From positions 7,944 through 71,943 of the forward strand of contig CAZRQD010000001.1 in NCBI GenBank assembly GCA_964602365.1: DNA of 64,000 bases. The letters run 5' to 3'. The position numbers and the translations under genes are program-made. Below, one piece after another: positions 1-64,000 of the stretch. Each line of letters starts with the position of its first letter. The first letter of the stretch is position 1. The notes under the pieces are model-generated. The model did no database searches, was not told where the DNA came from, and saw only the letters and a program-made list of their open reading frames with translations. Source of the DNA: an uncultured Acutalibacter sp. Lineage in GTDB: Bacteria > Bacillota > Clostridia > Oscillospirales > Acutalibacteraceae.

Positions 1-121
1 TCCCAAAATATATGGGAAAGATAACGGCAAGGATATTCGTGGCGTAGACGGAGTTGGCCCAGTCGTAAAGTATCCAGCTCCACTCGGACTTGGTGAATTT
101 GTCTCTTGGCTTTTTAGCCAT
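1..121 (-). CDS. MFS transporter (UMF1/Atg22-like), 5' part only; runs off the window start
   Basis: Manual translation from ATG at 121: MAKKPRDKFTKSEWSWILYDWANSVYATNILAVIFPIYFG. W.LYDWANS is typical of the UMF1-type MFS N-terminus. RBS-like GAAGGGA upstream. Confidence 0.75.
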   Translation of the reverse strand, partial: MAKKPRDKFTKSEWSWILYDWANSVYATNILAVIFPIYFG

Positions 122-189
122 AATGATCCCTTCTCTCAGGCTGTTTTGATTATTCTAACAAATAATGTCTTCTTTTGCAAGTTTTTTTG

Positions 190-1491
190 TCATTTTTTTG
201 TGATTATTTCTCCCCTCACAAAATCCTCCCCCGCCTCCGTAATCCTCACCGGGAGAATATCTCCGCAGACGGGGCAAGCGCTCTCGGCCCTCACCGGGGT
301 GTAGTTCTCGGTATATCCCGAATATATGCGATCGCATACCTTTCCTTCAAAGAGGACGTTTTCGGTCCTCCCTACCTGGGAGAGCATAAACTCTTTTCTG
401 GATTCCGCCCCCGCTTTTGCCATATGGCGCGCGCGCTCCTCCTTTACCGCCCTCGGAATCTGCCCGGGGGCGTTATACGCGGCGGTGCCGGGTCTGCGGG
501 AATATGGAAATACGTGGATTTTCGCGAACCCTATCCTCCTTACAAACTCCAGAGATTCGGCGAACTCCTCCTCAGTCTCCCCGGAAAATCCCACCATCAC
601 GTCAGTCGTAAGGGCGCACCCGGGGAAGACCTCTCTTAAGTCCTCGCAGATCTGCTCAAACTCGGCAGCGGTATACCGGCGGTTCATGCGTTTTAGGGTC
701 TCGTCGCACCCGCTTTGCAGGGAGAGGTGAAACTGCGGCATAAGCTTTTTCTGTCCGCTAAGCCTTGTTATGACCTCGGCGGTCAGCGCCTCCGGTTCAA
801 GAGAGCTAAGCCGCACGCGGCAAATCCCCCCGCAGGATGCGATCGCATCGATCGCATCGCAGAGGTCCAGTCCCAGGTCCTGCCCGTAGCACGGCAGGTT
901 TATGCCTGAGAGGACTACCTCCTTGTATCCGGCACCGGCCAGGGTCTCCCCCTCTTTTCTTATATCCTCCGGCGGCCTGGAGCGGACCCTCCCCCTTGCG
1001 TATGGTATTACGCAGTAGGAACAGAAGCGGTCGCATCCGTCCTCGATCTTGAGGAATGCCCTCGTTCTCCCGGAAAATTCAGAGATGGATAGCGGCTCAA
1101 ATTTCTCATCCTTCCCATGCGGTGAGATTAAAACCCTCCTCACGGGGTTTTGCAGGTACTCCAAAACGGCCCTCGCCAGCGCCTTGCGGTTGGAGGTCCC
1201 CAAGATGATGTCCGCCTCCTCTATCTCCTCTGCCCTATCCGGAAAGGCCTGCGGGAAACATCCGGTAAGCACCGCCGCCGCACCGGGGTTCTCCCTCTTC
1301 AGCCGCCGTAGGGCCGATCTCATCTTCCTGTCGCTTTCTGCGGTGACGGTGCAGGAATTGACCACCACCACGTCCGCGCTCTCCCCCTCTTTGGCGCTTG
1401 TAAAACCGGCCCGCTCCATCTCCTCCAGCATTGCCTGTGATTCGTACTGGTTGACCTTACACCCCAGGGTATAAAAACGCACCTTCATCAT
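190..1491 (-). CDS. mtaB: tRNA t6A37 methylthiotransferase MtaB (radical SAM, UPF0004 + TRAM)
   Basis: TLGCKVNQYES N-terminus, VVVNSCTVT, radical SAM CDRFCSYC motif, C-terminal TRAM-like domain. Confidence 0.9.
   Translation of the reverse strand: MMKVRFYTLGCKVNQYESQAMLEEMERAGFTSAKEGESADVVVVNSCTVTAESDRKMRSALRRLKRENPGAAAVLTGCFPQAFPDRAEEIEEADIILGTSNRKALARAVLEYLQNPVRRVLISPHGKDEKFEPLSISEFSGRTRAFLKIEDGCDRFCSYCVIPYARGRVRSRPPEDIRKEGETLAGAGYKEVVLSGINLPCYGQDLGLDLCDAIDAIASCGGICRVRLSSLEPEALTAEVITRLSGQKKLMPQFHLSLQSGCDETLKRMNRRYTAAEFEQICEDLREVFPGCALTTDVMVGFSGETEEEFAESLEFVRRIGFAKIHVFPYSRRPGTAAYNAPGQIPRAVKEERARHMAKAGAESRKEFMLSQVGRTENVLFEGKVCDRIYSGYTENYTPVRAESACPVCGDILPVRITEAGEDFVRGEIITKK
326..337. repeat. 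HIP1-like palindrome ATGCGATCGCAT, copy 1
   Basis: Exact 12-mer (extends to 14-bp TATGCGATCGCATA) inside mtaB, read as V-C-D-R-I. Confidence 0.85.
837..848. repeat. HIP1-like palindrome ATGCGATCGCAT, copy 2
   Basis: Exact 12-mer inside mtaB (D-A-I-A), followed directly by a partial copy CGATCGCAT at 849-857. Confidence 0.85.
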
Positions 1492-3407
1492 AAGTTCTCC
1501 GTCTCCTCGTTATCCAAAGCCTCAGAAAGCTCTCCCCACTCCTTCAGAAGCTCCTCTTCACGCTCCTTTAAGGTCTCCATCTCCGCACTTATCTCGCTTA
1601 AACGCTCATAGCTCGCGGATATCCCCTCATCTGAGAGGAGCAGCTCTCTCTCGCTTATCTCCCGCTCGTTTTCCTCAATTTTCTCCTCCAGTCTGCCAAG
1701 GGCTCCTCTCATCCTGCGGAGCCTCGACTCCCTCTCCTTGCGCAGTTTGTATTGACTTTCCGGTTTATGCGGCTCATTTTCGGATGCGATCGCATCATCC
1801 CGCTTCTCCAGATAGTAGTCGTAATTGCCAAGATAAAGTTTGGCTCCGCTTTCAGAGAGAAAATAGAGCTTGTCCGCCAGCTTATTTATAAGATACCTGT
1901 CGTGGGATACCACAAAGAGTGTGCCGTCGTATCCCAAAAGGGCGTCCTCCAGCGCCTGTGCGGAACTTATGTCCAGGTGGTTGGTCGGCTCATCCAGGAG
2001 GAGAAAGTTTGCCTTAGAGAGCATCAGCCTAAGCAGCAAAAGCCTTGCCCTCTCCCCTCCGGAGAGGGAACCCACCTGTTTAAACACGTCCTCCCCCTTA
2101 AACAGAAAAACCGCTAAAGCGCTTCTTATCTCGGTCTGCGTCATCTTTGGGTATAGATCCCAGATCTCGTCTATCACGGTCTCTTCATCGTGCAGGCTCA
2201 TCTGGTTCTGCTCGTAATACCCGGGCTCTACACCCGTGCCAAGTTTTACGGTCCCGGAGTCTGCCCGGTACTGTCCCAAAAGAATCTTCAGCAAGCTCGT
2301 CTTTCCGCACCCGTTGGGCCCTATCAGAAAGACCTTTTCTCCCCGCCTTATCTCCAAATTCACCCCGCTAAACAGGACCTTCCCGGAAAAGGATATACTC
2401 AGATCCCTGGCATTCAGCACCTCATCCCCGCTCCTGCGGCTGGCCTTAAACTTGAAGCGTATGCCCTCGGGGTCCTCCCCGGGCTTTACCAAAGAGGCGT
2501 TTAGTCTGTCCAAAGTATGCTGTTTGCTGGCTATTGTTCTGAAATTTCTCTCCTGCCCAAACTGCCTCTGCTGTTCGATCATCCCCTCCACCCGCTCTAT
2601 CTCCCTGCGGGTATTCTCATATACCCTCTCCTGCGCTATCCGCATCTCCTCCTTTAAAGAGAGGAACCTGGAATAATTCCCGCCATAGCTTTGCAGGCTG
2701 CCGTTCGTAATCTCAAAAGTCCGCTCCGTAACCCTGTCCAGAAAATACCTGTCGTGGCTCACCACGATATAGGCCCCGGGGAAATTTCTGAGGAAATCCT
2801 CCAGCCACTCCACAGAGCTTATGTCCAGATGGTTGGTCGGCTCGTCTAAAAGGAGAAGGTTCGCACCGCTTAAAAGCAGTTTCGCAAGCCCAAGTTTAGC
2901 CTTCTGCCCGCCGGAGAGCACCCCCACCAAACTGTTTATCTGCCCCTCTGAAAATCCCAGGCCGATAAGCGCACTCTTCACCCTCGCGCGGTAGGTAAGC
3001 CCGCCGGAATACTCAAACCTCTCCCTCAGCTCATCCTGCCGGGATATGAGGGCTTTCAGCCTCGCAGGGTCATCCTCTCTCCTTAGTCTGCGGTTTACCT
3101 CCTCAAGCTCCTCCTCCAACTCGATCAGCGGGGAAAATACCGTCATCACCTCGTCATAGGCGGTCTTCGCGAGATCTCTGCAGACGTGCTGCTCCATATA
3201 TCCCAGCTTTGCCTCCCGCCCGTAGGAGACAGAGCCCTTAGACGGCTCGTACTCTCCGGTCAAAACCTTTAGGAGAGTGGTCTTTCCGCTGCCGTTTGGG
3301 CCAACCAAACCTATATGTTCTGATTTTTGCATCTCGAAATTTATATTTTCAAGGATAAGTGCGTCGCCCAAATTCTGCGTGACGCCCCGCACCGTGAGAA
3401 TTGCCAC
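1488..3407 (-). CDS. ABC-F family ribosome-associated ATP-binding protein
   Basis: Two ABC cassettes (GPNGSGKTT...LSGGQ...LLLDEPTNHLD; GPNGCGKTS...LSGGE...DEPTNHLD), no TM segments, C-terminal coiled coil; GTG start. Confidence 0.92.
   Translation of the reverse strand: MAILTVRGVTQNLGDALILENINFEMQKSEHIGLVGPNGSGKTTLLKVLTGEYEPSKGSVSYGREAKLGYMEQHVCRDLAKTAYDEVMTVFSPLIELEEELEEVNRRLRREDDPARLKALISRQDELRERFEYSGGLTYRARVKSALIGLGFSEGQINSLVGVLSGGQKAKLGLAKLLLSGANLLLLDEPTNHLDISSVEWLEDFLRNFPGAYIVVSHDRYFLDRVTERTFEITNGSLQSYGGNYSRFLSLKEEMRIAQERVYENTRREIERVEGMIEQQRQFGQERNFRTIASKQHTLDRLNASLVKPGEDPEGIRFKFKASRRSGDEVLNARDLSISFSGKVLFSGVNLEIRRGEKVFLIGPNGCGKTSLLKILLGQYRADSGTVKLGTGVEPGYYEQNQMSLHDEETVIDEIWDLYPKMTQTEIRSALAVFLFKGEDVFKQVGSLSGGERARLLLLRLMLSKANFLLLDEPTNHLDISSAQALEDALLGYDGTLFVVSHDRYLINKLADKLYFLSESGAKLYLGNYDYYLEKRDDAIASENEPHKPESQYKLRKERESRLRRMRGALGRLEEKIEENEREISERELLLSDEGISASYERLSEISAEMETLKEREEELLKEWGELSEALDNEETENL
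1784..1795. repeat. HIP1-like palindrome ATGCGATCGCAT, copy 3
   Basis: Exact 12-mer inside the ABC-F gene (D-A-I-A-S). Confidence 0.85.
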
Positions 3408-3493
3408 GGGTCATTCCCCCTTTAGCCCTGACAGGGGTATTATATAGGAAAATATTCCTTCTGGCAAGTGGTAGAAATCCGCGAAAATTTTTC

Positions 3494-3522
3494 TTGACAT
3501 TTTTCCAAAACCGGTCTATACT
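3494..3522 (+). promoter_or_regulatory. sigmaA promoter of tRNA-Gly
   Basis: TTGACA (3494-3499), 17 nt, TATACT (3517-3522), 18 nt before the tRNA. Confidence 0.8.
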
Positions 3523-3540
3523 CTGGAAAGTAGATGACTT

Positions 3541-3614
3541 GCGGGCGTAGTTCAATGGCAGAACATCAGCTTCCCAAGCTGAATACGAGGGTTCGATTCC
3601 CTTCGCCCGCTCCA
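3541..3614 (+). tRNA. tRNA-Gly(CCC)
   Basis: GCGGGCGTAGTTCAATGG...CT-CCC-AA anticodon loop...GGTTCGATTCC...CCA; 74-nt cloverleaf. Confidence 0.97.
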
Positions 3615-3681
3615 GTTTAAGGTTCCAAACGCAGTCGGCGTTTTGGGGCCTTTGTTTTTCCATTTTTTGCCATTTTGGACT

Positions 3682-3714
3682 AAAAACCCCAGGGCATCTG
3701 CCCCGGGGAGTTTT
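3682..3714. terminator. Probable intrinsic terminator between convergent tRNA-Gly and pckG
   Basis: AAAACCCCAGGG-catctg-CCCCGGGGAGTTTT imperfect stem flanked by A and T tracts. Confidence 0.5.
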
Positions 3715-3767
3715 CATTCTATGTATACATTCTATATATGTTATTGGTTGGTTTTTCTTTGAAATGC

Positions 3768-5540
3768 TTAGGCGCAGTTGGCCTGCAGGGTTTTTAGCTC
3801 CTCCCTCAGCTCTTTGGGGAGTTTGTCGCCGAACTGCTTGTAGAATTCCTCTACGCCGGCGGCCTCTTTTGCCCACTTTGCCTTGTCGATGTCTAAGATC
3901 TTCTGCAGCTGCTCCTCTGTGAGGTCCAGCCCTTCAAGGTTGATGTCCTTGGCGTACGGGACATAGCCAATAGGCGTCTCCTTCGCGTCCACGGTACCCT
4001 CGCAGCGCTTGATGATCCACTCTATTACCCTGAGGTTGTCGCCGAAGCCCGGCCAGATGAAATTGCCGTTCTCGTCCACGCGGAACCAGTTGACGTTGAA
4101 GATCTTGGGGGCCTTGTCGCCAAGGACCTTGCCCATATCTATCCAGTGCTGGAAATAATCTCCCATATGGTATCCGCAGAACGGGAGCATGGCCATGGGG
4201 TCGCGCCTTACGACGCCGACCTGCCCGGCGGCGGCCGCTGTGGTCTCAGAGCCTGTGATGGAGCCGACAAATACGCCGTTGTTCCAGTTCTTGGACTGGT
4301 AGACCAGCGGAACGGTGTCGGGTCTGCGCCCGCCGAAGATTATCGCGGAGACCGGCACACCCTTGGGGTTCTCAAACTCGCTGGAGAGGCAGGGGCAGTT
4401 CTTAGTGGGTGCGGTGAAGCGGCTGTTGGGATGCGCCAGCTTGTTCCCTGCGGCGACATACTCCGGTCCGTTCACATGCTCGCCCTTCCACTCCTCGGCG
4501 TTCACGGGAGGATTCTTGTCCAAGCTCTCCCACCAGACAGTGTTGTCGTCCAAATTTCTGGCGACGTTTGTGAAGATGGCACCCTTCTGCGTGGAGATAA
4601 GCGCATTGGGGTTAGACTTCATGTTGGTTCCTGGCGCAACGCCAAAGAACCCGTTTTCAGGATTTATGGCATAGAGCCTGCCGTCCTCACCCTTGCGCAT
4701 CCAGGCGATGTCGTCGCCCACTGTCCAGACCTTATATCCCTTGGCCTTGTATCCCTCCGGGGGAATCATCATGGCCAGGTTGGTCTTGCCGCAGGCGGAC
4801 GGGAAGGCAGCGCAGACATATTTGATATCCCCGTCGGGCTTCTCCACGCCAAGGATCAGCATATGCTCGGCCATCCAGCCCTCGTTTTTAGCCTGATAGG
4901 AGGCTATGCGCAGGGCAAAGCACTTCTTGCCCAAAAGCACGTTCCCGCCGTAAGCGGAGTTTACGGAGATGATGGTATTGTCCTCCGGGAACTGGCAGAT
5001 CCACCGCTTCTCGGGGTCAACGTCGCATTTGGCGTGCAGGCCGCGGACCCAGTCGTCGCTGTCGCCAAGCACGTCTAGGACTTTCTGCCCAACCCTCGTC
5101 ATTATGGACATGTTCAGAACGACATAGATGGAGTCGGTGACCTCTATGCCTATCTTGGCGAGAGGAGAGCCAATCGGCCCCATGGAATAGGGAATAACAT
5201 ACATTGTGCGGCCGCTGTAGCTTCCGCGCGCGATATCGAAAAGCATCTTGTAGGCGGCGCCGGGTTCCATCCAGTGGTTGGTGGGACCTGCGTCCTCTTC
5301 CTTCCTAGAGCAGATGAGCGTGCGGTCTTCCACCCTTGCCACGTCGTTTGGCGCAGTGCGGTGATAGTAGCAGCCGGGGAGTTTCTCCTCGTTTAGCTTG
5401 ATCATCTCACCTGTCTCAACAGCTTCTTTCCTAAGCTCCTCAAGCTGTTCCTCGCTGCCGTCGATCCACATGACAGACGCGGGCTTGACAAGAGCTTTCA
5501 TCTCTTCCAGCCAGCTGAGGACTGTCTTGTTCTCAGTCAT
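3768..5540 (-). CDS. pckG: Phosphoenolpyruvate carboxykinase (GTP)
   Basis: FPSACGKTNLAM, VGDDIAW, INPENGFFGVAPG, HPNSRF, DPMAMLPFCGY, VNWFR motifs. Start moved to ATG 5540 (MTENK) behind AAAGGAG. Confidence 0.95.
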   Translation of the reverse strand: MTENKTVLSWLEEMKALVKPASVMWIDGSEEQLEELRKEAVETGEMIKLNEEKLPGCYYHRTAPNDVARVEDRTLICSRKEEDAGPTNHWMEPGAAYKMLFDIARGSYSGRTMYVIPYSMGPIGSPLAKIGIEVTDSIYVVLNMSIMTRVGQKVLDVLGDSDDWVRGLHAKCDVDPEKRWICQFPEDNTIISVNSAYGGNVLLGKKCFALRIASYQAKNEGWMAEHMLILGVEKPDGDIKYVCAAFPSACGKTNLAMMIPPEGYKAKGYKVWTVGDDIAWMRKGEDGRLYAINPENGFFGVAPGTNMKSNPNALISTQKGAIFTNVARNLDDNTVWWESLDKNPPVNAEEWKGEHVNGPEYVAAGNKLAHPNSRFTAPTKNCPCLSSEFENPKGVPVSAIIFGGRRPDTVPLVYQSKNWNNGVFVGSITGSETTAAAAGQVGVVRRDPMAMLPFCGYHMGDYFQHWIDMGKVLGDKAPKIFNVNWFRVDENGNFIWPGFGDNLRVIEWIIKRCEGTVDAKETPIGYVPYAKDINLEGLDLTEEQLQKILDIDKAKWAKEAAGVEEFYKQFGDKLPKELREELKTLQANCA

Positions 5541-5755
5541 CTTTATTAACTCCTTTCGCCCAAAGGGACTTAAAATTTGCAAAATGCCGGGCGACCTAGC
5601 CCACTCTTATTTTAGCATATGCGGGAAAAAATATCAATGAAGAATTTGTAAACGTGTAGTTTCTCAAAAACCGCCGGGTTTTTTAGAGAAAGTTTATTAT
5701 CGTATCTCTCCCCCCTGCGGTGTGGAGAGAGATATACTCAGAAAGCAAATGCTCC

Positions 5756-5782
5756 AAAAAGGCCTGGGTTTTTTGGGTTTTT
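5756..5782 (+). repeat. Solo or degenerate copy of the intergenic repeat family (leader segment)
   Basis: AAAAAGGCCTGGGTTTTTTGGGTTTTT is identical over 27 nt to 7954-7980 and over 18 nt to 25764-25781. Confidence 0.75.
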
Positions 5783-5809
5783 CCTTAAATTCTCGCAGTG
5801 AAATTTTCC

Positions 5810-6277
5810 CTATCTTCCAAAAAGATTCTTAAGCCAGTTTGCGAAGGCGTCTGCGCCGAAGACCGCCAGCATCACAAGAGAGATGAAGATCACTACCAAC
5901 AGTATCTCAAATACTATACGTTTTGGGTTTGTGCGGGTTTCCGGAACGTCCTCCCCCGTCTCCCGCTCCACCTCTTTAGAGACCTCCCGTGCGATCTCCT
6001 CTGCCCGCTCCATCTTATCATATCTCACAGAGATATTCTTGTCGGTCGGCATGGCAGTGCTGTCATAGGTAAAGCTGCCGGAGGGGACCTCCAGAGCCTC
6101 AAACTCAATGCCTTCCGCCGCGAACCTCTCGGAGAGAAGATTTGCGGTATAGAGGTCAGCGCGCTGTAAAAATACCATATCATCCCCCGAAAGCGGCCTT
6201 AGCCGGGGATTTCTGCAGTTGGGGCACCTCCTGGCACCGTCCTGCGCGATTCCCTTGCATCTCTCGCAGTAGAGCAT
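5810..6277 (-). CDS. Hypothetical protein: N-terminal zinc ribbon, DUF2007-like middle, C-terminal TM helix
   Basis: CERC...CPNC; ANLLSERFAAEGIEF; hydrophobic IVFEILLVVIFISLVMLAVFGA; RBS GAGGAGG. Confidence 0.75.
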   Translation of the reverse strand: MLYCERCKGIAQDGARRCPNCRNPRLRPLSGDDMVFLQRADLYTANLLSERFAAEGIEFEALEVPSGSFTYDSTAMPTDKNISVRYDKMERAEEIAREVSKEVERETGEDVPETRTNPKRIVFEILLVVIFISLVMLAVFGADAFANWLKNLFGR

Positions 6278-6315
6278 AAAAGCCTCCTCTATGCGTTAAA
6301 TTCACAGAAAGCGAA

Positions 6316-6345
6316 CCGCGGCAAGCAAATGAGGACTTGCCGCGG
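6316..6345 (-). terminator. Hairpin terminator after the tRNA-Ser pair
   Basis: CCGCGGCAAG-10nt-CTTGCCGCGG perfect 10-bp stem directly 3' of tRNA-Ser(GCT). Confidence 0.55.
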
Positions 6346-6350
6346 CAGCA

Positions 6351-6440
6351 TGGCGGAGAAGATGGGATTTGAACCCATGCGCCGGTTTCCCGACCTACTC
6401 CCTTAGCAGGGGAGCCCCTTCACCACTTGGGTACTTCTCC
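6351..6440 (-). tRNA. tRNA-Ser(GCT)
   Basis: Reverse complement GGAGAAGTACCCAAGTGG...CTCCC-CT-GCT-AA-GGGAG, long variable arm, GGTTCAAATCC, CCA; 90 nt. Confidence 0.97.
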
Positions 6441-6453
6441 CTGGCGAAGAAAT

Positions 6454-6542
6454 TGGCGGAGAGGAAGAGATTCGAACTCTTGGCTCCTTGCGGAGTCACT
6501 GGTTTTCAAGACCAGCTCCATAAACCACTCGGACACCTCTCC
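6454..6542 (-). tRNA. tRNA-Ser(TGA)
   Basis: Reverse complement GGAGAGGTGTCCGAGTGG...CTGGT-CT-TGA-AA-ACCAG, long variable arm, AGTTCGAATC, CCA; 89 nt. Confidence 0.97.
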
Positions 6543-6560
6543 ATATCCGGCGTGATTAGG

Positions 6561-6590
6561 ATTTTACCACATCCACCCCAACAATGTCAA
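6561..6590 (-). promoter_or_regulatory. sigmaA promoter of the tRNA-Ser pair
   Basis: TTGACA, 18 nt, extended -10 TGG-TAAAAT on the minus strand. Confidence 0.75.
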
Positions 6591-6627
6591 TAATTTTTTT
6601 GAGAAAGCTTTGAATTTGCCCCTTTTA

Positions 6628-6697
6628 GTAAATTCCCAAAGTAAGTTCCACAGTGGAATTTACTTTGAAAATTTACGAGATGTGAAATTTTCGTAAA
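6628..6697. promoter_or_regulatory. 49-bp near-perfect palindrome plus an overlapping second inverted repeat between divergent promoters
   Basis: GTAAATT-CC-CAAAGTAAGTTCCAC-A-GTGGAATTTACTTTG-AA-AATTTAC (6628-6676), then TTTACGAGA...TTTCGTAAA. Confidence 0.6.
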
Positions 6698-6723
6698 CAG
6701 TTGGGTTTAGGCGGTTTATACGG

Positions 6724-6752
6724 TTGCAGATGAACAAAAATTCTGGTATAAT
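6724..6752 (+). promoter_or_regulatory. sigmaA promoter of the aldo/keto reductase
   Basis: TTGCAG, 17 nt, extended -10 TGG-TATAAT. Confidence 0.7.
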
Positions 6753-6826
6753 AAAAATACACCGCAGGCTTTTGGGGCGTTGCCGCCGTGGAAAAAGCCC
6801 GCGGAAAATAATGACAGGGAGAGAAA

Positions 6827-7954
6827 ATGATGGAAAGGTATTTCGGAGAGAGTACGCCAAAACTGGGCTTTGGACTGATGAGGCTGCCAAAACTCAGCGA
6901 CGGGAGCATCGACGTCGAGCAGGTGAAAGAGATGGTAGATCTCTTTATGGGCGCCGGGCTTACGTATTTTGACACCGCCTACGTCTACGATAACGGCGAG
7001 AGCGAGAAGGCTGCAAAACTCGCGCTTGTTGACAGATACCCCAGGGAGAGCTATACCCTTGCCACGAAGCTCTGCGCGTGGATGGGAGATCCCACCGAGG
7101 AGGCGGCCAAGGGCCAGTTTTACACCAGCTTAGAGCGCACCGGCGCGGGATATTTCGACTATTACCTGCTCCACGCCATACAGCGCAACAACTATAAGGT
7201 ATACGACGATTTCCATATTTGGGATTTTGTCAAAGAGCAGAAGGAGAAAGGTCTCATAAAACATTACGGCTTCTCCTTCCATGCGGACCCGGAGCTTTTG
7301 GACGAGCTGCTGACCGCCCACCCCGACGTGGATTTTGTCCAGCTGCAGATTAACTATGCGGACTGGGATAATCCCGGCGTGCTTTCCAGGCAGTGCCTGG
7401 AGGTCGCCAAAAAACACGGCAAGTCAGTGACTGTCATGGAGCCGGTAAAGGGCGGCGCGCTTGCCAACCCCATAGAATCAGTGCAGAAGATATTCAAAGA
7501 GGCCAATCCAAAGGCATCCTGCGCCTCCTGGGCCATTCGCTTCGTCGCGAGCCAGGACAATATCATAACCGTCCTCTCCGGAATGTCTAACGTGGAGCAG
7601 ATGAAGGACAATATCTCCTATATGAAGGACTTCAAACCCATGACCGAGGAGGAGTTCAAGGTCATTGACAGGGCCAGGGCTGCCCTAAACGCAGACAAAT
7701 CCATCCCATGCACCGCCTGCCACTACTGTACGGAGAACTGCCCCATGCAGATACCGATCCCGGAGATCTTCCACGTGGTGAACCGCCAGGGGAATCAGCC
7801 CGCCTTCAGGGGGATAAGGGAGTACAATATCGCGACAGAGGGCAGAGGAAAGGCCTCCCAGTGCCTGCAGTGCGGCCAGTGCGAGGGTGCTTGCCCGCAG
7901 CATCTGCCAATTATCACTTACTTAAAAGAGGCAGCGGAGCGTTTCGAACAGTAA
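6827..7954 (+). CDS. Aldo/keto reductase with C-terminal 4Fe-4S dicluster domain
   Basis: LGFGLMRLP, YFDTAYVY, ATKL, YYLLH, GFSFH, VQLQINY, MEPVKGG; CTACHYCTENCP and CLQCGQCEGACP. Confidence 0.9.
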   Translation: MMERYFGESTPKLGFGLMRLPKLSDGSIDVEQVKEMVDLFMGAGLTYFDTAYVYDNGESEKAAKLALVDRYPRESYTLATKLCAWMGDPTEEAAKGQFYTSLERTGAGYFDYYLLHAIQRNNYKVYDDFHIWDFVKEQKEKGLIKHYGFSFHADPELLDELLTAHPDVDFVQLQINYADWDNPGVLSRQCLEVAKKHGKSVTVMEPVKGGALANPIESVQKIFKEANPKASCASWAIRFVASQDNIITVLSGMSNVEQMKDNISYMKDFKPMTEEEFKVIDRARAALNADKSIPCTACHYCTENCPMQIPIPEIFHVVNRQGNQPAFRGIREYNIATEGRGKASQCLQCGQCEGACPQHLPIITYLKEAAERFEQ

Positions 7955-8208
7955 AAAAGGCCTGGGTTTTTTGGGTTTTTTCATTGCCCACACCTAAAGC
8001 CGAGAGAAGTGAAAAAATCTGGGTTTTTCTCCCGCTAAAAAAGCGGGAGAAAACTTTTTGTGCGGCTTTACCTAAAGCCGAGAGAAGTGAAAAAGCCTGG
8101 GTTTTTCTCCGTCCAAAAAAGTAGGAGAAAACTTTCTCCACAGTTTCACCTCAAGCTGAGAGAAGTGAAAAAATCTCCCCGCAAAAAACGGGGAGATTTT
8201 TTCAGCTT
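7954..8208 (+). repeat. Tandem array of 78-bp hairpin-containing intergenic repeats (leader + about 3 units)
   Basis: CC(T)(A/C)AAGC(C/T)GAGAGAAGTGAAAAA recurs at 7993, 8071 and 8149 (period 78). Each unit carries a hairpin of the type GTTTTTCTCC-stem-A6 loop-GGAGAAAAC. The last unit forms a strong bidirectional terminator-like stem. Confidence 0.85.
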
Positions 8209-8407
8209 AGATTTTTATCCCAAGTTTTTTCGCGATCTCCTCGGGAGTCATCCCGGTCTCTTTCGCCTTTGTGACCACAGAGCGATAATTAATGGGACTT
8301 ACAATCTTCTTCTTCTGCTGCTCCAGTTTCTCAATCTGCTCTTTCTTTTTCGCGATTTTCTCATCGATTTCAGCAATGCGTTCCTCAACGCTTCTTCTTG
8401 TTGGCAC
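8207..8407 (-). CDS. Small basic hypothetical protein (coiled coil + short helical C-terminus)
   Basis: 66 aa MPTRRSVEERIAEIDEKIAKKKEQIEKLEQQKKK...GMTPEEIAKKLGIKI; GTG start, RBS AAAGGATG, own promoter. Confidence 0.75.
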   Translation of the reverse strand: MPTRRSVEERIAEIDEKIAKKKEQIEKLEQQKKKIVSPINYRSVVTKAKETGMTPEEIAKKLGIKI

Positions 8408-8439
8408 GAAAAATCATCCTTTCATATCAGTCTAGATAA

Positions 8440-8468
8440 ACTATACACTTTAGAATATTATCTGTCAA
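8440..8468 (-). promoter_or_regulatory. sigmaA promoter of the 66-aa gene
   Basis: TTGACA, 17 nt, TATAGT on the minus strand. Confidence 0.7.
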
Positions 8469-8605
8469 GACTTATTTTATTGTTTTTCGGAAATTATTTG
8501 TTTCTTACAATTGTTTTACGTGGGTATAATAGAGTAGAGGAAAGTAAAAAGCCGGTGAGAAGACGGTTTTATCTATCTTAAGCATTCTCATAAAGTTATA
8601 TGAGG

Positions 8606-11600
8606 TTATTTCTCCGCGGGTACAAAGACCACGTTTTGCTCTCCTAAAACTCCCCTAAGCGCTTTTAAGAGTGCGTCGTTCGCATCTGTCGCCATGCGCG
8701 CGGGGGCCTTTAGGAGTTTTCCCGTATCCTCAAAATAGAGATACAGCGGGTCGCGGCCGCCCTCAAAAATAGAGGTAAAACGCAGGGCTTTCTCATACTC
8801 CGCACAGTCCTTAGAGGGGAAGCGGAGGTAGAGTCCCGGGCGGGAATGTCTACTTGCGGGGGGAGTTTCTTTTCTTGCGGGATTAGCCGCCGCAGGTCTC
8901 TTCTTTGGGTCGGGAGGGGAGGCAACCTTCTCGCAGAGGAGTTCGGCACCCTTGTCCTCCGTAAAACTCAGCCGGCCGGAGATCTCGAGCTCTACCCCCT
9001 CGGAGAAGACCCCGCGGTACTGCTCTGCCACGGCTGGAAATACTAAAACGGATATGTCCCCAAAGAGATCCTCCAGCGTGAGGAAGGCCATTTTTGCCCC
9101 GGACTTCACATATTTCTCCCTCATCTCTACGATTATCCCCAAGACAGTGACCCTCTCCCCGTCGCGGTAGGGCCCGTTCCCGTCGGCGGCGCACTGCGCC
9201 AGCTCGTCTGTGCGGGCATAGGAGCCGCCATCGTAGAGCTCAGCGTAGGCCATCATGGGGTGGCCGGAGAGATACATTCCCGTGACGTCCCTCTCCCTCT
9301 GCAATAGGTCTGAGGGAGAGAACTCTGGCAATCTGTCAAGCGCCGGCTCGCCGTCTGCCCTAGTCTGCGGGGTGTCAAAAAAGCCCACCTGGCCGTCTAT
9401 ATTGTTCCGCTTTTCTCCGTCGATTTTCGACATCACGAGGTCAAGGGAGGCTATCATCTCGCGCCTGTTGTACCCAAGGCCGTCCAGCGCCCCGCAGTAG
9501 ATCAGACTCTCCAGCGCGCGGGAGTTGAGCTCTTTGCCCGCGGTTCTGCGGCAGAAGTTCCAGAAGGAGACGTACTTCCCGTTTTCCTCTCTCTCAGAGA
9601 TTATCCGAAGCAGCGCCGCGCGTCCAAGGTTTTTCACCGCCAAAAGCCCGTAGCGGATGCTATCGCCGGTAACTGTAAAGCCAAGATCGCTCTCGTTCAC
9701 ATGCGGTGGCAGGACGGGGATGCCCAGTCTCCTGCACTCCCCCATATACTCTACTGCCTTTTCCGCCCTGACACTGGAGAGCAGGGCGGCCATATATTCT
9801 TTGGGATAGTGGTGCTTCAGATAGGCGGTCTCATAGGCCAGCACCGCATAGCAGGCGGCGTGGGCCTTGTTGAAGGCGTAGGACGCGAAGTTCTCTATCT
9901 CCCTGAAGAGCTCCTCCGCGACATTCTCCGGTATGCCCCTTCTCAGGCAGCCGTCCACAGTGTAGTTTCCGCTTTCATCGCGCTCCCCGTAGATAAAGAC
10001 CTTCTTCTCCCGCTCCAGGACATCGCGCTTTTTCTTGGACATGGCCCTCCGCACGATATCGGCCCTGCCCATGGAATACCCCGCAAGTTCCCTGAAAATC
10101 TGCATGACCTGCTCCTGGTAGATTATGCACCCACTTGTGACCTCCAGGATTGGCCTTAGCTTCTCGTGAAGATATTTTGTGCGTTCAGGATGCTGTTTGT
10201 TTTCCAGATACTGCGGGATAAACTGCATTGGGCCTGGGCGGTAGAGAGAGATTACGGCGGTGATATCCTCTATGCTCCTGCTTCCCGCCTGCATGGTAAG
10301 CCTTCGCATGCCGGGAGATTCCAGCTGGAAGACGCCGGATGTCTCCCCGGCGGAGAGCATGTCGAAAACTCCCTGGTCATCATCTGGGACGGATTCTATA
10401 TTGAAGCCGGGTTCTGTCTTTCGCACGAGGTTCTGCGCCCTCTCTATAACCGAGAGATTTCTCAGCCCGAGAAAATCCATCTTGAGAAGACCCAAATCCG
10501 CTATCACATTCATCGTGAACTGCGCCACGACAGAGTCGTCGTTTTTGGCAAGCGGGACATAGTCCGTCACGGGACGGTCCGTTATAAGCACCCCCGCGGC
10601 GTGGGTGGAGGCATGCCGCGGCATACCCTCTAGCTTCATCGCCATCTCTATCAGATTCTTTATCTGCGGGTCCCCGTCCATCCTGTCCTTGAGGTCCTTA
10701 GAGCGCTCCAAGGCTTCGGCAATGGTTATATGCAGATCCATCGGCACCAGCTTAGCGACCTGGTCCACCTGGCTGTAAGGGATGCCCATGACCCTCCCCA
10801 CGTCCCGTATGGCCGCGCGCGCCGCCATCGTCCCGAAGGTCACTATCTGCGCCACATGGTCCTCCCCGTACTTGTCCATGACATAGCGGATTATCTCGTC
10901 CCTGCGCTCGTCTGAAAAATCTATGTCAAAATCGGGCATGCTCACGCGCTCGGCGTTTAGGAACCTCTCGAAGATCAGGTTGTAGCGGATGGGGTCCACG
11001 TTGGTTATGCCAACGCAGTAGGCGGCAAGGCTCCCCGCACCCGAACCCCTCCCCGGGCCCACGGGGATTCCCGCACTTCTCGCATATCTCACAAAATCCC
11101 AGACGATGAGGTAGTAGTTGACATATCCCATAGAGCTGATGACGGAGATCTCGTAATCCAGGCGCTCTTTCACGCTCTGTTCGGGGTTCTTGCCGTAGCG
11201 CCTCTCAAGCCCCTCATAGCAGAGCCTCTTAAAATAGCTCTCGCTGTCAGAGCCGTCCGCGGGCTCAAAGCGCGGGAGGCGTGTCTTGCCAAACTCTATC
11301 TCTACATTGCAGCGCTTCGCTATCCTCTCAGTATTATCTATTGCCTCGGGGTGGTCGGGGAAGAGAGCTCTCATCTCCTTCTCGCTCTTCAGATAGAACT
11401 CCTCTGTGGAGAAGCCCATTCCCGTCTCATCCTGCAGCGTCCTGCCGGTCTGTATGCAGAGCAGGACGTGGTGCATCTCATGGTCCTCTCTATCTATATA
11501 GTGGCAGTCATTTGTCGCTACAAGCGGGATTCCCGTCTCCTCGGAGATACTTACGATCTGCCTTAGGACCTCTTTCTCCTCCCTAAGTCCGTGGTTCTGT

Positions 11601-12121
11601 ATTTCCAAAAAATAATTTCCCCTGCCAAAGATGCGGTCATATCTCACCGCTGCAGACTTGGCCTCCTCATACTCCCCCCTCAGTATAAGCCTCGGCACCT
11701 CTCCCCCTAAGCAGGCAGAGAGCGCTATCAGACCCTCGTGGTACTGCTCCAGCAGCTCATAGTCCACGCGGGGACGGTTGTAAAATCCCTCTGTAAACCC
11801 CTTGGAGACCAGCATTATGAGGTTTTTATATCCCGTCTCGTTCTCGCAGAGCAGGACAAGGTGACGGCTCTCCCAGTCAAACTCATGGACCATGTCAAAG
11901 CGGGTCCTCGGTGCGACATAGACCTCACAGCCGATAATCGGCTTGATACCCCTCGCTTTGGCGGCCTTGTAAAAATCTATTACGCCGTACATGACGCCGT
12001 GGTCGGTTATAGCCATGGCGTCCTGCCCCATCTCCTTTGCCCTGTCCAGGACCCTTTCTATACGGCAGGCGCCGTCAAGGAGGCTGTATTCGGTATGCAG
12101 ATGCAGATGGCAAAACGCCAT
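8606..12121 (-). CDS. dnaE: DNA polymerase III alpha subunit
   Basis: PHP HLHLHTEYSLLDG, GPGRGSGAGS, MPDFDIDF, KMDFLGL, YAFNKAHA, OB fold; no intein apparent. Confidence 0.97.
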   Translation of the reverse strand: MAFCHLHLHTEYSLLDGACRIERVLDRAKEMGQDAMAITDHGVMYGVIDFYKAAKARGIKPIIGCEVYVAPRTRFDMVHEFDWESRHLVLLCENETGYKNLIMLVSKGFTEGFYNRPRVDYELLEQYHEGLIALSACLGGEVPRLILRGEYEEAKSAAVRYDRIFGRGNYFLEIQNHGLREEKEVLRQIVSISEETGIPLVATNDCHYIDREDHEMHHVLLCIQTGRTLQDETGMGFSTEEFYLKSEKEMRALFPDHPEAIDNTERIAKRCNVEIEFGKTRLPRFEPADGSDSESYFKRLCYEGLERRYGKNPEQSVKERLDYEISVISSMGYVNYYLIVWDFVRYARSAGIPVGPGRGSGAGSLAAYCVGITNVDPIRYNLIFERFLNAERVSMPDFDIDFSDERRDEIIRYVMDKYGEDHVAQIVTFGTMAARAAIRDVGRVMGIPYSQVDQVAKLVPMDLHITIAEALERSKDLKDRMDGDPQIKNLIEMAMKLEGMPRHASTHAAGVLITDRPVTDYVPLAKNDDSVVAQFTMNVIADLGLLKMDFLGLRNLSVIERAQNLVRKTEPGFNIESVPDDDQGVFDMLSAGETSGVFQLESPGMRRLTMQAGSRSIEDITAVISLYRPGPMQFIPQYLENKQHPERTKYLHEKLRPILEVTSGCIIYQEQVMQIFRELAGYSMGRADIVRRAMSKKKRDVLEREKKVFIYGERDESGNYTVDGCLRRGIPENVAEELFREIENFASYAFNKAHAACYAVLAYETAYLKHHYPKEYMAALLSSVRAEKAVEYMGECRRLGIPVLPPHVNESDLGFTVTGDSIRYGLLAVKNLGRAALLRIISEREENGKYVSFWNFCRRTAGKELNSRALESLIYCGALDGLGYNRREMIASLDLVMSKIDGEKRNNIDGQVGFFDTPQTRADGEPALDRLPEFSPSDLLQRERDVTGMYLSGHPMMAYAELYDGGSYARTDELAQCAADGNGPYRDGERVTVLGIIVEMREKYVKSGAKMAFLTLEDLFGDISVLVFPAVAEQYRGVFSEGVELEISGRLSFTEDKGAELLCEKVASPPDPKKRPAAANPARKETPPASRHSRPGLYLRFPSKDCAEYEKALRFTSIFEGGRDPLYLYFEDTGKLLKAPARMATDANDALLKALRGVLGEQNVVFVPAEK

Positions 12122-12159
12122 AAAAGCCGCCTCCTAAATCAAATTCTCCGTTCGTTTCC

Positions 12160-12188
12160 AGTCTACCACAGGCAGGGGCATTTGTCAA
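12160..12188 (-). promoter_or_regulatory. sigmaA promoter of dnaE
   Basis: TTGACA, 17 nt, TGG-TAGACT on the minus strand. Confidence 0.65.
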
Positions 12189-12204
12189 ATTCAAGGCAAA
12201 AGTC

Positions 12205-12234
12205 AGCGGAGCGGGCCGCCCGACCCGCTCCGCT
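12205..12234 (-). terminator. feo operon terminator
   Basis: AGCGGAGCGGG/CCCGCTCCGCT 11-bp stem followed on the minus strand by GACTTTT. Confidence 0.6.
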
Positions 12235-12271
12235 TTGGGATTAAAATGATGGGAGGAAAAATTCTTTTGTC

Positions 12272-12460
12272 TCACTTGCCGGGTCTGGTCTCTCTGGCGG
12301 CATGGCAGGAGGAACTCATCGGGCAGCCGGCACAACCGCCGGTGCAGCCCGGCGTCTTCCTCTGCTTTCTCAGCGAACGGATGCAGAAAAACACAAGCAG
12401 CGCAACCGCCAGCAGAACCAGAATACTTCCCCAGTTTTGAGAGAGCCAAACAAACATCAT
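12272..12460 (-). CDS. FeoB-associated Cys-rich membrane protein
   Basis: One TM helix then GCTGGCAGCPMSSSCH; directly after feoB; RBS AAAGGCGG. Confidence 0.85.
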   Translation of the reverse strand: MMFVWLSQNWGSILVLLAVALLVFFCIRSLRKQRKTPGCTGGCAGCPMSSSCHAARETRPGK

Positions 12461-12471
12461 GCCACCGCCTT

Positions 12472-14973
12472 TCAGACTTTCACGGATTTTGTCAGCTTTT
12501 CGGGCTCCTTATATGGCCTGACCAGAAGATAGATAATCGCAGCAAGCACCAGCGCGGCGAAGATAAGCCCAACCACGTTTACGCTTCCGGTAAACAGCAG
12601 CCCGAACTGGTTTATGATGAGTGCGATCGCATACGCGAAAGCGCATTGATATCCTATGGCGAAGAGAGTCCATTTAAGGCTGTTCATCTCTCTCTTTATC
12701 GCGCCCATGGCGGCGAAGCACGGCGCGCAGAGCAGGTTAAACGCCAAGAAGGAATAGCCGCTTACCATGGTAAAAGCCGCGCCGAGATTGCCGTATACTG
12801 TACCGGCGCCGCCGTAGAGGATTCCCATGGTACCGACGATGTTCTCTTTGGCGACAAGGCCAGTGATGGATGCCACGGCAGCCTGCCAGTTCCCCCAGCC
12901 AAGCGGGATGAAGATCCATGCGATCGCATTCCCTATCATGGCAAGGATGGAGTGGTCGATCTGCTCGTCTGTCAGCATGGTGAACGCGCCGTCCACAAAG
13001 CCAAAATAGGTCGTGAACCATACCAGTATGGTGGAGAGCAGGATTATGGTCCCAGCCTTCTTTATAAAGGACCAGCCGCGCTCCCACATGGAGCGGAGAA
13101 CATTCCCGGCCGTGGGCCAGTGATATGCGGGCAGCTCCATGACGAAGGGAGCGGGATCTCCCGCGAAAATCTTGGTCTTTTTCAGTATTATGCCCGATAC
13201 GATAATCGCACCGACGCCCAGGAAGTACGCGGACGGAGCTATCCACGGAGAGCCGCCGAATATTGCTCCGGCTATCATCGCGATAAAGGGGAGCTTCGCG
13301 CCGCAGGGGATAAAGGTGGTGGTCATGACGGTCATGCGGCGGTCTCTCTCGTTTTCTATCGTGCGGGAGGCCATAATTCCCGGAACGCCGCAGCCCGAGC
13401 CTATAAGCATGGGGATGAAGGATTTGCCGGAAAGCCCGAACTTCCTAAATATCCTGTCCATGACAAAGGCAACCCTCGCCATATATCCGCAGCTCTCAAG
13501 AAACGCCAGGAAGAAGAACAGTATGAACATCTGCGGGACAAACCCCAAAACGGCGCCGACACCGGCGACTATGCCGTCCAGAATCAGACCTTTTAGCCAT
13601 TCCGCACAGCCAATAGCGTCAAGGCCGCGCTCTATCAGCGGGGGAAGTCCGGGGACCCAAATACCGTAGCCGGCAGGGTCGGGCTCTGCCGCGCCGTAAG
13701 TCTCATAGACCCCAACCGCATTCTTTAAATCAGTCCCGGTAAATGTGAGCTCCTCTTCAAGCTGCGTATCCTCGTCAGTCATTACAAGGAATGTCGCAGA
13801 GTCGCTGTCAGAGAAATTCCCTGCATAGTCAGAGAGGGCGGAAACTGCCGCATCAGAGGAGAAGCTCTCGCTTTCCGTATCAAGAGCATCTACAACCGCT
13901 CCCGTATCCATGCCGTTTTCCTCTCCGTATGCGATGAAGGCGTTTACGGCGTTTTGGGCGTCGGCGAATTCACCGGCAGCCTCTTCATACGCTCCCCGCC
14001 CTATGCCCAGCAGGTACCAGCCGTCGCCGAAGACGCCGTCGTTCGCCCAGTCTGTGGCAACGGTTCCAACCGTTGTGACCGAAACGTAATATACCACGAA
14101 CATCACAATGGCGAAAATCGGCAGGGCGAGAATGCGGTTTGTCACAACCTTATCTATCTTGTCGGAGATTGTCAAGGCGCCCGCGGATTTCTTCCTGTAG
14201 CAGCCCTTTAGAATGGAGGCGATATACACGTACCTCTCGTTTGTGATAATGCTCTCGGCGTCGTCGTCCAGCTCTTCCTCCGCGGCCTTTATGTCCTGCT
14301 CTATATGCTTTAGAACTGACTCGTCAAGGTGAAGCTGCTCTATAACCTTGTCGTCGCGCTCGAATATCTTGATGGCGTACCAGCGCTGGCGCTCGGGCGG
14401 GGAATCATGCAGGGCCGCCTCCTCTATATGCGCTATGGCATGTTCCACCACGCCGGAGAAGGTGTGCATCGGCACGGTCTTATCCGTCTTGGCAGCCTCT
14501 ATCGCAGTCTCGGCCGCCTGCATCACTCCGGTACCCTTCAGGGCCGAAATCTCCAGCACCCGGCAGCCCAGCTCCCTTGAGAGTTCTGCAGTATTTATGC
14601 TGTCCCCGTTCTTTTTTACTATGTCCATCATATTGATGGCGACAACGACGGGAATTCCCAGCTCTGTCAGCTGCGTGGTGAGATAGAGGTTTCTCTCCAA
14701 GTTCGAGCCGTCCACGATATTGAGAATCACGTCCGGCCTCTCGTTTATCAGGTAGTTTCTCGCGATAACCTCCTCCAGGGTATAGGGGGAAAGGGAATAT
14801 ATGCCGGGCAGGTCCGTGATAGTGACTCCATCATGCTTTTTCAGCTTGCCCTCCTTCTTCTCCACGGTCACCCCTGGCCAGTTTCCAACAAACTGGTTGG
14901 AACCGGTAAGGGCATTGAACAGGGTGGTTTTGCCGCTGTTGGGGTTCCCCGCGAGGGCAATCTTCATTTCCAT
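12472..14973 (-). CDS. feoB: Ferrous iron transporter FeoB (long form with acidic loop insertion)
   Basis: GNPNSGKTT, GNWPGVTVEKKEG, DLPGIYSL, NMMD G4 motif, gate domains (PCGAKLP, LLCAPCFA). Confidence 0.97.
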   Translation of the reverse strand: MEMKIALAGNPNSGKTTLFNALTGSNQFVGNWPGVTVEKKEGKLKKHDGVTITDLPGIYSLSPYTLEEVIARNYLINERPDVILNIVDGSNLERNLYLTTQLTELGIPVVVAINMMDIVKKNGDSINTAELSRELGCRVLEISALKGTGVMQAAETAIEAAKTDKTVPMHTFSGVVEHAIAHIEEAALHDSPPERQRWYAIKIFERDDKVIEQLHLDESVLKHIEQDIKAAEEELDDDAESIITNERYVYIASILKGCYRKKSAGALTISDKIDKVVTNRILALPIFAIVMFVVYYVSVTTVGTVATDWANDGVFGDGWYLLGIGRGAYEEAAGEFADAQNAVNAFIAYGEENGMDTGAVVDALDTESESFSSDAAVSALSDYAGNFSDSDSATFLVMTDEDTQLEEELTFTGTDLKNAVGVYETYGAAEPDPAGYGIWVPGLPPLIERGLDAIGCAEWLKGLILDGIVAGVGAVLGFVPQMFILFFFLAFLESCGYMARVAFVMDRIFRKFGLSGKSFIPMLIGSGCGVPGIMASRTIENERDRRMTVMTTTFIPCGAKLPFIAMIAGAIFGGSPWIAPSAYFLGVGAIIVSGIILKKTKIFAGDPAPFVMELPAYHWPTAGNVLRSMWERGWSFIKKAGTIILLSTILVWFTTYFGFVDGAFTMLTDEQIDHSILAMIGNAIAWIFIPLGWGNWQAAVASITGLVAKENIVGTMGILYGGAGTVYGNLGAAFTMVSGYSFLAFNLLCAPCFAAMGAIKREMNSLKWTLFAIGYQCAFAYAIALIINQFGLLFTGSVNVVGLIFAALVLAAIIYLLVRPYKEPEKLTKSVKV
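12621..12632. repeat. HIP1-like palindrome, 1-mismatch copy GTGCGATCGCAT
   Basis: Inside feoB (Y-A-I-A-L); inner 10-mer TGCGATCGCA intact. Confidence 0.8.
12918..12929. repeat. HIP1-like palindrome ATGCGATCGCAT, copy 4
   Basis: Exact 12-mer inside feoB (N-A-I-A-W). Confidence 0.85.
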
Positions 14974-14993
14974 CTTCTCTCTCTCCTTTTTTA

Positions 14994-15009
14994 GGTAGTT
15001 ATGACTAAC
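14994..15009. promoter_or_regulatory. DtxR-type box (TTAG-N6-CTAA family) upstream of feoB
   Basis: GGTAG-TTATGA-CTAAC next to the feoB RBS. Confidence 0.55.
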
Positions 15010-15022
15010 TCGACTGTAAAAT

Positions 15023-15244
15023 TTATTCGACCTCTATCATCTCCGCATCAGCCTTGCGCAGGGAGAGCTCGTATCCCCTCACGGTGACCTCAACGGGGTC
15101 TCCCAGCGGGGCCACCTTGCGAACATGAATCTCCACGCCTTTTGTGATGCCCATATCCATTATCCGGCGCTTTACTGCACCCTCGCCGTGAATTTTGGCC
15201 ACCTTAACGGTCGAGCCCACCCCGGTATCTCTCAGCGTCTTCAA
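15023..15244 (-). CDS. feoA: Ferrous iron transport protein A
   Basis: RRIMDMGITKG, APLGDPVEVTVRGYELSLRK; probable TTG start at 15244 behind AAGGAG. Confidence 0.93.
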   Translation of the reverse strand: MKTLRDTGVGSTVKVAKIHGEGAVKRRIMDMGITKGVEIHVRKVAPLGDPVEVTVRGYELSLRKADAEMIEVE

Positions 15245-15284
15245 TTCTTTACCGCTCCTTTCCATTAAACTTTCAAATAGACTC

Positions 15285-15497
15285 TCAAACCATTATCTTT
15301 CTCGCCATCTCATTGCTAACGGCGACCCTAGCCTCTTTCACGTTCACGATGAGGTTTCCGTTTATCTCTGTAATTACCGTCACCTTTCCCCCGGCGACAA
15401 AGCCCAGGTTGGCAAGGTGTTTCTTCACTTCCGGCGAGCCTCCAACCTTCTTTATGATGTTTTCCTCTCCCGGTACTGCCAGCGCCAAAGGCATCAT
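15285..15497 (-). CDS. feoA: Ferrous iron transport protein A (second paralog)
   Basis: MMPLALA...KKHLANLGFVAG...NLIVNVKEARVAVS; RBS AAAGGAGG. Confidence 0.9.
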   Translation of the reverse strand: MMPLALAVPGEENIIKKVGGSPEVKKHLANLGFVAGGKVTVITEINGNLIVNVKEARVAVSNEMARKIMV

Positions 15498-15512
15498 TCG
15501 AGCCTCCTTTTG

Positions 15513-15528
15513 ATTAGTCAGGACTAAC
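15513..15528. promoter_or_regulatory. DtxR-type box in the feo leader
   Basis: ATTAG-TCAGGA-CTAAC. Confidence 0.65.
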
Positions 15529-15545
15529 CAATTCCCCAAAATTTA

Positions 15546-15561
15546 GTTAGCTTTCACTAAC
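15546..15561. promoter_or_regulatory. DtxR-type box at the feo transcription start
   Basis: GTTAG-CTTTCA-CTAAC, about 10 nt downstream of the -10 element. Confidence 0.7.
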
Positions 15562-15570
15562 TTCGAGTCA

Positions 15571-15599
15571 ATTTTACATTTCTAAAACTTTGCTGTCAA
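15571..15599 (-). promoter_or_regulatory. sigmaA promoter of the feo operon
   Basis: TTGACA, 17 nt, TAAAAT on the minus strand. Confidence 0.8.
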
Positions 15600-15653
15600 G
15601 AGATTTTTCTCAAAAATTTCTTAAAACCACGATTTTCAGCGGGTTGCACCTTG

Positions 15654-15669
15654 GTTAGTAACCGCTAAC
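15654..15669. promoter_or_regulatory. DtxR-type box upstream of the feo promoter
   Basis: GTTAG-TAACCG-CTAAC. Confidence 0.65.
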
Positions 15670-15694
15670 AAAATTTTAGTGCAATTTTTCCATG

Positions 15695-15940
15695 TCATCT
15701 CCCGAAAAGTCCCGGCTTCTTCTCCCCGCTCTCTATGGAGACGACCTTATAACCCGTCCTCTCTATCGCATCTTTAAGGGAATTCCTGTCAAGTTCAGTT
15801 TCAGAGAGAACTACTGTCTCGCCTTTTTTGTGTGAAGAGCTCACCTTTTTTACCTTTAAGGCGTTTCGCACGGCGTCGTTTATATGCGCTTCGCACATAG
15901 AGCAGGACATTCCCTCAATTTTAAGCCTCGTTTCGACCAT
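15695..15940 (-). CDS. Heavy-metal-associated (HMA, CopZ-like) domain protein
   Basis: IEGMSCSMCEAHI (GMxCxxC) and the ERTGYKV end motif. Confidence 0.9.
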   Translation of the reverse strand: MVETRLKIEGMSCSMCEAHINDAVRNALKVKKVSSSHKKGETVVLSETELDRNSLKDAIERTGYKVVSIESGEKKPGLFGR

Positions 15941-15960
15941 ATAACAGACCTCCTTAATGG

Positions 15961-15976
15961 ATTAGTTATAACTAAC
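15961..15976. promoter_or_regulatory. DtxR-type box at the HMA gene transcription start
   Basis: ATTAG-TTATAA-CTAAC, just downstream of a minus-strand TTGACA(16007-16012)-17-TATATT(15984-15989) promoter. Confidence 0.7.
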
Positions 15977-16125
15977 TGAACCTAATATATCACCCAGAAA
16001 TCTTTCTGTCAAGATAAAATCCGGAAATTTTCCACGCTTGACTATTTCGCTGCAAATGATATAATATAACTCCAGTGGGCGGGAAGGACTGTCCCGTCTC
16101 AACCGCGGGAGAGAAGAGGAAGATT

Positions 16126-17013
16126 ATGTTTCAGATACTTTCTGACGGCAGCTGCGATCTTTCGCCAGAACAGCTCAAGTCTGCGGGGCTTGAGATAATT
16201 CCGTACTACATCTCACTTGACGGAAAGAATTATCAGAAAGAGATGGTGGAGCTTGACGTCCACGATTTCTACGAGTTCTGCGTATCTCACCCTGACGTAT
16301 ACCCAAAGACCTCCATGCCCTCCGTGCAGGACTATATGGACGCCTTTGAGAGGCAGGTAAAGGCGGGGAAAGATGTTCTCTGCTACTGTCTCAGCGCGAA
16401 ATTCTCAGGTTCTCTCTCCAGCGCAATGACCGCGGCGAGCGTCCTGATGGAGGAATACCCCGGGCGAGAGATAAGGGTTGCCGACTCCACTGTGGCCACT
16501 GGGCTTCAGGGGCTCCTTCTGCTGGAGCTCTCAAGATATGCCAAAGAGGGACATACCCTGGAGGAGACCTATAAGCGCGGGGAGGAGATCAAGAAAAATT
16601 CTGCGATATTCTTCACCATAGAAAATCTCGACTATCTCTACCACGGCGGCAGGATAGGAAAACTTCTGGAGCTTGCGCTTACGGGAATGCATATGCGTCC
16701 TGTTATCAGGCTTTCCAGCGGAGAGCTCTACCCCGTTGGGCTTAGCATGAACCGAAAAAACGCCTTCGCCAAGGTGGTTGAGATAATGAGGAAGGCCATA
16801 GAGAATTTAAAGCTGGATTTGGAGAGGTATTCGTTCGCCATGGGCTGGGGTTACAGCAGAGAAGAGGCGGTGCCGTTTTTTGAGATGGTAAAGCAGCTTT
16901 TCCTAGAGGTTTTTGGGAAACTGCCTGAATTTACCCCCATACAGATCGGCGCGACGATAGGGGTATATACCGGTCCCCACCCTGTGGGTATCGGTTTTAT
17001 AGAGAGGGCTTAG
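16126..17013 (+). CDS. DegV family fatty-acid-binding protein
   Basis: [47 protein letters not shown]; start moved to ATG 16126. Confidence 0.9.
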
Positions 17014-17069
17014 CCCAATTTAGGACAACTCGCAGTTTTTTCACACTATATGAACTAGGAGGATTTGTC

Positions 17070-17708
17070 ATGAAAGATTACCCGAACGTATTCGTAATGG
17101 ATCACCCGCTGATCCAGCACAAGCTCACCTTTTTAAGGGATAAGGGGACGGGGACCAAGGCCTTTAGGGAGCTGGTAAGCGAGATCGCCACGCTGATGTG
17201 CTATGAGGCAACCCGCGACCTCCCGCTTGAGGACGTGGAGATCGAGACCCCGCTTATGAAGGCCACCACCAAGGTGATTTCGGGCAGAAAGCTGGCGTTC
17301 GTCCCGATACTCAGGGCGGGGCTTGGCATGGTGGACGGCATGCTGGAGCTTGTTCCGTCCGCTAAGGTTGGCCATATAGGGCTCTACCGCGACCACGAGA
17401 CATTAAAACCCGTGGAGTATTACAATAAACTTCCACAGGATATTGACGAGAGAGATGTCATAGTCCTGGACCCAATGCTTGCCACCGGCGGTTCAGCGGT
17501 GGACGCCATAACCATTGTGAAGCGCAGCAATCCCAAGAGCGTAAAATTCTTGTGTATCATAGCAGCGCCGGAGGGGATAAAGGCTCTTACAGAGGCCCAT
17601 CCCGACGTCCATGTCTACTGCGCGGCCGTCGACCAGAAACTTAACGAGAACGGCTATATTCTCCCCGGTCTGGGCGACGCAGGCGACAGGATTTTCGGCA
17701 CTATCTAG
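17070..17708 (+). CDS. upp: Uracil phosphoribosyltransferase
   Basis: [42 protein letters not shown]. Confidence 0.97.
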
Positions 17709-17760
17709 ATAAAGCGGGACAGAAAATCGGATTTGCTGATTAGAGTTAGCGAGGAAAAAT

Positions 17761-18783
17761 ATGACTTATCATGTGGAATTTCCAAATCTTGGGTTGCGTT
17801 TTACCATCAATAATGTGGCATTTACCATAGGCAGTTTCGAGGTGCGCTGGTATGGAATACTGATCGCGGTGGGCTTCCTGCTTGCGGTTCTGTATGCGCT
17901 GTATATGTCTAAAAAGATGAATATCGACAGCGACAAGCTCATCGACGTCGTGATAGTCGGCCTGATAGTCGCGGTAATAGGAGCCAGATTATTCTATGTT
18001 CTGTTCTATCCCGGAGATACCTTCCGCAAAAACCCTCTGGAGATATTCAGCATACATCACGGAGGGCTGGCCATCTACGGCGGTATGATCGGTGCGCTTA
18101 TAGGCGGAGTGATAATGTCCAAGATCCGCAAACTGAAGGTTCTCGCCGTGCTGGACGTGGGTTCTCTTGGCTTTTTGATAGGTCAGTGCATAGGGCGCTG
18201 GGGGAACTTCATAAATCAGGAGGCCTTTGGTTCTGCCACGGAGCTCCCCTGGGGAATGCACAGCGAAAATACAGAGCTGGTGGTCCCCGGCGCAAACGTT
18301 CATCCCTGCTTTTTATACGAGTCCCTGCTCTGCCTATTGGGCTTTATTCTGCTGCATTTCTTCAATTCAAAGCTCAGGCGGTACGACGGGCAGACCTTCC
18401 TGCTCTATATCCTCTGGTACGGGGTCGGCCGCTTCTTTATAGAGGGGCTGAGAACAGACAGCCTCATCATCCCGGGAACAGAGCTGAGGGTCTCTCAGGT
18501 CCTGGCGCTTCTAAGCGCAGCGGCAGCGCTCGTTGCCCTCATTGTATTCCGCCACAGGACGAGTCTCTCTGGCTGCGGAAGCAGGAAGGTAGTGGAGGCG
18601 CTGGAGACTCTCAACAGCGCGGCGGAGGAGATACCCGTCGCAGAGGAGGAGACCTCTGGGGAAGGAGAGACTGAAGAGAAGGACGAGATGGACGACGCTG
18701 TGAGATTTTCCACGATCTTCGGCGAGAGGGAGACGTCATCCGGTAAAGATAGAGACGAGAATAGAGACGAAAAAAAGAATTAG
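17761..18783 (+). CDS. lgt: Prolipoprotein diacylglyceryl transferase with acidic C-terminal tail
   Basis: VRWYG, GARLFYV, GGLAIYGG, IGRWGNFINQEAFG, HPCFLYES, RFFIEGLR. Confidence 0.95.
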   Translation: MTYHVEFPNLGLRFTINNVAFTIGSFEVRWYGILIAVGFLLAVLYALYMSKKMNIDSDKLIDVVIVGLIVAVIGARLFYVLFYPGDTFRKNPLEIFSIHHGGLAIYGGMIGALIGGVIMSKIRKLKVLAVLDVGSLGFLIGQCIGRWGNFINQEAFGSATELPWGMHSENTELVVPGANVHPCFLYESLLCLLGFILLHFFNSKLRRYDGQTFLLYILWYGVGRFFIEGLRTDSLIIPGTELRVSQVLALLSAAAALVALIVFRHRTSLSGCGSRKVVEALETLNSAAEEIPVAEEETSGEGETEEKDEMDDAVRFSTIFGERETSSGKDRDENRDEKKN

Positions 18784-18792
18784 GAGAAATCA

Positions 18793-19650
18793 ATGGCAAT
18801 CTTGATAGACGGGAAGGCAATATCCGAGAGAATCCTGCGGGAGGTTTCAGAGGAGGTTGCCCTCTTAAAAAGAGAGAAAGGGGTAACGCCGTCCCTGGCT
18901 GTCGTGCTCGCCGGGGATGACCCCGCAAGCCGGGTATATATCCGCAACAAAAAGCGCGCCTGCGAGACCTGCGGCATCCGCTCGCTGGAATATTTTCTGC
19001 CGGGGGACGTCACTGCCGCGGAGATTACTAAACTGGTGGATTCCCTGAACGCTGACCCCGGCGTTACCGGTATTCTTGTTCAGCTTCCCTTGCCCGCGGG
19101 AATAGATCAGGGTTTAATTATCTCAGCAATAGACCCGAGAAAAGACGCGGACTGTTTTCACCCACTTAACATGGGCAGGCTCTTTGCCGGCGAGGGTTCT
19201 CTTGCCCCGTGCACTCCCTGCGGTATTATGGAGCTTTTGCGGGACGTTGGCTACGGGGACCTCTCCGGTCTTAGATGTGTCATGATAGGCAGAAGCAATA
19301 TAGTTGGAAAGCCCGCCGCGCTTTTGATGTTGAGGGCTAACGGTACAGTTACCGTCTGCCACAGCCGCACGGAAAATCTTCCATCTATCACAAGAGAGGC
19401 CGACGTGCTGGTGTGCGCCGTGGGAAAGGCCGGCTTTCTCACGGCCGATATGGTAAAGCCCGGCGCTGTCGTCATAGACGTGGGGATGAATCGCGGCGAA
19501 AACGGCAAGCTCTGCGGAGATGCTGACTTTGAGAGTGTAAGCCGGGTCGCCGGATTTATTACCCCGGTCCCCGGCGGCGTGGGACCAATGACTGTGGCCA
19601 TGCTGATGAAAAATACGCTAAAACTTGCAAAGGCGCAGTCCGGGGGATGA
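18793..19650 (+). CDS. folD: Bifunctional methylene-THF dehydrogenase/cyclohydrolase
   Basis: YIRNK, GILVQLPLP, KDADCFHP, PCTP, GRSNIVGKP, TPVPGGVGPMT. Confidence 0.97.
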   Translation: MAILIDGKAISERILREVSEEVALLKREKGVTPSLAVVLAGDDPASRVYIRNKKRACETCGIRSLEYFLPGDVTAAEITKLVDSLNADPGVTGILVQLPLPAGIDQGLIISAIDPRKDADCFHPLNMGRLFAGEGSLAPCTPCGIMELLRDVGYGDLSGLRCVMIGRSNIVGKPAALLMLRANGTVTVCHSRTENLPSITREADVLVCAVGKAGFLTADMVKPGAVVIDVGMNRGENGKLCGDADFESVSRVAGFITPVPGGVGPMTVAMLMKNTLKLAKAQSGG

Positions 19651-19722
19651 TTCGCCTCTGGCATAAAACTTCAGAATAGACAGTTCTTTTTTGATTAGAT
19701 CACGAGTGTGAGGAGGGACTTT

Positions 19723-21609
19723 ATGGGGAAGATTTTAGAGGGGATAGTTTCTCCTGAGGACATAAAGAGCCTCAGCGAAGAACAGCTTACGGGGCTTTGC
19801 GACGAGATAAGGCAGACCATCATAGAGACCGTCTCCTGCAACGGCGGGCACCTCGCCTCTAACCTCGGCGTGGTAGAGCTTACCGTGGCTCTTCTTCTGG
19901 CGTTCGAGCCTGGGAAGGACAGCATTATCTGGGACGTTGGCCACCAAAGCTACCCGTATAAACTCCTTACCGGCCGATACCCAAAGTTTTCCACCATCCG
20001 CAAAGAAGACGGCATTTCCGGGTTTCCCAACAGAAACGAGAGTCCCTACGACCTCTTCACAACGGGCCACAGCAGCACCTCCATCTCCCAGGCCCTGGGG
20101 ATCTCAGAGTCAAACAGAATCCTGGGAAAGGACGGCCATGTCGTGGCAGTCATAGGGGACGGAGCCCTGACGGGCGGGCTCGCGTATGAGGGGCTGAACA
20201 ACGCCGGTAGGCTTCACAGAAATCTCATAGTCGTCCTAAACGATAATAATATGTCCATCTCCAAAAACGTGGGCTCGATAGCGGGCTATCTCACCCGCCT
20301 GCGCACAAAGCCCGGCTATATCCGCACGAAGCTGAACGTTGAGGCCTTGCTCAAGAAAATCCCCAAAATTGGCGTTGCCGTCGCGGAGGCCCTTAGAAAG
20401 ATAAAAGACAGAATAAAGAGGGCGTTTTATAAATCCACTCTCTTTGAGGATTTCGGACTCAACTACTACGGGCCGTTTGACGGCCATAATATCACCCAGC
20501 TGAGGAGGGCATTCGAGAGCGCCAAGCTTGTCAAGGGTCCCGTGCTGATCCACGTCTGCACCTCAAAGGGAAAGGGCTACCGCTATGCCGAGATGGACCC
20601 CAGCATCTACCACGGGCTCTCAGGCTTTGATGTCCCCACCGGCAACACCGGGGAACGCTCCCCAAGCTTCTCCGACATATTCGGAGAGGAGCTCTGCAAA
20701 ATAGCGGAAGACGAGCCTCGCGTCTGCGCCATCACCGCCGCCATGCAGGACGGGACCGGGCTCTCCGCCTTCCACGAGAAATTCCCGGACCGTTTCTTCG
20801 ACGTCGGCATAGCCGAGGAGCATGCCGTGACCTTTTCCGGCGGGCTTGCGCGCGGGGGGCTGATACCGGTTTTCGCGGTATACTCCTCTTTTTTGCAGCG
20901 CACCTATGACGAACTCATCCACGACGTCGCCCTTCAGAGGACGAAGGTCGTACTGGCGGTAGACAGGGCGGGGGTTGTCGGGGAGGACGGCATAACGCAC
21001 CAAGGGCTTCTGGACGTCTCGCTGTTGAGGACGGTGCCCGGTGCGACAGTCTACTCTCCGGCAGGGTACGAGGAACTTCGGCTTGACCTGAGATATCTCA
21101 TAGAAAAATGCGATCGCATCTGCGCGGTGCGCTACCCCAGGGGAAAAGAGATATATCTTCCCCCGGACTTCACCCCCAGCACAGAGCCGTATACCCTATA
21201 CGGCGACCCAAAAGCTCCGGTCTGCATTGTCACCTACGGGCGGCTGTTCTCCTTTGCCTCGCAGGCCAGAATAGAGCTTGCGGAGAGAGGAATAGAGGCC
21301 TCTGTTCTAAAACTCAACCGCATCATCCCCCTTGATGAGAACGCCGTGAGGAGCGTCCTAGACTGCGAGAGCCTCTTCTTCTTCGAGGAGGGGACGGAGA
21401 GCGGCGGCGTGGGAGAGCAGTTCCTGTTATGCTTAGAAGAGTCCGGCTTTAAAGGAGATGTCAGCTTGAGGGCGGTGAAGGACCCGTTTCTTGCGCACGC
21501 CCCGATGTTCCGCACACTGGAGAAGCTAGGCCTAAACACTGAGGGCATGGTGGGGCTCATCCTCTCCTCCCTTCCCGTGAGCGAGGAAACCCGTGCGAAA
21601 AAGGCTTGA
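19723..21609 (+). CDS. dxs: 1-deoxy-D-xylulose-5-phosphate synthase
   Basis: GGHLASNLGVVELT, WDVGHQSY, GHSSTSIS, GDGALTGG...LNDNNMSI, DVGIAEEHA; start moved to ATG 19723 behind GAGGAGG. Confidence 0.97.
   Translation: MGKILEGIVSPEDIKSLSEEQLTGLCDEIRQTIIETVSCNGGHLASNLGVVELTVALLLAFEPGKDSIIWDVGHQSYPYKLLTGRYPKFSTIRKEDGISGFPNRNESPYDLFTTGHSSTSISQALGISESNRILGKDGHVVAVIGDGALTGGLAYEGLNNAGRLHRNLIVVLNDNNMSISKNVGSIAGYLTRLRTKPGYIRTKLNVEALLKKIPKIGVAVAEALRKIKDRIKRAFYKSTLFEDFGLNYYGPFDGHNITQLRRAFESAKLVKGPVLIHVCTSKGKGYRYAEMDPSIYHGLSGFDVPTGNTGERSPSFSDIFGEELCKIAEDEPRVCAITAAMQDGTGLSAFHEKFPDRFFDVGIAEEHAVTFSGGLARGGLIPVFAVYSSFLQRTYDELIHDVALQRTKVVLAVDRAGVVGEDGITHQGLLDVSLLRTVPGATVYSPAGYEELRLDLRYLIEKCDRICAVRYPRGKEIYLPPDFTPSTEPYTLYGDPKAPVCIVTYGRLFSFASQARIELAERGIEASVLKLNRIIPLDENAVRSVLDCESLFFFEEGTESGGVGEQFLLCLEESGFKGDVSLRAVKDPFLAHAPMFRTLEKLGLNTEGMVGLILSSLPVSEETRAKKA
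21108..21119. repeat. HIP1-like palindrome ATGCGATCGCAT, copy 5
   Basis: Exact 12-mer inside dxs, read as K-C-D-R-I-C. Confidence 0.85.
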
Positions 21610-22414
21610 CGTCCTGGTTTACGAGCGCGGACTTGCAGAGAGCCGCGAAAGGGCAAAGTCCCTCATAGCCGCGGGCGGGGTCTTTGTTGACGGCATAAGG
21701 GCGGAAAAGCCCTCCCGTCTCTTTTCAGACGGCGCAGAAATCACCGTTGGTTTTGAGGTCATGCCATATGTGGGCCGCGGGGGTTTAAAACTGGAGAAGG
21801 CCATAGGAGAGTTTTCAATAGATCTGCGCGGCCTCACCTGCGCGGATATCGGCGCCTCCACCGGCGGCTTTACGGACTGCATGCTGCAAAACGGAGCAAA
21901 GGCAGTCTACGCCGTGGATGTCGGCTCCTCCCAGCTTCACAAGAAACTGAGAGATGACCCTAGGGTGATAAATCTCGAAAATACCAACGCGAGAGATCTC
22001 GACCGCTCCATAATAGATGCGGAGATAGAATTTTTTGCAGTGGATGTCTCGTTTATCTCCCTCACCCTCCTGCTGCCCGCCATAAGGGGGATTTTATCTC
22101 CCCGGGGCCGCGGGGTATGCCTGATAAAGCCCCAGTTTGAGGCGGGGAGGGATAAGGTCGGGAAAAACGGGGTCGTTCGGGATGAAAACGCGCGGACTGA
22201 AGTGATAGAGAAAATTACACAGTTTTCCCTCAAAAACGGTTTTTCCGTTCTGGGGCTGACCTTCTCCCCAATAAAGGGGCAGAAGGGGAATATAGAATAC
22301 CTGCTATACTTAAAACTCAGCGGAGAACCCGCTATAGAAAAAGACGTCCCCTCCGCGCGGGAGGTTGTGGAGCTCTCCCGCCTAGCGTTTGAGGGGAAAA
22401 AGGAGGAGCGGTAG
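21593..22414 (+). CDS. tlyA: TlyA family rRNA 2'-O-methyltransferase (S4 + FtsJ-like)
   Basis: RLDVL S4 domain, YVGRGGLKL, DIGASTGGFTDC, DVSFISL, IKPQFE, GNIEY. Confidence 0.95.
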   Translation: MRKRLDVLVYERGLAESRERAKSLIAAGGVFVDGIRAEKPSRLFSDGAEITVGFEVMPYVGRGGLKLEKAIGEFSIDLRGLTCADIGASTGGFTDCMLQNGAKAVYAVDVGSSQLHKKLRDDPRVINLENTNARDLDRSIIDAEIEFFAVDVSFISLTLLLPAIRGILSPRGRGVCLIKPQFEAGRDKVGKNGVVRDENARTEVIEKITQFSLKNGFSVLGLTFSPIKGQKGNIEYLLYLKLSGEPAIEKDVPSAREVVELSRLAFEGKKEER

Positions 22415-23230
22415 GTGAAGATAGCTCTGCTCTCAAGCGGGACTGACCTCGCGCTCGAACTGGAAAGAGATATTAAAGAGCTTTTAAAGGCCTGCGACAT
22501 ATTAGATGTAAGTTTAGGTGAAAGCGGCTCCCCTCTGTGGAAAGAAACTGCCGCGTCATGCGATTGCATCCTTGCGGTGGGAGGGGACGGAACCATTATA
22601 CGCGCCGCCAAGCTTGCCGCCTCTCTTGACATACCGGTTCTGGGGATAAATGCCGGAAACCTGGGCTTTAATGCGGCACTTGAAAGGGACGAGCTTCCTC
22701 TTTTAAAAAACCTGGTTTTAGGGAAATATGAGGAGGAGAGGCGCCTCATGCTCAAGGTGGAGCTGAATTCTGTTGGGAAGGCCTCGGCCTATTGCGCCCT
22801 AAACGAGGCGGTGGTCTCCGGTGAGCTGGCCAGACTGATAAGCTATGACCTCGTTTTGGGAAACGGAAAATCTTTCCGCTTTAAGGGGGACGGTTTTCTG
22901 GTCTCCACCCCTACGGGCTCTACGGCATATTCCCTCTCCGCCGGGGGACCGGTGGTGGAACCCGCCCTAAAATGCCTCATCTATACCCCAATCTGCCCGC
23001 ACGCCTTTTTTAACCGCAGCCTTGTCTTTGGCGGTGATATGTCCCTAATGGTGACACTCCCGAAAAACCCTGGGCAGGTCTGCCTCACCGTTGACGGGGA
23101 GACCCCGGTCCCGCTGAGGGAGGGGGACCGGCTGAGGTTTTCCCGGTCCCGCAGGGAGGCAAGATTTCTCAAGATCAAGGACAAGGGCTTTTTTGAAGTT
23201 TTGGACAATAAGCTTATAAACTCCAGGTAG
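22415..23230 (+). CDS. nadK: NAD kinase
   Basis: VGGDGTI, GINAGNLGF, LNEAV, DGFLVSTPTGSTAYSLSAGGP. Confidence 0.95.
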   Translation: MKIALLSSGTDLALELERDIKELLKACDILDVSLGESGSPLWKETAASCDCILAVGGDGTIIRAAKLAASLDIPVLGINAGNLGFNAALERDELPLLKNLVLGKYEEERRLMLKVELNSVGKASAYCALNEAVVSGELARLISYDLVLGNGKSFRFKGDGFLVSTPTGSTAYSLSAGGPVVEPALKCLIYTPICPHAFFNRSLVFGGDMSLMVTLPKNPGQVCLTVDGETPVPLREGDRLRFSRSRREARFLKIKDKGFFEVLDNKLINSR

Positions 23231-23277
23231 AAAATAATATCGTGTTTGAAAATATATATTAAGGAAGGGAAGATAAA

Positions 23278-23730
23278 ATGAAGACGCGGCGCCACGCGAG
23301 GATTTTAGAGATCATACGCGAGCACGACATAGATACCCAGGAGGGGCTCCTCAGATATCTTAGGGAGGACGGCTTTGATGTGACGCAGGCAACTGTCTCA
23401 AGAGATATCAAGGAACTTCGCCTTGTCAAGACCCTCTCCGCCGACGGGCGGTACAAATATTCCTCAGGCAGCGAGGCCTCGGTGGACATCTCCTCAAAAT
23501 TCTATTCCTTTTTTTCAGAGTCCGTCGTGGGCGTGGAGGCGGCGCAAAATATTCTCGTCATCAAATGCATGACCGGGATGGCGCAGGCGGTCTGCGCCGC
23601 CATGGATGCGGTGCGGTATAAGGATTTCGTCGGGACCCTTGCCGGGGAGGATACCATCTTCGTGGTCTGCAGGACGAGTTCTAAGGCGGAGGAGATACAG
23701 GACGAGTTCCGCAAGATGATCAGCAGGTGA
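23278..23730 (+). CDS. argR: Arginine repressor
   Basis: TQATVSRDIKEL, GTLAGEDTIFV. Confidence 0.95.
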   Translation: MKTRRHARILEIIREHDIDTQEGLLRYLREDGFDVTQATVSRDIKELRLVKTLSADGRYKYSSGSEASVDISSKFYSFFSESVVGVEAAQNILVIKCMTGMAQAVCAAMDAVRYKDFVGTLAGEDTIFVVCRTSSKAEEIQDEFRKMISR

Positions 23731-23737
23731 TTTTTTA

Positions 23738-25402
23738 ATGCTGGAACAGCTTTATATCAGCAATATCGCCGTGATAGAGCGCGCGTCTATAGACTTAGGC
23801 GCAGGCTTTACCGTCCTGACGGGCGAGACCGGCGCGGGCAAATCCATAATTATAGATTCCATCCACGCCGTGCTTGGAGAGCGTGCCTCAAAGGACCTCC
23901 TCCGCTCCGGGGAGGAGAGGGCCTCCGTCTCTGCGCTATTTACCTCTCTGTCTAAAGAGACCCTGGATTTTCTCGGTACCCTCTCAATTCCCAGGGAGGA
24001 GGGAGATACCCTTTTAGTTCAGCGGGAGATAAGGGCGGAGGGCAGAGGAGGAATAAAGTGCAACGGCGCCCCCGTAACCGCCTCCATGCTGCGGGAGATA
24101 GGCCGCAAGCTCATAAACATTCACGGCCAGCACGAGAGCTATGAGCTCCTCTCCCCGGAGGTCCACCTGAATTATATAGATGAGTTTGGCGGGCTTAAGG
24201 ACCTGCTCTCAAAATATCAGGCAAGCTACAGGGCCCTTAGGGATACCCGCAAAGAGCTGGAGAGCTTAAGGGAGGACGAGGGGGAGAAGGCCAGGAGGAC
24301 AGACCTTTTAAAATATCAGATAGAGGAGCTAGAGGCTGCGGGCATAGAGCCCGGGGAGAGGGAGGAACTTACGAGAAGGAGGGACCTCATAAAAAACAGC
24401 GAGAGAATTTCCGGGATTTTAGAGCGTGTGAGGGGCCTTCTGGGCGGGGAGGAGGACAGCGGCGGCGCACTTGCTGGGGTATCCCAAAGCGCTGACGAGC
24501 TGGAAAAGGCTGCCCGCTACCTGCCGGAACTTGGGGTTGCCGCCGAGAGGGCGCGGGATGCCCAGTTTCTCTTAGAGGACGTGGACTCTGCCCTGCAGGG
24601 CGTCTCTGCCGATTTTGACCCCGGAGAGCTTGAGGAGATAGAGGACAGGCTAGACCTGCTCTACCGCCTGGGGTTAAAATACGGGGATACGGAGGAGAAG
24701 ATGCTCGCCTTTTTGGAAAACTGCCGCGAGGAGCTTCACCGCATAGAATTTTCAGACGAGCTTAGGGAAAAGCTGGAGGGCGACTACGAGAGAGAGCGGG
24801 ATGAGGCCGTCTCCCTAGCGCGTGAGCTCTCGCAGAAAAGGCGCAGGAGCGCTGAGGACTTCGCGCTTAAGGTGAAGGAGGAGCTTAGGTTTCTCAATAT
24901 GCCTGGCGTGGAATTCCTCCCGCAGATAGAGCGGGTTCCGCTCTATGCCATGGGTTGCGATAGAATCCAGTTCCTCGTCTCCGCCAACACGGGGGAGGAG
25001 CCCAGGCCGATGTCAAAGATAGCCTCCGGCGGAGAGCTCTCCAGAATCATGCTGGCGATAAAGACCGTCCTCTCCGGCATGGACGGGGTGGATACCCTGA
25101 TCTTTGACGAGGTGGATTCCGGCGTAAGCGGCGCGGCTGCCGCCAAGGTCGGGCAGAAGCTTAAAGAGGTCTCAAAAAACAGGCAGGTCCTCTGCGTGAC
25201 GCATTTGGCGCAGATAGCCTCCCTTGCCGATAACCACCTAAGGGTTCTCAAGACAGTGGAGGGGGACAGGACCTATACCAGGGTAGAGAGGCTGGACTTT
25301 GAGGGCAGGAAGAGGGAGCTTGCCCGTATAATAGGCGGCGACAATATCACAGAGCTGCAGCTTAAAATGGCTGATGAAATGCTCTCAGCCGGGGATAAAT
25401 AA
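23738..25402 (+). CDS. recN: DNA repair protein RecN
   Basis: TGETGAGKS, IHGQH, ASGGELSRIML, IFDEVDSGVSG, VTHLAQIA. Confidence 0.97.
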   Translation: MLEQLYISNIAVIERASIDLGAGFTVLTGETGAGKSIIIDSIHAVLGERASKDLLRSGEERASVSALFTSLSKETLDFLGTLSIPREEGDTLLVQREIRAEGRGGIKCNGAPVTASMLREIGRKLINIHGQHESYELLSPEVHLNYIDEFGGLKDLLSKYQASYRALRDTRKELESLREDEGEKARRTDLLKYQIEELEAAGIEPGEREELTRRRDLIKNSERISGILERVRGLLGGEEDSGGALAGVSQSADELEKAARYLPELGVAAERARDAQFLLEDVDSALQGVSADFDPGELEEIEDRLDLLYRLGLKYGDTEEKMLAFLENCREELHRIEFSDELREKLEGDYERERDEAVSLARELSQKRRRSAEDFALKVKEELRFLNMPGVEFLPQIERVPLYAMGCDRIQFLVSANTGEEPRPMSKIASGGELSRIMLAIKTVLSGMDGVDTLIFDEVDSGVSGAAAAKVGQKLKEVSKNRQVLCVTHLAQIASLADNHLRVLKTVEGDRTYTRVERLDFEGRKRELARIIGGDNITELQLKMADEMLSAGDK

Positions 25403-25420
25403 AAAAGAAAGGGTGTTTTT

Positions 25421-25765
25421 ATGCCGAGGAGAGATAAGAACCAAAAGAGAAGCGACAGTTTCTTCGATAACCCGTTTGGGGGACTGTTCGACTTTAACGG
25501 CGACGGTAAAGAGGATTTGATGGAGATCGGGCTGGGCGAAAAAATCTTCGAGGAGATCTTCGGTGAGGATGAAGATGATGACGACGATGATTTTTTCGAT
25601 GACGATGGATTTGACGATGAACTTGACGATGATGAAGATGACGATGATTTTGATGATGATGACCAGCTAGATGACGAACTTTTCGATGATGAAGACGATG
25701 ATGACGGACTTTTCGATGATGATGACAACGATGACGGACTATTTGACGACGACGATTTGTTCTAA
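25421..25765 (+). CDS. Hypothetical extremely Asp-rich protein
   Basis: 114 aa; DFNGDGKED loop motif; last 66 residues contain 41 D + 6 E and no basic residue; RBS AAAGGGTG; 18 nt after the recN stop. Confidence 0.7.
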   Translation: MPRRDKNQKRSDSFFDNPFGGLFDFNGDGKEDLMEIGLGEKIFEEIFGEDEDDDDDDFFDDDGFDDELDDDEDDDDFDDDDQLDDELFDDEDDDDGLFDDDDNDDGLFDDDDLF

Positions 25766-25921
25766 AAAGGCCTGGGTTTTTCTCCGCCCAAAAAAGAACA
25801 TGAAAACTTTTTGATCGTTCTCACCCAAAGCCGAGAGAAGTGAAAAAAGGTTTTTCTCCGTCTAAGAAAGTTCGAGAAAACTTTCTCCACAGCTTCACTT
25901 AAAGCCGAGCGAAGTAAAAAA
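25764..25921 (+). repeat. Second array of the intergenic repeat family (leader + about 2 units, 74-bp period)
   Basis: AAAAAGGCCTGGGTTTTTCTCC leader; AAAGCCGAG(A/C)GAAGT(G/A)AAAA units at 25824 and 25898; CTTTCTCCACAG(C/T)TTCA shared with 8132-8148. Confidence 0.85.
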
Positions 25922-25945
25922 CAAAACTGAAAGGCGGGGATATCT

Positions 25946-26989
25946 ATGGAGAAAACGCGAAACAATACCGCTGACATTCTCAGAATCATCGCGGCATACT
26001 GCGTTATCAGCCTGCACAATATGTCGGGCAGCGGGTTTTTCCTTGCGGAGAACGTCGTGGCCTTCTGCCGTTTCGCCGTTCCGCTGTTCTTTCTGATCTC
26101 CGGGTATTTCTCGGCAAGGTTTGACAGGTCCCGCCTGAAAAAGCAGGTATTACGCCTGCTGATGCTGACGCTGACCTCTAATCTGGCATATTTTGTGATA
26201 GGGCTTTTGCGCTCTTTGAGGACCACCGGCGCGGCACAATTTATGAGGGAGAAGTTTACGCGGGACGCGCTTAAAAACTTCCTGCTTTTAAACGAGACCC
26301 CGCTTGCCTCCCACCTCTGGTTCTTTTCGGCGCTGCTCTACGCCGTCCTGCTGGATTACCTGATCTTTAGCCGCCTTATAAACTCTCGCTGGGGGAGGAG
26401 GGCTGTCACCCTCCTAGCGTGGGGCGTTTTGCTTGGCGGGTACCTCTACTACCATTTGGGGCTTACCGTCTTCGGCAAGAGCTTTAACTGGTGGGATTAC
26501 CGCAACTTCATCTTCATGGGAACCCCTCTCTACCTTTTGGGGAAGCTCTTTCGCGGGTCCCGGCTCAGCGGGTACAGGCCGCATTTTCTCTGGCTTATCG
26601 GGCTGTTTCTTCTTTTCAGTGTGACAGCGCAGGCGGAGTTTAAGTTCTTCGGCGTGCGGGAGGTATACCTCTCCTCCTATCTAGCTGCGTGGTCCCTGCT
26701 GATGCTTGCGAATTCCTGGCCTTTAGAGAGGGCGGGGAGGGTTTCCGGGTTTATTGCGGGCCTTGGTAGGAAATACTCCCTCTATGTCTTTACCGTACAT
26801 GTATTTTTCCTGGACGAGGTGAGGGAAGTATTTTACCGATTTGTCCCGTGGCGGGCACAGAAATGGGCAGGCTGGTTTATCCCGCCCGCGGTTTTCCTTT
26901 TAAGCCTGCTGGCAGCCTTTATCTACCGGCTCTGCAAGGAGAGGATCTCGGCGCATATCTCTAAAAATAAGGCGCGGGGTTCTGTATAA
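25946..26989 (+). CDS. Acyltransferase family 3 (multi-TM O-acyltransferase)
   Basis: DILRIIAAYCVISLH, RFAVPLFFLISGYF, HLWFF, SLYVFTVH. Confidence 0.88.
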   Translation: MEKTRNNTADILRIIAAYCVISLHNMSGSGFFLAENVVAFCRFAVPLFFLISGYFSARFDRSRLKKQVLRLLMLTLTSNLAYFVIGLLRSLRTTGAAQFMREKFTRDALKNFLLLNETPLASHLWFFSALLYAVLLDYLIFSRLINSRWGRRAVTLLAWGVLLGGYLYYHLGLTVFGKSFNWWDYRNFIFMGTPLYLLGKLFRGSRLSGYRPHFLWLIGLFLLFSVTAQAEFKFFGVREVYLSSYLAAWSLLMLANSWPLERAGRVSGFIAGLGRKYSLYVFTVHVFFLDEVREVFYRFVPWRAQKWAGWFIPPAVFLLSLLAAFIYRLCKERISAHISKNKARGSV

Positions 26990-27013
26990 ACCTAAAGAAA
27001 GAGGGAGAAGACT

Positions 27014-27607
27014 TTGAAAAGAGTTCTGCTTTTGGGAGACTCCATCCGCATGGGGTATGACGATTACGTGAAAGAGGAGCTATCAGGCGAGTGCGAGGTT
27101 ATCTATGACCCTGATGACAACGGCCGCTTCTCCTCCTATACTCTCTGGCAGCTAAACCAGATGTTTAGGCATTTCGGGAAGTTTGACCTTGTCCACTGGA
27201 ACAATGGCTACTGGGACATGAATATAGAGTCCCCGATGCTGGAGCCCATGCACCCCACCCCCGAATATCTTCATTTTATGAGGAGGATAATCGCTGAAAT
27301 CCGCAAAAACGGGGCAAAACCGGTATTTGCGACCACCACGCCTATCCTCTCCCCCGGCGCCGCCGCTGACATTACCGGAACGGGGGCACTCTCCATAAGC
27401 TATGATAACGACTGGGTCCTAAACTATAACGAGGCCGCAAAGGCCCTCTGCCGCGCGGAAAACGTCCCGGTCAACGACCTCTATGCGCTCTGTGCGAAGG
27501 ATTCCCATGCCTATAAATGCGAGGACCTCTTGCACCTGACAGAGGAGGGCTACCGCGTCTGCGCTAAGCAGATAGCCGGCTTTATAAGAGCAGAGCTCTC
27601 CATCTGA
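27014..27607 (+). CDS. SGNH/GDSL hydrolase (no signal peptide)
   Basis: LLGDSI block I, HWNNG.WD block III, DLLH (DxxH) block V; TTG start. Confidence 0.88.
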   Translation: MKRVLLLGDSIRMGYDDYVKEELSGECEVIYDPDDNGRFSSYTLWQLNQMFRHFGKFDLVHWNNGYWDMNIESPMLEPMHPTPEYLHFMRRIIAEIRKNGAKPVFATTTPILSPGAAADITGTGALSISYDNDWVLNYNEAAKALCRAENVPVNDLYALCAKDSHAYKCEDLLHLTEEGYRVCAKQIAGFIRAELSI

Positions 27608-27650
27608 TTCGCTTTAACGCTTATATACATTATAGAAAGAAGGAGATTTT

Positions 27651-27917
27651 ATGTCGCCAAAAGTTGTGGAACTGCATGATGTGGATGTCCCGGAGTTCCT
27701 GCAGGTACTTCAAAGCTGCGAGGGCCAGGTATACCTCATGACGAGGGACGGGGACAGGATAAACCTTAAGAGCAAATTAAGCCAGATAGTCGGCCTGACC
27801 AACCTTATAGAGGGCGGGAAGATAGCCGAGGCCTTTGTGATGTGCGAGAAACCCGAGGACGAGTCCAAACTCTTCCGCTTCAACCTCTTTAAGGGTTCAG
27901 AGGAAGATGAGGGGTAG
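27651..27917 (+). CDS. Small hypothetical protein with HPr-like features
   Basis: CEGQVYL...INLKSKLSQIVGL resembles the HPr-fold vnaKSi.g segment; no His15-type motif; RBS AAGGAG. Confidence 0.7.
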   Translation: MSPKVVELHDVDVPEFLQVLQSCEGQVYLMTRDGDRINLKSKLSQIVGLTNLIEGGKIAEAFVMCEKPEDESKLFRFNLFKGSEEDEG

Positions 27918-28899
27918 GCGCAGTAACCGGGGCCAAAAACGGCCGCTTTTGAGAAGTCCGCTTTTATATCTAATCCTGACCATAGCCGTAGCGGCCGTAG
28001 TGATCCTGCCCACGGCGGAGAGGAGCGGAATCTTTGGGGATTCGCCCCGGCAGGAACCGGAAGGACAGGGCTCTTCCCCGATAGAGGGAACGGCTGCGAA
28101 GGTATATTTCCTGGATGTAGGACAGGGGGACAGCGAGCTTATAGAGCTGCCGGCAGATAATGGGATCTATACCATTTTGATAGATACGGGCGAGAGCGAA
28201 TACGGCGACGGCCTCTGCGAGACGCTTGAGGATTTGGGGGTCAGCAGGATAGACGCCCTCATAATGAGCCATCCGCATTCTGACCATATGGGCTGCATGT
28301 GGCAGGTCATGGAGAATTTCCCGATAGGCTGCCTCTATATGCCGGTGGTGGCGGAGGAGCGCACCCCCACGACCAGGGCGTATGAGCGGGTGCTTGACAC
28401 GGCGCTGGAGCGGGATATACCGTTTTCCTCCCTAGAAAGGGGGAGCCGGATAGATCCCCCCGGGGAGGCGGAGCTTGAGGTCTATTCGCCGGAGGAGGAC
28501 GCAGACTGGGATGACCTGAACAACTACTCCGCCGTGATCAGGCTGAGTTTTGGGGATGTATCCTTCCTGTTCACCGGTGACGCGGAGGAGGAGAGCGAGG
28601 AGATCATCCTCTCCACCGGCGCTGATATCTCAGCCGATGTCTTAAAATGCGGCCACCACGGGTCCTCCACCTCGACCTCTGAGGAATTTCTCGCCGCGGT
28701 GGACCCGACCTATGCCGTGATCTCCTGCGGGGAGGGAAACTCATACGGGCATCCCCACCGCGAGACGCTTGAAATCTTAGACAGATACGGCGTGGAGACC
28801 TATCGCACCGACCTTGACGGGACGGTGCTTTTTGAGACAGACGGCGAGGAGATCGAGATAACCAAAAACCTCCCATCCGTATTGGCGGGGGAGAACTGA
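27907..28899 (+). CDS. ComEC/Rec2-like metallo-beta-lactamase-fold hydrolase with N-terminal TM
   Basis: FLDVGQGDS, SHPHSDHMG, NNYSAV, FTGDAE, KCGHHGSSTS, YGHPH, RTDLDGTV. Confidence 0.88.
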   Translation: MRGRRSNRGQKRPLLRSPLLYLILTIAVAAVVILPTAERSGIFGDSPRQEPEGQGSSPIEGTAAKVYFLDVGQGDSELIELPADNGIYTILIDTGESEYGDGLCETLEDLGVSRIDALIMSHPHSDHMGCMWQVMENFPIGCLYMPVVAEERTPTTRAYERVLDTALERDIPFSSLERGSRIDPPGEAELEVYSPEEDADWDDLNNYSAVIRLSFGDVSFLFTGDAEEESEEIILSTGADISADVLKCGHHGSSTSTSEEFLAAVDPTYAVISCGEGNSYGHPHRETLEILDRYGVETYRTDLDGTVLFETDGEEIEITKNLPSVLAGEN

Positions 28900-28921
28900 G
28901 AGAATGGAGAGGGGAAGAGAG

Positions 28922-29581
28922 ATGCTCTCTGAAAAAAAGAGGGAATTTATAGAATTTATGATATCCTCTGACGTCTTGCGCTTTGGAAGATTTATCACGA
29001 AGAGCGGGCGGGAGACCCCGTATTTTATAAACACCGGAAATTACAGAAGCGGCTCTCAGCTGGCGAGGCTTGGCGGGTACTACGCCAAGCTGGTCTATGA
29101 GAGCGTTGGCGGGGAGTTCGAGGCGATGTTCGGCCCGGCATACAAGGGTATTCCGCTGGTATCGGCCTGCGCCGTCTCTCTATATCTGGGTTATGGCCTG
29201 GACAAGCCGTATTTCTACAACCGCAAGGAGGTCAAGGACCACGGAGAGGGCGGAGGAGTTGTCGGCTGCAAGGTCTGGGACGGCGACAGGGTCATAATAA
29301 TCGAGGATGTGATAACCGCCGGCACCGCGGTGAGAGAGGTCATGCCGATCCTAAAGTCCTGCGCGAATGTCAGGGTAGAGCATATGTTCGTGAGCGTGGA
29401 CCGCTGCGAGGTTGGTCTTACGCCCGGAAAGTCCGCACTAAAAGAGGTTGAGGAGGAGTTTGGACTGGAGGTCCACCCCATAGTGACCGTGCGGGACATA
29501 TACGACTATCTAAAAGGCGAGCAGGCCGACGCAGACCTTCTGCGAGATATGCGGGAGTATATGGACAGATACTGCGTCTAA
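28922..29581 (+). CDS. pyrE: Orotate phosphoribosyltransferase
   Basis: FITKSGRETPYFINTG, FGPAYKGIP, NRKEVKDHGEGG, IIEDVITAGTA; ATG 28904 is an alternative start. Confidence 0.93.
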   Translation: MLSEKKREFIEFMISSDVLRFGRFITKSGRETPYFINTGNYRSGSQLARLGGYYAKLVYESVGGEFEAMFGPAYKGIPLVSACAVSLYLGYGLDKPYFYNRKEVKDHGEGGGVVGCKVWDGDRVIIIEDVITAGTAVREVMPILKSCANVRVEHMFVSVDRCEVGLTPGKSALKEVEEEFGLEVHPIVTVRDIYDYLKGEQADADLLRDMREYMDRYCV

Positions 29582-29693
29582 AGGGGCAAGTCGTAAATCT
29601 CACATCTTACCCGGAAACGAAAAAGCGCGAAAAATAAAACTTGCGCCGGGGCTAAAATCATGCTAAACTATATGTGATTTTGCGCCGGGAGAG

Positions 29694-31088
29694 ATGATGA
29701 TGCAGTTTATAAACCCCCAAAAAATTTGCAAGGGTATGGAGATTGGGGACCTCCCCTCTAATAGGGAGATAGTGAAGGACGCCATCCGCGTGGCATGGCC
29801 CTCTGTGCTGGAGTCCTTCTTTGTCTGTCTGGCGGGGCTGGTGGATACCATCATGGTGGGGACGCTCGGCTCCTATGCCATCGCAGCGGTAGGCCTGACA
29901 ACCCAGCCGAAATTTTTGGGCTTGGCGGTTTTCCTGTCCCTAAACGTCGCTGTCTCGGCGATAGTGGCTAGGAGAAAGGGAGAGGGCGACAGGGAGAGCG
30001 CCAACAGAGTGGTGAGAATGGCACTGCTGGTGACCCTGCTGCTTGCTGCCGTAATAAGCGTGATCTTCGTGATCTTCGCCAGCCCGATAATCCGGCTTGT
30101 GGGCTCTAAGCCTGATACCCACGAGGCGGCGGTCTCCTACCTGCGCATTATAATGGGGGGTTCTGTCTTTAATGTCGTCTCTCTGGTCCTGAACGCCGCA
30201 CAGAGGGGCGCGGGCAATACCCGCATTGCCATGGTGACGAACGTGATATCCAACACGGTGAACGTCATTTTCAACTATCTCCTCATAGGCGGAAACTTTG
30301 GCTTTCCGAAGCTGGGGATTCAGGGCGCGGCGATCGCGACGGTCTTAGGGACGGTATGCGCCTGCGCGCTTAGTCTGCGCTCTGTCCTGCACAAAGACGG
30401 ATTTATCCACCTGGGCTCTGTCAAGGGGTGGATAGCCGACAAACTCAGCATACGTTCGCTGATAAACGTGGGCTCCAGCGCTTTTGTGGAGCAGATCTGC
30501 CTGAGAATCGGCTTTTTACTCTTCTCCATGACTGTAGCAAGACTCGGCACAACGGAGATGGCCGCCCACCAGATAGGCATGAACCTCATGAGTATGTCCT
30601 TCTCCATCGGCGACGGTCTTTCCGTTGCTGCGGTGACTTTGATCGGACAGAGCCTGGGGAGGAAAAGAGCGGACATGGCGAAAATCTACGGCAATGTCTG
30701 CCAAAAGATAGGTCTTCTCTGCGCCTGCGTAATCTCTACGGTCTATTTTATCTTTGGCAGGGATATCTACACGCTGTTTTCGCGGGAACAGGCGATTCTC
30801 GATTACGGGGCCGTAATCATGCGGATTTTAAGCGTAATGCTCTTCCTGCAGATAGAGCAGGTGGTGCTCTTCGGCTGCCTGCGCGGCGCGGGCGATACCC
30901 GCTTCACCGCCTTTGTCTCACTTCTCAGCGTCACGATAATCCGACCCGGCGTAAGCTGGCTTCTCTGCTACCCGGCCGGCCTTGGGCTTGTGGGGGCATG
31001 GCTTGGGGTGTTCTGCGACCAGCTCCTCCGCTTTGTGATGACCTTCCTGCGATTTAGAAAGGGAAATTGGACCAAACTCAAACTCTAA
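29694..31088 (+). CDS. MATE family efflux transporter
   Basis: Two MATE repeats, DTIMVG.LG, AIAAVGL, GAGNTR, GAAIATV, GCLRGAGDT. Confidence 0.92.
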   Translation: MMMQFINPQKICKGMEIGDLPSNREIVKDAIRVAWPSVLESFFVCLAGLVDTIMVGTLGSYAIAAVGLTTQPKFLGLAVFLSLNVAVSAIVARRKGEGDRESANRVVRMALLVTLLLAAVISVIFVIFASPIIRLVGSKPDTHEAAVSYLRIIMGGSVFNVVSLVLNAAQRGAGNTRIAMVTNVISNTVNVIFNYLLIGGNFGFPKLGIQGAAIATVLGTVCACALSLRSVLHKDGFIHLGSVKGWIADKLSIRSLINVGSSAFVEQICLRIGFLLFSMTVARLGTTEMAAHQIGMNLMSMSFSIGDGLSVAAVTLIGQSLGRKRADMAKIYGNVCQKIGLLCACVISTVYFIFGRDIYTLFSREQAILDYGAVIMRILSVMLFLQIEQVVLFGCLRGAGDTRFTAFVSLLSVTIIRPGVSWLLCYPAGLGLVGAWLGVFCDQLLRFVMTFLRFRKGNWTKLKL

Positions 31089-31187
31089 GAATCTTAACAT
31101 CCAAAAATTTGCAAAAAATAATTGTATTCCGCAAGTTGTGGTAGTATAATGTCTTGGGATTTTACTGGATAAGATGGTGTTTGCCCC

Positions 31188-32633
31188 ATGCATGATGGAT
31201 CTGTGAAAAAGGCGGTCTGTGTTTTTGTCGCAGTGGCCCTCGTTTTTGTGCCGCTCCTCTTCATAACGGGAAATATAGCCCAGGGGAGAGAGGGCGATAT
31301 TCCTCCCCCGGACCAGGGACCTCCCAGCTCCTCGACCTACCAAGAACAGAATACCGGTACCGCCCCCCAAACAAAAGGGGACCCGTTCGGATCTTCCGGG
31401 AGCCATGGGGCGTATGTCTCCCGCACGGATACCTTTGCCCCCGATGAGAGCCTGACCAGGGGCGAGACCGCGCTGATAATCTACAACCTTCTAAACGACA
31501 AGACGGCGAACTCTGCCATCTCCTTTTATGACGTATCCCAAGGTGACTGGTATTATGACGCCGTGAGAACTCTCGTCTCGGCGGGGGCTGTGTCGGGATA
31601 CCCCGACGGCGGATTCCACCCGGGGAACTACGTGACGAGAGCTGAGTTTGTGAGTATCGTCTCCAGATTTTTTGATATACCCTCCGGCGTGTGGTCGGGC
31701 TTCCCCGACGTGGATAACGGCCACTGGGCGAGGGATGCGATCGCATACGCCAAAACGCAAAACTGGGTCAGCGGATACCCGAACGGGAACTTCGGTCCAA
31801 ACGACCTGGTCACACGCGCTGAGGCCGTGGCGATCCTAAACAGGGTTGCGAACCGCAGACCTGACAGGGCATATATCGACGCGCAGGGAAAACCCATGAG
31901 GTTCGTGGACGTTCCCCCAACAAACTGGGCGTATTATGATATAATGGAGGCGACAGTCGGGCACTCTGCCGCGGGCAGCGGGGACGGAGAGAGCTGGACG
32001 CAGAGCCCGCTTGGAACTTCACCGCAAACCTCCGGCGACTACAGGATCATCGACGGGGAGCTGTACAAGACTGACGGGAATGGGAACTTCCTCACGAATG
32101 TTCAGGACGGTTTCCTCTATTTTGGCGCGGACGGACGGTATACCACCGGAGACGCGGTTCTGGACGGAAAGCTCTCCCAAATTGTGAGATACTGCGCCGT
32201 AAACGGGGAGGGCAGGGACCAGACCTTCAGAAACCTCTACAGATATGTCTGTGCGAACTACCATTATATAGGGAGGGGTCTTCTTACCGAGGGCACGACC
32301 GGGTTCGAAAACGGTATGGCCCTGCAGATGATAGACACCGGCGGCGGGAACTGCTATAATTTTGCTGCGCTTACCGCGCTCCTTGCGAGAAAGGCGGGGT
32401 ACCAGGCGAAAGCCGTTGCTGGAACCGTACTCCTGCCGTGGAACACCGGCTATATCTCCCACGCGTGGACCGAAGTGACGATAGACGGGGTCACGTATAT
32501 CTGCGATTCCCAGCAGGAAAATAACGCCCCGAACCGAGGCTATAGCTGGGACATCTTCCTAAAGCGGTATGACGAGATCCCGCCTGATAGCGTGATGCCG
32601 CATTATATGCTGTTTGGGCAAAAGCTGAACTGA
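31188..32633 (+). CDS. SLH-domain protein with C-terminal transglutaminase-like domain (paralog 1)
   Basis: Signal/TM; SLH repeats (GYPDGGFHPGNYVTRAEF, GYPNGNFGPNDLVTRAEA); GNCYNFA, HAWTEV, ICDSQ triad. Confidence 0.88.
   Translation: MHDGSVKKAVCVFVAVALVFVPLLFITGNIAQGREGDIPPPDQGPPSSSTYQEQNTGTAPQTKGDPFGSSGSHGAYVSRTDTFAPDESLTRGETALIIYNLLNDKTANSAISFYDVSQGDWYYDAVRTLVSAGAVSGYPDGGFHPGNYVTRAEFVSIVSRFFDIPSGVWSGFPDVDNGHWARDAIAYAKTQNWVSGYPNGNFGPNDLVTRAEAVAILNRVANRRPDRAYIDAQGKPMRFVDVPPTNWAYYDIMEATVGHSAAGSGDGESWTQSPLGTSPQTSGDYRIIDGELYKTDGNGNFLTNVQDGFLYFGADGRYTTGDAVLDGKLSQIVRYCAVNGEGRDQTFRNLYRYVCANYHYIGRGLLTEGTTGFENGMALQMIDTGGGNCYNFAALTALLARKAGYQAKAVAGTVLLPWNTGYISHAWTEVTIDGVTYICDSQQENNAPNRGYSWDIFLKRYDEIPPDSVMPHYMLFGQKLN
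31735..31746. repeat. HIP1-like palindrome ATGCGATCGCAT, copy 6
   Basis: Exact 12-mer in an SLH repeat (R-D-A-I-A-Y). Confidence 0.85.
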
Positions 32634-32664
32634 TATAAACAATTTAGAAAGGAAGTCCGCTCCT

Positions 32665-34107
32665 TTGAAAAAGACGATTTCACTCCTGCTGGTTCTGTGT
32701 CTGCTTCTTCTGTTCTCTGTTCCTGCGTTCGCAACCGTACTGCCCCCGGACTATTTGGGAGCTACCACCTATACCCACTACCCCTACGTCTCCCGCGGGG
32801 ATACCTTTGGCCCCGACGAGAGTTTGACCAGGGCAGAGACCGCAAACATGATCTATGTTCTCATGGCGCCGTCTACCCCAAACGGATATACGGTCTCCTT
32901 CTCGGATGTCAACCCCGGGGACTGGTATTATGACAGCGTCATGGCGCTTGCGGCCGCGGGCGCGGTCTCCGGTTATCCCGACGGCAGGTTCGGCCCGGGG
33001 GATTACGTGACGAGGGCCCAGTTTGTGAAAATCATATCCAGCTTTTTTGATATACCCCGCGGGGTTAGCTCTGGTTTCCCGGATGTTGGGGACAGCCACT
33101 GGGCAAGGGATGCGATCGCATACGCGAGGTCGTACGGCTGGATAAGCGGATATCCGAACGGAAACTTCGGTCCAAACGACCTGGTCACACGTGCTGAGGC
33201 TGTCACGATTCTCAACAAGGTCTCCGGCAGGAAGGTGGACAGGGCGTATATAGACTCTCTTGGAGGGTATGCAAAATTTTCTGACGTTCCGCAAAGCCAC
33301 TGGGCGTATTACGAGATAATGGAGGCGACGGTGGAGCACAGCTTCACCTCAGGCGGGGACGGCGAGAGCTGGAAGAGCAGTTCTCTGCCCGCGCAGCAGG
33401 CGGCGCCCACACCGACGCCGGCGCCGACAGCTACCCCTGCGCCGAGTAATGAGATCATCCCGCCACCGGATCAGTTTTTCGGGCCGACTCAGCAGGTCGC
33501 TGCGGGCTACCGGATAATTGACGGGGACCTCTATAAAGTTGACAGCTACGGCAATTACTATAAAAATTATCAGGACGGGGTCCTCTATTTTGGCGCCGAC
33601 GGGCGCTATACCAGCGGAGACGCCGAACTTGACGCGATTCTCAAGAATATAGTGGTCTCGCTGTACTCCGCCGCGGACAGCATGGAGACCAACCTGAAAC
33701 GGCTCTATGACCATGTATGCTGGAATTACTCCTATCTCGCAAGGATGCCGTACCCCGCGGACGGCTCCACCGGGTGGGACCTTCAGTGGGCGAAGCAGAT
33801 GGTGCAGACGGGCAAGGGGAACTGCTACTCCTACGCGGCGCTCTTCTCCATGCTGGCGAGAAGGCTGGGATACCAGGCGTGGGCGGTCTCAGGGTTTATA
33901 AATGTCAGTACTGTCAGGACCTTCGAATACCACGGCTGGGTGGAGATCAGCCAAAACGGAAAGATCTATGTCTGCGACCCGGAAATACAGGCGTATTATT
34001 CTGTGAGGGTCGGAAGAAATTGGAGCCTGTTCATGTTTGAGTATATGAGAAATTCCTTCCCGGATTACTACCCCGAATATATGGTAGCCGGACAGGTCAA
34101 GCCTTAA
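32665..34107 (+). CDS. SLH-domain protein with C-terminal transglutaminase-like domain (paralog 2)
   Basis: Signal peptide, SLH repeats, PT-rich linker, GNCYSYA, HGWVEI, VCDPE triad; TTG start. Confidence 0.88.
   Translation: MKKTISLLLVLCLLLLFSVPAFATVLPPDYLGATTYTHYPYVSRGDTFGPDESLTRAETANMIYVLMAPSTPNGYTVSFSDVNPGDWYYDSVMALAAAGAVSGYPDGRFGPGDYVTRAQFVKIISSFFDIPRGVSSGFPDVGDSHWARDAIAYARSYGWISGYPNGNFGPNDLVTRAEAVTILNKVSGRKVDRAYIDSLGGYAKFSDVPQSHWAYYEIMEATVEHSFTSGGDGESWKSSSLPAQQAAPTPTPAPTATPAPSNEIIPPPDQFFGPTQQVAAGYRIIDGDLYKVDSYGNYYKNYQDGVLYFGADGRYTSGDAELDAILKNIVVSLYSAADSMETNLKRLYDHVCWNYSYLARMPYPADGSTGWDLQWAKQMVQTGKGNCYSYAALFSMLARRLGYQAWAVSGFINVSTVRTFEYHGWVEISQNGKIYVCDPEIQAYYSVRVGRNWSLFMFEYMRNSFPDYYPEYMVAGQVKP
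33110..33121. repeat. HIP1-like palindrome ATGCGATCGCAT, copy 7
   Basis: Exact 12-mer at the position paralogous to copy 6 (not independent). Confidence 0.85.
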
Positions 34108-34122
34108 AGGAGTGCTTTAAGA

Positions 34123-34662
34123 ATGAAGTCTAAAGGAAGCTTTTGGAGAGTTTTGGCCATGGCCTTGGCGGCGTTGGTTTCATTTGGTCTCTTGCTTAGC
34201 TTTGCCGGGTGCGGCGGGGGTTCCCAAGTCTCGTCCGCCGTGTCGTCCGAGCCTGAGGTGAAGTCTGCTGCCGAGCCCACCGAAGAGCCAACCGCCTCCC
34301 CCACAGAAGAACCTACCGCAACGCCCGAACCTACTGTCGAGCCGACAGCCACTCCGGAACCCACCGCCACCCCAGAGCCAACCCCTACGCCTGAACCCAC
34401 CGCAGCACCGGAGCCTACGGAACCTCCGGAGGAATTTATTGCGGACCCCGTGGCCCCGCCCGCACAGACCAACGCAAGCCCGTATGACTATGTGGGAAGC
34501 ACACTTGCGGCATTTGAGAGCGTCTTTGGAATGCCCGGCAGCTCTGAATACAACACCAGCTGCCAGGGGCCGGGTTTGGACGGCATCCTTCACTATGACG
34601 GCTTTACCGTCTATACATATCAGGATGAAGAGGGAAACGAGAGCGTCACATACGTGGAGTGA
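34123..34662 (+). CDS. Lipoprotein with (E/P/T/A)-repeat stalk and small C-terminal domain
   Basis: Lipobox FAG-C; about ten EPT(A/E)(T/E/S)P-type repeats; C-terminal YNTSCQGPGLDGILHYDGFTVYTY. Confidence 0.85.
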   Translation: MKSKGSFWRVLAMALAALVSFGLLLSFAGCGGGSQVSSAVSSEPEVKSAAEPTEEPTASPTEEPTATPEPTVEPTATPEPTATPEPTPTPEPTAAPEPTEPPEEFIADPVAPPAQTNASPYDYVGSTLAAFESVFGMPGSSEYNTSCQGPGLDGILHYDGFTVYTYQDEEGNESVTYVE

Positions 34663-34711
34663 GGATACTCAGCTTTCCCGAGAGGGTTAATCTTTAAATC
34701 TTTAAAATGAA

Positions 34712-34741
34712 AAGGCATCCGCTAAAATCAGCGGGTGCCTT
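34712..34741. terminator. Bidirectional terminator between convergent operons
   Basis: AAGGCATCCGCT-aaaatc-AGCGGGTGCCTT stem. Confidence 0.6.
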
Positions 34742-34786
34742 AAAGTTTTGGGAATGAAGCTATTTGTCAAATTCTCATGAGAGCTC

Positions 34787-35224
34787 TTAGCTCTGGGGAT
34801 CTTCCCCCGGCTTCGTTTCCCCTGAGAGGAGGTCCCTCAGCTCTTTAACGCGCTCTATGGGGAACGGCGGGTTCGCGAGGGGTTTAAGCGCTATCGACAT
34901 GAGCTTTAGCGGGTTATCGTCCGCCAAAACGCGGTTAGAGCTGAGCTTTCCGCATTTTTTGCAGCGGTGGATTATCGCCCACTCCCCGTCATTTCTCACC
35001 CAAACGGCTATCGGTTCCATTACCCCGCCGCAGTCCGAGGCCCTGTCCCCCGGCTCATTATCCAAGTGGAGACTGCACAGGCAGTTGGGGCAGTGGTTTC
35101 TGTGCGCGCTGCCCGCGCCGCCGGGGAGAACTTTCTCCCCGCAGACACGGCAGACAAAGCCCTCATCCCCCGGGTGGCGTGGCTCCTCCCGGCTCTCTTC
35201 TCTATTTCTGCGATCTCGGTACAT
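34787..35224 (-). CDS. RNHCP domain-containing protein
   Basis: FVCRVCG, HRNHCPNCLCSLHLD, GDRASDCGG.MEP, HRCKKCG. Confidence 0.92.
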   Translation of the reverse strand: MYRDRRNREESREEPRHPGDEGFVCRVCGEKVLPGGAGSAHRNHCPNCLCSLHLDNEPGDRASDCGGVMEPIAVWVRNDGEWAIIHRCKKCGKLSSNRVLADDNPLKLMSIALKPLANPPFPIERVKELRDLLSGETKPGEDPQS

Positions 35225-35269
35225 TTAACCAGAACCTCTCTCTAAAGCTGTGCTTCAATTTTTCAGAAA

Positions 35270-38056
35270 TTACTGGTTATGCATCAGCTTGGAGACGTCC
35301 AGGGTATTGACTATGGCTATCTCCTCCACATTCATACCAGACTGGGCAAAATAGAGCCTTAGGTAGTTTGTCCCGCCAAACAGCATTCCTATGTCCTGCT
35401 CCACCGTGACGGTCTTGCCCTGTGTCCCGTGGATCATGATCATCCCGCGCAGACCGCCGTCTATAAAGATTGACATGGGGATCTGCGCCACCTCGCTCGC
35501 ATTTGCCGAGACTTTCATCACAAGCTTGTACTGCCCCATGACCGTATAGCGCAGGCCAAACATGGTGGAGGCTCCCTTTTCAGTATTCAGCTTGGAGATG
35601 TCAAGAGGGGTTCCGCCGTCTATGTTCTGATAGCTCAGGTCAAAATCCACAAAGTCGTCGCCGGTGCTGTCCTCTGCGGCCTCCCGCTCCTCCTCGCTAA
35701 TCCTGCCAAGGCTGCGCTCCATGACGGGAGAGCGCATGATGGCGTTCAGGATATTTTTGGCGTTTCTGGTAAGCTGGGCCCTGGTTATCGCGCCGCTTTG
35801 CAGCGCCTCACTAAGATTATCATGCTGGCTGTTTGAGAGGGAATCGGCATTTACCATATTGAGGTCGTTCTGCGCGCGCACCTGTGCGGCGACATTGGAG
35901 CGGTCCCCGTCCTTGCCCTCGTCGTTTCCCTTGGCCCACCAGTCTGTCATTACGGCGCCTGTATATCCCCACTCCTCCCTGAGAATGACGGTAAGGGTAT
36001 CGTAGTTTGAGGAGCCGTGCATGCCGTTTATCGGGTTGTAAGAGGACATGAGGAAATATGCCCCGCCCTCTTTAACCGCGATCTCAAAGGCCTTCAAATA
36101 TATCTCCCTAAGCGCCCTCTCTGACAAGACGGCGTTTACCTCATGCCTGTGGGCCTCCTGGTTATTGCAGCAGAAATGTTTGATGGTTCCCGTGACGCCG
36201 TATCTCGCCATTCCCTTAAGCTGGGCCGCAGCCATCTTGCCGGTAAGCAGGGGGTCTTCAGAGAAATACTCGAAATTGCGCCCGTTTAACGGGTTCCTGT
36301 GTATGTTTAACCCCGGCCCTAAGAGGGTATCTATCCTGTTCTTCCTAAGCTCTAACCCCTGCATCTCGAAGAGATCAGAGACCAGGTCCTCATTAAATGT
36401 GCAGGCTAAGAGAGTTCCGTTGGGCAGGCTGAATGCCTTTGTCCCGCAATCCATCCTTATTCCGGAGGGACCATCTGTGCAGCAGGCCACGGGAATGCCG
36501 AGGTTTTTCAGATTTTCCGTGACGCCGCCGAAGGCACCGCCGGTACCGGGCGTTACCTTGGGAGAGTTCATCCCCTCCCCACGGGTCAGGCAAATCAAGT
36601 CCTCATCCGGTATCTGAGAGATAAAGTCGTCAAGTTCCGCCCTGCCGTCATAGACATCGCCAAGTTTTATTCCCCTATCGCCGGTATACGGCACCTCCCC
36701 GGGCATAGAGTCCCTAATACGGTCCTTTAGGGAATATTCGCGCAGGGGGACGTCCTCGCAGTCCTCCGCTAAAACGCCGTTCTCCTCTTTTGGGTGAAGC
36801 CTCTTAAACGGCTTTACAGGGGAGCAGGCCTCTCTGCACTGCTCTGTGAGAATTAGGGATTTCACTTCAAAACTTCCGCTAAGTTCGGCGTTTTCCACGT
36901 CCGTACCGGTATATAGTTTATACTCCCCCGGCTCTAGCACATAGGCCGACTTATGCCCCGTGGCGCCGCCGTCATCGTAGGACGCCAACTGCGATTTCCT
37001 GACCTCAAAGCTTAGGTCGCAGCTCTCCCCCGGGTTTAATGCCGGGGTCTTTGAGAACGCTGCAAGCACCCTCTTAGGCTTCCCAAGCCTGCCCTGCGGA
37101 GCCTCTGAATAGACCTGGACCACCTCTTTGCCGGGAACATCCCCCGTATTTGTGACCCTCACGGTCTCGATGACACTGTTCTCCACATCTTTAAAATCGA
37201 CGATTTTAACAGAGAATTTCGTGTAGGACAGCCCAAAGCCGAACGGGTAGAGGACCCTGTCCTGCCTAAAGGTCTCAAAATAGCGGTAGCCGACATAGAT
37301 ATCGTCTCTATAAATGGATTCTTTTTCCGCGCCGAAGCCCTCTGTTGAGGGGTAGTCTGAGATATCGCAGGCTATGGTATCGCTTAGCTTGCCGCAGGGA
37401 CTCACCCTCCCCAAAAGCACATCAGCCACGCCAGAACCGCCCTCCTGTCCGCCTTGCCAAACATACATGACGGCCGAGGGATTATATTCTTTCACCCATT
37501 TCATGTCGATTATATTTCCGACATTCAGAAGCACTATCACCCTGGAAAACGCATGCGTCACAGAGGCAAGCATCTCCTCCTCTCTCTCTGTAAGGAGGTA
37601 ACTGCCCCGGGTATTGCTGTTATCCTTGTCCTCCCCCGCCGTACGGCCGATTATGACTATGGCGGCGTCGCTCTCAGAGGCGGCGTCTTTCGCAAGCTCA
37701 TCGCTTACGGGCATCTCCTCCTGGCACCACGGCTCCTGCGCCCAGCCCATGCCCTTCTCAAAGGGATGTTCTTTAAGCCAGCCCTCGTATACGCTCTCTA
37801 ACTTCTCATTTACCTCTATCTCCTCGGCAGCCTTAAGCGCATCCAAAATCCCCGTGACATAGCGCGTGTTCACCGCACCGCCAGAGCCGGTCCCGCTTTT
37901 GTAGTAGTCAAACTGAATCCTCCCGAAAACAGAGACCCTCTCCCCGGATTTTAGCGGAAGAGCGCCGCCTTCATTTTTTAGCAGGACACAGCCCTCCGCC
38001 ACCGTCTGCCTTGAAAGCGCTGCGTATTTTTCCCAGTCTATCTTATATCTGTTCAT
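35270..38056 (-). CDS. GH3 beta-glucosidase with inverted domain order and C-terminal beta-sandwich
   Basis: N-terminal EGCVLLKN and fibronectin-III part (GKEVVQVY) precede the catalytic barrel (DGPSGIR, GRNFEYFSEDP, KHF, VMTDWW); start probably ATG 38056. Confidence 0.93.
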   Translation of the reverse strand: MNRYKIDWEKYAALSRQTVAEGCVLLKNEGGALPLKSGERVSVFGRIQFDYYKSGTGSGGAVNTRYVTGILDALKAAEEIEVNEKLESVYEGWLKEHPFEKGMGWAQEPWCQEEMPVSDELAKDAASESDAAIVIIGRTAGEDKDNSNTRGSYLLTEREEEMLASVTHAFSRVIVLLNVGNIIDMKWVKEYNPSAVMYVWQGGQEGGSGVADVLLGRVSPCGKLSDTIACDISDYPSTEGFGAEKESIYRDDIYVGYRYFETFRQDRVLYPFGFGLSYTKFSVKIVDFKDVENSVIETVRVTNTGDVPGKEVVQVYSEAPQGRLGKPKRVLAAFSKTPALNPGESCDLSFEVRKSQLASYDDGGATGHKSAYVLEPGEYKLYTGTDVENAELSGSFEVKSLILTEQCREACSPVKPFKRLHPKEENGVLAEDCEDVPLREYSLKDRIRDSMPGEVPYTGDRGIKLGDVYDGRAELDDFISQIPDEDLICLTRGEGMNSPKVTPGTGGAFGGVTENLKNLGIPVACCTDGPSGIRMDCGTKAFSLPNGTLLACTFNEDLVSDLFEMQGLELRKNRIDTLLGPGLNIHRNPLNGRNFEYFSEDPLLTGKMAAAQLKGMARYGVTGTIKHFCCNNQEAHRHEVNAVLSERALREIYLKAFEIAVKEGGAYFLMSSYNPINGMHGSSNYDTLTVILREEWGYTGAVMTDWWAKGNDEGKDGDRSNVAAQVRAQNDLNMVNADSLSNSQHDNLSEALQSGAITRAQLTRNAKNILNAIMRSPVMERSLGRISEEEREAAEDSTGDDFVDFDLSYQNIDGGTPLDISKLNTEKGASTMFGLRYTVMGQYKLVMKVSANASEVAQIPMSIFIDGGLRGMIMIHGTQGKTVTVEQDIGMLFGGTNYLRLYFAQSGMNVEEIAIVNTLDVSKLMHNQ

Positions 38057-38171
38057 GACCATACTCCCTCCCACGCGAAAACGCGCCAAACTTCATCTTT
38101 ATTCTAATCATACACTTTTTTGCGCGGTTTTTCAAGTATTTTGTGAAAAATACGGGTTCGCCTGAGAAATT

Positions 38172-38915
38172 TCAGACTCGCACTCTTTCTTTAATCTTTC
38201 TCAACACGAGGGGAACACCGTAAAGCAAAAGCCAGCAAAGTCCGGCTATTATTGGCAGACCTATCAGATACCCCGGATTACCGAGATATTTTGCCAGAAG
38301 AGAGAGGGGGTTTCCCTCCCCGGGAGAATTTAGAAAGAAGAAGTTCGTGTCAAGCAGCTTATTTAAAAAGTATATCGGTATAAGAATCCAGAGAAATTTT
38401 GGCAGAAGCCGCAATAGTCTTGAAAACTTAGGCTTGAAGCCGTCCATGAGAACAAGGAGAGGATACAGAAACAGCAAAATATGCGCTGTGAAGTGGTGGA
38501 TTCCCATGGCGCTTAAGGCCGGCAGATATGACCAGCCCGGAAAAAGCAGGGCAAAAAAACTTGCGGGCATGCATATCGCAAAAAGGATTTCCCTGCACCA
38601 TTCCCGCGGGCGCAGGCAGTCCGCCAAGATTACAAAAATATTTATGCTGCAGAGATGCAGGGGCAGGCATCCCCACCAAAATACCCCGGAACGTATAGTC
38701 AGCGCGTATTTGAGAAATTCATCCAGAAAGAGAAGCGCGCAGACCGCTTTCAATATTCTCCTCCTGCCTCTCTCCCCCAAGAGGTGAAAGGCGGTTAGCA
38801 TCGCAGCTATGAAAATCCCCGCGGCAATAAGCCAGAGAATATGCTCCATCCCCCAGAGAGGAAAACCCAGGCCGTCGGGCACGGTGGCGTCGGTAAACCA
38901 GAACCAGTCTTCCAA
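38172..38915 (-). CDS. YwaF / TMEM164-like integral membrane protein
   Basis: Multi-TM; LPLHLCSI, ALLFP, HHFTAH, TNFFFL motifs; TTG start with GGAGG. Confidence 0.8.
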   Translation of the reverse strand: MEDWFWFTDATVPDGLGFPLWGMEHILWLIAAGIFIAAMLTAFHLLGERGRRRILKAVCALLFLDEFLKYALTIRSGVFWWGCLPLHLCSINIFVILADCLRPREWCREILFAICMPASFFALLFPGWSYLPALSAMGIHHFTAHILLFLYPLLVLMDGFKPKFSRLLRLLPKFLWILIPIYFLNKLLDTNFFFLNSPGEGNPLSLLAKYLGNPGYLIGLPIIAGLCWLLLYGVPLVLRKIKERVRV

Positions 38916-38959
38916 ATCTCCGCCTCCCAGCTTTCAAGATAAAAAACTCAACTGAAAAG

Positions 38960-38988
38960 AGTATGAATTAGAAAAAAGCTTTTGTCAA
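38960..38988 (-). promoter_or_regulatory. sigmaA promoter of the ywaF-like gene
   Basis: TTGACA, 17 nt, CATACT on the minus strand. Confidence 0.65.
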
Positions 38989-38993
38989 GAAAT

Positions 38994-39015
38994 TTATCGA
39001 CAAATTTGTCGATAA
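38994..39015. promoter_or_regulatory. Perfect 22-bp palindrome, putative operator
   Basis: TTATCGACAAA|TTTGTCGATAA in a divergent intergenic region. Confidence 0.65.
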
Positions 39016-39107
39016 GGCGGTCTTATGGGAAAAATGGAATAATAACGCTTTAATTTGCTCTCGATCTGTGATATTATGTGAGAGATGAAAGATTGGAGGT
39101 TTTTGCA

Positions 39108-39773
39108 ATGCCGGTAAAAGGGGAAGAACGGATTTTCGCCGGGGTGCTTTTTACCCCGGGTGACAGCGAGCTTGTGGCCATTAAAAAGAGGAGCCATGAC
39201 TTAAGCCAGGAGTACAACTCCACAAAAGAGGAGGAGACGGAGCGCAGGGCCAAGATACTCCATGAGATTTTGCTGGAGTTTGGAGGCGGCTCTATGCAGG
39301 GACCGATCTTTTTCCACTACGGAAAGCATACAAAAATTGGAAAGCGGTTCTTCGCAAACTATGACCTCACGGTCCAGGATGATGCGATGGTAAGCATTGG
39401 GGACGACTGCAACTTCGGCCCTAAGGTCTGTATAGTCACGCCCGTACATCCGATGGTGCCTGAGGAGCGGCTCTTGATGAGAGACCCTGAGGGGAAACCC
39501 TTAAGGGTATGTTATGCCAAGCCCGTCACAATAGGCAATAACTGCTGGCTGGGAGCCGGTGTCATTGTCTGCCCGGGGGTAAGTATTGGGGACTGCTGCG
39601 TTATCGGCGCCGGCAGCGTCGTCACAAGGGACGTCCCCCCAAACAGCTTTGCCGCGGGAAACCCCTGCAGGGTCATAAGGGAAATCACCAAAGAGGATTC
39701 CCTTGTAAACAGGCCGGAGGTCCTTGGGGGATACTCCCCGTATACGGCGGAGGAGATAGAAAGGCTGCGCTGA
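39108..39773 (+). CDS. Sugar (maltose/galactoside-type) O-acetyltransferase
   Basis: PIFFHYGKHTKIG, FANYD, IGDDCNFGP, PVTIGNNCWLGAG, FAAGNPCRVIR; start moved to ATG 39108. Confidence 0.9.
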   Translation: MPVKGEERIFAGVLFTPGDSELVAIKKRSHDLSQEYNSTKEEETERRAKILHEILLEFGGGSMQGPIFFHYGKHTKIGKRFFANYDLTVQDDAMVSIGDDCNFGPKVCIVTPVHPMVPEERLLMRDPEGKPLRVCYAKPVTIGNNCWLGAGVIVCPGVSIGDCCVIGAGSVVTRDVPPNSFAAGNPCRVIREITKEDSLVNRPEVLGGYSPYTAEEIERLR

Positions 39774-39884
39774 GAGATGCGATTGCTTTAGTTTTTTGGG
39801 ATAATCTCACTTTAACTCTTGACATTTTCCGGTTCCTATGGGAAAATCAGAACGTTGGCAAAATTCTGATATGGAGTGTTTTTG

Positions 39885-40334
39885 ATGAAGAAAATTCTAA
39901 ACGAATTTAGGGATTTCATCTCCCGCGGAAATGTCATGGACATGGCGGTAGGCGTTATTGTAGGCGGAGCTTTCACGGCCATAGTCAACTCTCTCGTAGA
40001 CGACCTCATAAACCCCTTGCTGGGCATTATCACCGGCGGGAACAACCTTGCGGAAAAGTCCATAAATATCTTCGGCGCACAGATCATGTACGGGTCGTTT
40101 ATAACGGCTGTCATCAATTTCCTGCTCATCGCGCTGGTTCTCTTCTTCATAGTCAAGGGAATCAATGCCATCCACGAACGGGCCAAGAAGTCAAAGCCGG
40201 CCGAGCCGCCCGCAGCGTCCACCAAGATCTGCCCGTTCTGCAAGAGCGAGATACCGATAGACGCCACCCGCTGCCCCCACTGCACTTCACAGCTTTCGGC
40301 AGAAGAGGAAAAAACTGGGGCGGAAGTCCAATAA
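39885..40334 (+). CDS. mscL: Large-conductance mechanosensitive channel with C-terminal zinc ribbon
   Basis: EFRDFISRGNVMDMAVGVIVGGAF, YGSFITAVINFL; tail CPFCKSEIPIDATRCPHCTSQL. Confidence 0.95.
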   Translation: MKKILNEFRDFISRGNVMDMAVGVIVGGAFTAIVNSLVDDLINPLLGIITGGNNLAEKSINIFGAQIMYGSFITAVINFLLIALVLFFIVKGINAIHERAKKSKPAEPPAASTKICPFCKSEIPIDATRCPHCTSQLSAEEEKTGAEVQ

Positions 40335-40448
40335 GATTTGTACAGATTAACCGGCGGCAAACCTGCAAAATGGTATTGTCGCCGGCTTTCTTTTGTGCTA
40401 AGATAGGTAATCAAAATCTGTCATTTTCCTGGTGAAAAGGGCTTTAAT

Positions 40449-41816
40449 ATGAAAATCGTTATTGTAGGCGATGGAAAAGTCGGTTCGGCGCTGACTGCGC
40501 AGTTGGCGCAGGACGGACATGACGTGGTGGTGATTGACAGCAATCGCATGGTTTTGCAGGAGACGCAGCAGAATCTGGACGTCAGCGTAGTCCATGGAAA
40601 CGGGGCTGTGATGCGAGTGCAGCAGATGGCAGACGTGGCGAACAGCGGCCTTCTGATAGCCGCGACCAGTGCGGATGAGACAAACCTTCTCTGCTGCCTG
40701 ATGGCAAGAATCCTGGGCTGCCCAAGGACCATAGCCCGCGTGAGGAACCCCGAGTATTTCAGCCAGCTAAACCTCCTGCAGAAGGAATTGGGGCTTAGCA
40801 TGTATATCAACCCTGACAGGGCTACCGCAAGCGAAATCTTCAGACTGCTGCAGTTTCCCAGTTTTATCAAGCGCGACGCTTTCGCGAAGGGCCGTGCCGA
40901 GATAGTGGAACTGGAAGTCAGAAAGGGAAGTCCGCTGGACGGCCTCTCCCTAGTGGATCTGCCAAAGACCCTAAACGTGAAGGTTCTTGTCTGCGCCGTC
41001 TTAAGGCAGAACAGGCCTTATGTCTCGAGACTGGGTTCCTTTACTCTCACTGCGGGGGACCGGATTTCCGTCACTGCACCGACCTCTGAACTCGCCAAGT
41101 TCCTGCGCAACCTGGGCGTGGAGCGGAGAAAGATCAAGGACGTCGTGATAGTCGGGGGCAGCCGAATAGCGGTATACCTGGCCATGGAACTTCTGGAGAA
41201 TGGGATAAAGGTCACGCTCTTCGACATTGACGAGAACCGCTGCAATGAACTGGCGGGAGCCCTTCCGAAGGCGACGATCATAAACGCCGACGGCTCTGAC
41301 AGAAATATCCTGGATGCCGAGGGAGTAGGAGAGGCTGACGCGGTCATCACCCTCACAGATATAGACGAGGTGAACCTTATAATCTCCATGTATGCGAACT
41401 ATCTGGGGGTATACAGGGTCATAACCAAGATAAACCGAACTGATTTTAACGAGGTCCTAAACGACAAGGGAATAGACTGCATGGTCAGCCCGAAAGAGCT
41501 GGTCTGCACTGATATCTTAAGATACGTAAGGGCCATGGACAACCGCAAGGGCGAGACCATGGTCTCCATGCACCGCATAGCGGACGACAGGGTGGAGGCG
41601 ATGGAATTCTCAGTGAAATACGGCATGCCCAACCTTGGGGTACGGCTAAGCGACCTAAAGTTAAAGCCGAATACGCTTGTCGCGTGCATTTTCAGGAAGG
41701 GCAGGGTTATAATCCCCAGCGGCACCGATACCATCGAACCAGAGGACAGTGTAGTGATAGTATCATTAAGCGAGCAGGGTATTAACAGCCTGGAAGACAT
41801 TTTTTTGGAGGCTTAG
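40449..41816 (+). CDS. trkA: Trk potassium uptake gating subunit
   Basis: Two RCK_N (IVIVGDGKVG; VIVGGSRIA) and two RCK_C domains. Confidence 0.93.
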   Translation: MKIVIVGDGKVGSALTAQLAQDGHDVVVIDSNRMVLQETQQNLDVSVVHGNGAVMRVQQMADVANSGLLIAATSADETNLLCCLMARILGCPRTIARVRNPEYFSQLNLLQKELGLSMYINPDRATASEIFRLLQFPSFIKRDAFAKGRAEIVELEVRKGSPLDGLSLVDLPKTLNVKVLVCAVLRQNRPYVSRLGSFTLTAGDRISVTAPTSELAKFLRNLGVERRKIKDVVIVGGSRIAVYLAMELLENGIKVTLFDIDENRCNELAGALPKATIINADGSDRNILDAEGVGEADAVITLTDIDEVNLIISMYANYLGVYRVITKINRTDFNEVLNDKGIDCMVSPKELVCTDILRYVRAMDNRKGETMVSMHRIADDRVEAMEFSVKYGMPNLGVRLSDLKLKPNTLVACIFRKGRVIIPSGTDTIEPEDSVVIVSLSEQGINSLEDIFLEA

Positions 41817-41819
41817 CGC

Positions 41820-43268
41820 ATGAACCGAAGAATGATTTTCCAGTTATTATGTTATATCCTACGCATAGAGGCTCTCTGCTTACTCCCGGCTGCCGCCGTC
41901 TCTCTGATATACCGCGAATTCTACCCCGCGCTGATAATGGTCCTCTGTGCAGCGGGGATAGCGGCGATAAGCCTGCTTGGATATGCCTTTCGGCCTAAGA
42001 CCAGGCAGATAGGCGCGCAAGAGGGTTTTGTAAGCGTGGCGCTCTGCTGGATTTTTGTCTCTGCCTTCGGTGCGATGCCGTTTTATATAAGCGGGGCCAT
42101 TCCCCACTATGTCGACGCGCTCTTCGAGACCGTCTCGGGCTTCACCACAACGGGGGCCAGCATTCTCTCTGATGTGGAGGCAATGCCAAAGGGCCTGCTC
42201 TACTGGAGGAGCTTTACCCACTGGCTGGGCGGCATGGGCGTGCTGGTCTTTCTTCTTGCGGTGGTCTCCATGGGAAAGGGAAGAAATTCCCTTTTGCATG
42301 TGATGAGGGCAGAGAGCCCGGGGCCGCAGGTTGATAAGCTGGTCCCAAGGCTGCAAAATAGCGCGAAAATCCTCTATTCCATCTATGTGGTTATGACTGT
42401 CGCGCAGGTGGTTTTTCTGCTTTTGGGAGGAATGCCGCTTTTTGACAGCATCTGCACGGCCTTCGGCACCGCCGGCACCGGAGGGTTCGGTGTAAAAAAC
42501 GACAGCATGGCCTCCTACAGCCCATACCTGCAAAATGTCTGCACGATTTTCATGGCGCTTTTTGGCGTAAATTTCAGCATTTATTATCTCTTCCTGCTCA
42601 AGCAGTTTACGAAGGCTTTCAAAAATCAGGAGTTTCTCGCGTACTTTGGCATAATGGGGGCGGCCGTGGCGATAATCTCCTTTAATATCCGCCCGCTCTT
42701 TAACAGCATCTGGGACGCCATACACCACGCGGCCTTCACCGTCTCATCCATAATGACGACCACAGGGTTCGCTACGGTGGATTTCAACCTCTGGCCGCCG
42801 CTTTCAAAGATCCTTCTCATACTCCTCATGATAATCGGAGCGTGCGCAGGCTCTACAGGCGGCGGGATAAAGGTGGCGAGGCTCCTGCTGATAGTCAAGG
42901 GTACCCGCAGGAGCATCAAGCGCATGCTTCGTCCGCGCTCTGTAGTGACTGTGCAGATGGACGGAAGCAAAGTCGAGGACGACGTCATGTGGAACACCTT
43001 CTCCTACCTCACGGTCTACGTGATAATGGCGTCCATATCCATACTGATCGTATCAATAGATGGAAATGACATAGAGACGAACATCTCAGCCGTCATGGCC
43101 TGTCTTAACAATATAGGTCCCGGCCTGGGTGCGGTTGGCCCGACGGCGAACTACGGCCATTTTTCCGACCTGTCCAAACTGACGCTAACCTTTAATATGC
43201 TAGCCGGAAGGCTTGAGATCTTCCCGCTGCTCATGCTCTTTATTCCCTCAGCGTGGAGAAGAGGCTGA
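41820..43268 (+). CDS. trkH: Trk potassium uptake membrane subunit
   Basis: P-loops FETVSGFTTTG, GTAGTGGF, SIMTTTGF, CLNNIGPGL; GACAGSTGGGIK, GRLEIF. Confidence 0.95.
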   Translation: MNRRMIFQLLCYILRIEALCLLPAAAVSLIYREFYPALIMVLCAAGIAAISLLGYAFRPKTRQIGAQEGFVSVALCWIFVSAFGAMPFYISGAIPHYVDALFETVSGFTTTGASILSDVEAMPKGLLYWRSFTHWLGGMGVLVFLLAVVSMGKGRNSLLHVMRAESPGPQVDKLVPRLQNSAKILYSIYVVMTVAQVVFLLLGGMPLFDSICTAFGTAGTGGFGVKNDSMASYSPYLQNVCTIFMALFGVNFSIYYLFLLKQFTKAFKNQEFLAYFGIMGAAVAIISFNIRPLFNSIWDAIHHAAFTVSSIMTTTGFATVDFNLWPPLSKILLILLMIIGACAGSTGGGIKVARLLLIVKGTRRSIKRMLRPRSVVTVQMDGSKVEDDVMWNTFSYLTVYVIMASISILIVSIDGNDIETNISAVMACLNNIGPGLGAVGPTANYGHFSDLSKLTLTFNMLAGRLEIFPLLMLFIPSAWRRG

Positions 43269-43306
43269 AAAAACACCCGGAGCGGTCTCCGGGCGTTTTT
43301 ATTTTT
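43268..43306. terminator. Bidirectional terminator between trkH and folC
   Basis: AAAAAACACCCGGAG-cggt-CTCCGGGCGTTTTT. Confidence 0.65.
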
Positions 43307-44588
43307 TTCCAAACCTTTCCAAAAGCAGCGGCCGCATCTCCGCGGCAAGATAGAACGAGCCGCAAATGATATATGAAAGGTCTTCACCTTCTCCCGCGGT
43401 GAGAAGCTCAAGCGCATCCCCGGGGGTTTTTGCTGCCAAAACATCGGGGCAAAATTCCAAAGCCTCTTCCCTGAACCTCTCTGCGTCCAGCGCACGGGGG
43501 TTATCGGGTTTAACCGTGATAATTTTCTTAAAGAGCGGGGCAAGAAGTCTGAGATATTCCCTGCTGTCCTTGTCCTCCATAATTCCCATTAAAGCGGCTT
43601 TTTTGCCGGGTACAAAGGAGTTTAGCGCATCTCTTAGCGCCGCAGCGCAGCCGGGGTTATGCCCGCCGTCTAGGAGCACAAGCGGCTTTTCAGAGATGAT
43701 CTCCATCCTGGCAGGAATGAAAGCCCTCTCAAAACCGGACCTTATTTTCTCTTTAGGGAGCTTAAACCCGCGCTCTCTCAGCACATCCAGGGCAAGCAGG
43801 GCAGTTGCGGCATTCTTTACCTGATGTTCCCCCAAAAACGGGGTTTTGAAAACTTCGCCGTCCGCCTCAAATTCTGTTCCGTAAACCGACGAGCCGATTG
43901 TCTCTATGCCCTTGAGGTAGGGGATATACATCTGGGCCTCCCTCTCCCGGCAGACAGTCCTGAAGACCTGCCAGACGGCAGCGTCCTGCTCCGGATAGAA
44001 GACGACCCTTCCGCCGGGTTTAATGATGCCCGCTTTTTCATAGGCAATCTCGGCTAAGGTGCCGCCAAGGACTGCGGTATGGTCTAGAGAGATCGACATT
44101 ATGACCGCGGCCTCGGGGGTATCTATCACGTTTGTGGCGTCAAACCTTCCGCCCAAGCCAACCTCTAGGACGACAATATCACAGTTTTTACGCCTAAACC
44201 AGTCGAAGGCCAAAGCGGTTATAAACTCGAATTCTGTGAAGGTCTCCCCGCTTGCCTCAAGATCGCCCGCAGCGCGGGATACGATCTCAACCTCAGCTAT
44301 CAGTTCCTCTTTAGAGATCATCTCGCCGTCAACCTGAAAGCGCTCTCTGAAATCCAGAACATACGGCGAGGTATATAGCCCGACCCTGTACCCGCTCTCC
44401 TTCAGAGCGGAAGAGATAAGAGCACAGGCGGTTCCCTTCCCGTTTGTCCCCGCCACATGGACAAACTTGAGGTCCTTTTGCGGGCTGCCAAGTTTTTCGG
44501 TAAGGGCAGTTATCCTCTCTAATCCGGGTTTTACACCAAAACGCAGGCGGCGGTTAACCTCTACCAAAGCGTCCTCATAGTTCATCAC
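43299..44588 (-). CDS. folC: Folylpolyglutamate synthase/dihydrofolate synthase
   Basis: HVAGTNGKG, YTSPY, LEVGLGGRFDATN, DHTAVLG, HQVKNA, LDGGHNP. Confidence 0.95.
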   Translation of the reverse strand: MMNYEDALVEVNRRLRFGVKPGLERITALTEKLGSPQKDLKFVHVAGTNGKGTACALISSALKESGYRVGLYTSPYVLDFRERFQVDGEMISKEELIAEVEIVSRAAGDLEASGETFTEFEFITALAFDWFRRKNCDIVVLEVGLGGRFDATNVIDTPEAAVIMSISLDHTAVLGGTLAEIAYEKAGIIKPGGRVVFYPEQDAAVWQVFRTVCREREAQMYIPYLKGIETIGSSVYGTEFEADGEVFKTPFLGEHQVKNAATALLALDVLRERGFKLPKEKIRSGFERAFIPARMEIISEKPLVLLDGGHNPGCAAALRDALNSFVPGKKAALMGIMEDKDSREYLRLLAPLFKKIITVKPDNPRALDAERFREEALEFCPDVLAAKTPGDALELLTAGEGEDLSYIICGSFYLAAEMRPLLLERFGKK

Positions 44589-47212
44589 GCGCCAAAGCTC
44601 CTCAGCGATTCCTCAATCATGCGGACCTTTTCACTAAGCTTCTCTCCGTTTGTCCTCACCCCGTCTATGACGTTCTGCGGAGCCTTGCTCATGAAGGTCG
44701 GGTTGGAGAGTTTCGCCTCCACGTTAATAAGCTGTTTGCGGGCGGTTTCAAGCTCCTTGCTCAATCTCTTGATTTCAGCGTCCCTGTCCACCAAATCCTC
44801 CATGGGAAGGTAGCCCTTACAGCTGTCCGTTACCACAGTGACGGAACCCTCCATGTCCTCAAAGGAAGGGGCGGTTATCATCCCGCTTAGGTAGGCCAAG
44901 CGTTCTATGGCGCCGCGCTCCTTTTCATAAGGGGCGGAATTTTCCGTCTCTATAAAGAGATGCGCCTTCCTAACCGGCGGTACGTTCATCTCGCTTCTGC
45001 GGGTTCTCACCGCAGTGATGAGATCCATCACCTTTCTCATCTCATCCTCTGCTTCCCCGTCGTGGAGGGATGGGTCATACTCCGGCCACTTCGCCACTAT
45101 CAGCGCTTCACCCTCATGCGGGAGGCTCTGCCAAATCTCCTCTGTTATAAACGGCATAAACGGATGCAGGAGCTTTAAGGTGTTTGAAAGCACCCACACA
45201 AGTCCCTTCCTCGCATTTTCGGCGGATTCCTCATCTGCGCCTGAGAGCCTTACCTTCGCAAGCTCTATATACCAGTCGCAGAAATCGGACCAGAGAAAAT
45301 CATATAGCTTCTGAACGCCTATCCCAAGCTCGAATTTATCCAAGTTTTCTGTGACCTCTTTGGCCACGGTGTTAAAACGGCTGACTATCCACCTGTCTTC
45401 AATCGATGTGAGCTTAGGCAGTTCAAACGGTGTGCCGAAATCGTCCACGTTCATATGAATGAACCTGGCGGCGTTCCATATCTTGTTGGCGAAATTCCGG
45501 CTGGCGGCCACCCGCTCCTCCGAGAAGCGCAGGTCGTTCCCCGGGCTGTTCCCCGTAACCAGCATGAACCTCAGGGCATCGGCGCCGTACTTCTCAATCT
45601 CCTCCACCGGGTCTATGCCGTTGTCAAGGGACTTGCTCATCTTCCTGCCCTGCGCGTCCCTCACAAGTCCGTGAAAGAAAACCGTCCTAAAAGGTATATC
45701 TCCCGTATGCTTTAAACTGGAGAAAATCATCCTCGCGACCCAGAAAAACACTATGTCCACGCCCGGCGTCACGACATCGGTGGGGAAGAAATACTTAAAC
45801 TCCTCCGTCTCATCAGGCCAGCCCAGGGTGGAAAACGGCCAGAGCGCAGAGGAGAACCAGGTGTCAAGCGTATCCTCATCCTGGTGAACCCTCCCGCCGC
45901 AGTGCGGGCAGACCTCTATGTCCTTCTCTGAAACTATCGTAGCTCCGCAGTCCTCGCAGTACCAAGCCGGTATGCGGTGGCCCCACCAGAGCTGGCGGGA
46001 AATGCACCAGTCCTTGATGTTCTCCATCCAGTTGAGATAGACCTTCTCCATCCTCTCCGGGATGATTTTTATTCTCTTATCCTTTACCGCGTCTATCGCG
46101 GGACCCGCAAGCGGCTTCATCTTCACGAACCACTGCGTGGAGACCCTGGGCTCTACCACGGTATGGCAGCGAGAGCATGTGCCGACATTGTGCTTTATCG
46201 GCTCTATGCCCACAAGATAACCGCCGACCTTTAAATCCTCAACTATCCGTTTTCTCGCTTCAAGTCCCGAAAGCCCGCAGTATTTGCCGCCGTTCTCGTT
46301 TATAGAACCGTCCTCGTTCATCACGTTGATTATCTCTAGATTATGTCTCTTGCCGACCTCAAAGTCGTTGGGGTCGTGTGCGGGGGTGATCTTCACCGCA
46401 CCGGTGCCGAAATCCATCTCAACGTACTCGTCGGCAACCACGGGTATCTCCCTGCCGACAAGCGGCAGTATGACAGTCTTGCCGACGTAGTCCCTGTAGC
46501 GGGGATCATCCGGGTGGACTGCCACGGCGGTATCTCCAAGCATGGTCTCGGGACGGGTGGTGGCAAGCTCTATATAACCGCTCCCGTCGGAAAGCGGGTA
46601 GCGTATATGCCAGAAAGAACCCTCCTTCTCCTCAAACTCCACCTCTGCGTCAGAAATCGCGGTGCGGCAGTTTGGGCACCAGTTGATTATCCTCTCCCCG
46701 CGGTAGATAAGCCCCTCGTTAAAGAGGTTCACAAAGACGCGGCGCACCGCCCTAGAGCAGCCCTCGTCCATGGTAAACCTTGTCCGCTCCCAGTCGCAGG
46801 AGGAGCCTAGAAGTTTTAGCTGCTCCAGAATTCTGCCGCCGTACTGGTCCTTCCATGCCCAGGCGCGCTTTAGAAACTCTTCCCTGCCAAGGTCCTCCTT
46901 GGTAAGCCCCTCCTCTTTCAGCGCCTTGACTATCCTCGCCTCTGTCGCGATGGACGCGTGGTCCGTTCCCGGCAGCCACAGGGCAGAGTAACCCTGCATT
47001 CTCTTGTATCTGATCAGCACATCCTGCAGGGTATTGTCCAGCGCATGCCCTATATGCAGCTGGCCTGTGATATTGGGAGGAGGTATTGCTATGGAATACG
47101 GTTTCTTTTTAGGATCAACCTTCGCGTGGAAGTACCCTCCGCGCTCCCAGAAATCGTAAATTCTCTTCTCCACTTCACCAGGATCATATGTTTTGGCAAG
47201 ATCTCGGCCCAT
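44585..47212 (-). CDS. valS: Valine--tRNA ligase
   Basis: PPPNITGQLHIGH, DWCISRQLWWGHRIP, DTWFSS, KMSKS, C-terminal coiled coil. Confidence 0.97.
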   Translation of the reverse strand: MGRDLAKTYDPGEVEKRIYDFWERGGYFHAKVDPKKKPYSIAIPPPNITGQLHIGHALDNTLQDVLIRYKRMQGYSALWLPGTDHASIATEARIVKALKEEGLTKEDLGREEFLKRAWAWKDQYGGRILEQLKLLGSSCDWERTRFTMDEGCSRAVRRVFVNLFNEGLIYRGERIINWCPNCRTAISDAEVEFEEKEGSFWHIRYPLSDGSGYIELATTRPETMLGDTAVAVHPDDPRYRDYVGKTVILPLVGREIPVVADEYVEMDFGTGAVKITPAHDPNDFEVGKRHNLEIINVMNEDGSINENGGKYCGLSGLEARKRIVEDLKVGGYLVGIEPIKHNVGTCSRCHTVVEPRVSTQWFVKMKPLAGPAIDAVKDKRIKIIPERMEKVYLNWMENIKDWCISRQLWWGHRIPAWYCEDCGATIVSEKDIEVCPHCGGRVHQDEDTLDTWFSSALWPFSTLGWPDETEEFKYFFPTDVVTPGVDIVFFWVARMIFSSLKHTGDIPFRTVFFHGLVRDAQGRKMSKSLDNGIDPVEEIEKYGADALRFMLVTGNSPGNDLRFSEERVAASRNFANKIWNAARFIHMNVDDFGTPFELPKLTSIEDRWIVSRFNTVAKEVTENLDKFELGIGVQKLYDFLWSDFCDWYIELAKVRLSGADEESAENARKGLVWVLSNTLKLLHPFMPFITEEIWQSLPHEGEALIVAKWPEYDPSLHDGEAEDEMRKVMDLITAVRTRRSEMNVPPVRKAHLFIETENSAPYEKERGAIERLAYLSGMITAPSFEDMEGSVTVVTDSCKGYLPMEDLVDRDAEIKRLSKELETARKQLINVEAKLSNPTFMSKAPQNVIDGVRTNGEKLSEKVRMIEESLRSFGA

Positions 47213-47240
47213 GCGCTTACCTCCTCTTTTCTGTCAATTC

Positions 47241-48065
47241 TCAGTCTGAAATATGCCCGGAGCCTATTCCCTCTTTTGCATCTCCAAGCGGCAGCCAGTC
47301 AAGCGCCTTCTGCAAGTAAGCGCTCCAGAAGTTCCAGTCATGCACTCCGGGACCCTCCTGCCATTCCACCTCGTACCCAAGCTTTATAAGATGGTCTTTA
47401 AACTTGCGGTTTGGCTCAAAGAGGTTGTCCTCCGTTCCGCACGCCAAGAAGAACTTGGGCTTTATCTCGGAATCCTTTAACCCTTCGGCAAGGGCGTCCG
47501 GGTCGTCCTTTCCTCCCGCGACCTTGTCGATGTCCCCGAAAACCGCTTCATAGTATCCGCGGTTGGTAAATGGATTGTCGGTATATTCGGTATGCGTATG
47601 GACCTCGGAGGAGATGAGTGCGGAGGACAGAGCGCAGACAGCGCTGAAAGTTTCGGGATGGTGAAGGGCGTTTACTATGGAACCGAAGCCGCCCATAGAG
47701 AGACCTCCAATGAAGGTATCCTCCCTCTTATCAGACAGCGGGAAAGATTTGCGGGTAAAATCCACCAGGTCACGGCTTATAAATCTGCCGTAGAAATTTC
47801 CGCTCTTTTCATTGTCCACATAGAAAAAGTTATCCCCAGACGGCATAACGACTGCGAGGTTCCTCGCCTCTGCCCAGCTCTGGACAGCGGTATTGTTCAC
47901 CCAGTCTGTGTAATTGCCAAGAATCCCATGCAAAAGATACAAAGTCTTAAACGGTCTCTGCTCCTGCGCGCCGCCGCCAAATAATTTGTCCGTGGGGAGA
48001 ATCACCCTTATGGGAACCGTACGGAACAGCGAGGGGGAAAGAAAATTGCACTCCAAAAAAGCCAT
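47241..48065 (-). CDS. Alpha/beta-hydrolase esterase (tributyrin esterase / acetylesterase type)
   Basis: LYLLHG, GGLSMGG nucleophile, CGTED, HDW. Confidence 0.88.
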   Translation of the reverse strand: MAFLECNFLSPSLFRTVPIRVILPTDKLFGGGAQEQRPFKTLYLLHGILGNYTDWVNNTAVQSWAEARNLAVVMPSGDNFFYVDNEKSGNFYGRFISRDLVDFTRKSFPLSDKREDTFIGGLSMGGFGSIVNALHHPETFSAVCALSSALISSEVHTHTEYTDNPFTNRGYYEAVFGDIDKVAGGKDDPDALAEGLKDSEIKPKFFLACGTEDNLFEPNRKFKDHLIKLGYEVEWQEGPGVHDWNFWSAYLQKALDWLPLGDAKEGIGSGHISD

Positions 48066-48209
48066 AGAAATACCTCCTTGTTTTTTCTGATTTTACCAGA
48101 TTCGCGGGTTTTTGTAAAGAGGTAAAACCGTCGGGATGAAGCGGGATGGGCAAAATGAGATTTGATATCCCGGAAAAACCCAACTCGCTCTTAAAACATA
48201 CTGCGGAAC

Positions 48210-48764
48210 CTACCTGAATTCGCAAAATTCCCAGTGGTCATTGATAACCCCTATGGCCTGCAGATAGGAATAGATTATCACCGGCCCGGCAAATTTGAAA
48301 CCGCGTTTTTTCAGGTCCCCGCTAACCCTCTCAGAGAGCTCGTCTTTTGCGGGCATCTCGCCCAAATCCATTAGGTGGTGGTCTATTATCTTCCCCCCGG
48401 TAAAGCTCCAGATATATCTGTCGAAACTGCCTAACTCCTCCTCAACCTTCAAAAAAGCCCTCGCATTTGTGACGGCGGCGGTTATCTTAGCCCTGTTGCG
48501 GATTATCCCGGGGTCTCTCATCAGCTCCTCTATTTTGTCTCCGCTATATCTTGCGACAGTACCGGGGTCAAGCCCGTCAAATGCTCTCCTGATGTTTTCC
48601 TCTTTTTTCAATATGAGGTTCCAGCTGACACCCGCCTGCATTCCCTCTAGGACAAGCATGGCATAGAGCTCTGCCTCCCTGTGCTCTGGTTTGCACCAGC
48701 GCCTGTCGTGATAATCTAAAATTTTGGGATCGCTTGCTCCGTCAGCAAAAAAACATCTTGCCAT
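48210..48764 (-). CDS. tag: DNA-3-methyladenine glycosylase I
   Basis: YHDRRW, LEGMQAGVSW, IIRNRAKI, KKRGFKFAGP, YSYLQAIGVINDH; start probably ATG 48764. Confidence 0.92.
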   Translation of the reverse strand: MARCFFADGASDPKILDYHDRRWCKPEHREAELYAMLVLEGMQAGVSWNLILKKEENIRRAFDGLDPGTVARYSGDKIEELMRDPGIIRNRAKITAAVTNARAFLKVEEELGSFDRYIWSFTGGKIIDHHLMDLGEMPAKDELSERVSGDLKKRGFKFAGPVIIYSYLQAIGVINDHWEFCEFR

Positions 48765-48859
48765 CGCATCCGTCTCCTTAAAAACTTTTGTCAAACTAAA
48801 GACTTCTCAAAAATTTTATGCTATAATACCTGCAAATCAAACTGAACCGAGGAGATATA

Positions 48860-49387
48860 ATGCAAAATCCTATTGTCACATTTGAGACCAGCCGCGGCAT
48901 CATGAGGGCCGAGCTCTACCCTGACATCGCGCCAAATACCGTTTGCAACTTCATTTCTCTTGTAAAATCCGGATTCTACGACGGAACCATCTTTCACCGC
49001 GTCATCCCGGGATTTATGATCCAGGGCGGGGACCCGGACGGCACTGGCATGGGAGGTCCGGGATACAGCATAAAAGGGGAGTTCAGCCAAAACGGTTTTA
49101 AAAACGACTTAAAGCACAAAAGGGGCGTTCTCTCCATGGCCCGCTCCTCAATGCCGGATAGCGCGGGCTCGCAGTTTTTTATCATGGTGGCGGACGCCCC
49201 GCATCTTGACGGAGCCTATGCCGCCTTTGGAAAACTGATAGAGGGAGAGGACGTCGCGGATGCGATCGTATCCGCAAAGAGGAACCGCGCCGACAGGCCC
49301 TACGAGGACCAGGTAATGCAGAGGGTCACCGTGGAGACCTTTGGTGCGGAGTACCCCGAACCGGAAAAACTGCGTGTGCGCAGATAA
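48860..49387 (+). CDS. ppiB: Cyclophilin-type peptidyl-prolyl isomerase
   Basis: APNTVCNF, FHRVIPGFMIQGGDP, SMAR, SAGSQFFI, HLDGAYAAFG. Confidence 0.93.
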   Translation: MQNPIVTFETSRGIMRAELYPDIAPNTVCNFISLVKSGFYDGTIFHRVIPGFMIQGGDPDGTGMGGPGYSIKGEFSQNGFKNDLKHKRGVLSMARSSMPDSAGSQFFIMVADAPHLDGAYAAFGKLIEGEDVADAIVSAKRNRADRPYEDQVMQRVTVETFGAEYPEPEKLRVRR

Positions 49388-49407
49388 GCCCGGAAAATTC
49401 TTTAAAC

Positions 49408-49440
49408 TATGAAGGAAGGTCTAAAGGCCTTCCTTTTTTT
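49408..49440. terminator. Bidirectional terminator between ppiB and the sugar kinase
   Basis: GAAGGAAGGTC-taaa-GGCCTTCCTTTTTTT. Confidence 0.6.
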
Positions 49441-50384
49441 CATGCCGTACCGCGAGAGATGACCCTCTCAAGTTCCTCCCTCGTGGGGAGGCCCTCGTTA
49501 TCCCCGCGGTTTGTGACCTGCACCGCGCCGATCACTGTCCCGCGGAATACAGCCTCCTTAAGGCTAAGTCCCTCGGACAGGGCGCTGAGGACCCCGGCGG
49601 CAAACCCGTCGCCTGCGCCGACGGTATCCTCCACGCGCTTAACAGGGAAGGCGGGAATATATCCGGTCTCTCCATCCCTTTGGGAGTAGTACGCGCCTTG
49701 TTCTCCCAGTTTTATAGCGACATTTTTTGTACCCCTGGCATGGTAGAACGCGGCGATCTCCTGTGGAGTCTCGCGCCGTGTGAGCATCCTGCCCTCCTTA
49801 ATCCCAGGCAGGACAGTTTCTGCGCCTTCAGAGAGGGCGTTGAGAGTGGCTACCATACTCTTCTCGTCTTTCCAGAGGTCCGGCCTTATGTTGGGATCAA
49901 AGGAGACGGGTATCAGCAGATTTTCCGCCCTCAGGATAAGCCTGCGCACCGCCGAGAGGTTTCCCTCTGATAGCGCGGGAAAAACGCCGGTTATGTGGAC
50001 CCTCTCCACGCCATAGAGGTCCATCCTGTCGATATCGTGCGCGGAGAACCGGGATGCGGCAGAATTTCTGCGGTAATAGGCAATCTCAGGGTCTTTTCCG
50101 GGGGAGAATCCCTTAAGCATGATTCCCGTCTGCTCACCCTTTATTCTCGATATGAGAGCGGTTAAAATTCCGTTTTCCTCCAAGTTTTCGCAGATTCTCT
50201 CACCGATGGGATCATCGCCAAGCCTCGTGCAGTACAGGACTTCATGCCCTAAGCGGGAAAGTCCCAGCGCCACATTATACTCTGCGCCTGCAACGGATAG
50301 AGAAAAATCCGAGACCTCGCTGAGTTTTCCCTCGCTTTTCGCCATAAAGAGCCCCATTGGCTCGCCAATCAAAAAGATGCTCAT
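49440..50384 (-). CDS. kdgK: PfkB family sugar kinase, 2-keto-3-deoxygluconate kinase-like
   Basis: AGAEYNVA, YYRRNSAAS, FDPNIRP.LW, DTVGAGDGFAAG. Confidence 0.8.
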   Translation of the reverse strand: MSIFLIGEPMGLFMAKSEGKLSEVSDFSLSVAGAEYNVALGLSRLGHEVLYCTRLGDDPIGERICENLEENGILTALISRIKGEQTGIMLKGFSPGKDPEIAYYRRNSAASRFSAHDIDRMDLYGVERVHITGVFPALSEGNLSAVRRLILRAENLLIPVSFDPNIRPDLWKDEKSMVATLNALSEGAETVLPGIKEGRMLTRRETPQEIAAFYHARGTKNVAIKLGEQGAYYSQRDGETGYIPAFPVKRVEDTVGAGDGFAAGVLSALSEGLSLKEAVFRGTVIGAVQVTNRGDNEGLPTREELERVISRGTA

Positions 50385-50385
50385 T

Positions 50386-51333
50386 TTATATCTCCGTAAG
50401 TACCAGCGAGCAGTCCCCGCTCACCTCTATTTTTCCGGAACCCGCGGGTACAAAAAGACTCTCCCCGGGGGTAAACTTTACCTCGTTCTCCTGCCCCTTA
50501 AGCCATCCGCCGCCTTCTATTGAGATGACTGAGAGGAAGGAATCCTCTGTGACTGAGATCTCTCCGCTGCCGTCCACCCTCATCTCACAGGAAGTAAAAT
50601 ACTCGCAAGAGCCAAGTTTTCTAAGGGGACGATCCGGGCTATCAAAATTTTCCCTGCTGATCTTACTTGGGGTAAATTTCGCGACATCCAGGGCTTTATC
50701 TATGTGGAGCTGACGCGGTTTTCCGTCGGCGCCTATTCTCCCGTAGTCGTATACCCGGTAAGTGCAGTTGGAATTTTGCTGTATCTCGCAGATCATTATC
50801 CCCGCACCTATGGCATGGAGCGTCCCCGCCTCTATGAAAAACACGTCCCCGGGTTTTACAGGCTCCCTGTGGAGAAGCCTCTCCACGGTGTTATTTTTGA
50901 TGGCCCTCTCAAATTCCTCCCTGTCTGTTTCTCTCTCCACTCCAAAATAGATGTAGGCCCCCGGGTCGCTTGCGAGAACCAGCCACATCTCCGTCTTGCC
51001 CAGCTCGCCCTCCGTCTTCAGGGCGTACTCATCGCTGGGATGAACCTGCACAGAGAGGGATTCTTTCGCGTCGATGAATTTTATCAGGACGGGAAAGCGG
51101 TCAAATTTCTCAGCTCTTTTGCCCAGCACCCCGGGATTTTTGGAGATATACTCCCCAAGGGTCAGCCCGCCGTAATCCCCGCCAAAAATCACGCTCTCCC
51201 CGGCGGGGTGGGTGGAGAGTTCCCAGCTCTCGGCAAGGGGATTTAATTCGCTCTCCTTCGCATAGACCTCTCTAAGTTTGTTGCCTCCCCAGATATAGTC
51301 CTTAAAAGCCGGTCTGAGCCTCTCTATTTTCAA
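50386..51333 (-). CDS. manA: Mannose-6-phosphate isomerase, class I
   Basis: YIWGG, AESWE, LIKFIDA, LSVQVHP, GKTEMW, GTLHAIG, EIQQNSNCTYRVYDY. Confidence 0.93.
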   Translation of the reverse strand: MKIERLRPAFKDYIWGGNKLREVYAKESELNPLAESWELSTHPAGESVIFGGDYGGLTLGEYISKNPGVLGKRAEKFDRFPVLIKFIDAKESLSVQVHPSDEYALKTEGELGKTEMWLVLASDPGAYIYFGVERETDREEFERAIKNNTVERLLHREPVKPGDVFFIEAGTLHAIGAGIMICEIQQNSNCTYRVYDYGRIGADGKPRQLHIDKALDVAKFTPSKISRENFDSPDRPLRKLGSCEYFTSCEMRVDGSGEISVTEDSFLSVISIEGGGWLKGQENEVKFTPGESLFVPAGSGKIEVSGDCSLVLTEI

Positions 51334-51372
51334 AACTCTCTCCTCCTAATACTATAATAGTAGAACGTTATT

Positions 51373-52716
51373 TTAGCTTAGGTTCTCAAGCATTGCCGAG
51401 AGTACTGCCCCCGCGGAGAGCATGCCGCCGTCCCCCTCCTCCACCAGTACGGCAAAGGCGTAGGGGTGGTCTCTATCCTCGCAGAAGCCGACTATCCAAC
51501 AGTTGGGGCCCTTGTCCTCGCCGACCTCTCCCGTTCCGGTCTTGGCGCAGACCTCTAAGCCTTCCGGGAAGTTCCAGTCGCCGTAGTAATCCCGGACATT
51601 GCTCCTCATCAGGGTCTTAAGGGCGCTCGCATCCTCAGCGCTCATCAAATTTTCTCCGCTCTTTGGAAGTCCGGGGGTGATCCTTGGCTCTACCGCCCTG
51701 CCGTCCCCCGCTATCGCGCCCATCAGCACCATCATATGGTAGGGGTTTACAATGGTGGTATGCTGCCCTACACCGGCCCAGCCAAGCTCGTTTGCGCCGG
51801 CGCGGCTTAGATCTATCTCGCTCTCTGATATCGGTATCCCGTCAAATTCCAACTGGCGGTTAAAGCCCAGCTCCTCAGCCTTTTTCTGCAAATCCCTCGC
51901 GCCGATCTCAAGCGCGAGATTTGCGAAATAGACATTGCAGGAGTTTCCCAGCGCCTCCGTGAGAGTCTGCTCTCCGTGGGGAACTCCATCAACGCAGGTG
52001 ATCTCGCTCCCGCCGATCTCCTGCGCGCCGTAGCAGGTGAAAGTCTTTTCAAGGTAGGAGTCCGGCCATTTTTCCATCGCGGCAAGGGTAGTCACCAGCT
52101 TAAATATGCTCCCCGGGGTAAAGGAGCTTGAGAGCGTATTGTCGAGATATACGCCGTTATACGCCTCATTCTCGTCTATATCTTCAGGAGGATATTCAGG
52201 GTCGAATCCGGGGGCGCTGACCTTGACCAAGATCTCCCCCGTCACGTAATTATAGAGCAGGACCGCCCCGTTTCTGCCGTTCATCGCCGAATAAGCCGCA
52301 GCGGACGCCGCCTGGTCCACTGTGAGTTTCACATTTTTCCAGAAAGAAAACGGAATGGGATTTAGCCCCGTGACGAAATTATAACCGGAGAGTTTAGCAC
52401 GCATGGTATATTCTGTAGAGGTGCTGATGTATCCCCACGGGTCCCCCACGGTATGCAGCAGGGCTATGCGGTTTAACTCTCCCTCCCCGTAGAGGCGCTG
52501 TCCGTTTTCATCAGTATAGGCAAGCCTCTCGCCGTTTCTGTCTGTGATCTCCCCCAGCTCTGCACCCTCATCGCCGCCGTAGATATGCCCGTTATACGGC
52601 TGCATGGCCCATCTATCGCCGTCGATTACAAATTCCGCGCAGAGGTAGCCAACCCCGCAGAGAAACACGGCAAGCAGGATATACAGAACTACAGAGCGAA
52701 AACCTACAGTCTTCAT
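51373..52716 (-). CDS. Class B penicillin-binding transpeptidase (PbpA-like)
   Basis: N-terminal TM, ITDRNG, PGSIFK (SxxK), SCN (SxN), KTGT. Confidence 0.9.
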   Translation of the reverse strand: MKTVGFRSVVLYILLAVFLCGVGYLCAEFVIDGDRWAMQPYNGHIYGGDEGAELGEITDRNGERLAYTDENGQRLYGEGELNRIALLHTVGDPWGYISTSTEYTMRAKLSGYNFVTGLNPIPFSFWKNVKLTVDQAASAAAYSAMNGRNGAVLLYNYVTGEILVKVSAPGFDPEYPPEDIDENEAYNGVYLDNTLSSSFTPGSIFKLVTTLAAMEKWPDSYLEKTFTCYGAQEIGGSEITCVDGVPHGEQTLTEALGNSCNVYFANLALEIGARDLQKKAEELGFNRQLEFDGIPISESEIDLSRAGANELGWAGVGQHTTIVNPYHMMVLMGAIAGDGRAVEPRITPGLPKSGENLMSAEDASALKTLMRSNVRDYYGDWNFPEGLEVCAKTGTGEVGEDKGPNCWIVGFCEDRDHPYAFAVLVEEGDGGMLSAGAVLSAMLENLS

Positions 52717-54464
52717 GAGCTCATATCCTCCATATAGTAGTCGGCGGACTTCCTTTTAGCCCTTCTCGCCGCATAAGTGCGCTCGTCAGAGGCCTTGATA
52801 AACGCCAGCAGTCCCCAGCAGGATACAAGACTGGAACCGCCCGCGCTGAAAAACGGGAAGGTCACACCGGTCATCGGCATGAGATCCGTGCAGCCGAAGA
52901 CGTTTAGCGCAGTCTGGAATAGCAGCAGCCCGGCAGCGGCGCAGGACGCTATGGAAAAGAAGGTGGAGCGGCTGCGCGTCACGTCGCTTCTGGAATAGAA
53001 TACGAAGAGGCATATGGCGAATATGACGGCAAGCGCCATGATAAGTCCCTGCTCCTCCGTGAGGAGACCGAAGGCCAGGTCGCTGTCAGCCGCGAAGACA
53101 TAGATTAAGCTGCTGGTCCCCAGTCCCAGCCCAAAGAGTCCTCCGCTTGCCATATAGGTGAGTACCCTCGTCTGCTGATAGCCCATATTGTCGTTAATAT
53201 GCTCCCAGGCATGCCCCCACCCCAAAAAGCGCTCTGCGACATACGGCATAAACCTTATAACGAGCAGAACCCCCAGAAATGCTCCTGTCAGCACAAGGGC
53301 TATCGTGCGAAAACTGCCGGAGCGCATGAATGCGATTATCAAAAACGATGCGAAAAATATTAAGGCGGTGCCAAAATCTCTAAGCAGCGCAAGGAAACCG
53401 ACGCAAGCCCCGGCAAAGAGCATAAATTCCGTAATATTCTTTTTTGTCTGCAGCCTATCCAGCGTGGAGGTTCCCACAAAGACAAAGGCTATCTTTATGA
53501 ATTCTGAGGGTTGAAAACTCACCGGTCCAATCGTTATCCAGTTTTTAGAGCCGTACCTCTCGTCACCGATCAGGAGGTTTGCCAAAAACAGCAGGAGAGC
53601 GCCAAGCCCGATATATACCCTGAACCTTGCGACCCTCTCTAAATCGTTCATAAACCAGATGAGAAAAGAGAAAAGCGCTACACCCAAGACAAGCGCCAGC
53701 ATCTGCGTAAGGGCGGTTTTGACATCGTGGGACGCGAGCAGCTCTATGCCCATCCCGGAGAGCAGAAAACCCACCGTCTCTATCTCAAAGCTGACATGCC
53801 TTAAAACCCCCATGGAGACGATATAATATCCCCACTCCAGCGGGAGCAGCACCGCAAGGGGCAGAAGTTTTATAAGACCCCCCTTCCCCTCAGCATTCAC
53901 CGCAAAAAGCGCAGACTGTATGGCCATGAGAATCTGCACAAGCGTCGTTATAAGCAGCAGCTTTTTGGGGGATACCGCCTTTTTTCCAAAGGTCCTTATA
54001 GTCCTGCGCGCGCCGGTCTGCGCCTCAGGAGAGTTTTTAAGGGTCAGCGCTGTTCTCCCCAATAGAATGATATCCCCTGCGCCGACAAGCGCCCTGCCGT
54101 CCACCCTCTCTCCGTTTAGGTAGACCCCGGCCTTAGAGCCGGTGTCGCAGATGAACCAGCCCTCCTCCCTTCTCAAGAGTACGGCATGGTCCCTGGAGAC
54201 GGTGGAATCCGGTATGGTTATATCGCAGCTTCTGCTTCTCCCTATGGAATTCTCCCAGTAAAGTACGGGGAACCTCACCCCGGTCTCCTCTTCCTCCAAA
54301 AGGACAAGCGGGGCTTTTGTCCTCTGCTCCATTTTAAAAGAGGTGTAGCAGCGCCACACCACATGGATCACGAGTACCGGGGTCAGCACCCGCAGTGCAA
54401 AAAGAAACAGCGGAAGCATTCCCGAACCCAAAAATCTCTCAACATACTCCAAAACTCTATCCAC
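52713..54464 (-). CDS. FHA-domain / SEDS (RodA-FtsW-SpoVE) fusion protein
   Basis: TM, then FHA (IGRSRSCD, VSRDHA, D.GSKAGVYLNG), then SEDS (FQPSEFIK, RDFGTA, GYQ, SDLAF, GVTFPFFSAGGSS). Confidence 0.9.
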   Translation of the reverse strand: MDRVLEYVERFLGSGMLPLFLFALRVLTPVLVIHVVWRCYTSFKMEQRTKAPLVLLEEEETGVRFPVLYWENSIGRSRSCDITIPDSTVSRDHAVLLRREEGWFICDTGSKAGVYLNGERVDGRALVGAGDIILLGRTALTLKNSPEAQTGARRTIRTFGKKAVSPKKLLLITTLVQILMAIQSALFAVNAEGKGGLIKLLPLAVLLPLEWGYYIVSMGVLRHVSFEIETVGFLLSGMGIELLASHDVKTALTQMLALVLGVALFSFLIWFMNDLERVARFRVYIGLGALLLFLANLLIGDERYGSKNWITIGPVSFQPSEFIKIAFVFVGTSTLDRLQTKKNITEFMLFAGACVGFLALLRDFGTALIFFASFLIIAFMRSGSFRTIALVLTGAFLGVLLVIRFMPYVAERFLGWGHAWEHINDNMGYQQTRVLTYMASGGLFGLGLGTSSLIYVFAADSDLAFGLLTEEQGLIMALAVIFAICLFVFYSRSDVTRSRSTFFSIASCAAAGLLLFQTALNVFGCTDLMPMTGVTFPFFSAGGSSLVSCWGLLAFIKASDERTYAARRAKRKSADYYMEDMSS

Positions 54465-55125
54465 TTATCTTTACCACATTATTAGGGCCCTTGAACAGAT
54501 GGTTCTCCGGCACATATCCCCTCACCATCGAGAGGGGGTATACCCTGGAATTTCTCCCTATCACCGCCCCGGGATTCAGAACGGCGTTACAGCCTATCTC
54601 CGCATAGTCCCCAAGCATCGCGCCGAATTTTTTGAGCCCAGTCTCAACTCTCTCCCCGCATACATTGACAGAAACGGGGGTCTTGTCCTGCTTCACGTTA
54701 GAGGTCACGGCACCGGCGCCCATGTGTGCGCGATAGCCCAAAATGGAATCCCCCACATAATTATAGTGCGGGACCTGAACACTGTCAAAAAGTATGACGT
54801 TCTTCAGCTCTGTGGAATTTCCCACGACACATCCGGCCCCAATTAAGGCGCATCCGCGGATAAAAGCTCCGGGACGCACCTCGGTCTCCGGACCGATGAC
54901 AGCGGGACCCATGATAAAATTGTTGGGGTAGATCTTCGCAGTTCTGTGTATCCAGACGTTTTCCCCTGCCCGCTCATAATCCCCGGGGAGGGTTTCCCCT
55001 AGCCTTAGAATAAACCCGCCTATCTGCGGCAGGGCCTCCCACGGATACTGATACTCAGAGAGGAAATCAGAGGCCAGGGTGAATTTTAAATCAAACAGCG
55101 CCGTGGTTTGGAGAAAAGACTTCAT
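54457..55125 (-). CDS. Stand-alone GlmU-like left-handed beta-helix acetyltransferase
   Basis: Hexapeptide repeats with PHYNYVGDSILG, HMGAGAVTSN, KFGAMLGD, VLNPG; no nucleotidyltransferase domain. Confidence 0.82.
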   Translation of the reverse strand: MKSFLQTTALFDLKFTLASDFLSEYQYPWEALPQIGGFILRLGETLPGDYERAGENVWIHRTAKIYPNNFIMGPAVIGPETEVRPGAFIRGCALIGAGCVVGNSTELKNVILFDSVQVPHYNYVGDSILGYRAHMGAGAVTSNVKQDKTPVSVNVCGERVETGLKKFGAMLGDYAEIGCNAVLNPGAVIGRNSRVYPLSMVRGYVPENHLFKGPNNVVKISG

Positions 55126-55136
55126 CTCAATTCTCC

Positions 55137-55826
55137 CTACGGTGCCATCGCCACAACAATCTGGTCCAGCGCATCTATCTGGTTTAGGTCAAGCTGAAGC
55201 TCCCCGTCCACCGTCCGCAGGATATTCAGCTCCACGCTCTTTACCTCAGAGCCATAGGATATCTGCCCTATAACCCTCTCACAGTAGGAGACGACCTTCT
55301 CGGCGAAGATCTCGTTTACGTCCACCGGCTCATTTCCCGCACCGGACTCATCCTTAAGCCTATCCGCGGCCTCGGTCTGGGCCTCCTGCCTCATCTTCTC
55401 TATCTCCCCCGTGATATTGGCGAAATTGTTGACGGGATTTACCTGCACCTCAACCGAATAGCCGCTTTCCTCATCCTGCTCCTCAACCACGGTATACCGC
55501 GTCGCGGAGTAGGCCCAGCCCATCACGGTCTCCAGCCTCTGCATCTGCTCATCGTTTGGTGCGACGGTATGCAAATTGCAAAATCTGACGGCGGCGTTCT
55601 CCAGGGTAATGTCGTTATTCATCTGCGCTTCCTCCTCGCTTAGCCCCGAGATCTCCATAAGCTTCGCGTGGTCGCCCTTATAGCTGCTGTCAAGGAAAGC
55701 CTGGATATACTCTGAGACGTCAAATTCTGAAAATCCCGGCTTTGGTATCTCGCACCCCGCGAAAACCAGAACAGCGGAAAAAGCCAGCACCACTAAGGTC
55801 AGCAAAATATTTTTCGCCTTCACCAT
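55137..55826 (-). CDS. Hypothetical lipoprotein
   Basis: Lipobox FAG-C; acidic; 10 nt after secA with RBS AAGGGGG. Confidence 0.78.
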   Translation of the reverse strand: MVKAKNILLTLVVLAFSAVLVFAGCEIPKPGFSEFDVSEYIQAFLDSSYKGDHAKLMEISGLSEEEAQMNNDITLENAAVRFCNLHTVAPNDEQMQRLETVMGWAYSATRYTVVEEQDEESGYSVEVQVNPVNNFANITGEIEKMRQEAQTEAADRLKDESGAGNEPVDVNEIFAEKVVSYCERVIGQISYGSEVKSVELNILRTVDGELQLDLNQIDALDQIVVAMAP

Positions 55827-55836
55827 AAAGTCCCCC

Positions 55837-58578
55837 TTACGCGTATCTGCCGCAGCAATTTTTATACTTCTTCCCGCTGCCGCAGGGGCAGGGGTCGTTT
55901 CTTCCGGGCTTTTTTTGTTTTCTTACGGGCTGCTTCTTGGTCTGCTGGGGCCCGCCGGCAGTCACGTCTTTCGCGGCGGATTCCCTCTTTGGCGCCTCTC
56001 TCCTCACAAGTCTCACGGTGAGGATCATCCTGGCGGTATTCTCCCGGATAGTCCGGTTCATCGCGTCAAACATCTCAGAGCTCTCTATGCGGTACGCCAC
56101 CACAGGGTCCTGCTGGGCATACGCCCTAAGTCTGATTCCCTCTTTAAGCTGCTCCATCGCATCTATATGGTCCATCCACTCCCTGTCCACATTCTGCAGC
56201 AGGATGGCCCTCTCAAGCTCCCTCATCACAGGAGGGGTGAATTCCTCCTCCCTCTTTTCGTAGAGAGCGTAAGCCTTTTCGGTAAGCTCTTTCACGACGG
56301 CGGAGGGTTCAAGCTCCTCCAGCTCTGCCTTGCTGAACCTAAGGTCGTTCTCCCCCGTAAGCCAGCCCTGGTACTGCTCTCTTAGGCCGTTTATGTCCCA
56401 GTCGTCATGCGGGGTATTCTCAGGCAGGTATGTGGATACGTTTGATGCGATCGCATCCTCTATCATCTTCTGTATCTTGGATTTGAGATTCTCCCCCGCA
56501 AGTACCATATCCCTCTCGCGGTAGATGGTCTCCCTCTGCATATTCATCACGTCGTCATACTGCAGGACGTTTTTCCTTATGGCGAAGTTCCTGCCCTCTA
56601 CCCTCTTCTGCGCCCCCTCTATAGAGCTTGAGACCATGGACGCCTCTATCGGCATATTGTCCTCTATCTTTAGCCGGTCCATCAGGCCAGATATCTTCTC
56701 CCCGCCAAACAGCCGCATGAGGTCGTCCTCCAAAGAGAGGTAGAACCGGCTCATGCCGGGGTCCCCCTGCCTGCCGGCGCGCCCTCGCAGCTGGTTATCA
56801 ATTCTTCTGGATTCATGTCTCTCCGTTCCTATTATATAGAGGCCGCCAAGCGCCTTTACCTCTTCGGCCTCGGGGGCTATCTGCTCCCTGTACTTCTGGT
56901 TTAAAGCCCTAAACTCCCCCCTGGCCTTCAAGATCTCCTCGTCCTCCGTATGGCTGAAGGCTGAGGCCTCTGCCAACAGCTCCTCAGAGTATCCCTCTCT
57001 CCTCATCTCGGCCTTAGCCATAAATTCAGAGTTGCCGCCAAGCATGATGTCAGTGCCGCGGCCCGCCATATTCGTGGCGATGGTCACCGCACCTTTGCGG
57101 CCGGCCTGCGCGATGATCTGCGCCTCCTTTTCATGGTACTTGGCGTTTAGCACCTCGTGCTTAATACCCTTCGCCTTTAGCATTTTAGAGAGCCTCTCGG
57201 ACTTGTCTATCGTCACGGTACCCACAAGCACCGGCTGCCCCTTGGCGTGGTGTTCGACTATATCGTCTATGACGGCGTTATATTTTGCCAGCTCTGTCTT
57301 ATAGACCACGTCGGGGTAGTCCTCACGGATCATCGGTCTGTTCGTGGGGACCTCCACCACATCCAGGCGGTAGATCTCTGAAAACTCCTCCTCCTCGGTC
57401 ATGGCCGTACCGGTCATTCCTGAGAGCTTTTTGTAGAGCCTGAAATAATTCTGGAACGTGATAGTTGCCAAAGTCCTGGACTCTCTCGCGACAGTAACTC
57501 CCTCCTTGGCCTCAATAGCCTGGTGAAGGCCCTCGTTATATCTCCTGCCGTACATGAGGCGGCCTGTGAACTCGTCAACGATAATCACCTCGCCGTCCTT
57601 TACTACGTAGTCCTGGTCCCTGTGCATTATACCCCAAGCTTTGATCGCCTGGTTCACGTGGTGCTGGATGTTTATATTGTCCGGGTCGGTGAGGTTATCT
57701 ATCCCGAAATACTCCTCTGCCCTCTTCACGCCCCTCTCTGTAAGAGAGCAGGTTTTCAGCTTCTCGTTGACTATATAGTCATAGTCCTTATAGAGCTGGT
57801 CGTTATCCTCCTTTTCGTCCGTCTCCTTTACCTTGATAAACTTCATGCCTCTGGCAAGGTTATTCGCCCTGTCATAGAGGTCGTCAGCCTTCTCTCCTCT
57901 TCCGGAGATTATCAGCGGGGTCCTCGCCTCGTCTATCAGGATGGAGTCAACCTCGTCCACGATGGCGTAGTTCTGTCCGCGCTGGACTTTCTGGTCTGCA
58001 TAGGCGACCATATTATCTCTCAGATAGTCAAAGCCCATCTCGTTATTCGTCCCGTAGGTTATATCGGCGGCATAGGCGGCTCTCTTTTCCCTAGGGTCCA
58101 TTCCGCTTAGGGCAAGCCCCACTGAAAGCCCCATGAAGTTGAAGACCCTCGCCATCATCTCGCCCTGATATTTCGCAAGATATTCGTTGACCGTCACCAC
58201 GTGGACGCCCTTGCCCGTAAGCGCGTTCAGATAGGCAGGCAGGGCAAGGGTATAGGTTTTGCCCTCGCCGGTCTTCATCTCGGCTATCCTGCCCTGGTGC
58301 AGGATCACGCCGCCCTCCACCTGCACAGGAAAAAGCCTTATGGACAGGACCCTGTCCATCGCCTCCCTGCAGGCGGCAAAGGCCTCGGGCAGGATATCCT
58401 CCATGGTCTCCCCCGCCGCAAGCCTCTGCTTAAAGCGCGGCGTCTCGGCCTTTAACTCCTCGTCGCTCTTTTTGCGGTACTCCTCCTCAAGCCCGAGGAT
58501 CTTCTTCACCGTGGGCTCTATTCTTTTAAGTTCCCTCTTGCTGTAGCTTCCAAAAAATTTTGTGAGAATATTTGCCAT
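55837..58578 (-). CDS. secA: Preprotein translocase subunit SecA
   Basis: [49 protein letters not shown]-terminal [13 protein letters not shown]. Confidence 0.98.
56445..56456. repeat. HIP1-like palindrome ATGCGATCGCAT, copy 8
   Basis: Exact 12-mer inside secA (D-A-I-A-S). Confidence 0.85.
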
Positions 58579-58716
58579 ATTCTTCCCCTTACTGTAAAAA
58601 CTTTAAGTTTATCATGTAAAATGGCAGAGATCTCCGCCCAGTATTATACCACAAACCTGTACAAAATTGCAACCGAAAAACGCTGCCAATGCATAAAAGA
58701 CGGTGGCCGGGCTGTC

Positions 58717-59556
58717 TCAGTTTTGAGAGAGCCGTTGCCTTAACCATCCCACAGACTGCCTAAGATAGCCCTCCATATCCGGCGCGCCGTAATGTTCTAT
58801 GGATAAAACCCCTTTGTATCCGTCATCTTTGAGGCGGGCTATTATCTCCTCCATCTTTATCTCGCCCCCGCCCACGGGTGAGGAATAGAGTTTCTGCCCG
58901 TCTATAGCGGTTATCCCTACCTCTCCCGGGGCTCCAAAATAAGCCCTGTCCTTTAGGTGGACATATCTAAGGCGGTCCCTTAGGAGCTCATACGCCTCTA
59001 ACTCGTCCTCCGCCATATAGCGGAAATTTCCGGTATCAAAGCAGGCGCAAAGGTCCGGACAGTCGTCCAAAAATTCCCTTACGCCCCGCATGGTCGAGAA
59101 CGGAGCGGCCTCGTTGTCAAAATCCTCCATGAGGAGCCTTATGCCATAGGGCTTAGAGAGTACGGCAAGTTCGTTTATTCCCCATGCCATCGCATCCCGT
59201 TTTGCTTTTCTCTCATCCTCATCGTGCAAATCCCGAGGGATAAACCCGGGTATCACAAGCAAAGCTTTTACGCCAAGTTCTCCCAAGGTCTCAAGCAGGG
59301 GCAGCGCGCGGCTTTTTACATCCCTGTCCTCCCCAAAATTAAAATACGCCGGAACCGTGGAGATCTCCAGTCCCGCATCCTCCATCTGACTTTTTAAAAG
59401 CGCGGGTTCCTTTCCTAAGTTTACTTCAGAGACCTCCAGAAAATCTATCCCCATCCCCTTTACAAGAGAGAGGGCATCTGAGATTTTGATTCCCTTTTGT
59501 CTCGCCAAATCAGCTATATGGTCGTAGAATGTGCTGAGCTTATTTATCTTTTCCAT
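58717..59556 (-). CDS. Sugar phosphate isomerase/epimerase (xylose isomerase-like TIM barrel)
   Basis: LMEDF, FDTGN, VHLKD, LSIEH metal-binding pattern. Confidence 0.85.
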   Translation of the reverse strand: MEKINKLSTFYDHIADLARQKGIKISDALSLVKGMGIDFLEVSEVNLGKEPALLKSQMEDAGLEISTVPAYFNFGEDRDVKSRALPLLETLGELGVKALLVIPGFIPRDLHDEDERKAKRDAMAWGINELAVLSKPYGIRLLMEDFDNEAAPFSTMRGVREFLDDCPDLCACFDTGNFRYMAEDELEAYELLRDRLRYVHLKDRAYFGAPGEVGITAIDGQKLYSSPVGGGEIKMEEIIARLKDDGYKGVLSIEHYGAPDMEGYLRQSVGWLRQRLSQN

Positions 59557-59620
59557 ATTATTTCTCCCGTTATAATATCCGGTCTAATAAAGGAGAGCCG
59601 GTTAAAGCTCTCCTCTTTTC

Positions 59621-60187
59621 TCATTTTATCGCTCCGAAATCCTGGCTTAGCAGAACTTCTCCGGAGGGCTTGGCATAGGTCACCCGCACTATTGGCTCCT
59701 CCACACCTGCCTCTATCAGACTGGTGACGAGGTCGAGATATTTGTCAGAATCTGACTGTATGGATTTTTTCAGCTGGTCCGTAAAATTGTCCGGTACCAC
59801 GTCCCCTAGGCTCTCCAGCGTATAGAACAGCTCTAGGACATTGCCCTCTGCGGCGATCTCTAAGCTCATCCCGCTGCCCTCAAGCTCCGCCTCGGACCGA
59901 AGATCGCTAACCAGGCTTTCAAACTCATCGGACTGTACGAAATCCTCCAAGCTCATTCCTCCGGGTTCTTCAGAGGAGGTTTCGCTCTCAGGAGCGCTCT
60001 CGGGTTCAGATGGGGTCTCGCTTACCTCCGCCCCGCTTATTGCGGAGGAGGAACTCTCCCCTCCCTGCTGGGCGGACGGCGGGGTCTGCTCTCCCTCGTT
60101 CCCACCTCTCGTGACAAAGAATATGATGAGCAGGGCGAGAACTGAAACGGCAAGTATGACAAGGGCTATTTTAACGGGTCTCTTCAT
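59621..60187 (-). CDS. Hypothetical membrane-anchored protein (DUF4854-like C-terminal domain)
   Basis: N-terminal TM, S/E/P-rich linker, SLEDFV...VRVTYAKPSGEVL. Confidence 0.75.
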   Translation of the reverse strand: MKRPVKIALVILAVSVLALLIIFFVTRGGNEGEQTPPSAQQGGESSSSAISGAEVSETPSEPESAPESETSSEEPGGMSLEDFVQSDEFESLVSDLRSEAELEGSGMSLEIAAEGNVLELFYTLESLGDVVPDNFTDQLKKSIQSDSDKYLDLVTSLIEAGVEEPIVRVTYAKPSGEVLLSQDFGAIK

Positions 60188-60495
60188 TATCCAAAACCTC
60201 TCCTTTCTTTTTGAACAAGGCGCGGCGGTTGTCTCGCTGAAATCCTCCCCGCCAAGAGAATTCTATCAGCCAAACTCCTCTTTGTCAAGTAAAATATCGC
60301 CCGCGGGGGATGACGCCAACTTCTTCTCATTTTGATAGTGACATTTATCCTCCTCTGTGGTAGAATAGGGATGTGGTTTTCGGCGGGGCAATCTATCCTG
60401 CGGAAAGTGATTTGAATTAGAGGCGGAGAGGGAGAGGATTCGGCAATCTAAAAAGCGGCTCTTTCTCTTACCTTCTCCGAGAAAAGGAGGATTTT

Positions 60496-61143
60496 ATGCT
60501 ACAAAACGAGATGGAAAACCTGCTCTACGAGGCCGGTGCGGTACCGCTGGTCACGCCAAAGGACGCGGTGCAGGCTGTAACCCTGGGCAGGACTATTCTT
60601 TCAGCCGGGACAAGGGTGATGGAGATCGCCTTTAGGAACGAGAATGCGCAAAACTCCATCTATGCCGTAAGTACCCAGATCCCTGAGATGTTTGTGCTGG
60701 CGGGGACTGTCGTGACCTTGGACCAGGCGAAGGCGGCGGCTGCCACCGGTGCGGATGCCGTCGTATGCCCGGGGCTGGACCCCGAGATCGTCACGTGGTG
60801 CCAGGAAAACGGCATGCCCGTCTTCCCGGGCTGCGCCACTGCGACGGAGATACAGAGCGCCTTGAAACTTGGGCTGAATACCGTCAAATTCTTCCCGGCA
60901 GAGGCTGCCGGCGGGGTAGAACTCTTAAAGGCACTGCACGCGCCTTTCCCGAACGTGAGGTTCATCCCCACCGGCGGGGTGAACGCGGAGAACTTCTCCG
61001 GCTATATCGGCCTGCCCTATGTCCTCTGCTGCGCCGGAAGCTGGCTTTGCCCGGAGAGCAGCCTAAACTCTGCGGACTGGGGAAAGATCTCCTCACTTGT
61101 AGGGGACGCTAGGGTAAAAGTCCGGGCCGCAAGGCAGGTTTAA
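60496..61143 (+). CDS. eda: KDPG/KHG aldolase
   Basis: MEIAFR, AGTV, VCPG, PGCATATE, VKFFPAEAAGG, FIPTGGV. Confidence 0.92.
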   Translation: MLQNEMENLLYEAGAVPLVTPKDAVQAVTLGRTILSAGTRVMEIAFRNENAQNSIYAVSTQIPEMFVLAGTVVTLDQAKAAAATGADAVVCPGLDPEIVTWCQENGMPVFPGCATATEIQSALKLGLNTVKFFPAEAAGGVELLKALHAPFPNVRFIPTGGVNAENFSGYIGLPYVLCCAGSWLCPESSLNSADWGKISSLVGDARVKVRAARQV

Positions 61144-61149
61144 AAACTT

Positions 61150-61188
61150 AAAAGTCCTCTTGGCTTAGGCTGAGAGGCTTTTATTTTT
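61150..61188 (+). terminator. eda terminator
   Basis: AAAAGTCCTCTTGGC-tta-GGCTGAGAGGCTTTT followed by ATTTTT. Confidence 0.5.
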
Positions 61189-61189
61189 C

Positions 61190-61218
61190 TTGACAAACCC
61201 GAACCCACGCTGTATAAT
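61190..61218 (+). promoter_or_regulatory. Consensus sigmaA promoter of the Crp/ABC operon
   Basis: TTGACA, 17 nt, TATAAT. Confidence 0.85.
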
Positions 61219-61228
61219 TGCCTCGAAA

Positions 61229-61248
61229 ACTGTCTCATATGAGACAGT
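61229..61248. promoter_or_regulatory. Perfect 20-bp palindrome, Crp/Fnr-type operator
   Basis: ACTGTCTCAT|ATGAGACAGT, i.e. TGTCT-N6-AGACA, just downstream of the -10. Confidence 0.75.
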
Positions 61249-61257
61249 GAAGGCGAG

Positions 61258-61920
61258 GTGAAGCGTATGGGTCTTAGCGAAGAGGAGAGTAAGACCGCAT
61301 CCGGGATTTTCCTATTCAGCTCTCTAACTGCGTGCGAGAGGGAGGCTTTTCTCAAAGGCCGGGAGGCCGTGGAGTTTTTTAAGGGCGAGGTTATCTACAG
61401 CCCGGATAAATTCAGGCGGTCCTTGGGGGTTATCCTCTCGGGAGAGGCGCAGGTTCAAAATGACAGCGGTACTGTGCTAAACGTTTTGAGAGAGGGTGAC
61501 TGCTTTGGCGCGGCTGCGCTCTTTTCAGAGATTGAGAGCTATGTGACGACTATCCTGGCGAAGAGCAAAATGAAGATTCTCTTTCTCTCTAACGATGAAC
61601 TGGAGGAGGCGTTTCTGCGCTACCCGCGGATGGCTATCTCATATATCAGGTTCATCTCGGGCAGGATACAGTTTCTCAACCGGAAGATCGAGAGCTTCAC
61701 CGCACCGAACGCCGAGGAGGCGCTGCTGGGCTGGGTCTATGAAAACGCCGGAGACGGCGGGCGGGCAGTTCTTCCCGGAGGATTCTCTGCACTTGCCAGA
61801 GAGCTGAACCTTGGCAGGGCCAGCCTCTACCGGGCGCTTGACAGGCTGAGCTCTGAGGGGCGGCTTAGGAGAGACGGCAAGAATATCTATCTTGTAAGTG
61901 GAAAGGAAGATTCAGAATGA
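61258..61920 (+). CDS. Crp/Fnr family transcriptional regulator
   Basis: cNMP-binding-like barrel (VILSGEA, GDCFG) and HTH LARELNLGRASLYRAL; GTG 61258 or ATG 61267 start. Confidence 0.88.
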   Translation: MKRMGLSEEESKTASGIFLFSSLTACEREAFLKGREAVEFFKGEVIYSPDKFRRSLGVILSGEAQVQNDSGTVLNVLREGDCFGAAALFSEIESYVTTILAKSKMKILFLSNDELEEAFLRYPRMAISYIRFISGRIQFLNRKIESFTAPNAEEALLGWVYENAGDGGRAVLPGGFSALARELNLGRASLYRALDRLSSEGRLRRDGKNIYLVSGKEDSE

Positions 61921-62906
61921 AGAGAGTTTTAAAGGTTTTTTCCGCGGTGCTTCTGGTCTTGGCAATTGTGCTCTGTATGGCGGGATGCGGCGGGGAGAAG
62001 CAGGAAGATGCGATGACGATAAGGATCGCCGCACTAAAGGGACCGACCGCCCTAGGAATGCTAAAGATGATGGCGGAACCCGAGGGTACGGATACCTATG
62101 AGTTCACCCTGGCAGGATCGCCGGACGAGCTTGTGGGCAGGATAGTCCAGGGGGATTTTGACATGGCGGCGGTGCCGACGAACCTTGCCGCGACCCTATT
62201 CAACCGGACAGAGGGCAAGGTGCAGATAGCCGCGCTGAATACCCTGGGGGTGCTGTACTGCGTGGAGATCGGCGATACAGTCAACTCCATAGCTGACCTC
62301 AAGGGGAAAACTGTCTACAACCTGGGCAAGGGCTCCACGCCTGAATTTGCCCTAAACTACCTCCTAAAAGAAAACGGCATTGACCCTGAAAACGACCTCA
62401 CCGTGGAATACGCCACAGAGGCCGGAGAGGTGGCAAGTCTTATGGCAGCGGGAGAGGCAAACCTCGCCATACTGCCGCAGCCCTTTGTCACAAGTCTCCT
62501 AGCGCAGAATGACAAGGTCAGGGTTGCCTTCTCCGTAACGGAGGAGTGGGACAAACTTGATAACGGCAGCGTTTTGAGCATGGGCTGCCTGTTAGTGCAA
62601 AAATCATTCGCACAGGAACATCCCGGGGTGATGAAGCGCTTTTTGGAGGAGTATAAAAAATCTGTGGACTTCACAAACGGAGAGGACACCATCGCAAAGG
62701 CGGCAGAATACAGCGAGCAGTTTGACGTCATACCGGCGGCCGTGGCGCAAAAGGCAATTCCGCAGTGCAATATCGTCCTCATCTCCGGGGAGGAGATGAA
62801 ATCGCAGACTGAGGGATTTTTAGAGGTCCTCTATAACGCCGACCCGTCCTCCGTGGGCGGGGCCCTCCCGACGGATGATTTCTATTACATAGGCGATGAG
62901 AGCTGA
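61917..62906 (+). CDS. ABC transporter substrate-binding lipoprotein (NitT/TauT-like)
   Basis: Lipobox MAG-C; DLKGKTV..LGKGSTPE, AILPQPF. Confidence 0.87.
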   Translation: MKRVLKVFSAVLLVLAIVLCMAGCGGEKQEDAMTIRIAALKGPTALGMLKMMAEPEGTDTYEFTLAGSPDELVGRIVQGDFDMAAVPTNLAATLFNRTEGKVQIAALNTLGVLYCVEIGDTVNSIADLKGKTVYNLGKGSTPEFALNYLLKENGIDPENDLTVEYATEAGEVASLMAAGEANLAILPQPFVTSLLAQNDKVRVAFSVTEEWDKLDNGSVLSMGCLLVQKSFAQEHPGVMKRFLEEYKKSVDFTNGEDTIAKAAEYSEQFDVIPAAVAQKAIPQCNIVLISGEEMKSQTEGFLEVLYNADPSSVGGALPTDDFYYIGDES

Positions 62907-63660
62907 CAGGGTCAGGAAAATTCTTACCTCCCTGCTTGTGGCGGGTTTCTGGCTTCTCTTGTGGGAGGTCCTGTGCCTGCTTGTGAAGAGCTCTCTGCTC
63001 CTGCCGTCCCCGTTCGCCGTAGCAAGCAGGCTTATGGAGCTTGTCGTGACGGCCCGCTTCTGGAGGGTGATAGCCTCCTCAGTTTTAAGGGTCTTAAGCG
63101 GGTTTTTGCTGGGTGTGCTTGCAGGATGCGTTTTGGGGATCTGCACGGCTTACTCCCCCATACTGCGCAGGCTCTTTAAACTCCCGATGAGTGTGGTGAA
63201 GGCTGCCCCCGTGGCGTCCTTCGTGATTCTCGCGCTGGTGTGGATAAGCGGGAAGAATTTGAGCATTTTCATATCCTTCCTTATGGTCCTGCCGATAGTC
63301 CACTCCAATATCGAGCAGGGGCTGCTAAGCGCTGACGAGAAACTCCTTGAGGCGGCTAGGGCCTACAGGCTCTCCCCCGGGCAGAGGGCAATCGCCGTCT
63401 ATATTCCAGCGGCGGCGCCGTATTTTCTCTCTGCCCTAAGGGTCGGGCTGGGGCTGGCGTTTAAATCCGGCATAGCGGGGGAGGTCATTGCCATCCCGAA
63501 AAACGCCATAGGGACAGAGCTCTATAACGCCAAGGTATACCTGCAGACGCCCGACCTCTTTGCCTGGACGCTGGTCATAGTGGCGATATCCATGGCGCTG
63601 GAGAAAGCTCTCTCCCTTCTGATAGGCAGGGCGGTGAGGCTTTACGGAGGGGAGATATGA
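62896..63660 (+). CDS. ABC transporter permease (NitT/TauT-like)
   Basis: LLPSPFAV, EAA loop LEAARAYRL, IAGEVI, GTELY. Confidence 0.9.
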   Translation: MRADRVRKILTSLLVAGFWLLLWEVLCLLVKSSLLLPSPFAVASRLMELVVTARFWRVIASSVLRVLSGFLLGVLAGCVLGICTAYSPILRRLFKLPMSVVKAAPVASFVILALVWISGKNLSIFISFLMVLPIVHSNIEQGLLSADEKLLEAARAYRLSPGQRAIAVYIPAAAPYFLSALRVGLGLAFKSGIAGEVIAIPKNAIGTELYNAKVYLQTPDLFAWTLVIVAISMALEKALSLLIGRAVRLYGGEI

Positions 63661-64000
63661 GGGTAGAGGCAAGAGACCTCAGCTTTTCCTACGGGGAAAA
63701 GACGGTACTAAAAAACGTGAGCATAGAGCTTACCGGGGAGAGACCGGTTCTGCTCTACGGCTCCTCGGGCGGGGGAAAGACCACGCTCTTAATGCTGCTG
63801 GCTGGATTGTTAACTCCGCAGGGCGGGGAGATAAGGGGGATAGACCCCTCCACCCGCGTGGCGGTGATGTTTCAGGAGGACAGGCTCTTTGAGTCCCTCT
63901 CCGTTTACCGCAACCTAAGGCTGGTGAAAAGCAGCCTCTCAAAAGAGGAGGCCGGGGCACTTCTCAAAGAGGTCGGGCTTGGTGCGGAGATACTATCTAA
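63657..64000 (+). CDS. ABC transporter ATP-binding protein, truncated by the window end
   Basis: Manual translation MRVEARDLSFSYGEKTVLKNV...GSSGGGKTTLL...VMFQEDRLF. Confidence 0.9.
   Translation, partial: MRVEARDLSFSYGEKTVLKNVSIELTGERPVLLYGSSGGGKTTLLMLLAGLLTPQGGEIRGIDPSTRVAVMFQEDRLFESLSVYRNLRLVKSSLSKEEAGALLKEVGLGAEILS

Follow-up and report, generated by a model that had tools for sequence, protein, structure and literature searches.

One species lineage, that of an uncultured gut-type Clostridia species represented by a 1.43 Mb metagenome bin of 80 contigs, has accumulated the 12-bp palindrome ATGCGATCGCAT by point substitution as a recognition word at the level of the DNA. With 58 exact copies, the palindrome is the top-ranking 12-mer of this assembly and occurs at a density of 41 per Mb, or 1 per 25 kb. 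The exact copies were found on 23 contigs, and their host genes are mutually unrelated. A sequence-only reading of a 64-kb stretch of this DNA, analysed here at its whole length and referred to as the window, had described the word as highly iterated. Counted genome-wide against a codon-aware null, this description was confirmed, with 47 coding copies compared to 0.6 expected from 200 synonymous-codon shuffles, in which the highest count was 4; Markov simulations of order 3 and order 5 yielded 0 copies. The chance expectation is close to nil because the word is long.

Within the window (GC 53.6%, rather than the roughly 55% first estimated), eight exact copies were present where dinucleotide shuffles predicted 0.01. 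All eight had been located correctly by the sequence-only reading, as had the one-letter variant GTGCGATCGCAT, and the genes and frames were as it described them. Two copies lie inside mtaB (190-1491, minus strand), at 326-337, read C-D-R-I, and at 837-848, read D-A-I-A-S. Another at 1784-1795, also read D-A-I-A-S, falls within the gene for the ABC-F ATPase (1488-3407, minus strand). The feoB gene (12472-14973, minus strand) carries GTGCGATCGCAT at 12621-12632 (Y-A-I-A-L) and an exact copy at 12918-12929 (N-A-I-A-W), while dxs (19708-21609, plus strand) has an exact copy at 21108-21119 (C-D-R-I) and secA (55837-58578, minus strand) has one at 56445-56456 (D-A-I-A-S). The remaining two, at 31735-31746 (D-A-I-A-Y) and 33110-33121, fall in two SLH/transglutaminase-like genes (gene 1, 31188-32633; gene 2, 32665-34107; both plus strand). 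As already recognised, these positions are paralogous, with contexts WARDAIAYAKT and WARDAIAYARS, and the two copies are not independent. Three further one-letter variants in the window had been overlooked: the centre variant ATGCGATTGCAT at 22558-22569, inside the gene at 22415-23230 (C-D-C-I); ATGCGATCGTAT at 49260-49271, inside the gene at 48860-49387 (D-A-I-V-S); and the centre variant ATGCCATCGCAT (plus-strand letters) at 59184-59195, inside the gene at 58717-59556 (D-A-M-A-W), where a Met codon makes the perfect word impossible.

As argued from the window, the pressure acts on the DNA rather than on the peptide. Genome-wide, the 58 exact copies comprise 36 read xAIAx, 10 read xCDRx, one read MRSH, and 11 that are intergenic. 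The copies thus occupy all three reading frames as well as intergenic DNA. Among peptides of the form [NDHY]AIA[FSYCLW], 36 of 48 are encoded by exactly the ATGCGATCGCAT codons, and the peptide itself is 7-fold over-represented in the genome without an orthologous counterpart. Coding constraint set where word-making substitutions could settle.

Comparison with relatives identified substitution as the origin of the word. At 14 sites with orthologs, the word was present in relatives at 0 of 14 and the peptide was altered at 13 of 14. No indel occurred at the word in the alignments kept for these sites, a few ortholog alignments with an indel at the word and a fifteenth site, C16:21159, having been set aside. 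At mtaB site 326, approximately 80 orthologs have unrelated residues and no indel; at mtaB site 837, the orthologous peptide is E-A-A-C-x, with 3-5 of 12 letters matching; and at the dxs site, the ortholog in the congener G004 reads Q-G-T-G-L and matches 4 of 12. Relatives had been predicted to retain the peptide without the motif; this was not borne out, since the peptide is missing from them as well. The proposal that the palindrome is specific to this lineage held: none of the genus's 57 other species has a copy. A parallel word in G004, ATGCGTAAGCAT, was rejected since it belongs to a dispersed repeat of ~100 nt and is not free-standing. All 6 sites in a shared stretch were retained by three independent strain assemblies (98.5-98.8% identity), and the ABC-F copy at 1784 was likewise retained in three. 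Together with the indel-free alignments kept for the 14 sites, these assemblies rule out an insertion or library-junction artefact. The word is evolutionarily young, because only one of the genus's 58 species has it. A search of 5.8 billion proteins returned no relatives between 68% and 99% MtaB identity that would date it more closely.

The word family, 58 exact copies and about 80 variants, has nearly invariant outer ATGC/GCAT tetranucleotides and a tolerant GATC centre. ATGC-N4-GCAT occurs 158 times compared to ~20 for other spacers. Among the 62 one-letter variants, in which the rest of the word is exact, 45 fall within the central four bases, 0 at positions 2-4, and two in total at positions 9-11; the commonest is a G-to-C transversion. 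Centre variants occur where the amino acid (Met, Asn, Phe, Gly, or Glu) forbids GATC. In intergenic copies, GATC is the favoured centre (11/24), and the commonest variants are GATT/AATC (C-to-T). A second symmetric word class, ATAC-N4-GTAT, is also enriched and carries no GATC, while mixed ATGC/ATAC half-site forms are near background. Both word types alternate in intergenic arrays phased at 10 bp, with spacings of 10, 19-20, 29-30, and 39 bp. The largest array sits between csoR and copA, and the neighbours of the arrays are functionally unrelated (recO, D-Ala-D-Ala carboxypeptidase, dapL, pfp, ychF). The arrays matched no Rfam family and nothing in phage or plasmid collections, and showed no enrichment at contig ends or scaffold gaps beyond three arrays. 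The intergenic copies and arrays, the variability of the centre and not the flanks, and the second word class had all escaped the sequence-only reading.

Exact copies are 81% intragenic, and 9 of the 11 intergenic ones occupy 3' regions, the majority 4-22 nt past a stop codon. The sites cluster, with ten neighbour gaps of ≤600 bp compared to 1.3 expected. Contigs free of sites total 550 kb, ~40% of the assembly, compared to 319 kb expected (p<5e-5). A chimeric bin was ruled out as the source of the word-free contigs: contigs with and without sites have the same species-specific REP-like repeats and the same avoidance of GGATCC/CTCGAG, and site density is uncorrelated with composition PC1. Recent import was also ruled out, as the two classes show similar marker identities to congeners. 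When placed on the relative G004, the word-free contigs C8, C9, C24, C35, and C36 fall around its GC-skew terminus. On this G004-based map, site density near the terminus is 4.5 per 100 kb compared to 14.9 (post hoc p ~0.01), with blocks carrying 4 sites interleaved there; a link between ATGCGATCGCAT and terminus avoidance is only suggestive. The origin contig C2 is likewise poor in sites. Five canonical parS-like sites with ≤1 mismatch were found on C2 and C4, adjoining parB and a gene that, by eye, we take to be dnaN. ATGCGATCGCAT itself is not parS, since the single ParB has its own canonical parS and the 12-mer is scarce on the origin contig.

We tentatively infer that a symmetric, probably dimeric DNA-binding protein docks at ATGCGATCGCAT and that its role is non-transcriptional and exerted at the level of the chromosome, as at the sites of SlmA and Noc. 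Three options had been put forward from the window, namely a chromosome-organising protein site, an uptake tag, and methylation drive; the first fits best, and the other two are weakened by the data below. The candidate protein would read the outer ATGC/GCAT tetranucleotides, with the GATC centre preferred but not required. It could bind cooperatively at clustered sites and at the 10-bp phased intergenic arrays, and may mark word-rich versus word-free domains, as SlmA-SBS and Noc-NBS sites do. SlmA recognizes a 12-bp palindrome whose 52 sites avoid both promoters and the Ter domain (PMC3020112), and Noc has roughly 70 sites, with the terminus free of them (PMC4331003); ATGCGATCGCAT agrees with these systems in length and in number of copies. 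A reader of this type, a Noc-type ParB paralog or a SlmA-type TetR protein, would also contact the division machinery. A reader protein for ATGCGATCGCAT was not identified in the assembly, which encodes one ParB and thus no Noc paralog. The MarR protein encoded beside a site pair on C10 was rejected as a species-specific reader, as orthologs occur in 24/24 congeners searched, all without the word. The dominance of exact copies (58 compared to 62 one-letter variants) also counts against a docking site, being more typical of the drive-maintained USS, DUS, and HIP1, while protein-binding sites are usually degenerate. A homodimer would be expected to tolerate mixed ATGC/ATAC half-sites, but these are near background.

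A less probable reading, though one we take seriously, has two forms. Either a single genome-reduced Clostridia species lineage evolved, within its own lifetime, a full genome-wide address system, comprising the 12-bp palindrome, the second word class, and the 10-bp arrays, that is read by a protein unrelated to Noc or SlmA, or the word reflects a sequence-directed mutational drive that requires neither methylation nor an uptake pilus. In the former, the reader would split the chromosome into domains rich in the word and domains free of it.

It is doubtful that the word is instead a self tag under molecular drive, spread by biased replacement through preferential uptake or recombination, in the manner of DUS, USS, or HIP1 as an uptake or Chi-like signal. 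The predominance of exact copies agrees with such a tag, as do the frame bias and the altered peptides at weakly conserved positions, which Findlay and Redfield reportedly described for USS in 2009. The permissive A-I-A frame extrapolates to ~84 copies per Mb and intergenic DNA carries ~79 per Mb, similar values that fit a uniform pressure filtered by coding alone. ComEC is present (Pfam), together with proteins that we take, by motif and eye, to be ComEA-like and DprA-like. HIP1, moreover, raises transformation in cyanobacteria (bioRxiv 10.1101/2024.09.10.611283; PMC13756078). However, no T2SSE/ComGA/PilB ATPase scored above the cut-off in the assembly, compared to 13/14 control genomes, nor were prepilin-like N-termini found there, and the uptake interpretation is weakened because the type IV pilus ATPase was not found. 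One copy per 25 kb is also sparse next to about one per kb in known uptake sequences. The patchy distribution, the phased tandem arrays (foreign to DUS and USS), and the restriction of the word to one species rather than a genus or family further argue against a tag.

We consider unlikely a HIP1-type, methylation-linked process, in which a GATC-, CGATCG-, or 12-mer-specific methyltransferase would act with methyl-directed repair bias. Such a process would agree with the presence of GCGATCGC, CGATCG, and GATC in the word, with the preference for GATC even in intergenic copies and the C-to-T nature of their commonest variants, and with the extended HIP1 forms, such as TGCGATCGCA, of some cyanobacteria (PMC4390886). 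A literature search for ATGCGATCGCAT brought up nothing beyond cloning primers and the extended HIP1 forms of Elhai. The GATC/CGATCG methyltransferase link suggested from the window did not survive a genome search: the profiles PF00145, PF02086, and PF01555 had no match above cut-off in the 80-contig bin, while control genomes matched, so that no Dam-type, N4/N6 beta-class, or C5 enzyme was detected, and the sole DNA methylase in the assembly is a split BREX PglX. This absence is weak evidence, because metagenome bins often lose mobile R-M genes and GGATCC is nearly missing (15 compared to about 590 expected) despite the lack of a matching methylase in the assembly. The composition of the word family also argues against methylation drive. 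The GCGATCGC octamer has 76 copies (53 per Mb), 58 of them within the 12-mer; outside the 12-mer family, neither the octamer (19 compared to 8-15 expected) nor CGATCG is enriched. HIP1 itself reaches 300-2700 copies per Mb, with observed/expected ratios of 55-228 (PMC4390886), and where it deviates by a single letter, the change tends to be in the first or last position (Elhai 2015, PMC4390886). In ATGCGATCGCAT, the centre, the presumed methylation target, is the least conserved part, the reverse of HIP1. With the octamer not enriched, deviations central rather than terminal, and a far lower density, the HIP1-like label given to the word was not sustained. In addition, the commonest variant is a G-to-C transversion, which is no deamination product, and the ATAC-N4-GTAT class has no GATC.

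It is decidedly improbable that an ordinary transcription factor, such as CsoR or the site-adjacent MarR, uses the word as operator for a large regulon. The largest array does lie between csoR and copA, the second class ends in ATACC..GGTAT, reminiscent of CsoR boxes, and two exact copies are 129 and 188 nt upstream of the MarR gene. Most exact copies, however, are intragenic, and the intergenic ones lie mainly 3' of genes, mostly just past stop codons and not in promoters. The genes adjoining the arrays are unrelated, and the MarR orthologs of congeners are not accompanied by the word.

It is very hard to reconcile the data with a structure-forming element, that is, a short ssDNA or RNA hairpin read by an HUH-type or RNA-binding protein, as in REP/BIME elements. 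The flanks do co-vary symmetrically, with ATGC..GCAT and ATAC..GTAT enriched and mixed forms near background, the centre would be a loop that is free to vary, and the alternation of word types within arrays is reminiscent of BIME architecture. There is, however, no general stem covariation, because just 2 of 256 possible complementary stems are enriched, and a hairpin was ruled out on this basis and on folding, as the A type reaches only -2 kcal/mol and the B type is unfolded. G-U-compatible mixed forms are not favoured, the arrays lack Rfam matches, and REP elements do not arise by intragenic substitution. Finally, an artefactual signal, or one that follows from conserved peptides or gene families, is effectively already refuted: two window copies are paralogous and one variant cluster (C13:376-583) sits in a repetitive protein, but the sites are reproduced in independent assemblies, span 23 contigs, three frames, intergenic positions, and unrelated genes, and exceed a synonymous-shuffle null of only 0.6.

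Words iterated across a genome, such as HIP1, DUS, USS, SBS, and NBS, give a rare view of the proteins by which whole chromosomes are read, and the purpose of HIP1 is still debated after 30 years. ATGCGATCGCAT is an unusually clean case, as the word is long, the genome small, and its imprint on proteins countable (about 50 peptides changed), and it seems to be free of the usual confounders, methyltransferases and competence pili. These properties and the youth of the word make it a tractable system for how such words arise and are read. They also show that a GCGATCGC-containing word need not be HIP1.

Among known systems, the Sulfurospirillum word TTTACATGTAAA, a Nonlabens 16-mer, and nanohaloarchaeal AGGCCT (unchecked) are other words in other phyla, most of them genus-wide, whereas ATGCGATCGCAT belongs to one species and is accompanied by phased arrays and a second word class. 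REP/BIME elements are extragenic, imperfectly palindromic, form stable hairpins, and spread by transposition, while ATGCGATCGCAT is mostly intragenic and made by substitution. DUS in Neisseria and USS in Pasteurellaceae are likewise lineage-specific words of 9-12 bp in which exact copies predominate, with frame bias, a proteome imprint, and an intergenic density about twice that in coding sequence. They differ in being non-palindromic, genus- or family-wide, type IV pilus-dependent, and evenly spread at about one copy per kb; the ATGCGATCGCAT genome has no detected pilus ATPase or prepilin, and its sites are patchy. HIP1 (GCGATCGC, with extended forms like TGCGATCGCA) is also a palindrome with this octamer, spread by substitution through genes in all frames and far above codon-aware nulls (PMC4390886, PMC5861425). 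In ATGCGATCGCAT, by contrast, density is lower by a factor of 7-65, the octamer by itself is unenriched, variation is central rather than at the ends, and no cognate GATC/CGATCG methyltransferase was found in the 80-contig bin; HIP1 is phylum-wide in cyanobacteria, and ATGCGATCGCAT is specific to a single Clostridia species. The SBS of E. coli SlmA (GTGAGTACTCAC) and the NBS of Bacillus subtilis Noc differ in that they are degenerate, whereas exact-consensus copies predominate here, and in that tandem 10-bp arrays are not described for them. ATGCGATCGCAT is further set apart by its restriction to one species, a terminus link that is only suggestive, and an assembly with no SlmA-like or Noc-like reader identified and one ParB with its own canonical parS. 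SBS and NBS resemble ATGCGATCGCAT in being palindromes of 12-16 bp in tens of copies, mostly intragenic and outside promoters, with critical and tolerant positions and a part of the chromosome left free (PMC3020112, PMC4331003).

All eight exact copies of the palindrome ATGCGATCGCAT that a sequence-only reading had placed in the window (C1:7944-71943) were found at their positions, compared to 0.01 expected from dinucleotide shuffles, as was the variant GTGCGATCGCAT at window position 12621. The proposed host genes were also borne out: mtaB, an ABC-F ATPase, feoB, dxs, two paralogous SLH/transglutaminase-like genes, and secA. Across the assembly (80 contigs, 1.43 Mb, 52.6% GC), the word has 58 copies, more than any other 12-mer and far above the codon-aware null. 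No copies arose in order-3 and order-5 Markov simulations, and coding DNA holds 47 copies compared to a mean of 0.6 (maximum 4) in 200 synonymous-codon shuffles. Gene calls came from our own simple ORF model (coding fraction 0.90), and several names (DnaN, DprA, BrxL, PglZ, ComEA) were assigned by sequence reading or simple motifs rather than by family search. Our analysis shows that ATGCGATCGCAT is a DNA word specific to this species, and that its maintenance or drive operates on the DNA itself.

The imprint of this pressure is visible in the proteome. Copies read as x-A-I-A-x (36), x-C-D-R-x (10), and M-R-S-H (1), with the other 11 being intergenic. The exact word encodes 36 of the 48 [NDHY]AIA[FSYCLW] pentapeptides in our gene calls, where composition predicts 6.5 such peptides, and 10 of 12 compatible xCDR[IM] peptides. 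CDR[IM] itself was observed 12 times versus 1.8 expected, while the control, CDK[IM], was observed once versus 1.7. Since these peptides exceed compositional expectation and mostly use the exact word as their codons, the 12-mer has reshaped about 50 peptides. The intergenic density of exact copies (~79 per Mb; 11 in ~140 kb) is close to the ~84 copies per Mb extrapolated from the permissive A-I-A frame. Multiple frames, intergenic copies, and word-specific codons support the earlier proposal that pressure acts on the DNA rather than the peptide.

Fourteen genic sites were compared with 80 related loci and a 580 kb contig of the congener G004, setting aside a few alignments with an indel at the word and a fifteenth site, C16:21159. 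The relatives compared are Oscillospirales bins from gut and rumen (labeled Acutalibacteraceae, Neglectibacter, Fimenecus, and similar); MtaB identity to them is 62-68% at best. None carries the word at an orthologous position; their 12-mers agree with it in 3.5-9 of 12 letters, and none of the alignments kept has an indel there. The expectation that orthologs would lose the motif yet keep the peptide held only for the motif, as the peptide is altered at 13 of 14 sites (e.g., EAVAL to DAIAL, KCDSV to KCDRI, NAMAY to NAIAY); at the HAIAS site, C53:620, the word was reached by three synonymous changes only. The copies therefore arose by substitution, and many of the changes are non-synonymous but conservative.

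These copies are genuine, and the word is confined to this species. It is absent from all 57 other species of the genus (genomes of 1.5-4.3 Mb) and occurs zero times or once in sixteen families of the same order, while the frame ATGC-N4-GCAT reaches 110 per Mb in this assembly versus 3.5-16 per Mb in relatives. No protein 68-99% identical to MtaB was found among 5.8 billion proteins, a gap that makes this an isolated long branch. The genome, with an estimated completeness of 100% at 1.43 Mb, is the smallest among 58 species of the genus. The organism is a reduced, long-branch lineage, and it is without a type IV pilus ATPase.

The word's outer half-sites are critical, its local geometry is cooperative, and its distribution over the chromosome is patchy. 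Variation is concentrated in the central four letters (45 of 62 one-letter variants in the assembly); with the remaining letters exact, positions 2-4 do not vary and positions 9-11 show two variants in total. ATGC-N4-GCAT (A-type) occurs 158 times versus ~20 at every other spacer length, with GATC (58), CATC/GATG (21), GATT/AATC (14), and GTTC/GAAC (12) as centers. Genic center variants fall where the needed residue precludes GATC (A-M-A, A-N-A, A-F-A, C-D-G, C-E-R). Among 256 symmetric W-N4-rc(W) frames, only ATGC (7.5-fold) and ATAC (3.2-fold, 56 copies; B-type, ATAC-N4-GTAT) were enriched, and mixed ATGC..GTAT forms were near background. The description of the word as HIP1-like did not survive: outside the 12-mer family, the HIP1 octamer GCGATCGC was observed 19 times versus 8-15 expected, and CGATCG 69 times versus 77-150. 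Together with the tolerant center and critical outer tetranucleotides, this makes the unit the 12-mer and not the octamer.

Sites also cluster, with 10 neighbor gaps of ≤600 bp compared to 1.3 expected. Of the at least nine clusters, most are intergenic arrays in which a 10-bp unit, AT-RCSATSGY, is repeated in tandem; the 12-mer spans one unit and the AT that opens the next. Spacings are 10, 19-20, 29-30, and 39 bp, and the arrays lie mostly between co-directional genes. Two arrays that mix A- and B-type words are ATACCATCGTATACCGTGGTATACCAACGTATACCATGGTAT (C5:428-469) and one between csoR and copA (C4:29363-29685) in which the two types alternate every 39 bp; further mixed arrays lie at C4:50016-50126, C6:8256-8413, C29:1919-1978, and C30:4466-4775. 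Three of these six are broken by 100-N scaffold gaps, so their true lengths may differ from those assembled. The ATACC..GGTAT ends of the B-type words resemble CsoR boxes. The arrays matched no Rfam family, and nothing similar was found in the phage and plasmid collections searched.

Other repeats are present. A second dispersed family (AAACCCAGGCCTTT, AACCCAAAAAACCC, AAGCCGAGAGAAGT, and GGGTTTTTCTCC; 12-20 copies each) occurs in the window and on C4, C6, C21, C25, C27, C35, C49, C65, and C75, and probably corresponds to the 78-bp hairpin arrays at window positions 7954 and 25764. In G004, ATGCGTAAGCAT and ATGCGTTAGCAT (loci L084-L094) were rejected as free-standing words, as they sit in a ~100-nt dispersed repeat of a different family, with a GC-rich hairpin just upstream. 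An unannotated ORF at C13:1-900 encodes a repetitive protein (..QTMQSHE..) with ATGCAATCGCAT in every repeat, and GGNCACGAAAACCCCGTTTTAGCCT, which C13 has at its start and C17 at its end (C17:29900-29974), is probably a repeat at which the assembly broke off.

Contigs without a site (≤1 mismatch) total 550 kb versus 319 kb expected, a value reached in 0 of 20,000 simulations; ten contigs of 20-45 kb, ~300 kb together, have none. Word-free and word-bearing contigs have their REP-like repeats in common and avoid GGATCC to the same extreme degree, and site density is independent of composition PC1, which speaks for a single organism and against a mixed bin. The assembly is a metagenome bin whose contigs are unordered. 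In three congeners, marker proteins of the word-free contigs C8, C9, C11, and C24 adjoin one another. Cumulative GC skew over the whole of G004 contig C4 peaks near 320 kb, marking a replication terminus. Blocks syntenic to its 240-445 kb interval are mainly word-free contigs (C36, C8, C35, C24, C9, C19, C63), with four sites on C1, C17, and C52 blocks at 338-358 kb amid them. Site density was 4.5 per 100 kb near the terminus versus 14.9 elsewhere (binomial p~0.01, with post hoc boundaries and G004 contig order), so depletion around the terminus is suggestive only. The origin contig C2 is likewise site-poor; the origin region (C2:25198-52441 plus C4:5575) carries dnaN (by eye), parB, and five parS-like sites, TGTTTCACGTGAAACA, at ≤1 mismatch.

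A drive-maintained uptake or recombination tag would account for the predominance of exact copies and for the mark left on the proteome, and the frame bias of USS provides a familiar comparison. ComEC was identified by Pfam, and ComEA-like and DprA-like proteins by motif or by eye. We nevertheless consider a tag unlikely given the low density, patchiness, arrays, and missing pilus, as neither a T2SSE pilus ATPase nor prepilin-like N-termini were found in the assembly.

Less probable still is a HIP1-type methylation process (HIP1 facts from PMC4390886, PMC5861425, PMC13756078, and bioRxiv 10.1101/2024.09.10.611283), which conflicts with the tolerant center, the unenriched octamer, and missing enzymes. 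The methyltransferases suggested earlier were not recovered: PF00145, PF02086, and PF01555 had no match above cut-off in the assembly, while control genomes matched. The sole DNA methylase is PglX, which two small inserted genes divide into two ORFs, in a BREX type 1 remnant or cluster (C30:6068-16131, running off the contig end) with a BrxL-like Lon protease and PglZ recognized by eye. GGATCC is nearly absent from the whole assembly (15 versus ~590 expected, ratio 0.03), with none on C1, and CTCGAG (0.16) and GTCGAC (0.27) are also avoided. This restriction-avoidance signature has no matching methyltransferase in the bin, which may therefore lack mobile R-M genes.

An ordinary regulon is unlikely: the genes next to the arrays are functionally unrelated, and 9 of 11 single intergenic exact copies are in 3' regions, most 4-22 nt past a stop codon. 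A hairpin element is also unlikely, as the A-type word folds at only -2 kcal/mol and the B-type does not fold. Nor is an artefact likely, since Logan contigs from three other sequencing runs, 98.5-98.8% identical to C1, retain 4/4 exact and 2/2 variant sites of the shared 11-14 kb and add one exact copy past the contig end.

By analogy, and tentatively, we favor the possibility that a symmetric DNA-binding protein docks at the word, in a role that is chromosome-level rather than transcriptional. Against this stand the failure to find a reader, the predominance of exact copies, and the lack of mixed half-sites. ParB is present in one copy with canonical parS sites of its own. The MarR adjoining the C10 site pair was rejected as a reader, being kept in all 24 congeners searched. 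If the word is a docking site, ATACCATGGTAT would be bound by the same protein or through a second specificity, and the putative reader would act as SlmA or Noc do at their sites. SlmA recognizes a 12-bp palindrome at 52 sites, all of them outside promoters and outside the Ter domain (PMC3020112), and the terminus has none of the ~70 sites of Noc (PMC4331003).

Follow-up and report, generated by a model that had tools for sequence, protein, structure and literature searches.

A hairpin repeat array between convergent genes of an uncultured Acutalibacter, probably one copy of a dispersed and lineage-restricted intergenic family

What is a tandem array of hairpins doing between the stop codon of one gene and the terminator that it shares with the next? 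In an uncultured Acutalibacter sp., an aldo-keto reductase gene on the plus strand and a 66-aa gene on the minus strand converge on such an array, within the 64,000-nucleotide stretch of contig CAZRQD010000001.1 that we analyzed (here, the window). Dispersed hairpin repeats of small size are familiar from Proteobacteria and streptococci; to our knowledge, they have hardly been catalogued in uncultured Clostridia. A first-pass annotation of the window had placed the array between convergent genes, and the two genes do flank both the array and a terminator. It had also proposed an uncharacterized clostridial family of REP/BOX-like elements, which our analysis supports, in that the family is REP/BOX-like in its behavior and a member of neither group. 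Our preferred reading, at a probability of about 0.7, is that the array belongs to a family of mosaic intergenic repeats that is non-autonomous, restricted to its lineage, and of the BOX/BIME/SPRITE type.

The reductase stop codon (TAA, 7952-7954) leads straight into an A-run, and the array follows. By Tandem Repeats Finder, 7991-8176 is a tandem repeat (period 78, 2.4 copies, 82% matches, 0 indels, score 260), and the three units annotated earlier at 7993, 8071, and 8149 with a period of 78 are in register, both by this result and by the sequence of 7954-8208. The true start of the array is earlier than those units, at a junction motif (module L, in which Tandem Repeats Finder reports a repeat of period 9 at 7963-7981) that is followed by a short H2-only unit, and the covariance model therefore gives three matches here (Table 1). 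The 22-mer GGCCTGGGTTTTTTGGGTTTTT of module L has nine exact occurrences in the genome, and the same arrangement of L and short unit is found on contigs C6, C21, C27, C33, and C65. What had been taken for a third unit is the final 25 nt of full unit 2. The conserved purine-rich block, described as a 24-mer, is present in all three of the units as first drawn (AAAGCCGAGAGAAGTGAAAAA in the first and second, CAAGCTGAGAGAAGTGAAAAA in the third), the quoted string being 20 nt long. The GGGTTTTTCTCC...A6...GGAGAAAAC hairpin is seen in the first and second, and the third contains only its conserved 3' arm; the variable inner stem that had been ascribed to this hairpin is mostly unpaired in other copies of the family.

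Table 1. Genes, repeat modules, and predicted terminator at the reductase 3' end, with the other family copies in the window
Feature	Position	Strand	Basis
Aldo-keto reductase with C-terminal 4Fe-4S dicluster domain	6827..7954	+	ORF list; Pfam PF00248 (1.5e-46) and Fer4 domains
Junction module L: A-run, GGCC (7959-7962), and two TGGGTTTTT 9-mers (7963-7971, 7972-7980)	7954..7980	+	Sequence
Short unit: H2-only cassette with 3' end AAAGCCGAGAGAAGTGAAAAAATC	7981..8019	+	Covariance model 7960-8016, 34 bits, E 6.7e-5
Full unit 1: TGGGTTTTT 9-mer, H1, CTTTTTG, H2	8020..8097	+	Covariance model 8017-8094, 78 bits
Full unit 2: 9-mer, weaker H1, CTCCACAGTTTCACCTC segment, block CAAGCTGAGAGAAGTGAAAAAA	8098..8173	+	Covariance model 8095-8174, 86 bits
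Predicted bidirectional intrinsic terminator of the convergent genes	8166..8204		TGAAAAAATCTCCCCG-CAAAAAA-CGGGGAGATTTTTTCA; terminator-like scan
Convergent gene: 66-aa lysine-rich coiled-coil/HTH-like protein	8207..8407	-	ORF list; weak Sigma70_r4_2 match
D module and L motif without units	5677..5790	+	nhmmer with D model, C1:13620-13725, 96.5 bits
Second array in the window, two full units	25770..25923	+	Covariance model 25770-25849 (89.6 bits) and 25850-25923 (66.1 bits)

The units differ in how well they fold. In full unit 1, H1 is a perfect hairpin (TTTTCTCCCGC-TAAAAAA-GCGGGAGAAAA, 8025-8053) followed by CTTTTTG, and it is listed by the terminator-like scan (12 pairs, 6 GC); H2 of the same unit consists of a local stem, CGGCTTT-ACCT-AAAGCCG, plus the conserved purine block. 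At -19.1 kcal/mol, this H1 is the most stable of the 20 full units, the other 19 ranging from -0.9 to -11.5 kcal/mol. The region as a whole is predicted to fold much more stably than shuffled sequence, at -102.8 kcal/mol on the plus strand (z = -8.3) and -94 kcal/mol on the minus strand (z = -5.5).

The first-pass annotation had read the last unit as one that was perfected into a long stem. This reading did not hold: only the 5' part is family sequence, and the hairpin at 8166-8204 is, as judged from its sequence, a native bidirectional terminator and not a perfected repeat unit. Its stem of 16 pairs, 7 of them GC, closes on a loop of 7 nt and is flanked by A6 at the 5' end and T6 at the 3' end, as expected of an intrinsic (Rho-independent) terminator. 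The hairpin scores as a strong terminator and lies 2 nt from the stop codon of the minus-strand gene (8207-8209). It is present as a single copy in the genome, and the A-tract on its 5' side and the final A-run of the array overlap. The minus-strand gene has a promoter-like site at 8468-8440 (TTGACA-17-TATAGT, 11/12).

Searching the whole genome for the repeat, as had been suggested, revealed a dispersed family, with 32 units found by nhmmer and 29 by the covariance model, over ∼16 loci on 14 contigs of the 1.43-Mb assembly. Thus, rather than a few copies that map to a known IS end or terminator family, there are ∼30 units with no Rfam match: across 5000-12500 of the window, only two tRNAs score above the Rfam gathering score, matches over the array reach 18-28 bits, far under the cut-offs, and the array on contig C27 has no match at E <= 0.1. 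The window itself contains two further copies. One has a GC-rich hairpin (TATCTCTCCCCCC...GGAGAGAGATA) and lies upstream of the PEPCK promoter; the other, a second array, begins in the TAA stop codon of a gene for an acidic microprotein and stops 25 nt short of the ATG of the downstream gene, which by Pfam encodes an acyltransferase. Unit 2 of that second array is the nearest relative of full unit 2 downstream of the reductase (85% identity). Units of different loci are 63-89% identical, and units that share an array are as a rule no more similar than that, the array on C27 (99%) being the exception. At least two arrays begin inside the stop codon of a gene on the same strand, and the start of at least two others is within ∼10 nt of such a codon; three or four end 15-30 nt upstream of a start codon, and such an array must be transcribed with the downstream gene. 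Several sit at contig ends, indicating that the assembly is interrupted by the repeats. Relative to the strand of the element, local GC skew is mixed (negative at ∼11 loci, positive at 6), and a replication-strand bias was rejected.

All copies draw on the same small set of modules. The junction motif consists of A5-6 GGCY and then one or two TGGGTTTTT 9-mers, and the other modules are a weak hairpin, H1, a hairpin with a conserved 3' end (AAGCCGAGAGAAGTGAAAAA), H2, and an optional GC-rich hairpin, D. These form three types of cassette: H1+H2 (∼72 nt), H2 only (∼40-50 nt; 39 nt in the window copy), and D (∼80 nt). L, short H2-only, H1+H2 (1-3 copies), and D occur in differing combinations over the ∼16 loci, and in every array the cassettes are chained head to tail on one strand, with no inverted doublets. 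Every cassette is preceded by the 9-mer and has a terminal A-run to which GGCY may be joined, so that the junction AAAAAAGGCY/TGGGTTTTT is regenerated between cassettes. The left end (GGCCTGGGTTTTT) and the right end (GAAGTGAAAAAA) have only A5/T5 in common in inverted orientation, and the flanking A-runs are indistinguishable from the element's own ends. CGTC is found in many H1 modules, only inside H1 beside the loop and not at the stem end.

How far does the family extend beyond this genome? The covariance model had no match in 57 other species of the genus, BLAST gave no real match in 200 genomes of the taxonomic family, and a 20-mer pattern found nothing real in 40 relatives. Across 185,579 species genomes, the same pattern had 28 matches, none of which extends past the conserved block with the unit model; the seven that were read in context all lie in gene-like sequence, and the 28 look like coding or chance coincidences. 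There was no family match in viral contigs or JGI metagenomes, and the conserved 20-mer is absent from the viral contigs. A phage origin was rejected, as the 22 viral matches to the L motif are coding sequence, with a reverse strand that encodes Lys/Pro-rich K-P-K-K-P-K repeats, on unrelated and much more AT-rich contigs. Searches for the exact reductase protein in other assemblies returned no record, and a literature search for the family sequences returned no relevant paper. By these comparisons, the family is confined to this one genome among those searched.

One unit (C49:1990-2068) lies in frame within a 391-aa ORF for a P-loop protein, and seven homologs in the genus are without exactly those 24 codons. 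The 72 inserted bases are found between ...TTTTC and GGGTTTTCC, and in the protein they correspond to 24 extra residues in the linker between two domains. In the closest homolog, the empty site matches the junction motif at 19/25 positions; outside the arrays, scores of at least 19/25 occur at only 6 of 2.85 million positions in the genome. The check for empty sites that had been proposed thus yielded one at the protein level, so at that locus the units are insertions. Taken together, the seven homologs without the insert and the junction-like empty site indicate that the elements are insertions aimed at junction-like sequence. As far as such comparisons go, it is at one locus that insertion is demonstrated, and at that same locus that the target already resembled the junction motif. 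This is a single empty site, compared against a distant homolog (51-57% protein identity), so the breakpoints are ambiguous and could bound either 72 nt between the 9-mers or 81 nt at the A-run. Among the relatives, there was no usable intergenic empty site, the nucleotide sequences being too diverged; the reductase ortholog of the nearest species has a different gene context, and the DnaE neighbors are not syntenic in relatives, with proteins only 54-60% identical.

Several known systems resemble the family in part. The BOX elements of Streptococcus pneumoniae and S. suis have the structure boxA-boxB(n)-boxC (Croucher et al. 2011, PMC3049150). Both BOX and the family are built of modules, an internal one being chained head to tail in varying copy number and further ones being optional, and both measure at most a few hundred bp, are intergenic but sometimes lie within genes, have predicted stem-loops, are restricted to a narrow lineage, and have no transposase of their own. 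Unlike the family, with its A5/T5, BOX has terminal inverted repeats in boxA and boxC; unlike BOX, the family has a double-hairpin unit, A/T-run flanks, and a 19-nt junction motif, and its ∼30 units are in one Clostridia species as opposed to Streptococcus. The two are set apart here by their descriptions, and base composition and host lineage also differ. As in SPRITE elements, an A-run/T-run is the only terminal inverted repeat of the family, and the two may also have in common a terminator-like hairpin with a U-rich tail, a position very near the 3' ends of coding sequences, and co-option as terminators. However, SPRITE is a single element with an 18-bp duplex, whereas the family forms chained, multi-module arrays in which most H1 hairpins are too degenerate to terminate; H1 with CUUUUU is terminator-like in unit 1 of the window, and most H1 copies fold weakly. 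Rickettsia palindromic elements (RPE), reportedly described by Ogata et al. in 2000, are said to be in-frame hairpin repeats in protein genes that are tolerated as peptide. The in-frame insertion of 24 residues is similar, but only 1 of the ∼16 loci of the family lies inside a gene, and the two kinds of repeat are unrelated in sequence and belong to different bacterial groups.

The REP/BIME/REPIN repeats of Proteobacteria, which go with RAYT, are known to influence both termination and the stability of mRNAs (Di Nocera et al. 2013, PMC3733652). They resemble the family in being extragenic hairpin repeats that form mosaics in 3' UTRs and intercistronic gaps. In contrast to REP, of 20-40 nt, the units here are 78-81 nt with two hairpins, and every one is in direct orientation, where REP units alternate or are inverted; their stem ends lack a GTAG/CGTC tag, and no RAYT gene was found. 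Ssn-related motifs (NTS/SRM), which are cut by the GIY-YIG ssDNA nucleases Ssn (PMC11893778), are also abundant hairpin repeats, and the CGTC of many H1 modules recalls them. We rejected an Ssn/SRM system: the search motif HGTCWY...RNCYNB is not enriched (5 matches versus 7-15 in shuffles), none of its matches lies inside the elements, and there is no single-domain Ssn gene (about 95 aa), the sole GIY-YIG domain in the genome being in a 631-aa, UvrC-sized ORF.

If the array is a copy of a mosaic BOX/BIME/SPRITE-type family, then the L motif, one short cassette, and two full cassettes would have come to lie between the post-stop A-run and the terminator stem, and their removal would leave TAA-AAAA-TCTCCCCG...CGGGGAGATTTTTT, a normal compact 3' end. 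Spread may occur by recombination or copy-choice at the junction motif or by a site-specific enzyme; because HUH, TnpB, Ssn, reverse transcriptase, and IS110 enzymes were found to be absent, we infer that it does not depend on them. The array would be transcribed as the 3' UTR of the reductase mRNA, with the perfect H1 and U-run of unit 1 probably serving as an additional intrinsic terminator ahead of the main one and as a barrier to 3' exonucleases, and the hairpin behind the array would be the real terminator for the two genes. Overall, the family has the look of selfish or neutral DNA that is tolerated, and not of a conserved RNA.

It is conceivable, though we think it rather unlikely, that the units are non-coding cassettes with site-specific integration at the ∼25-nt junction motif (A-run, GGCC, and two TGGGTTTTT) and a transposase-independent spread. 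Integration would then be carried out by a recombinase or by homology-guided copy-choice without a transposase. The junction motif resembles the A-run/GC/T-run of a terminator and by chance spells codons for E-K-P-G-L-F-G-F, which would steer the cassettes to gene 3' ends and occasionally into ORFs.

Somewhat more doubtful is a functional cis-acting RNA module, by which the units would be selected in mRNAs (3' UTRs and intercistronic spacers) and would tune transcript stability, cause partial termination, or govern translation of the gene downstream, for instance by sequestering the purine-rich GAGAGAAGUGAAAAA tract within H2. The strong predicted folding at the locus fits such a role, as do the perfect H1 of unit 1 with its U-run, the three or four arrays that end shortly before a start codon, and the sense orientation of 6/7 arrays between co-oriented genes, which is not significant (about p = 0.06). 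However, there is no covariation (paired cells, 70.2% versus 70.1% in shuffles), the two named structures are no richer than shuffles in paired cells or compensatory changes, RNAalifold does not recover a consensus structure, and the inner H1 stem is unpaired in most copies. The genes beside the arrays are unrelated housekeeping genes with no common function, one unit is within a coding sequence, and the family is absent from all other species searched, all of which argue against selection as RNA.

A true REP/REPIN or IS200/IS605-type system, that is, ssDNA elements moved by a Y1 HUH transposase that is missing from the assembly, is improbable. It would account for the imperfect hairpins with conserved mismatches, for the lack of long terminal inverted repeats and of a clear target duplication, and for orientation-specific insertion beside a defined sequence, and in an assembly of 80 contigs, from which mobile genes are often lost, a mobilizing gene may be unassembled. 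Yet a RAYT or IS200/IS605 TnpA, to which the first-pass annotation had looked as the mobilizer, finds no backing: the 1.43-Mb assembly has no PF01797 match, versus 6/14 control genomes with one, and TnpB is below the cut-off only. The stem ends carry no GTAG or CGTC tag, all units are direct, with no inverted doublets, and local GC skew reveals no consistent strand preference. Reverse transcriptase and IS110 are likewise absent from the assembly or below the cut-off. A DDE-derived MITE is not supported, since its terminal inverted repeats would amount to A5/T5 only and self-BLAST of the assembly shows no IS-sized repeats. Finally, a tandem duplication confined to the terminator region, or an artifact of assembly, without a dispersed family has next to no probability and is refuted by the genome-wide census: the array does abut the terminator, GAAAAAATC is found at both 8011-8019 and 8167-8175, and the C27 array shows recent local duplication (99% identity), but the modules are common to ∼16 loci on 14 contigs, the units of the window array are 81% identical and equally close to units elsewhere, and one unit is in a gene with empty-site homologs.

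The family is an undescribed version of an ordinary kind of hairpin repeat. In uncultured Clostridia, such repeats interrupt assemblies, enlarge the apparent intergenic space, and can be misread as regulatory RNAs or CRISPR-like arrays. For the annotation of the window, this means that the real terminator would be the hairpin at 8166-8204 and that the rest of the reductase 3' region would be passenger repeat DNA. The family also offers a junction motif that can be defined, one in-frame insertion for which relatives have the empty site, and a target that was junction-like beforehand. With these three features, it becomes somewhat easier to approach a long-standing question, namely how repeats without a transposase, BOX among them, are spread.

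The hairpin array downstream of the reductase gene belongs to a repeat family that is dispersed through this genome (assembly of 1.43 Mb, 80 contigs, 52.6% GC). Its conserved 21-mer, the GGGTTTTTCTCC motif, and the leader GGCCTGGGTTTTTTGGGTTTTT each recur on many contigs; an nhmmer profile identifies 32 units (single repeat copies), and a covariance model trained on 20 full units identifies 29. The roughly 16 loci are spread over 14 contigs, which supports the first-pass annotation's proposal of an uncharacterized REP/BOX-like family. Identity between units from different loci is 63-89%, with recent local duplication on contig C27 only. Six loci lie at contig ends, and the end of contig C21 overlaps the start of C64 within an array: C21:1-54 (minus strand) equals C64:1-54 (plus strand), comprising the last repeat unit and the beginning of a gene for a small membrane protein. 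The two are therefore neighboring contigs with the assembly broken inside the array, i.e., the repeats break assembly.

Read side by side, all loci share a common grammar: the 9-mer TGGGTTTTT, then a cassette of one of three kinds (see the table), with an A-run at the cassette end, usually with GGCY. Therefore, the junction AAAAAAGGCY/TGGGTTTTT recurs between cassettes. The junction motif, L (an A-run, GGCC, and two 9-mers), is solitary at C4 and at window 5761-5787. Within arrays, all units run head to tail; at array ends, the inverted orientation shares A5/T5 only. Two isolated L-like sites outside arrays, C24:17054 (22/25 matches to the junction motif) and C31:1699 (19/25), may be unoccupied targets or relics. 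A weak A5CC-GCCG-GGT6 hairpin at window 5660-5680, immediately before the D module and upstream of a PEPCK promoter-like site (5637-5609), resembles either a small bidirectional terminator or an L-like target. Two minus-strand tRNA genes (6354-6440 and 6457-6542; Rfam RF00005, 61.5 and 57.4 bits) separate the D+L copy from the reductase gene.

Repeat loci and neighboring features, with the cassette types and the copies of a second repeat
Feature	Location	Strand	Length and composition	Basis
D+L copy	window 5677-5790
Aldo-keto reductase with Fe-S domain	window 6827-7954	+
TAA stop and A-run	5' start of array locus	+		sequence
GGCC and two 9-mers	window 7959-7980	+		sequence
Short H2-only cassette	window 7981-8019	+	39 nt	sequence
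Full unit 1	window 8020-8097	+		sequence
Full unit 2	window 8098-8173	+		sequence
Putative terminator hairpin	window 8166-8204, 3' end of array locus			sequence, BLAST, terminator features
66-aa coiled-coil/HTH-like gene	window 8207-8407	-		near-consensus promoter
Second array	window 25770-25923
Cassette H1+H2			~72 nt; H1 = TTTTTCTCCGTCC-AAGAAA-GTNCGAGAAAAC, H2 = TTTTTCATCRCTCTC-ACCCMAAGCC-GAGAGAAGTGAAAAA
Cassette H2 only			~40-50 nt
Cassette D			~80 nt; 15-bp GC-rich hairpin, 7-8 copies
Second repeat	C5:77-351, C36:4214-4488, C16:7-313, C42:11375-11670, C28:1-257, C17:29723-29974, C5:35160-35385

On re-reading, the sequence at 7954-8208 matches its initial description, and Tandem Repeats Finder assigns 7991-8176 a period of 78, with 2.4 copies that match at 82% and contain no indels. 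The last unit had been described as perfected into a long stem; we instead find a hairpin with no family copy elsewhere in the genome. When 8149-8215 was compared with the genome by BLAST, only the conserved H2 arm (its leading 25 nt) recurred. Because the hairpin is unique in the genome, has terminator-like features (a stem of 16 pairs, 7 of them GC, with an A6 tract 5' and a T6 tract 3'), and is separated by 2 nt from the stop codon that closes the minus-strand 66-aa gene, its sequence identifies it as the probable native bidirectional terminator of the convergent gene pair. Removing the array would leave TAA-AAAA-TCTCCCCG...CGGGGAGATTTTTT, a normal compact 3' end. The small, lysine-rich 66-aa ORF (8207-8470 region) has a coiled-coil N-terminal part, an HTH-like C terminus (MTPEEIAKKLGI), and a near-consensus promoter (TTGACA-17-TATAGT); dnaE lies beyond it, and no orthologue was found beside dnaE in five relatives.

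The array stretch folds far better than shuffled sequence (z = -8.3 for the plus strand and -5.5 for the minus). H1 of unit 1 is predicted to form a perfect stem of 11-12 bp (-19.1 kcal/mol) followed by CUUUUUG; values for the other 19 full units are -0.9 to -11.5 kcal/mol, which sets unit 1 apart from the rest of the family. Most family hairpins are degenerate. Does the family encode a selected RNA? RNAalifold on 20 units gave no consensus structure, H1+H2 cells pair in 70.2% of cases versus 70.1% in column shuffles, an alternative H2 pairing was no better than the first, and the inner H1 is unpaired in 11-16 of the 20 units. Neighboring genes share nothing (KsgA, acyltransferase, AraC regulator, MGDG synthase, NrdR, esterase), and GC skew gave no replication-strand rule. 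Where arrays lie between co-oriented genes, six of the seven are in sense orientation, a bias that is suggestive only.

Intergenic synteny with relatives is lost. One unit lies in frame within a 391-aa ORF (C49:1285-2460, minus strand) that has full-length homologues in the genus; the protein is two-domain P-loop and kinase-like, with no Pfam match. The unit contributes 24 extra residues to the interdomain linker, and in an eight-protein alignment all seven homologues have a clean gap of exactly 24 residues there. The protein reads ...LEKRPGFF-SVQKGAGELPLQLHPKPREVKKRP-GFSKES..., compared to ...GEKPGLF-GFSEDA... in the closest homologue; in the DNA, the insert is 72 bases (TCCGTTC...GAAGTGAAAAAAAGGCCT), preceded by ...TTTTC and followed by GGGTTTTCC. 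The closest homologue's empty site, GAAAAGCCGGGACTTTTCGGGTTTT, matches the L motif at 19/25 positions, a score reached outside arrays at only 6 of 2.85 million positions in our genome. Given this gap and the L-like empty site, the C49 unit is a derived insertion into a site that already resembled the junction motif, although its exact breakpoints are ambiguous because an 18-nt direct repeat flanks the unit. Since the target was already junction-like, integration directed by homology or by site seems more likely than random transposition. The intergenic arrays fit this insertion picture: each extends from an A-run 0-10 nt past a stop codon to another A-run, and its removal leaves a natural stop-spacer-terminator or stop-SD-ATG junction.

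The RAYT or IS200/IS605 transposase suggested by the first-pass annotation left no sign, with no Y1 HUH transposase in the assembly. The same assembly contains TnpB below cut-off only, no reverse transcriptase, no IS110 above cut-off, no enrichment of the SRM motif of the Ssn system, and no IS-sized repeats by self-BLAST; its sole GIY-YIG domain sits in a UvrC-sized ORF.

The covariance model has no match in 57 other species of the genus, BLAST of a 231-nt array against 200 genomes of the taxonomic family returned only chance matches of 22-30 nt, and 300 genomes of the order contain no copy of the D hairpin. The conserved 20-mer pattern found nothing real in 40 relatives. Across 185,579 species (one genome each) it gave 28 matches, all seemingly coding or chance: the unit model extends none of them past the conserved block, and all seven read in context lie in gene-like sequence. 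The conserved block has no match in viral contigs or JGI metagenomes. In 22 viral contigs (IMG/VR), the L motif GGCYTGGGTTTTTTGGGTTTT is part of coding sequence, with Lys/Pro-rich K-P-K-K-P-K repeats on the reverse strand; these matches are coincidence, unrelated to the repeat element. DnaE identity among genus members is only 54-60%, i.e., the "genus" is deep, and absence from relatives therefore places the family's origin or expansion later than a fairly old split.

A second dispersed repeat, AT-rich, ~280 nt long, and unrelated to the first, occurs elsewhere in the genome, outside the window; its copies are 82-93% identical, and it has no Rfam match. Every copy stops just upstream of the ATG (ATGGCA/ATGCCA) of seemingly paralogous genes, and its hairpins are GTGTCC-ATTTCA-GGGCAC and CCCC...GGGGGG.

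The in-frame copy is reminiscent of Rickettsia palindromic elements, and the family resembles REP/BIME mosaics. In behavior it is closest to pneumococcal BOX, likewise modular with internal copies that vary in number, and to SPRITE, a terminator-like repeat with A/T-run ends that adjoins gene 3' ends (PMC3049150). It lacks the sequence features checked as hallmarks of REP/REPIN, BOX, or SRM. These comparisons support a new family of an already known, REP/BOX-like kind, in which the noteworthy point is the in-frame insertion into a junction-like target.
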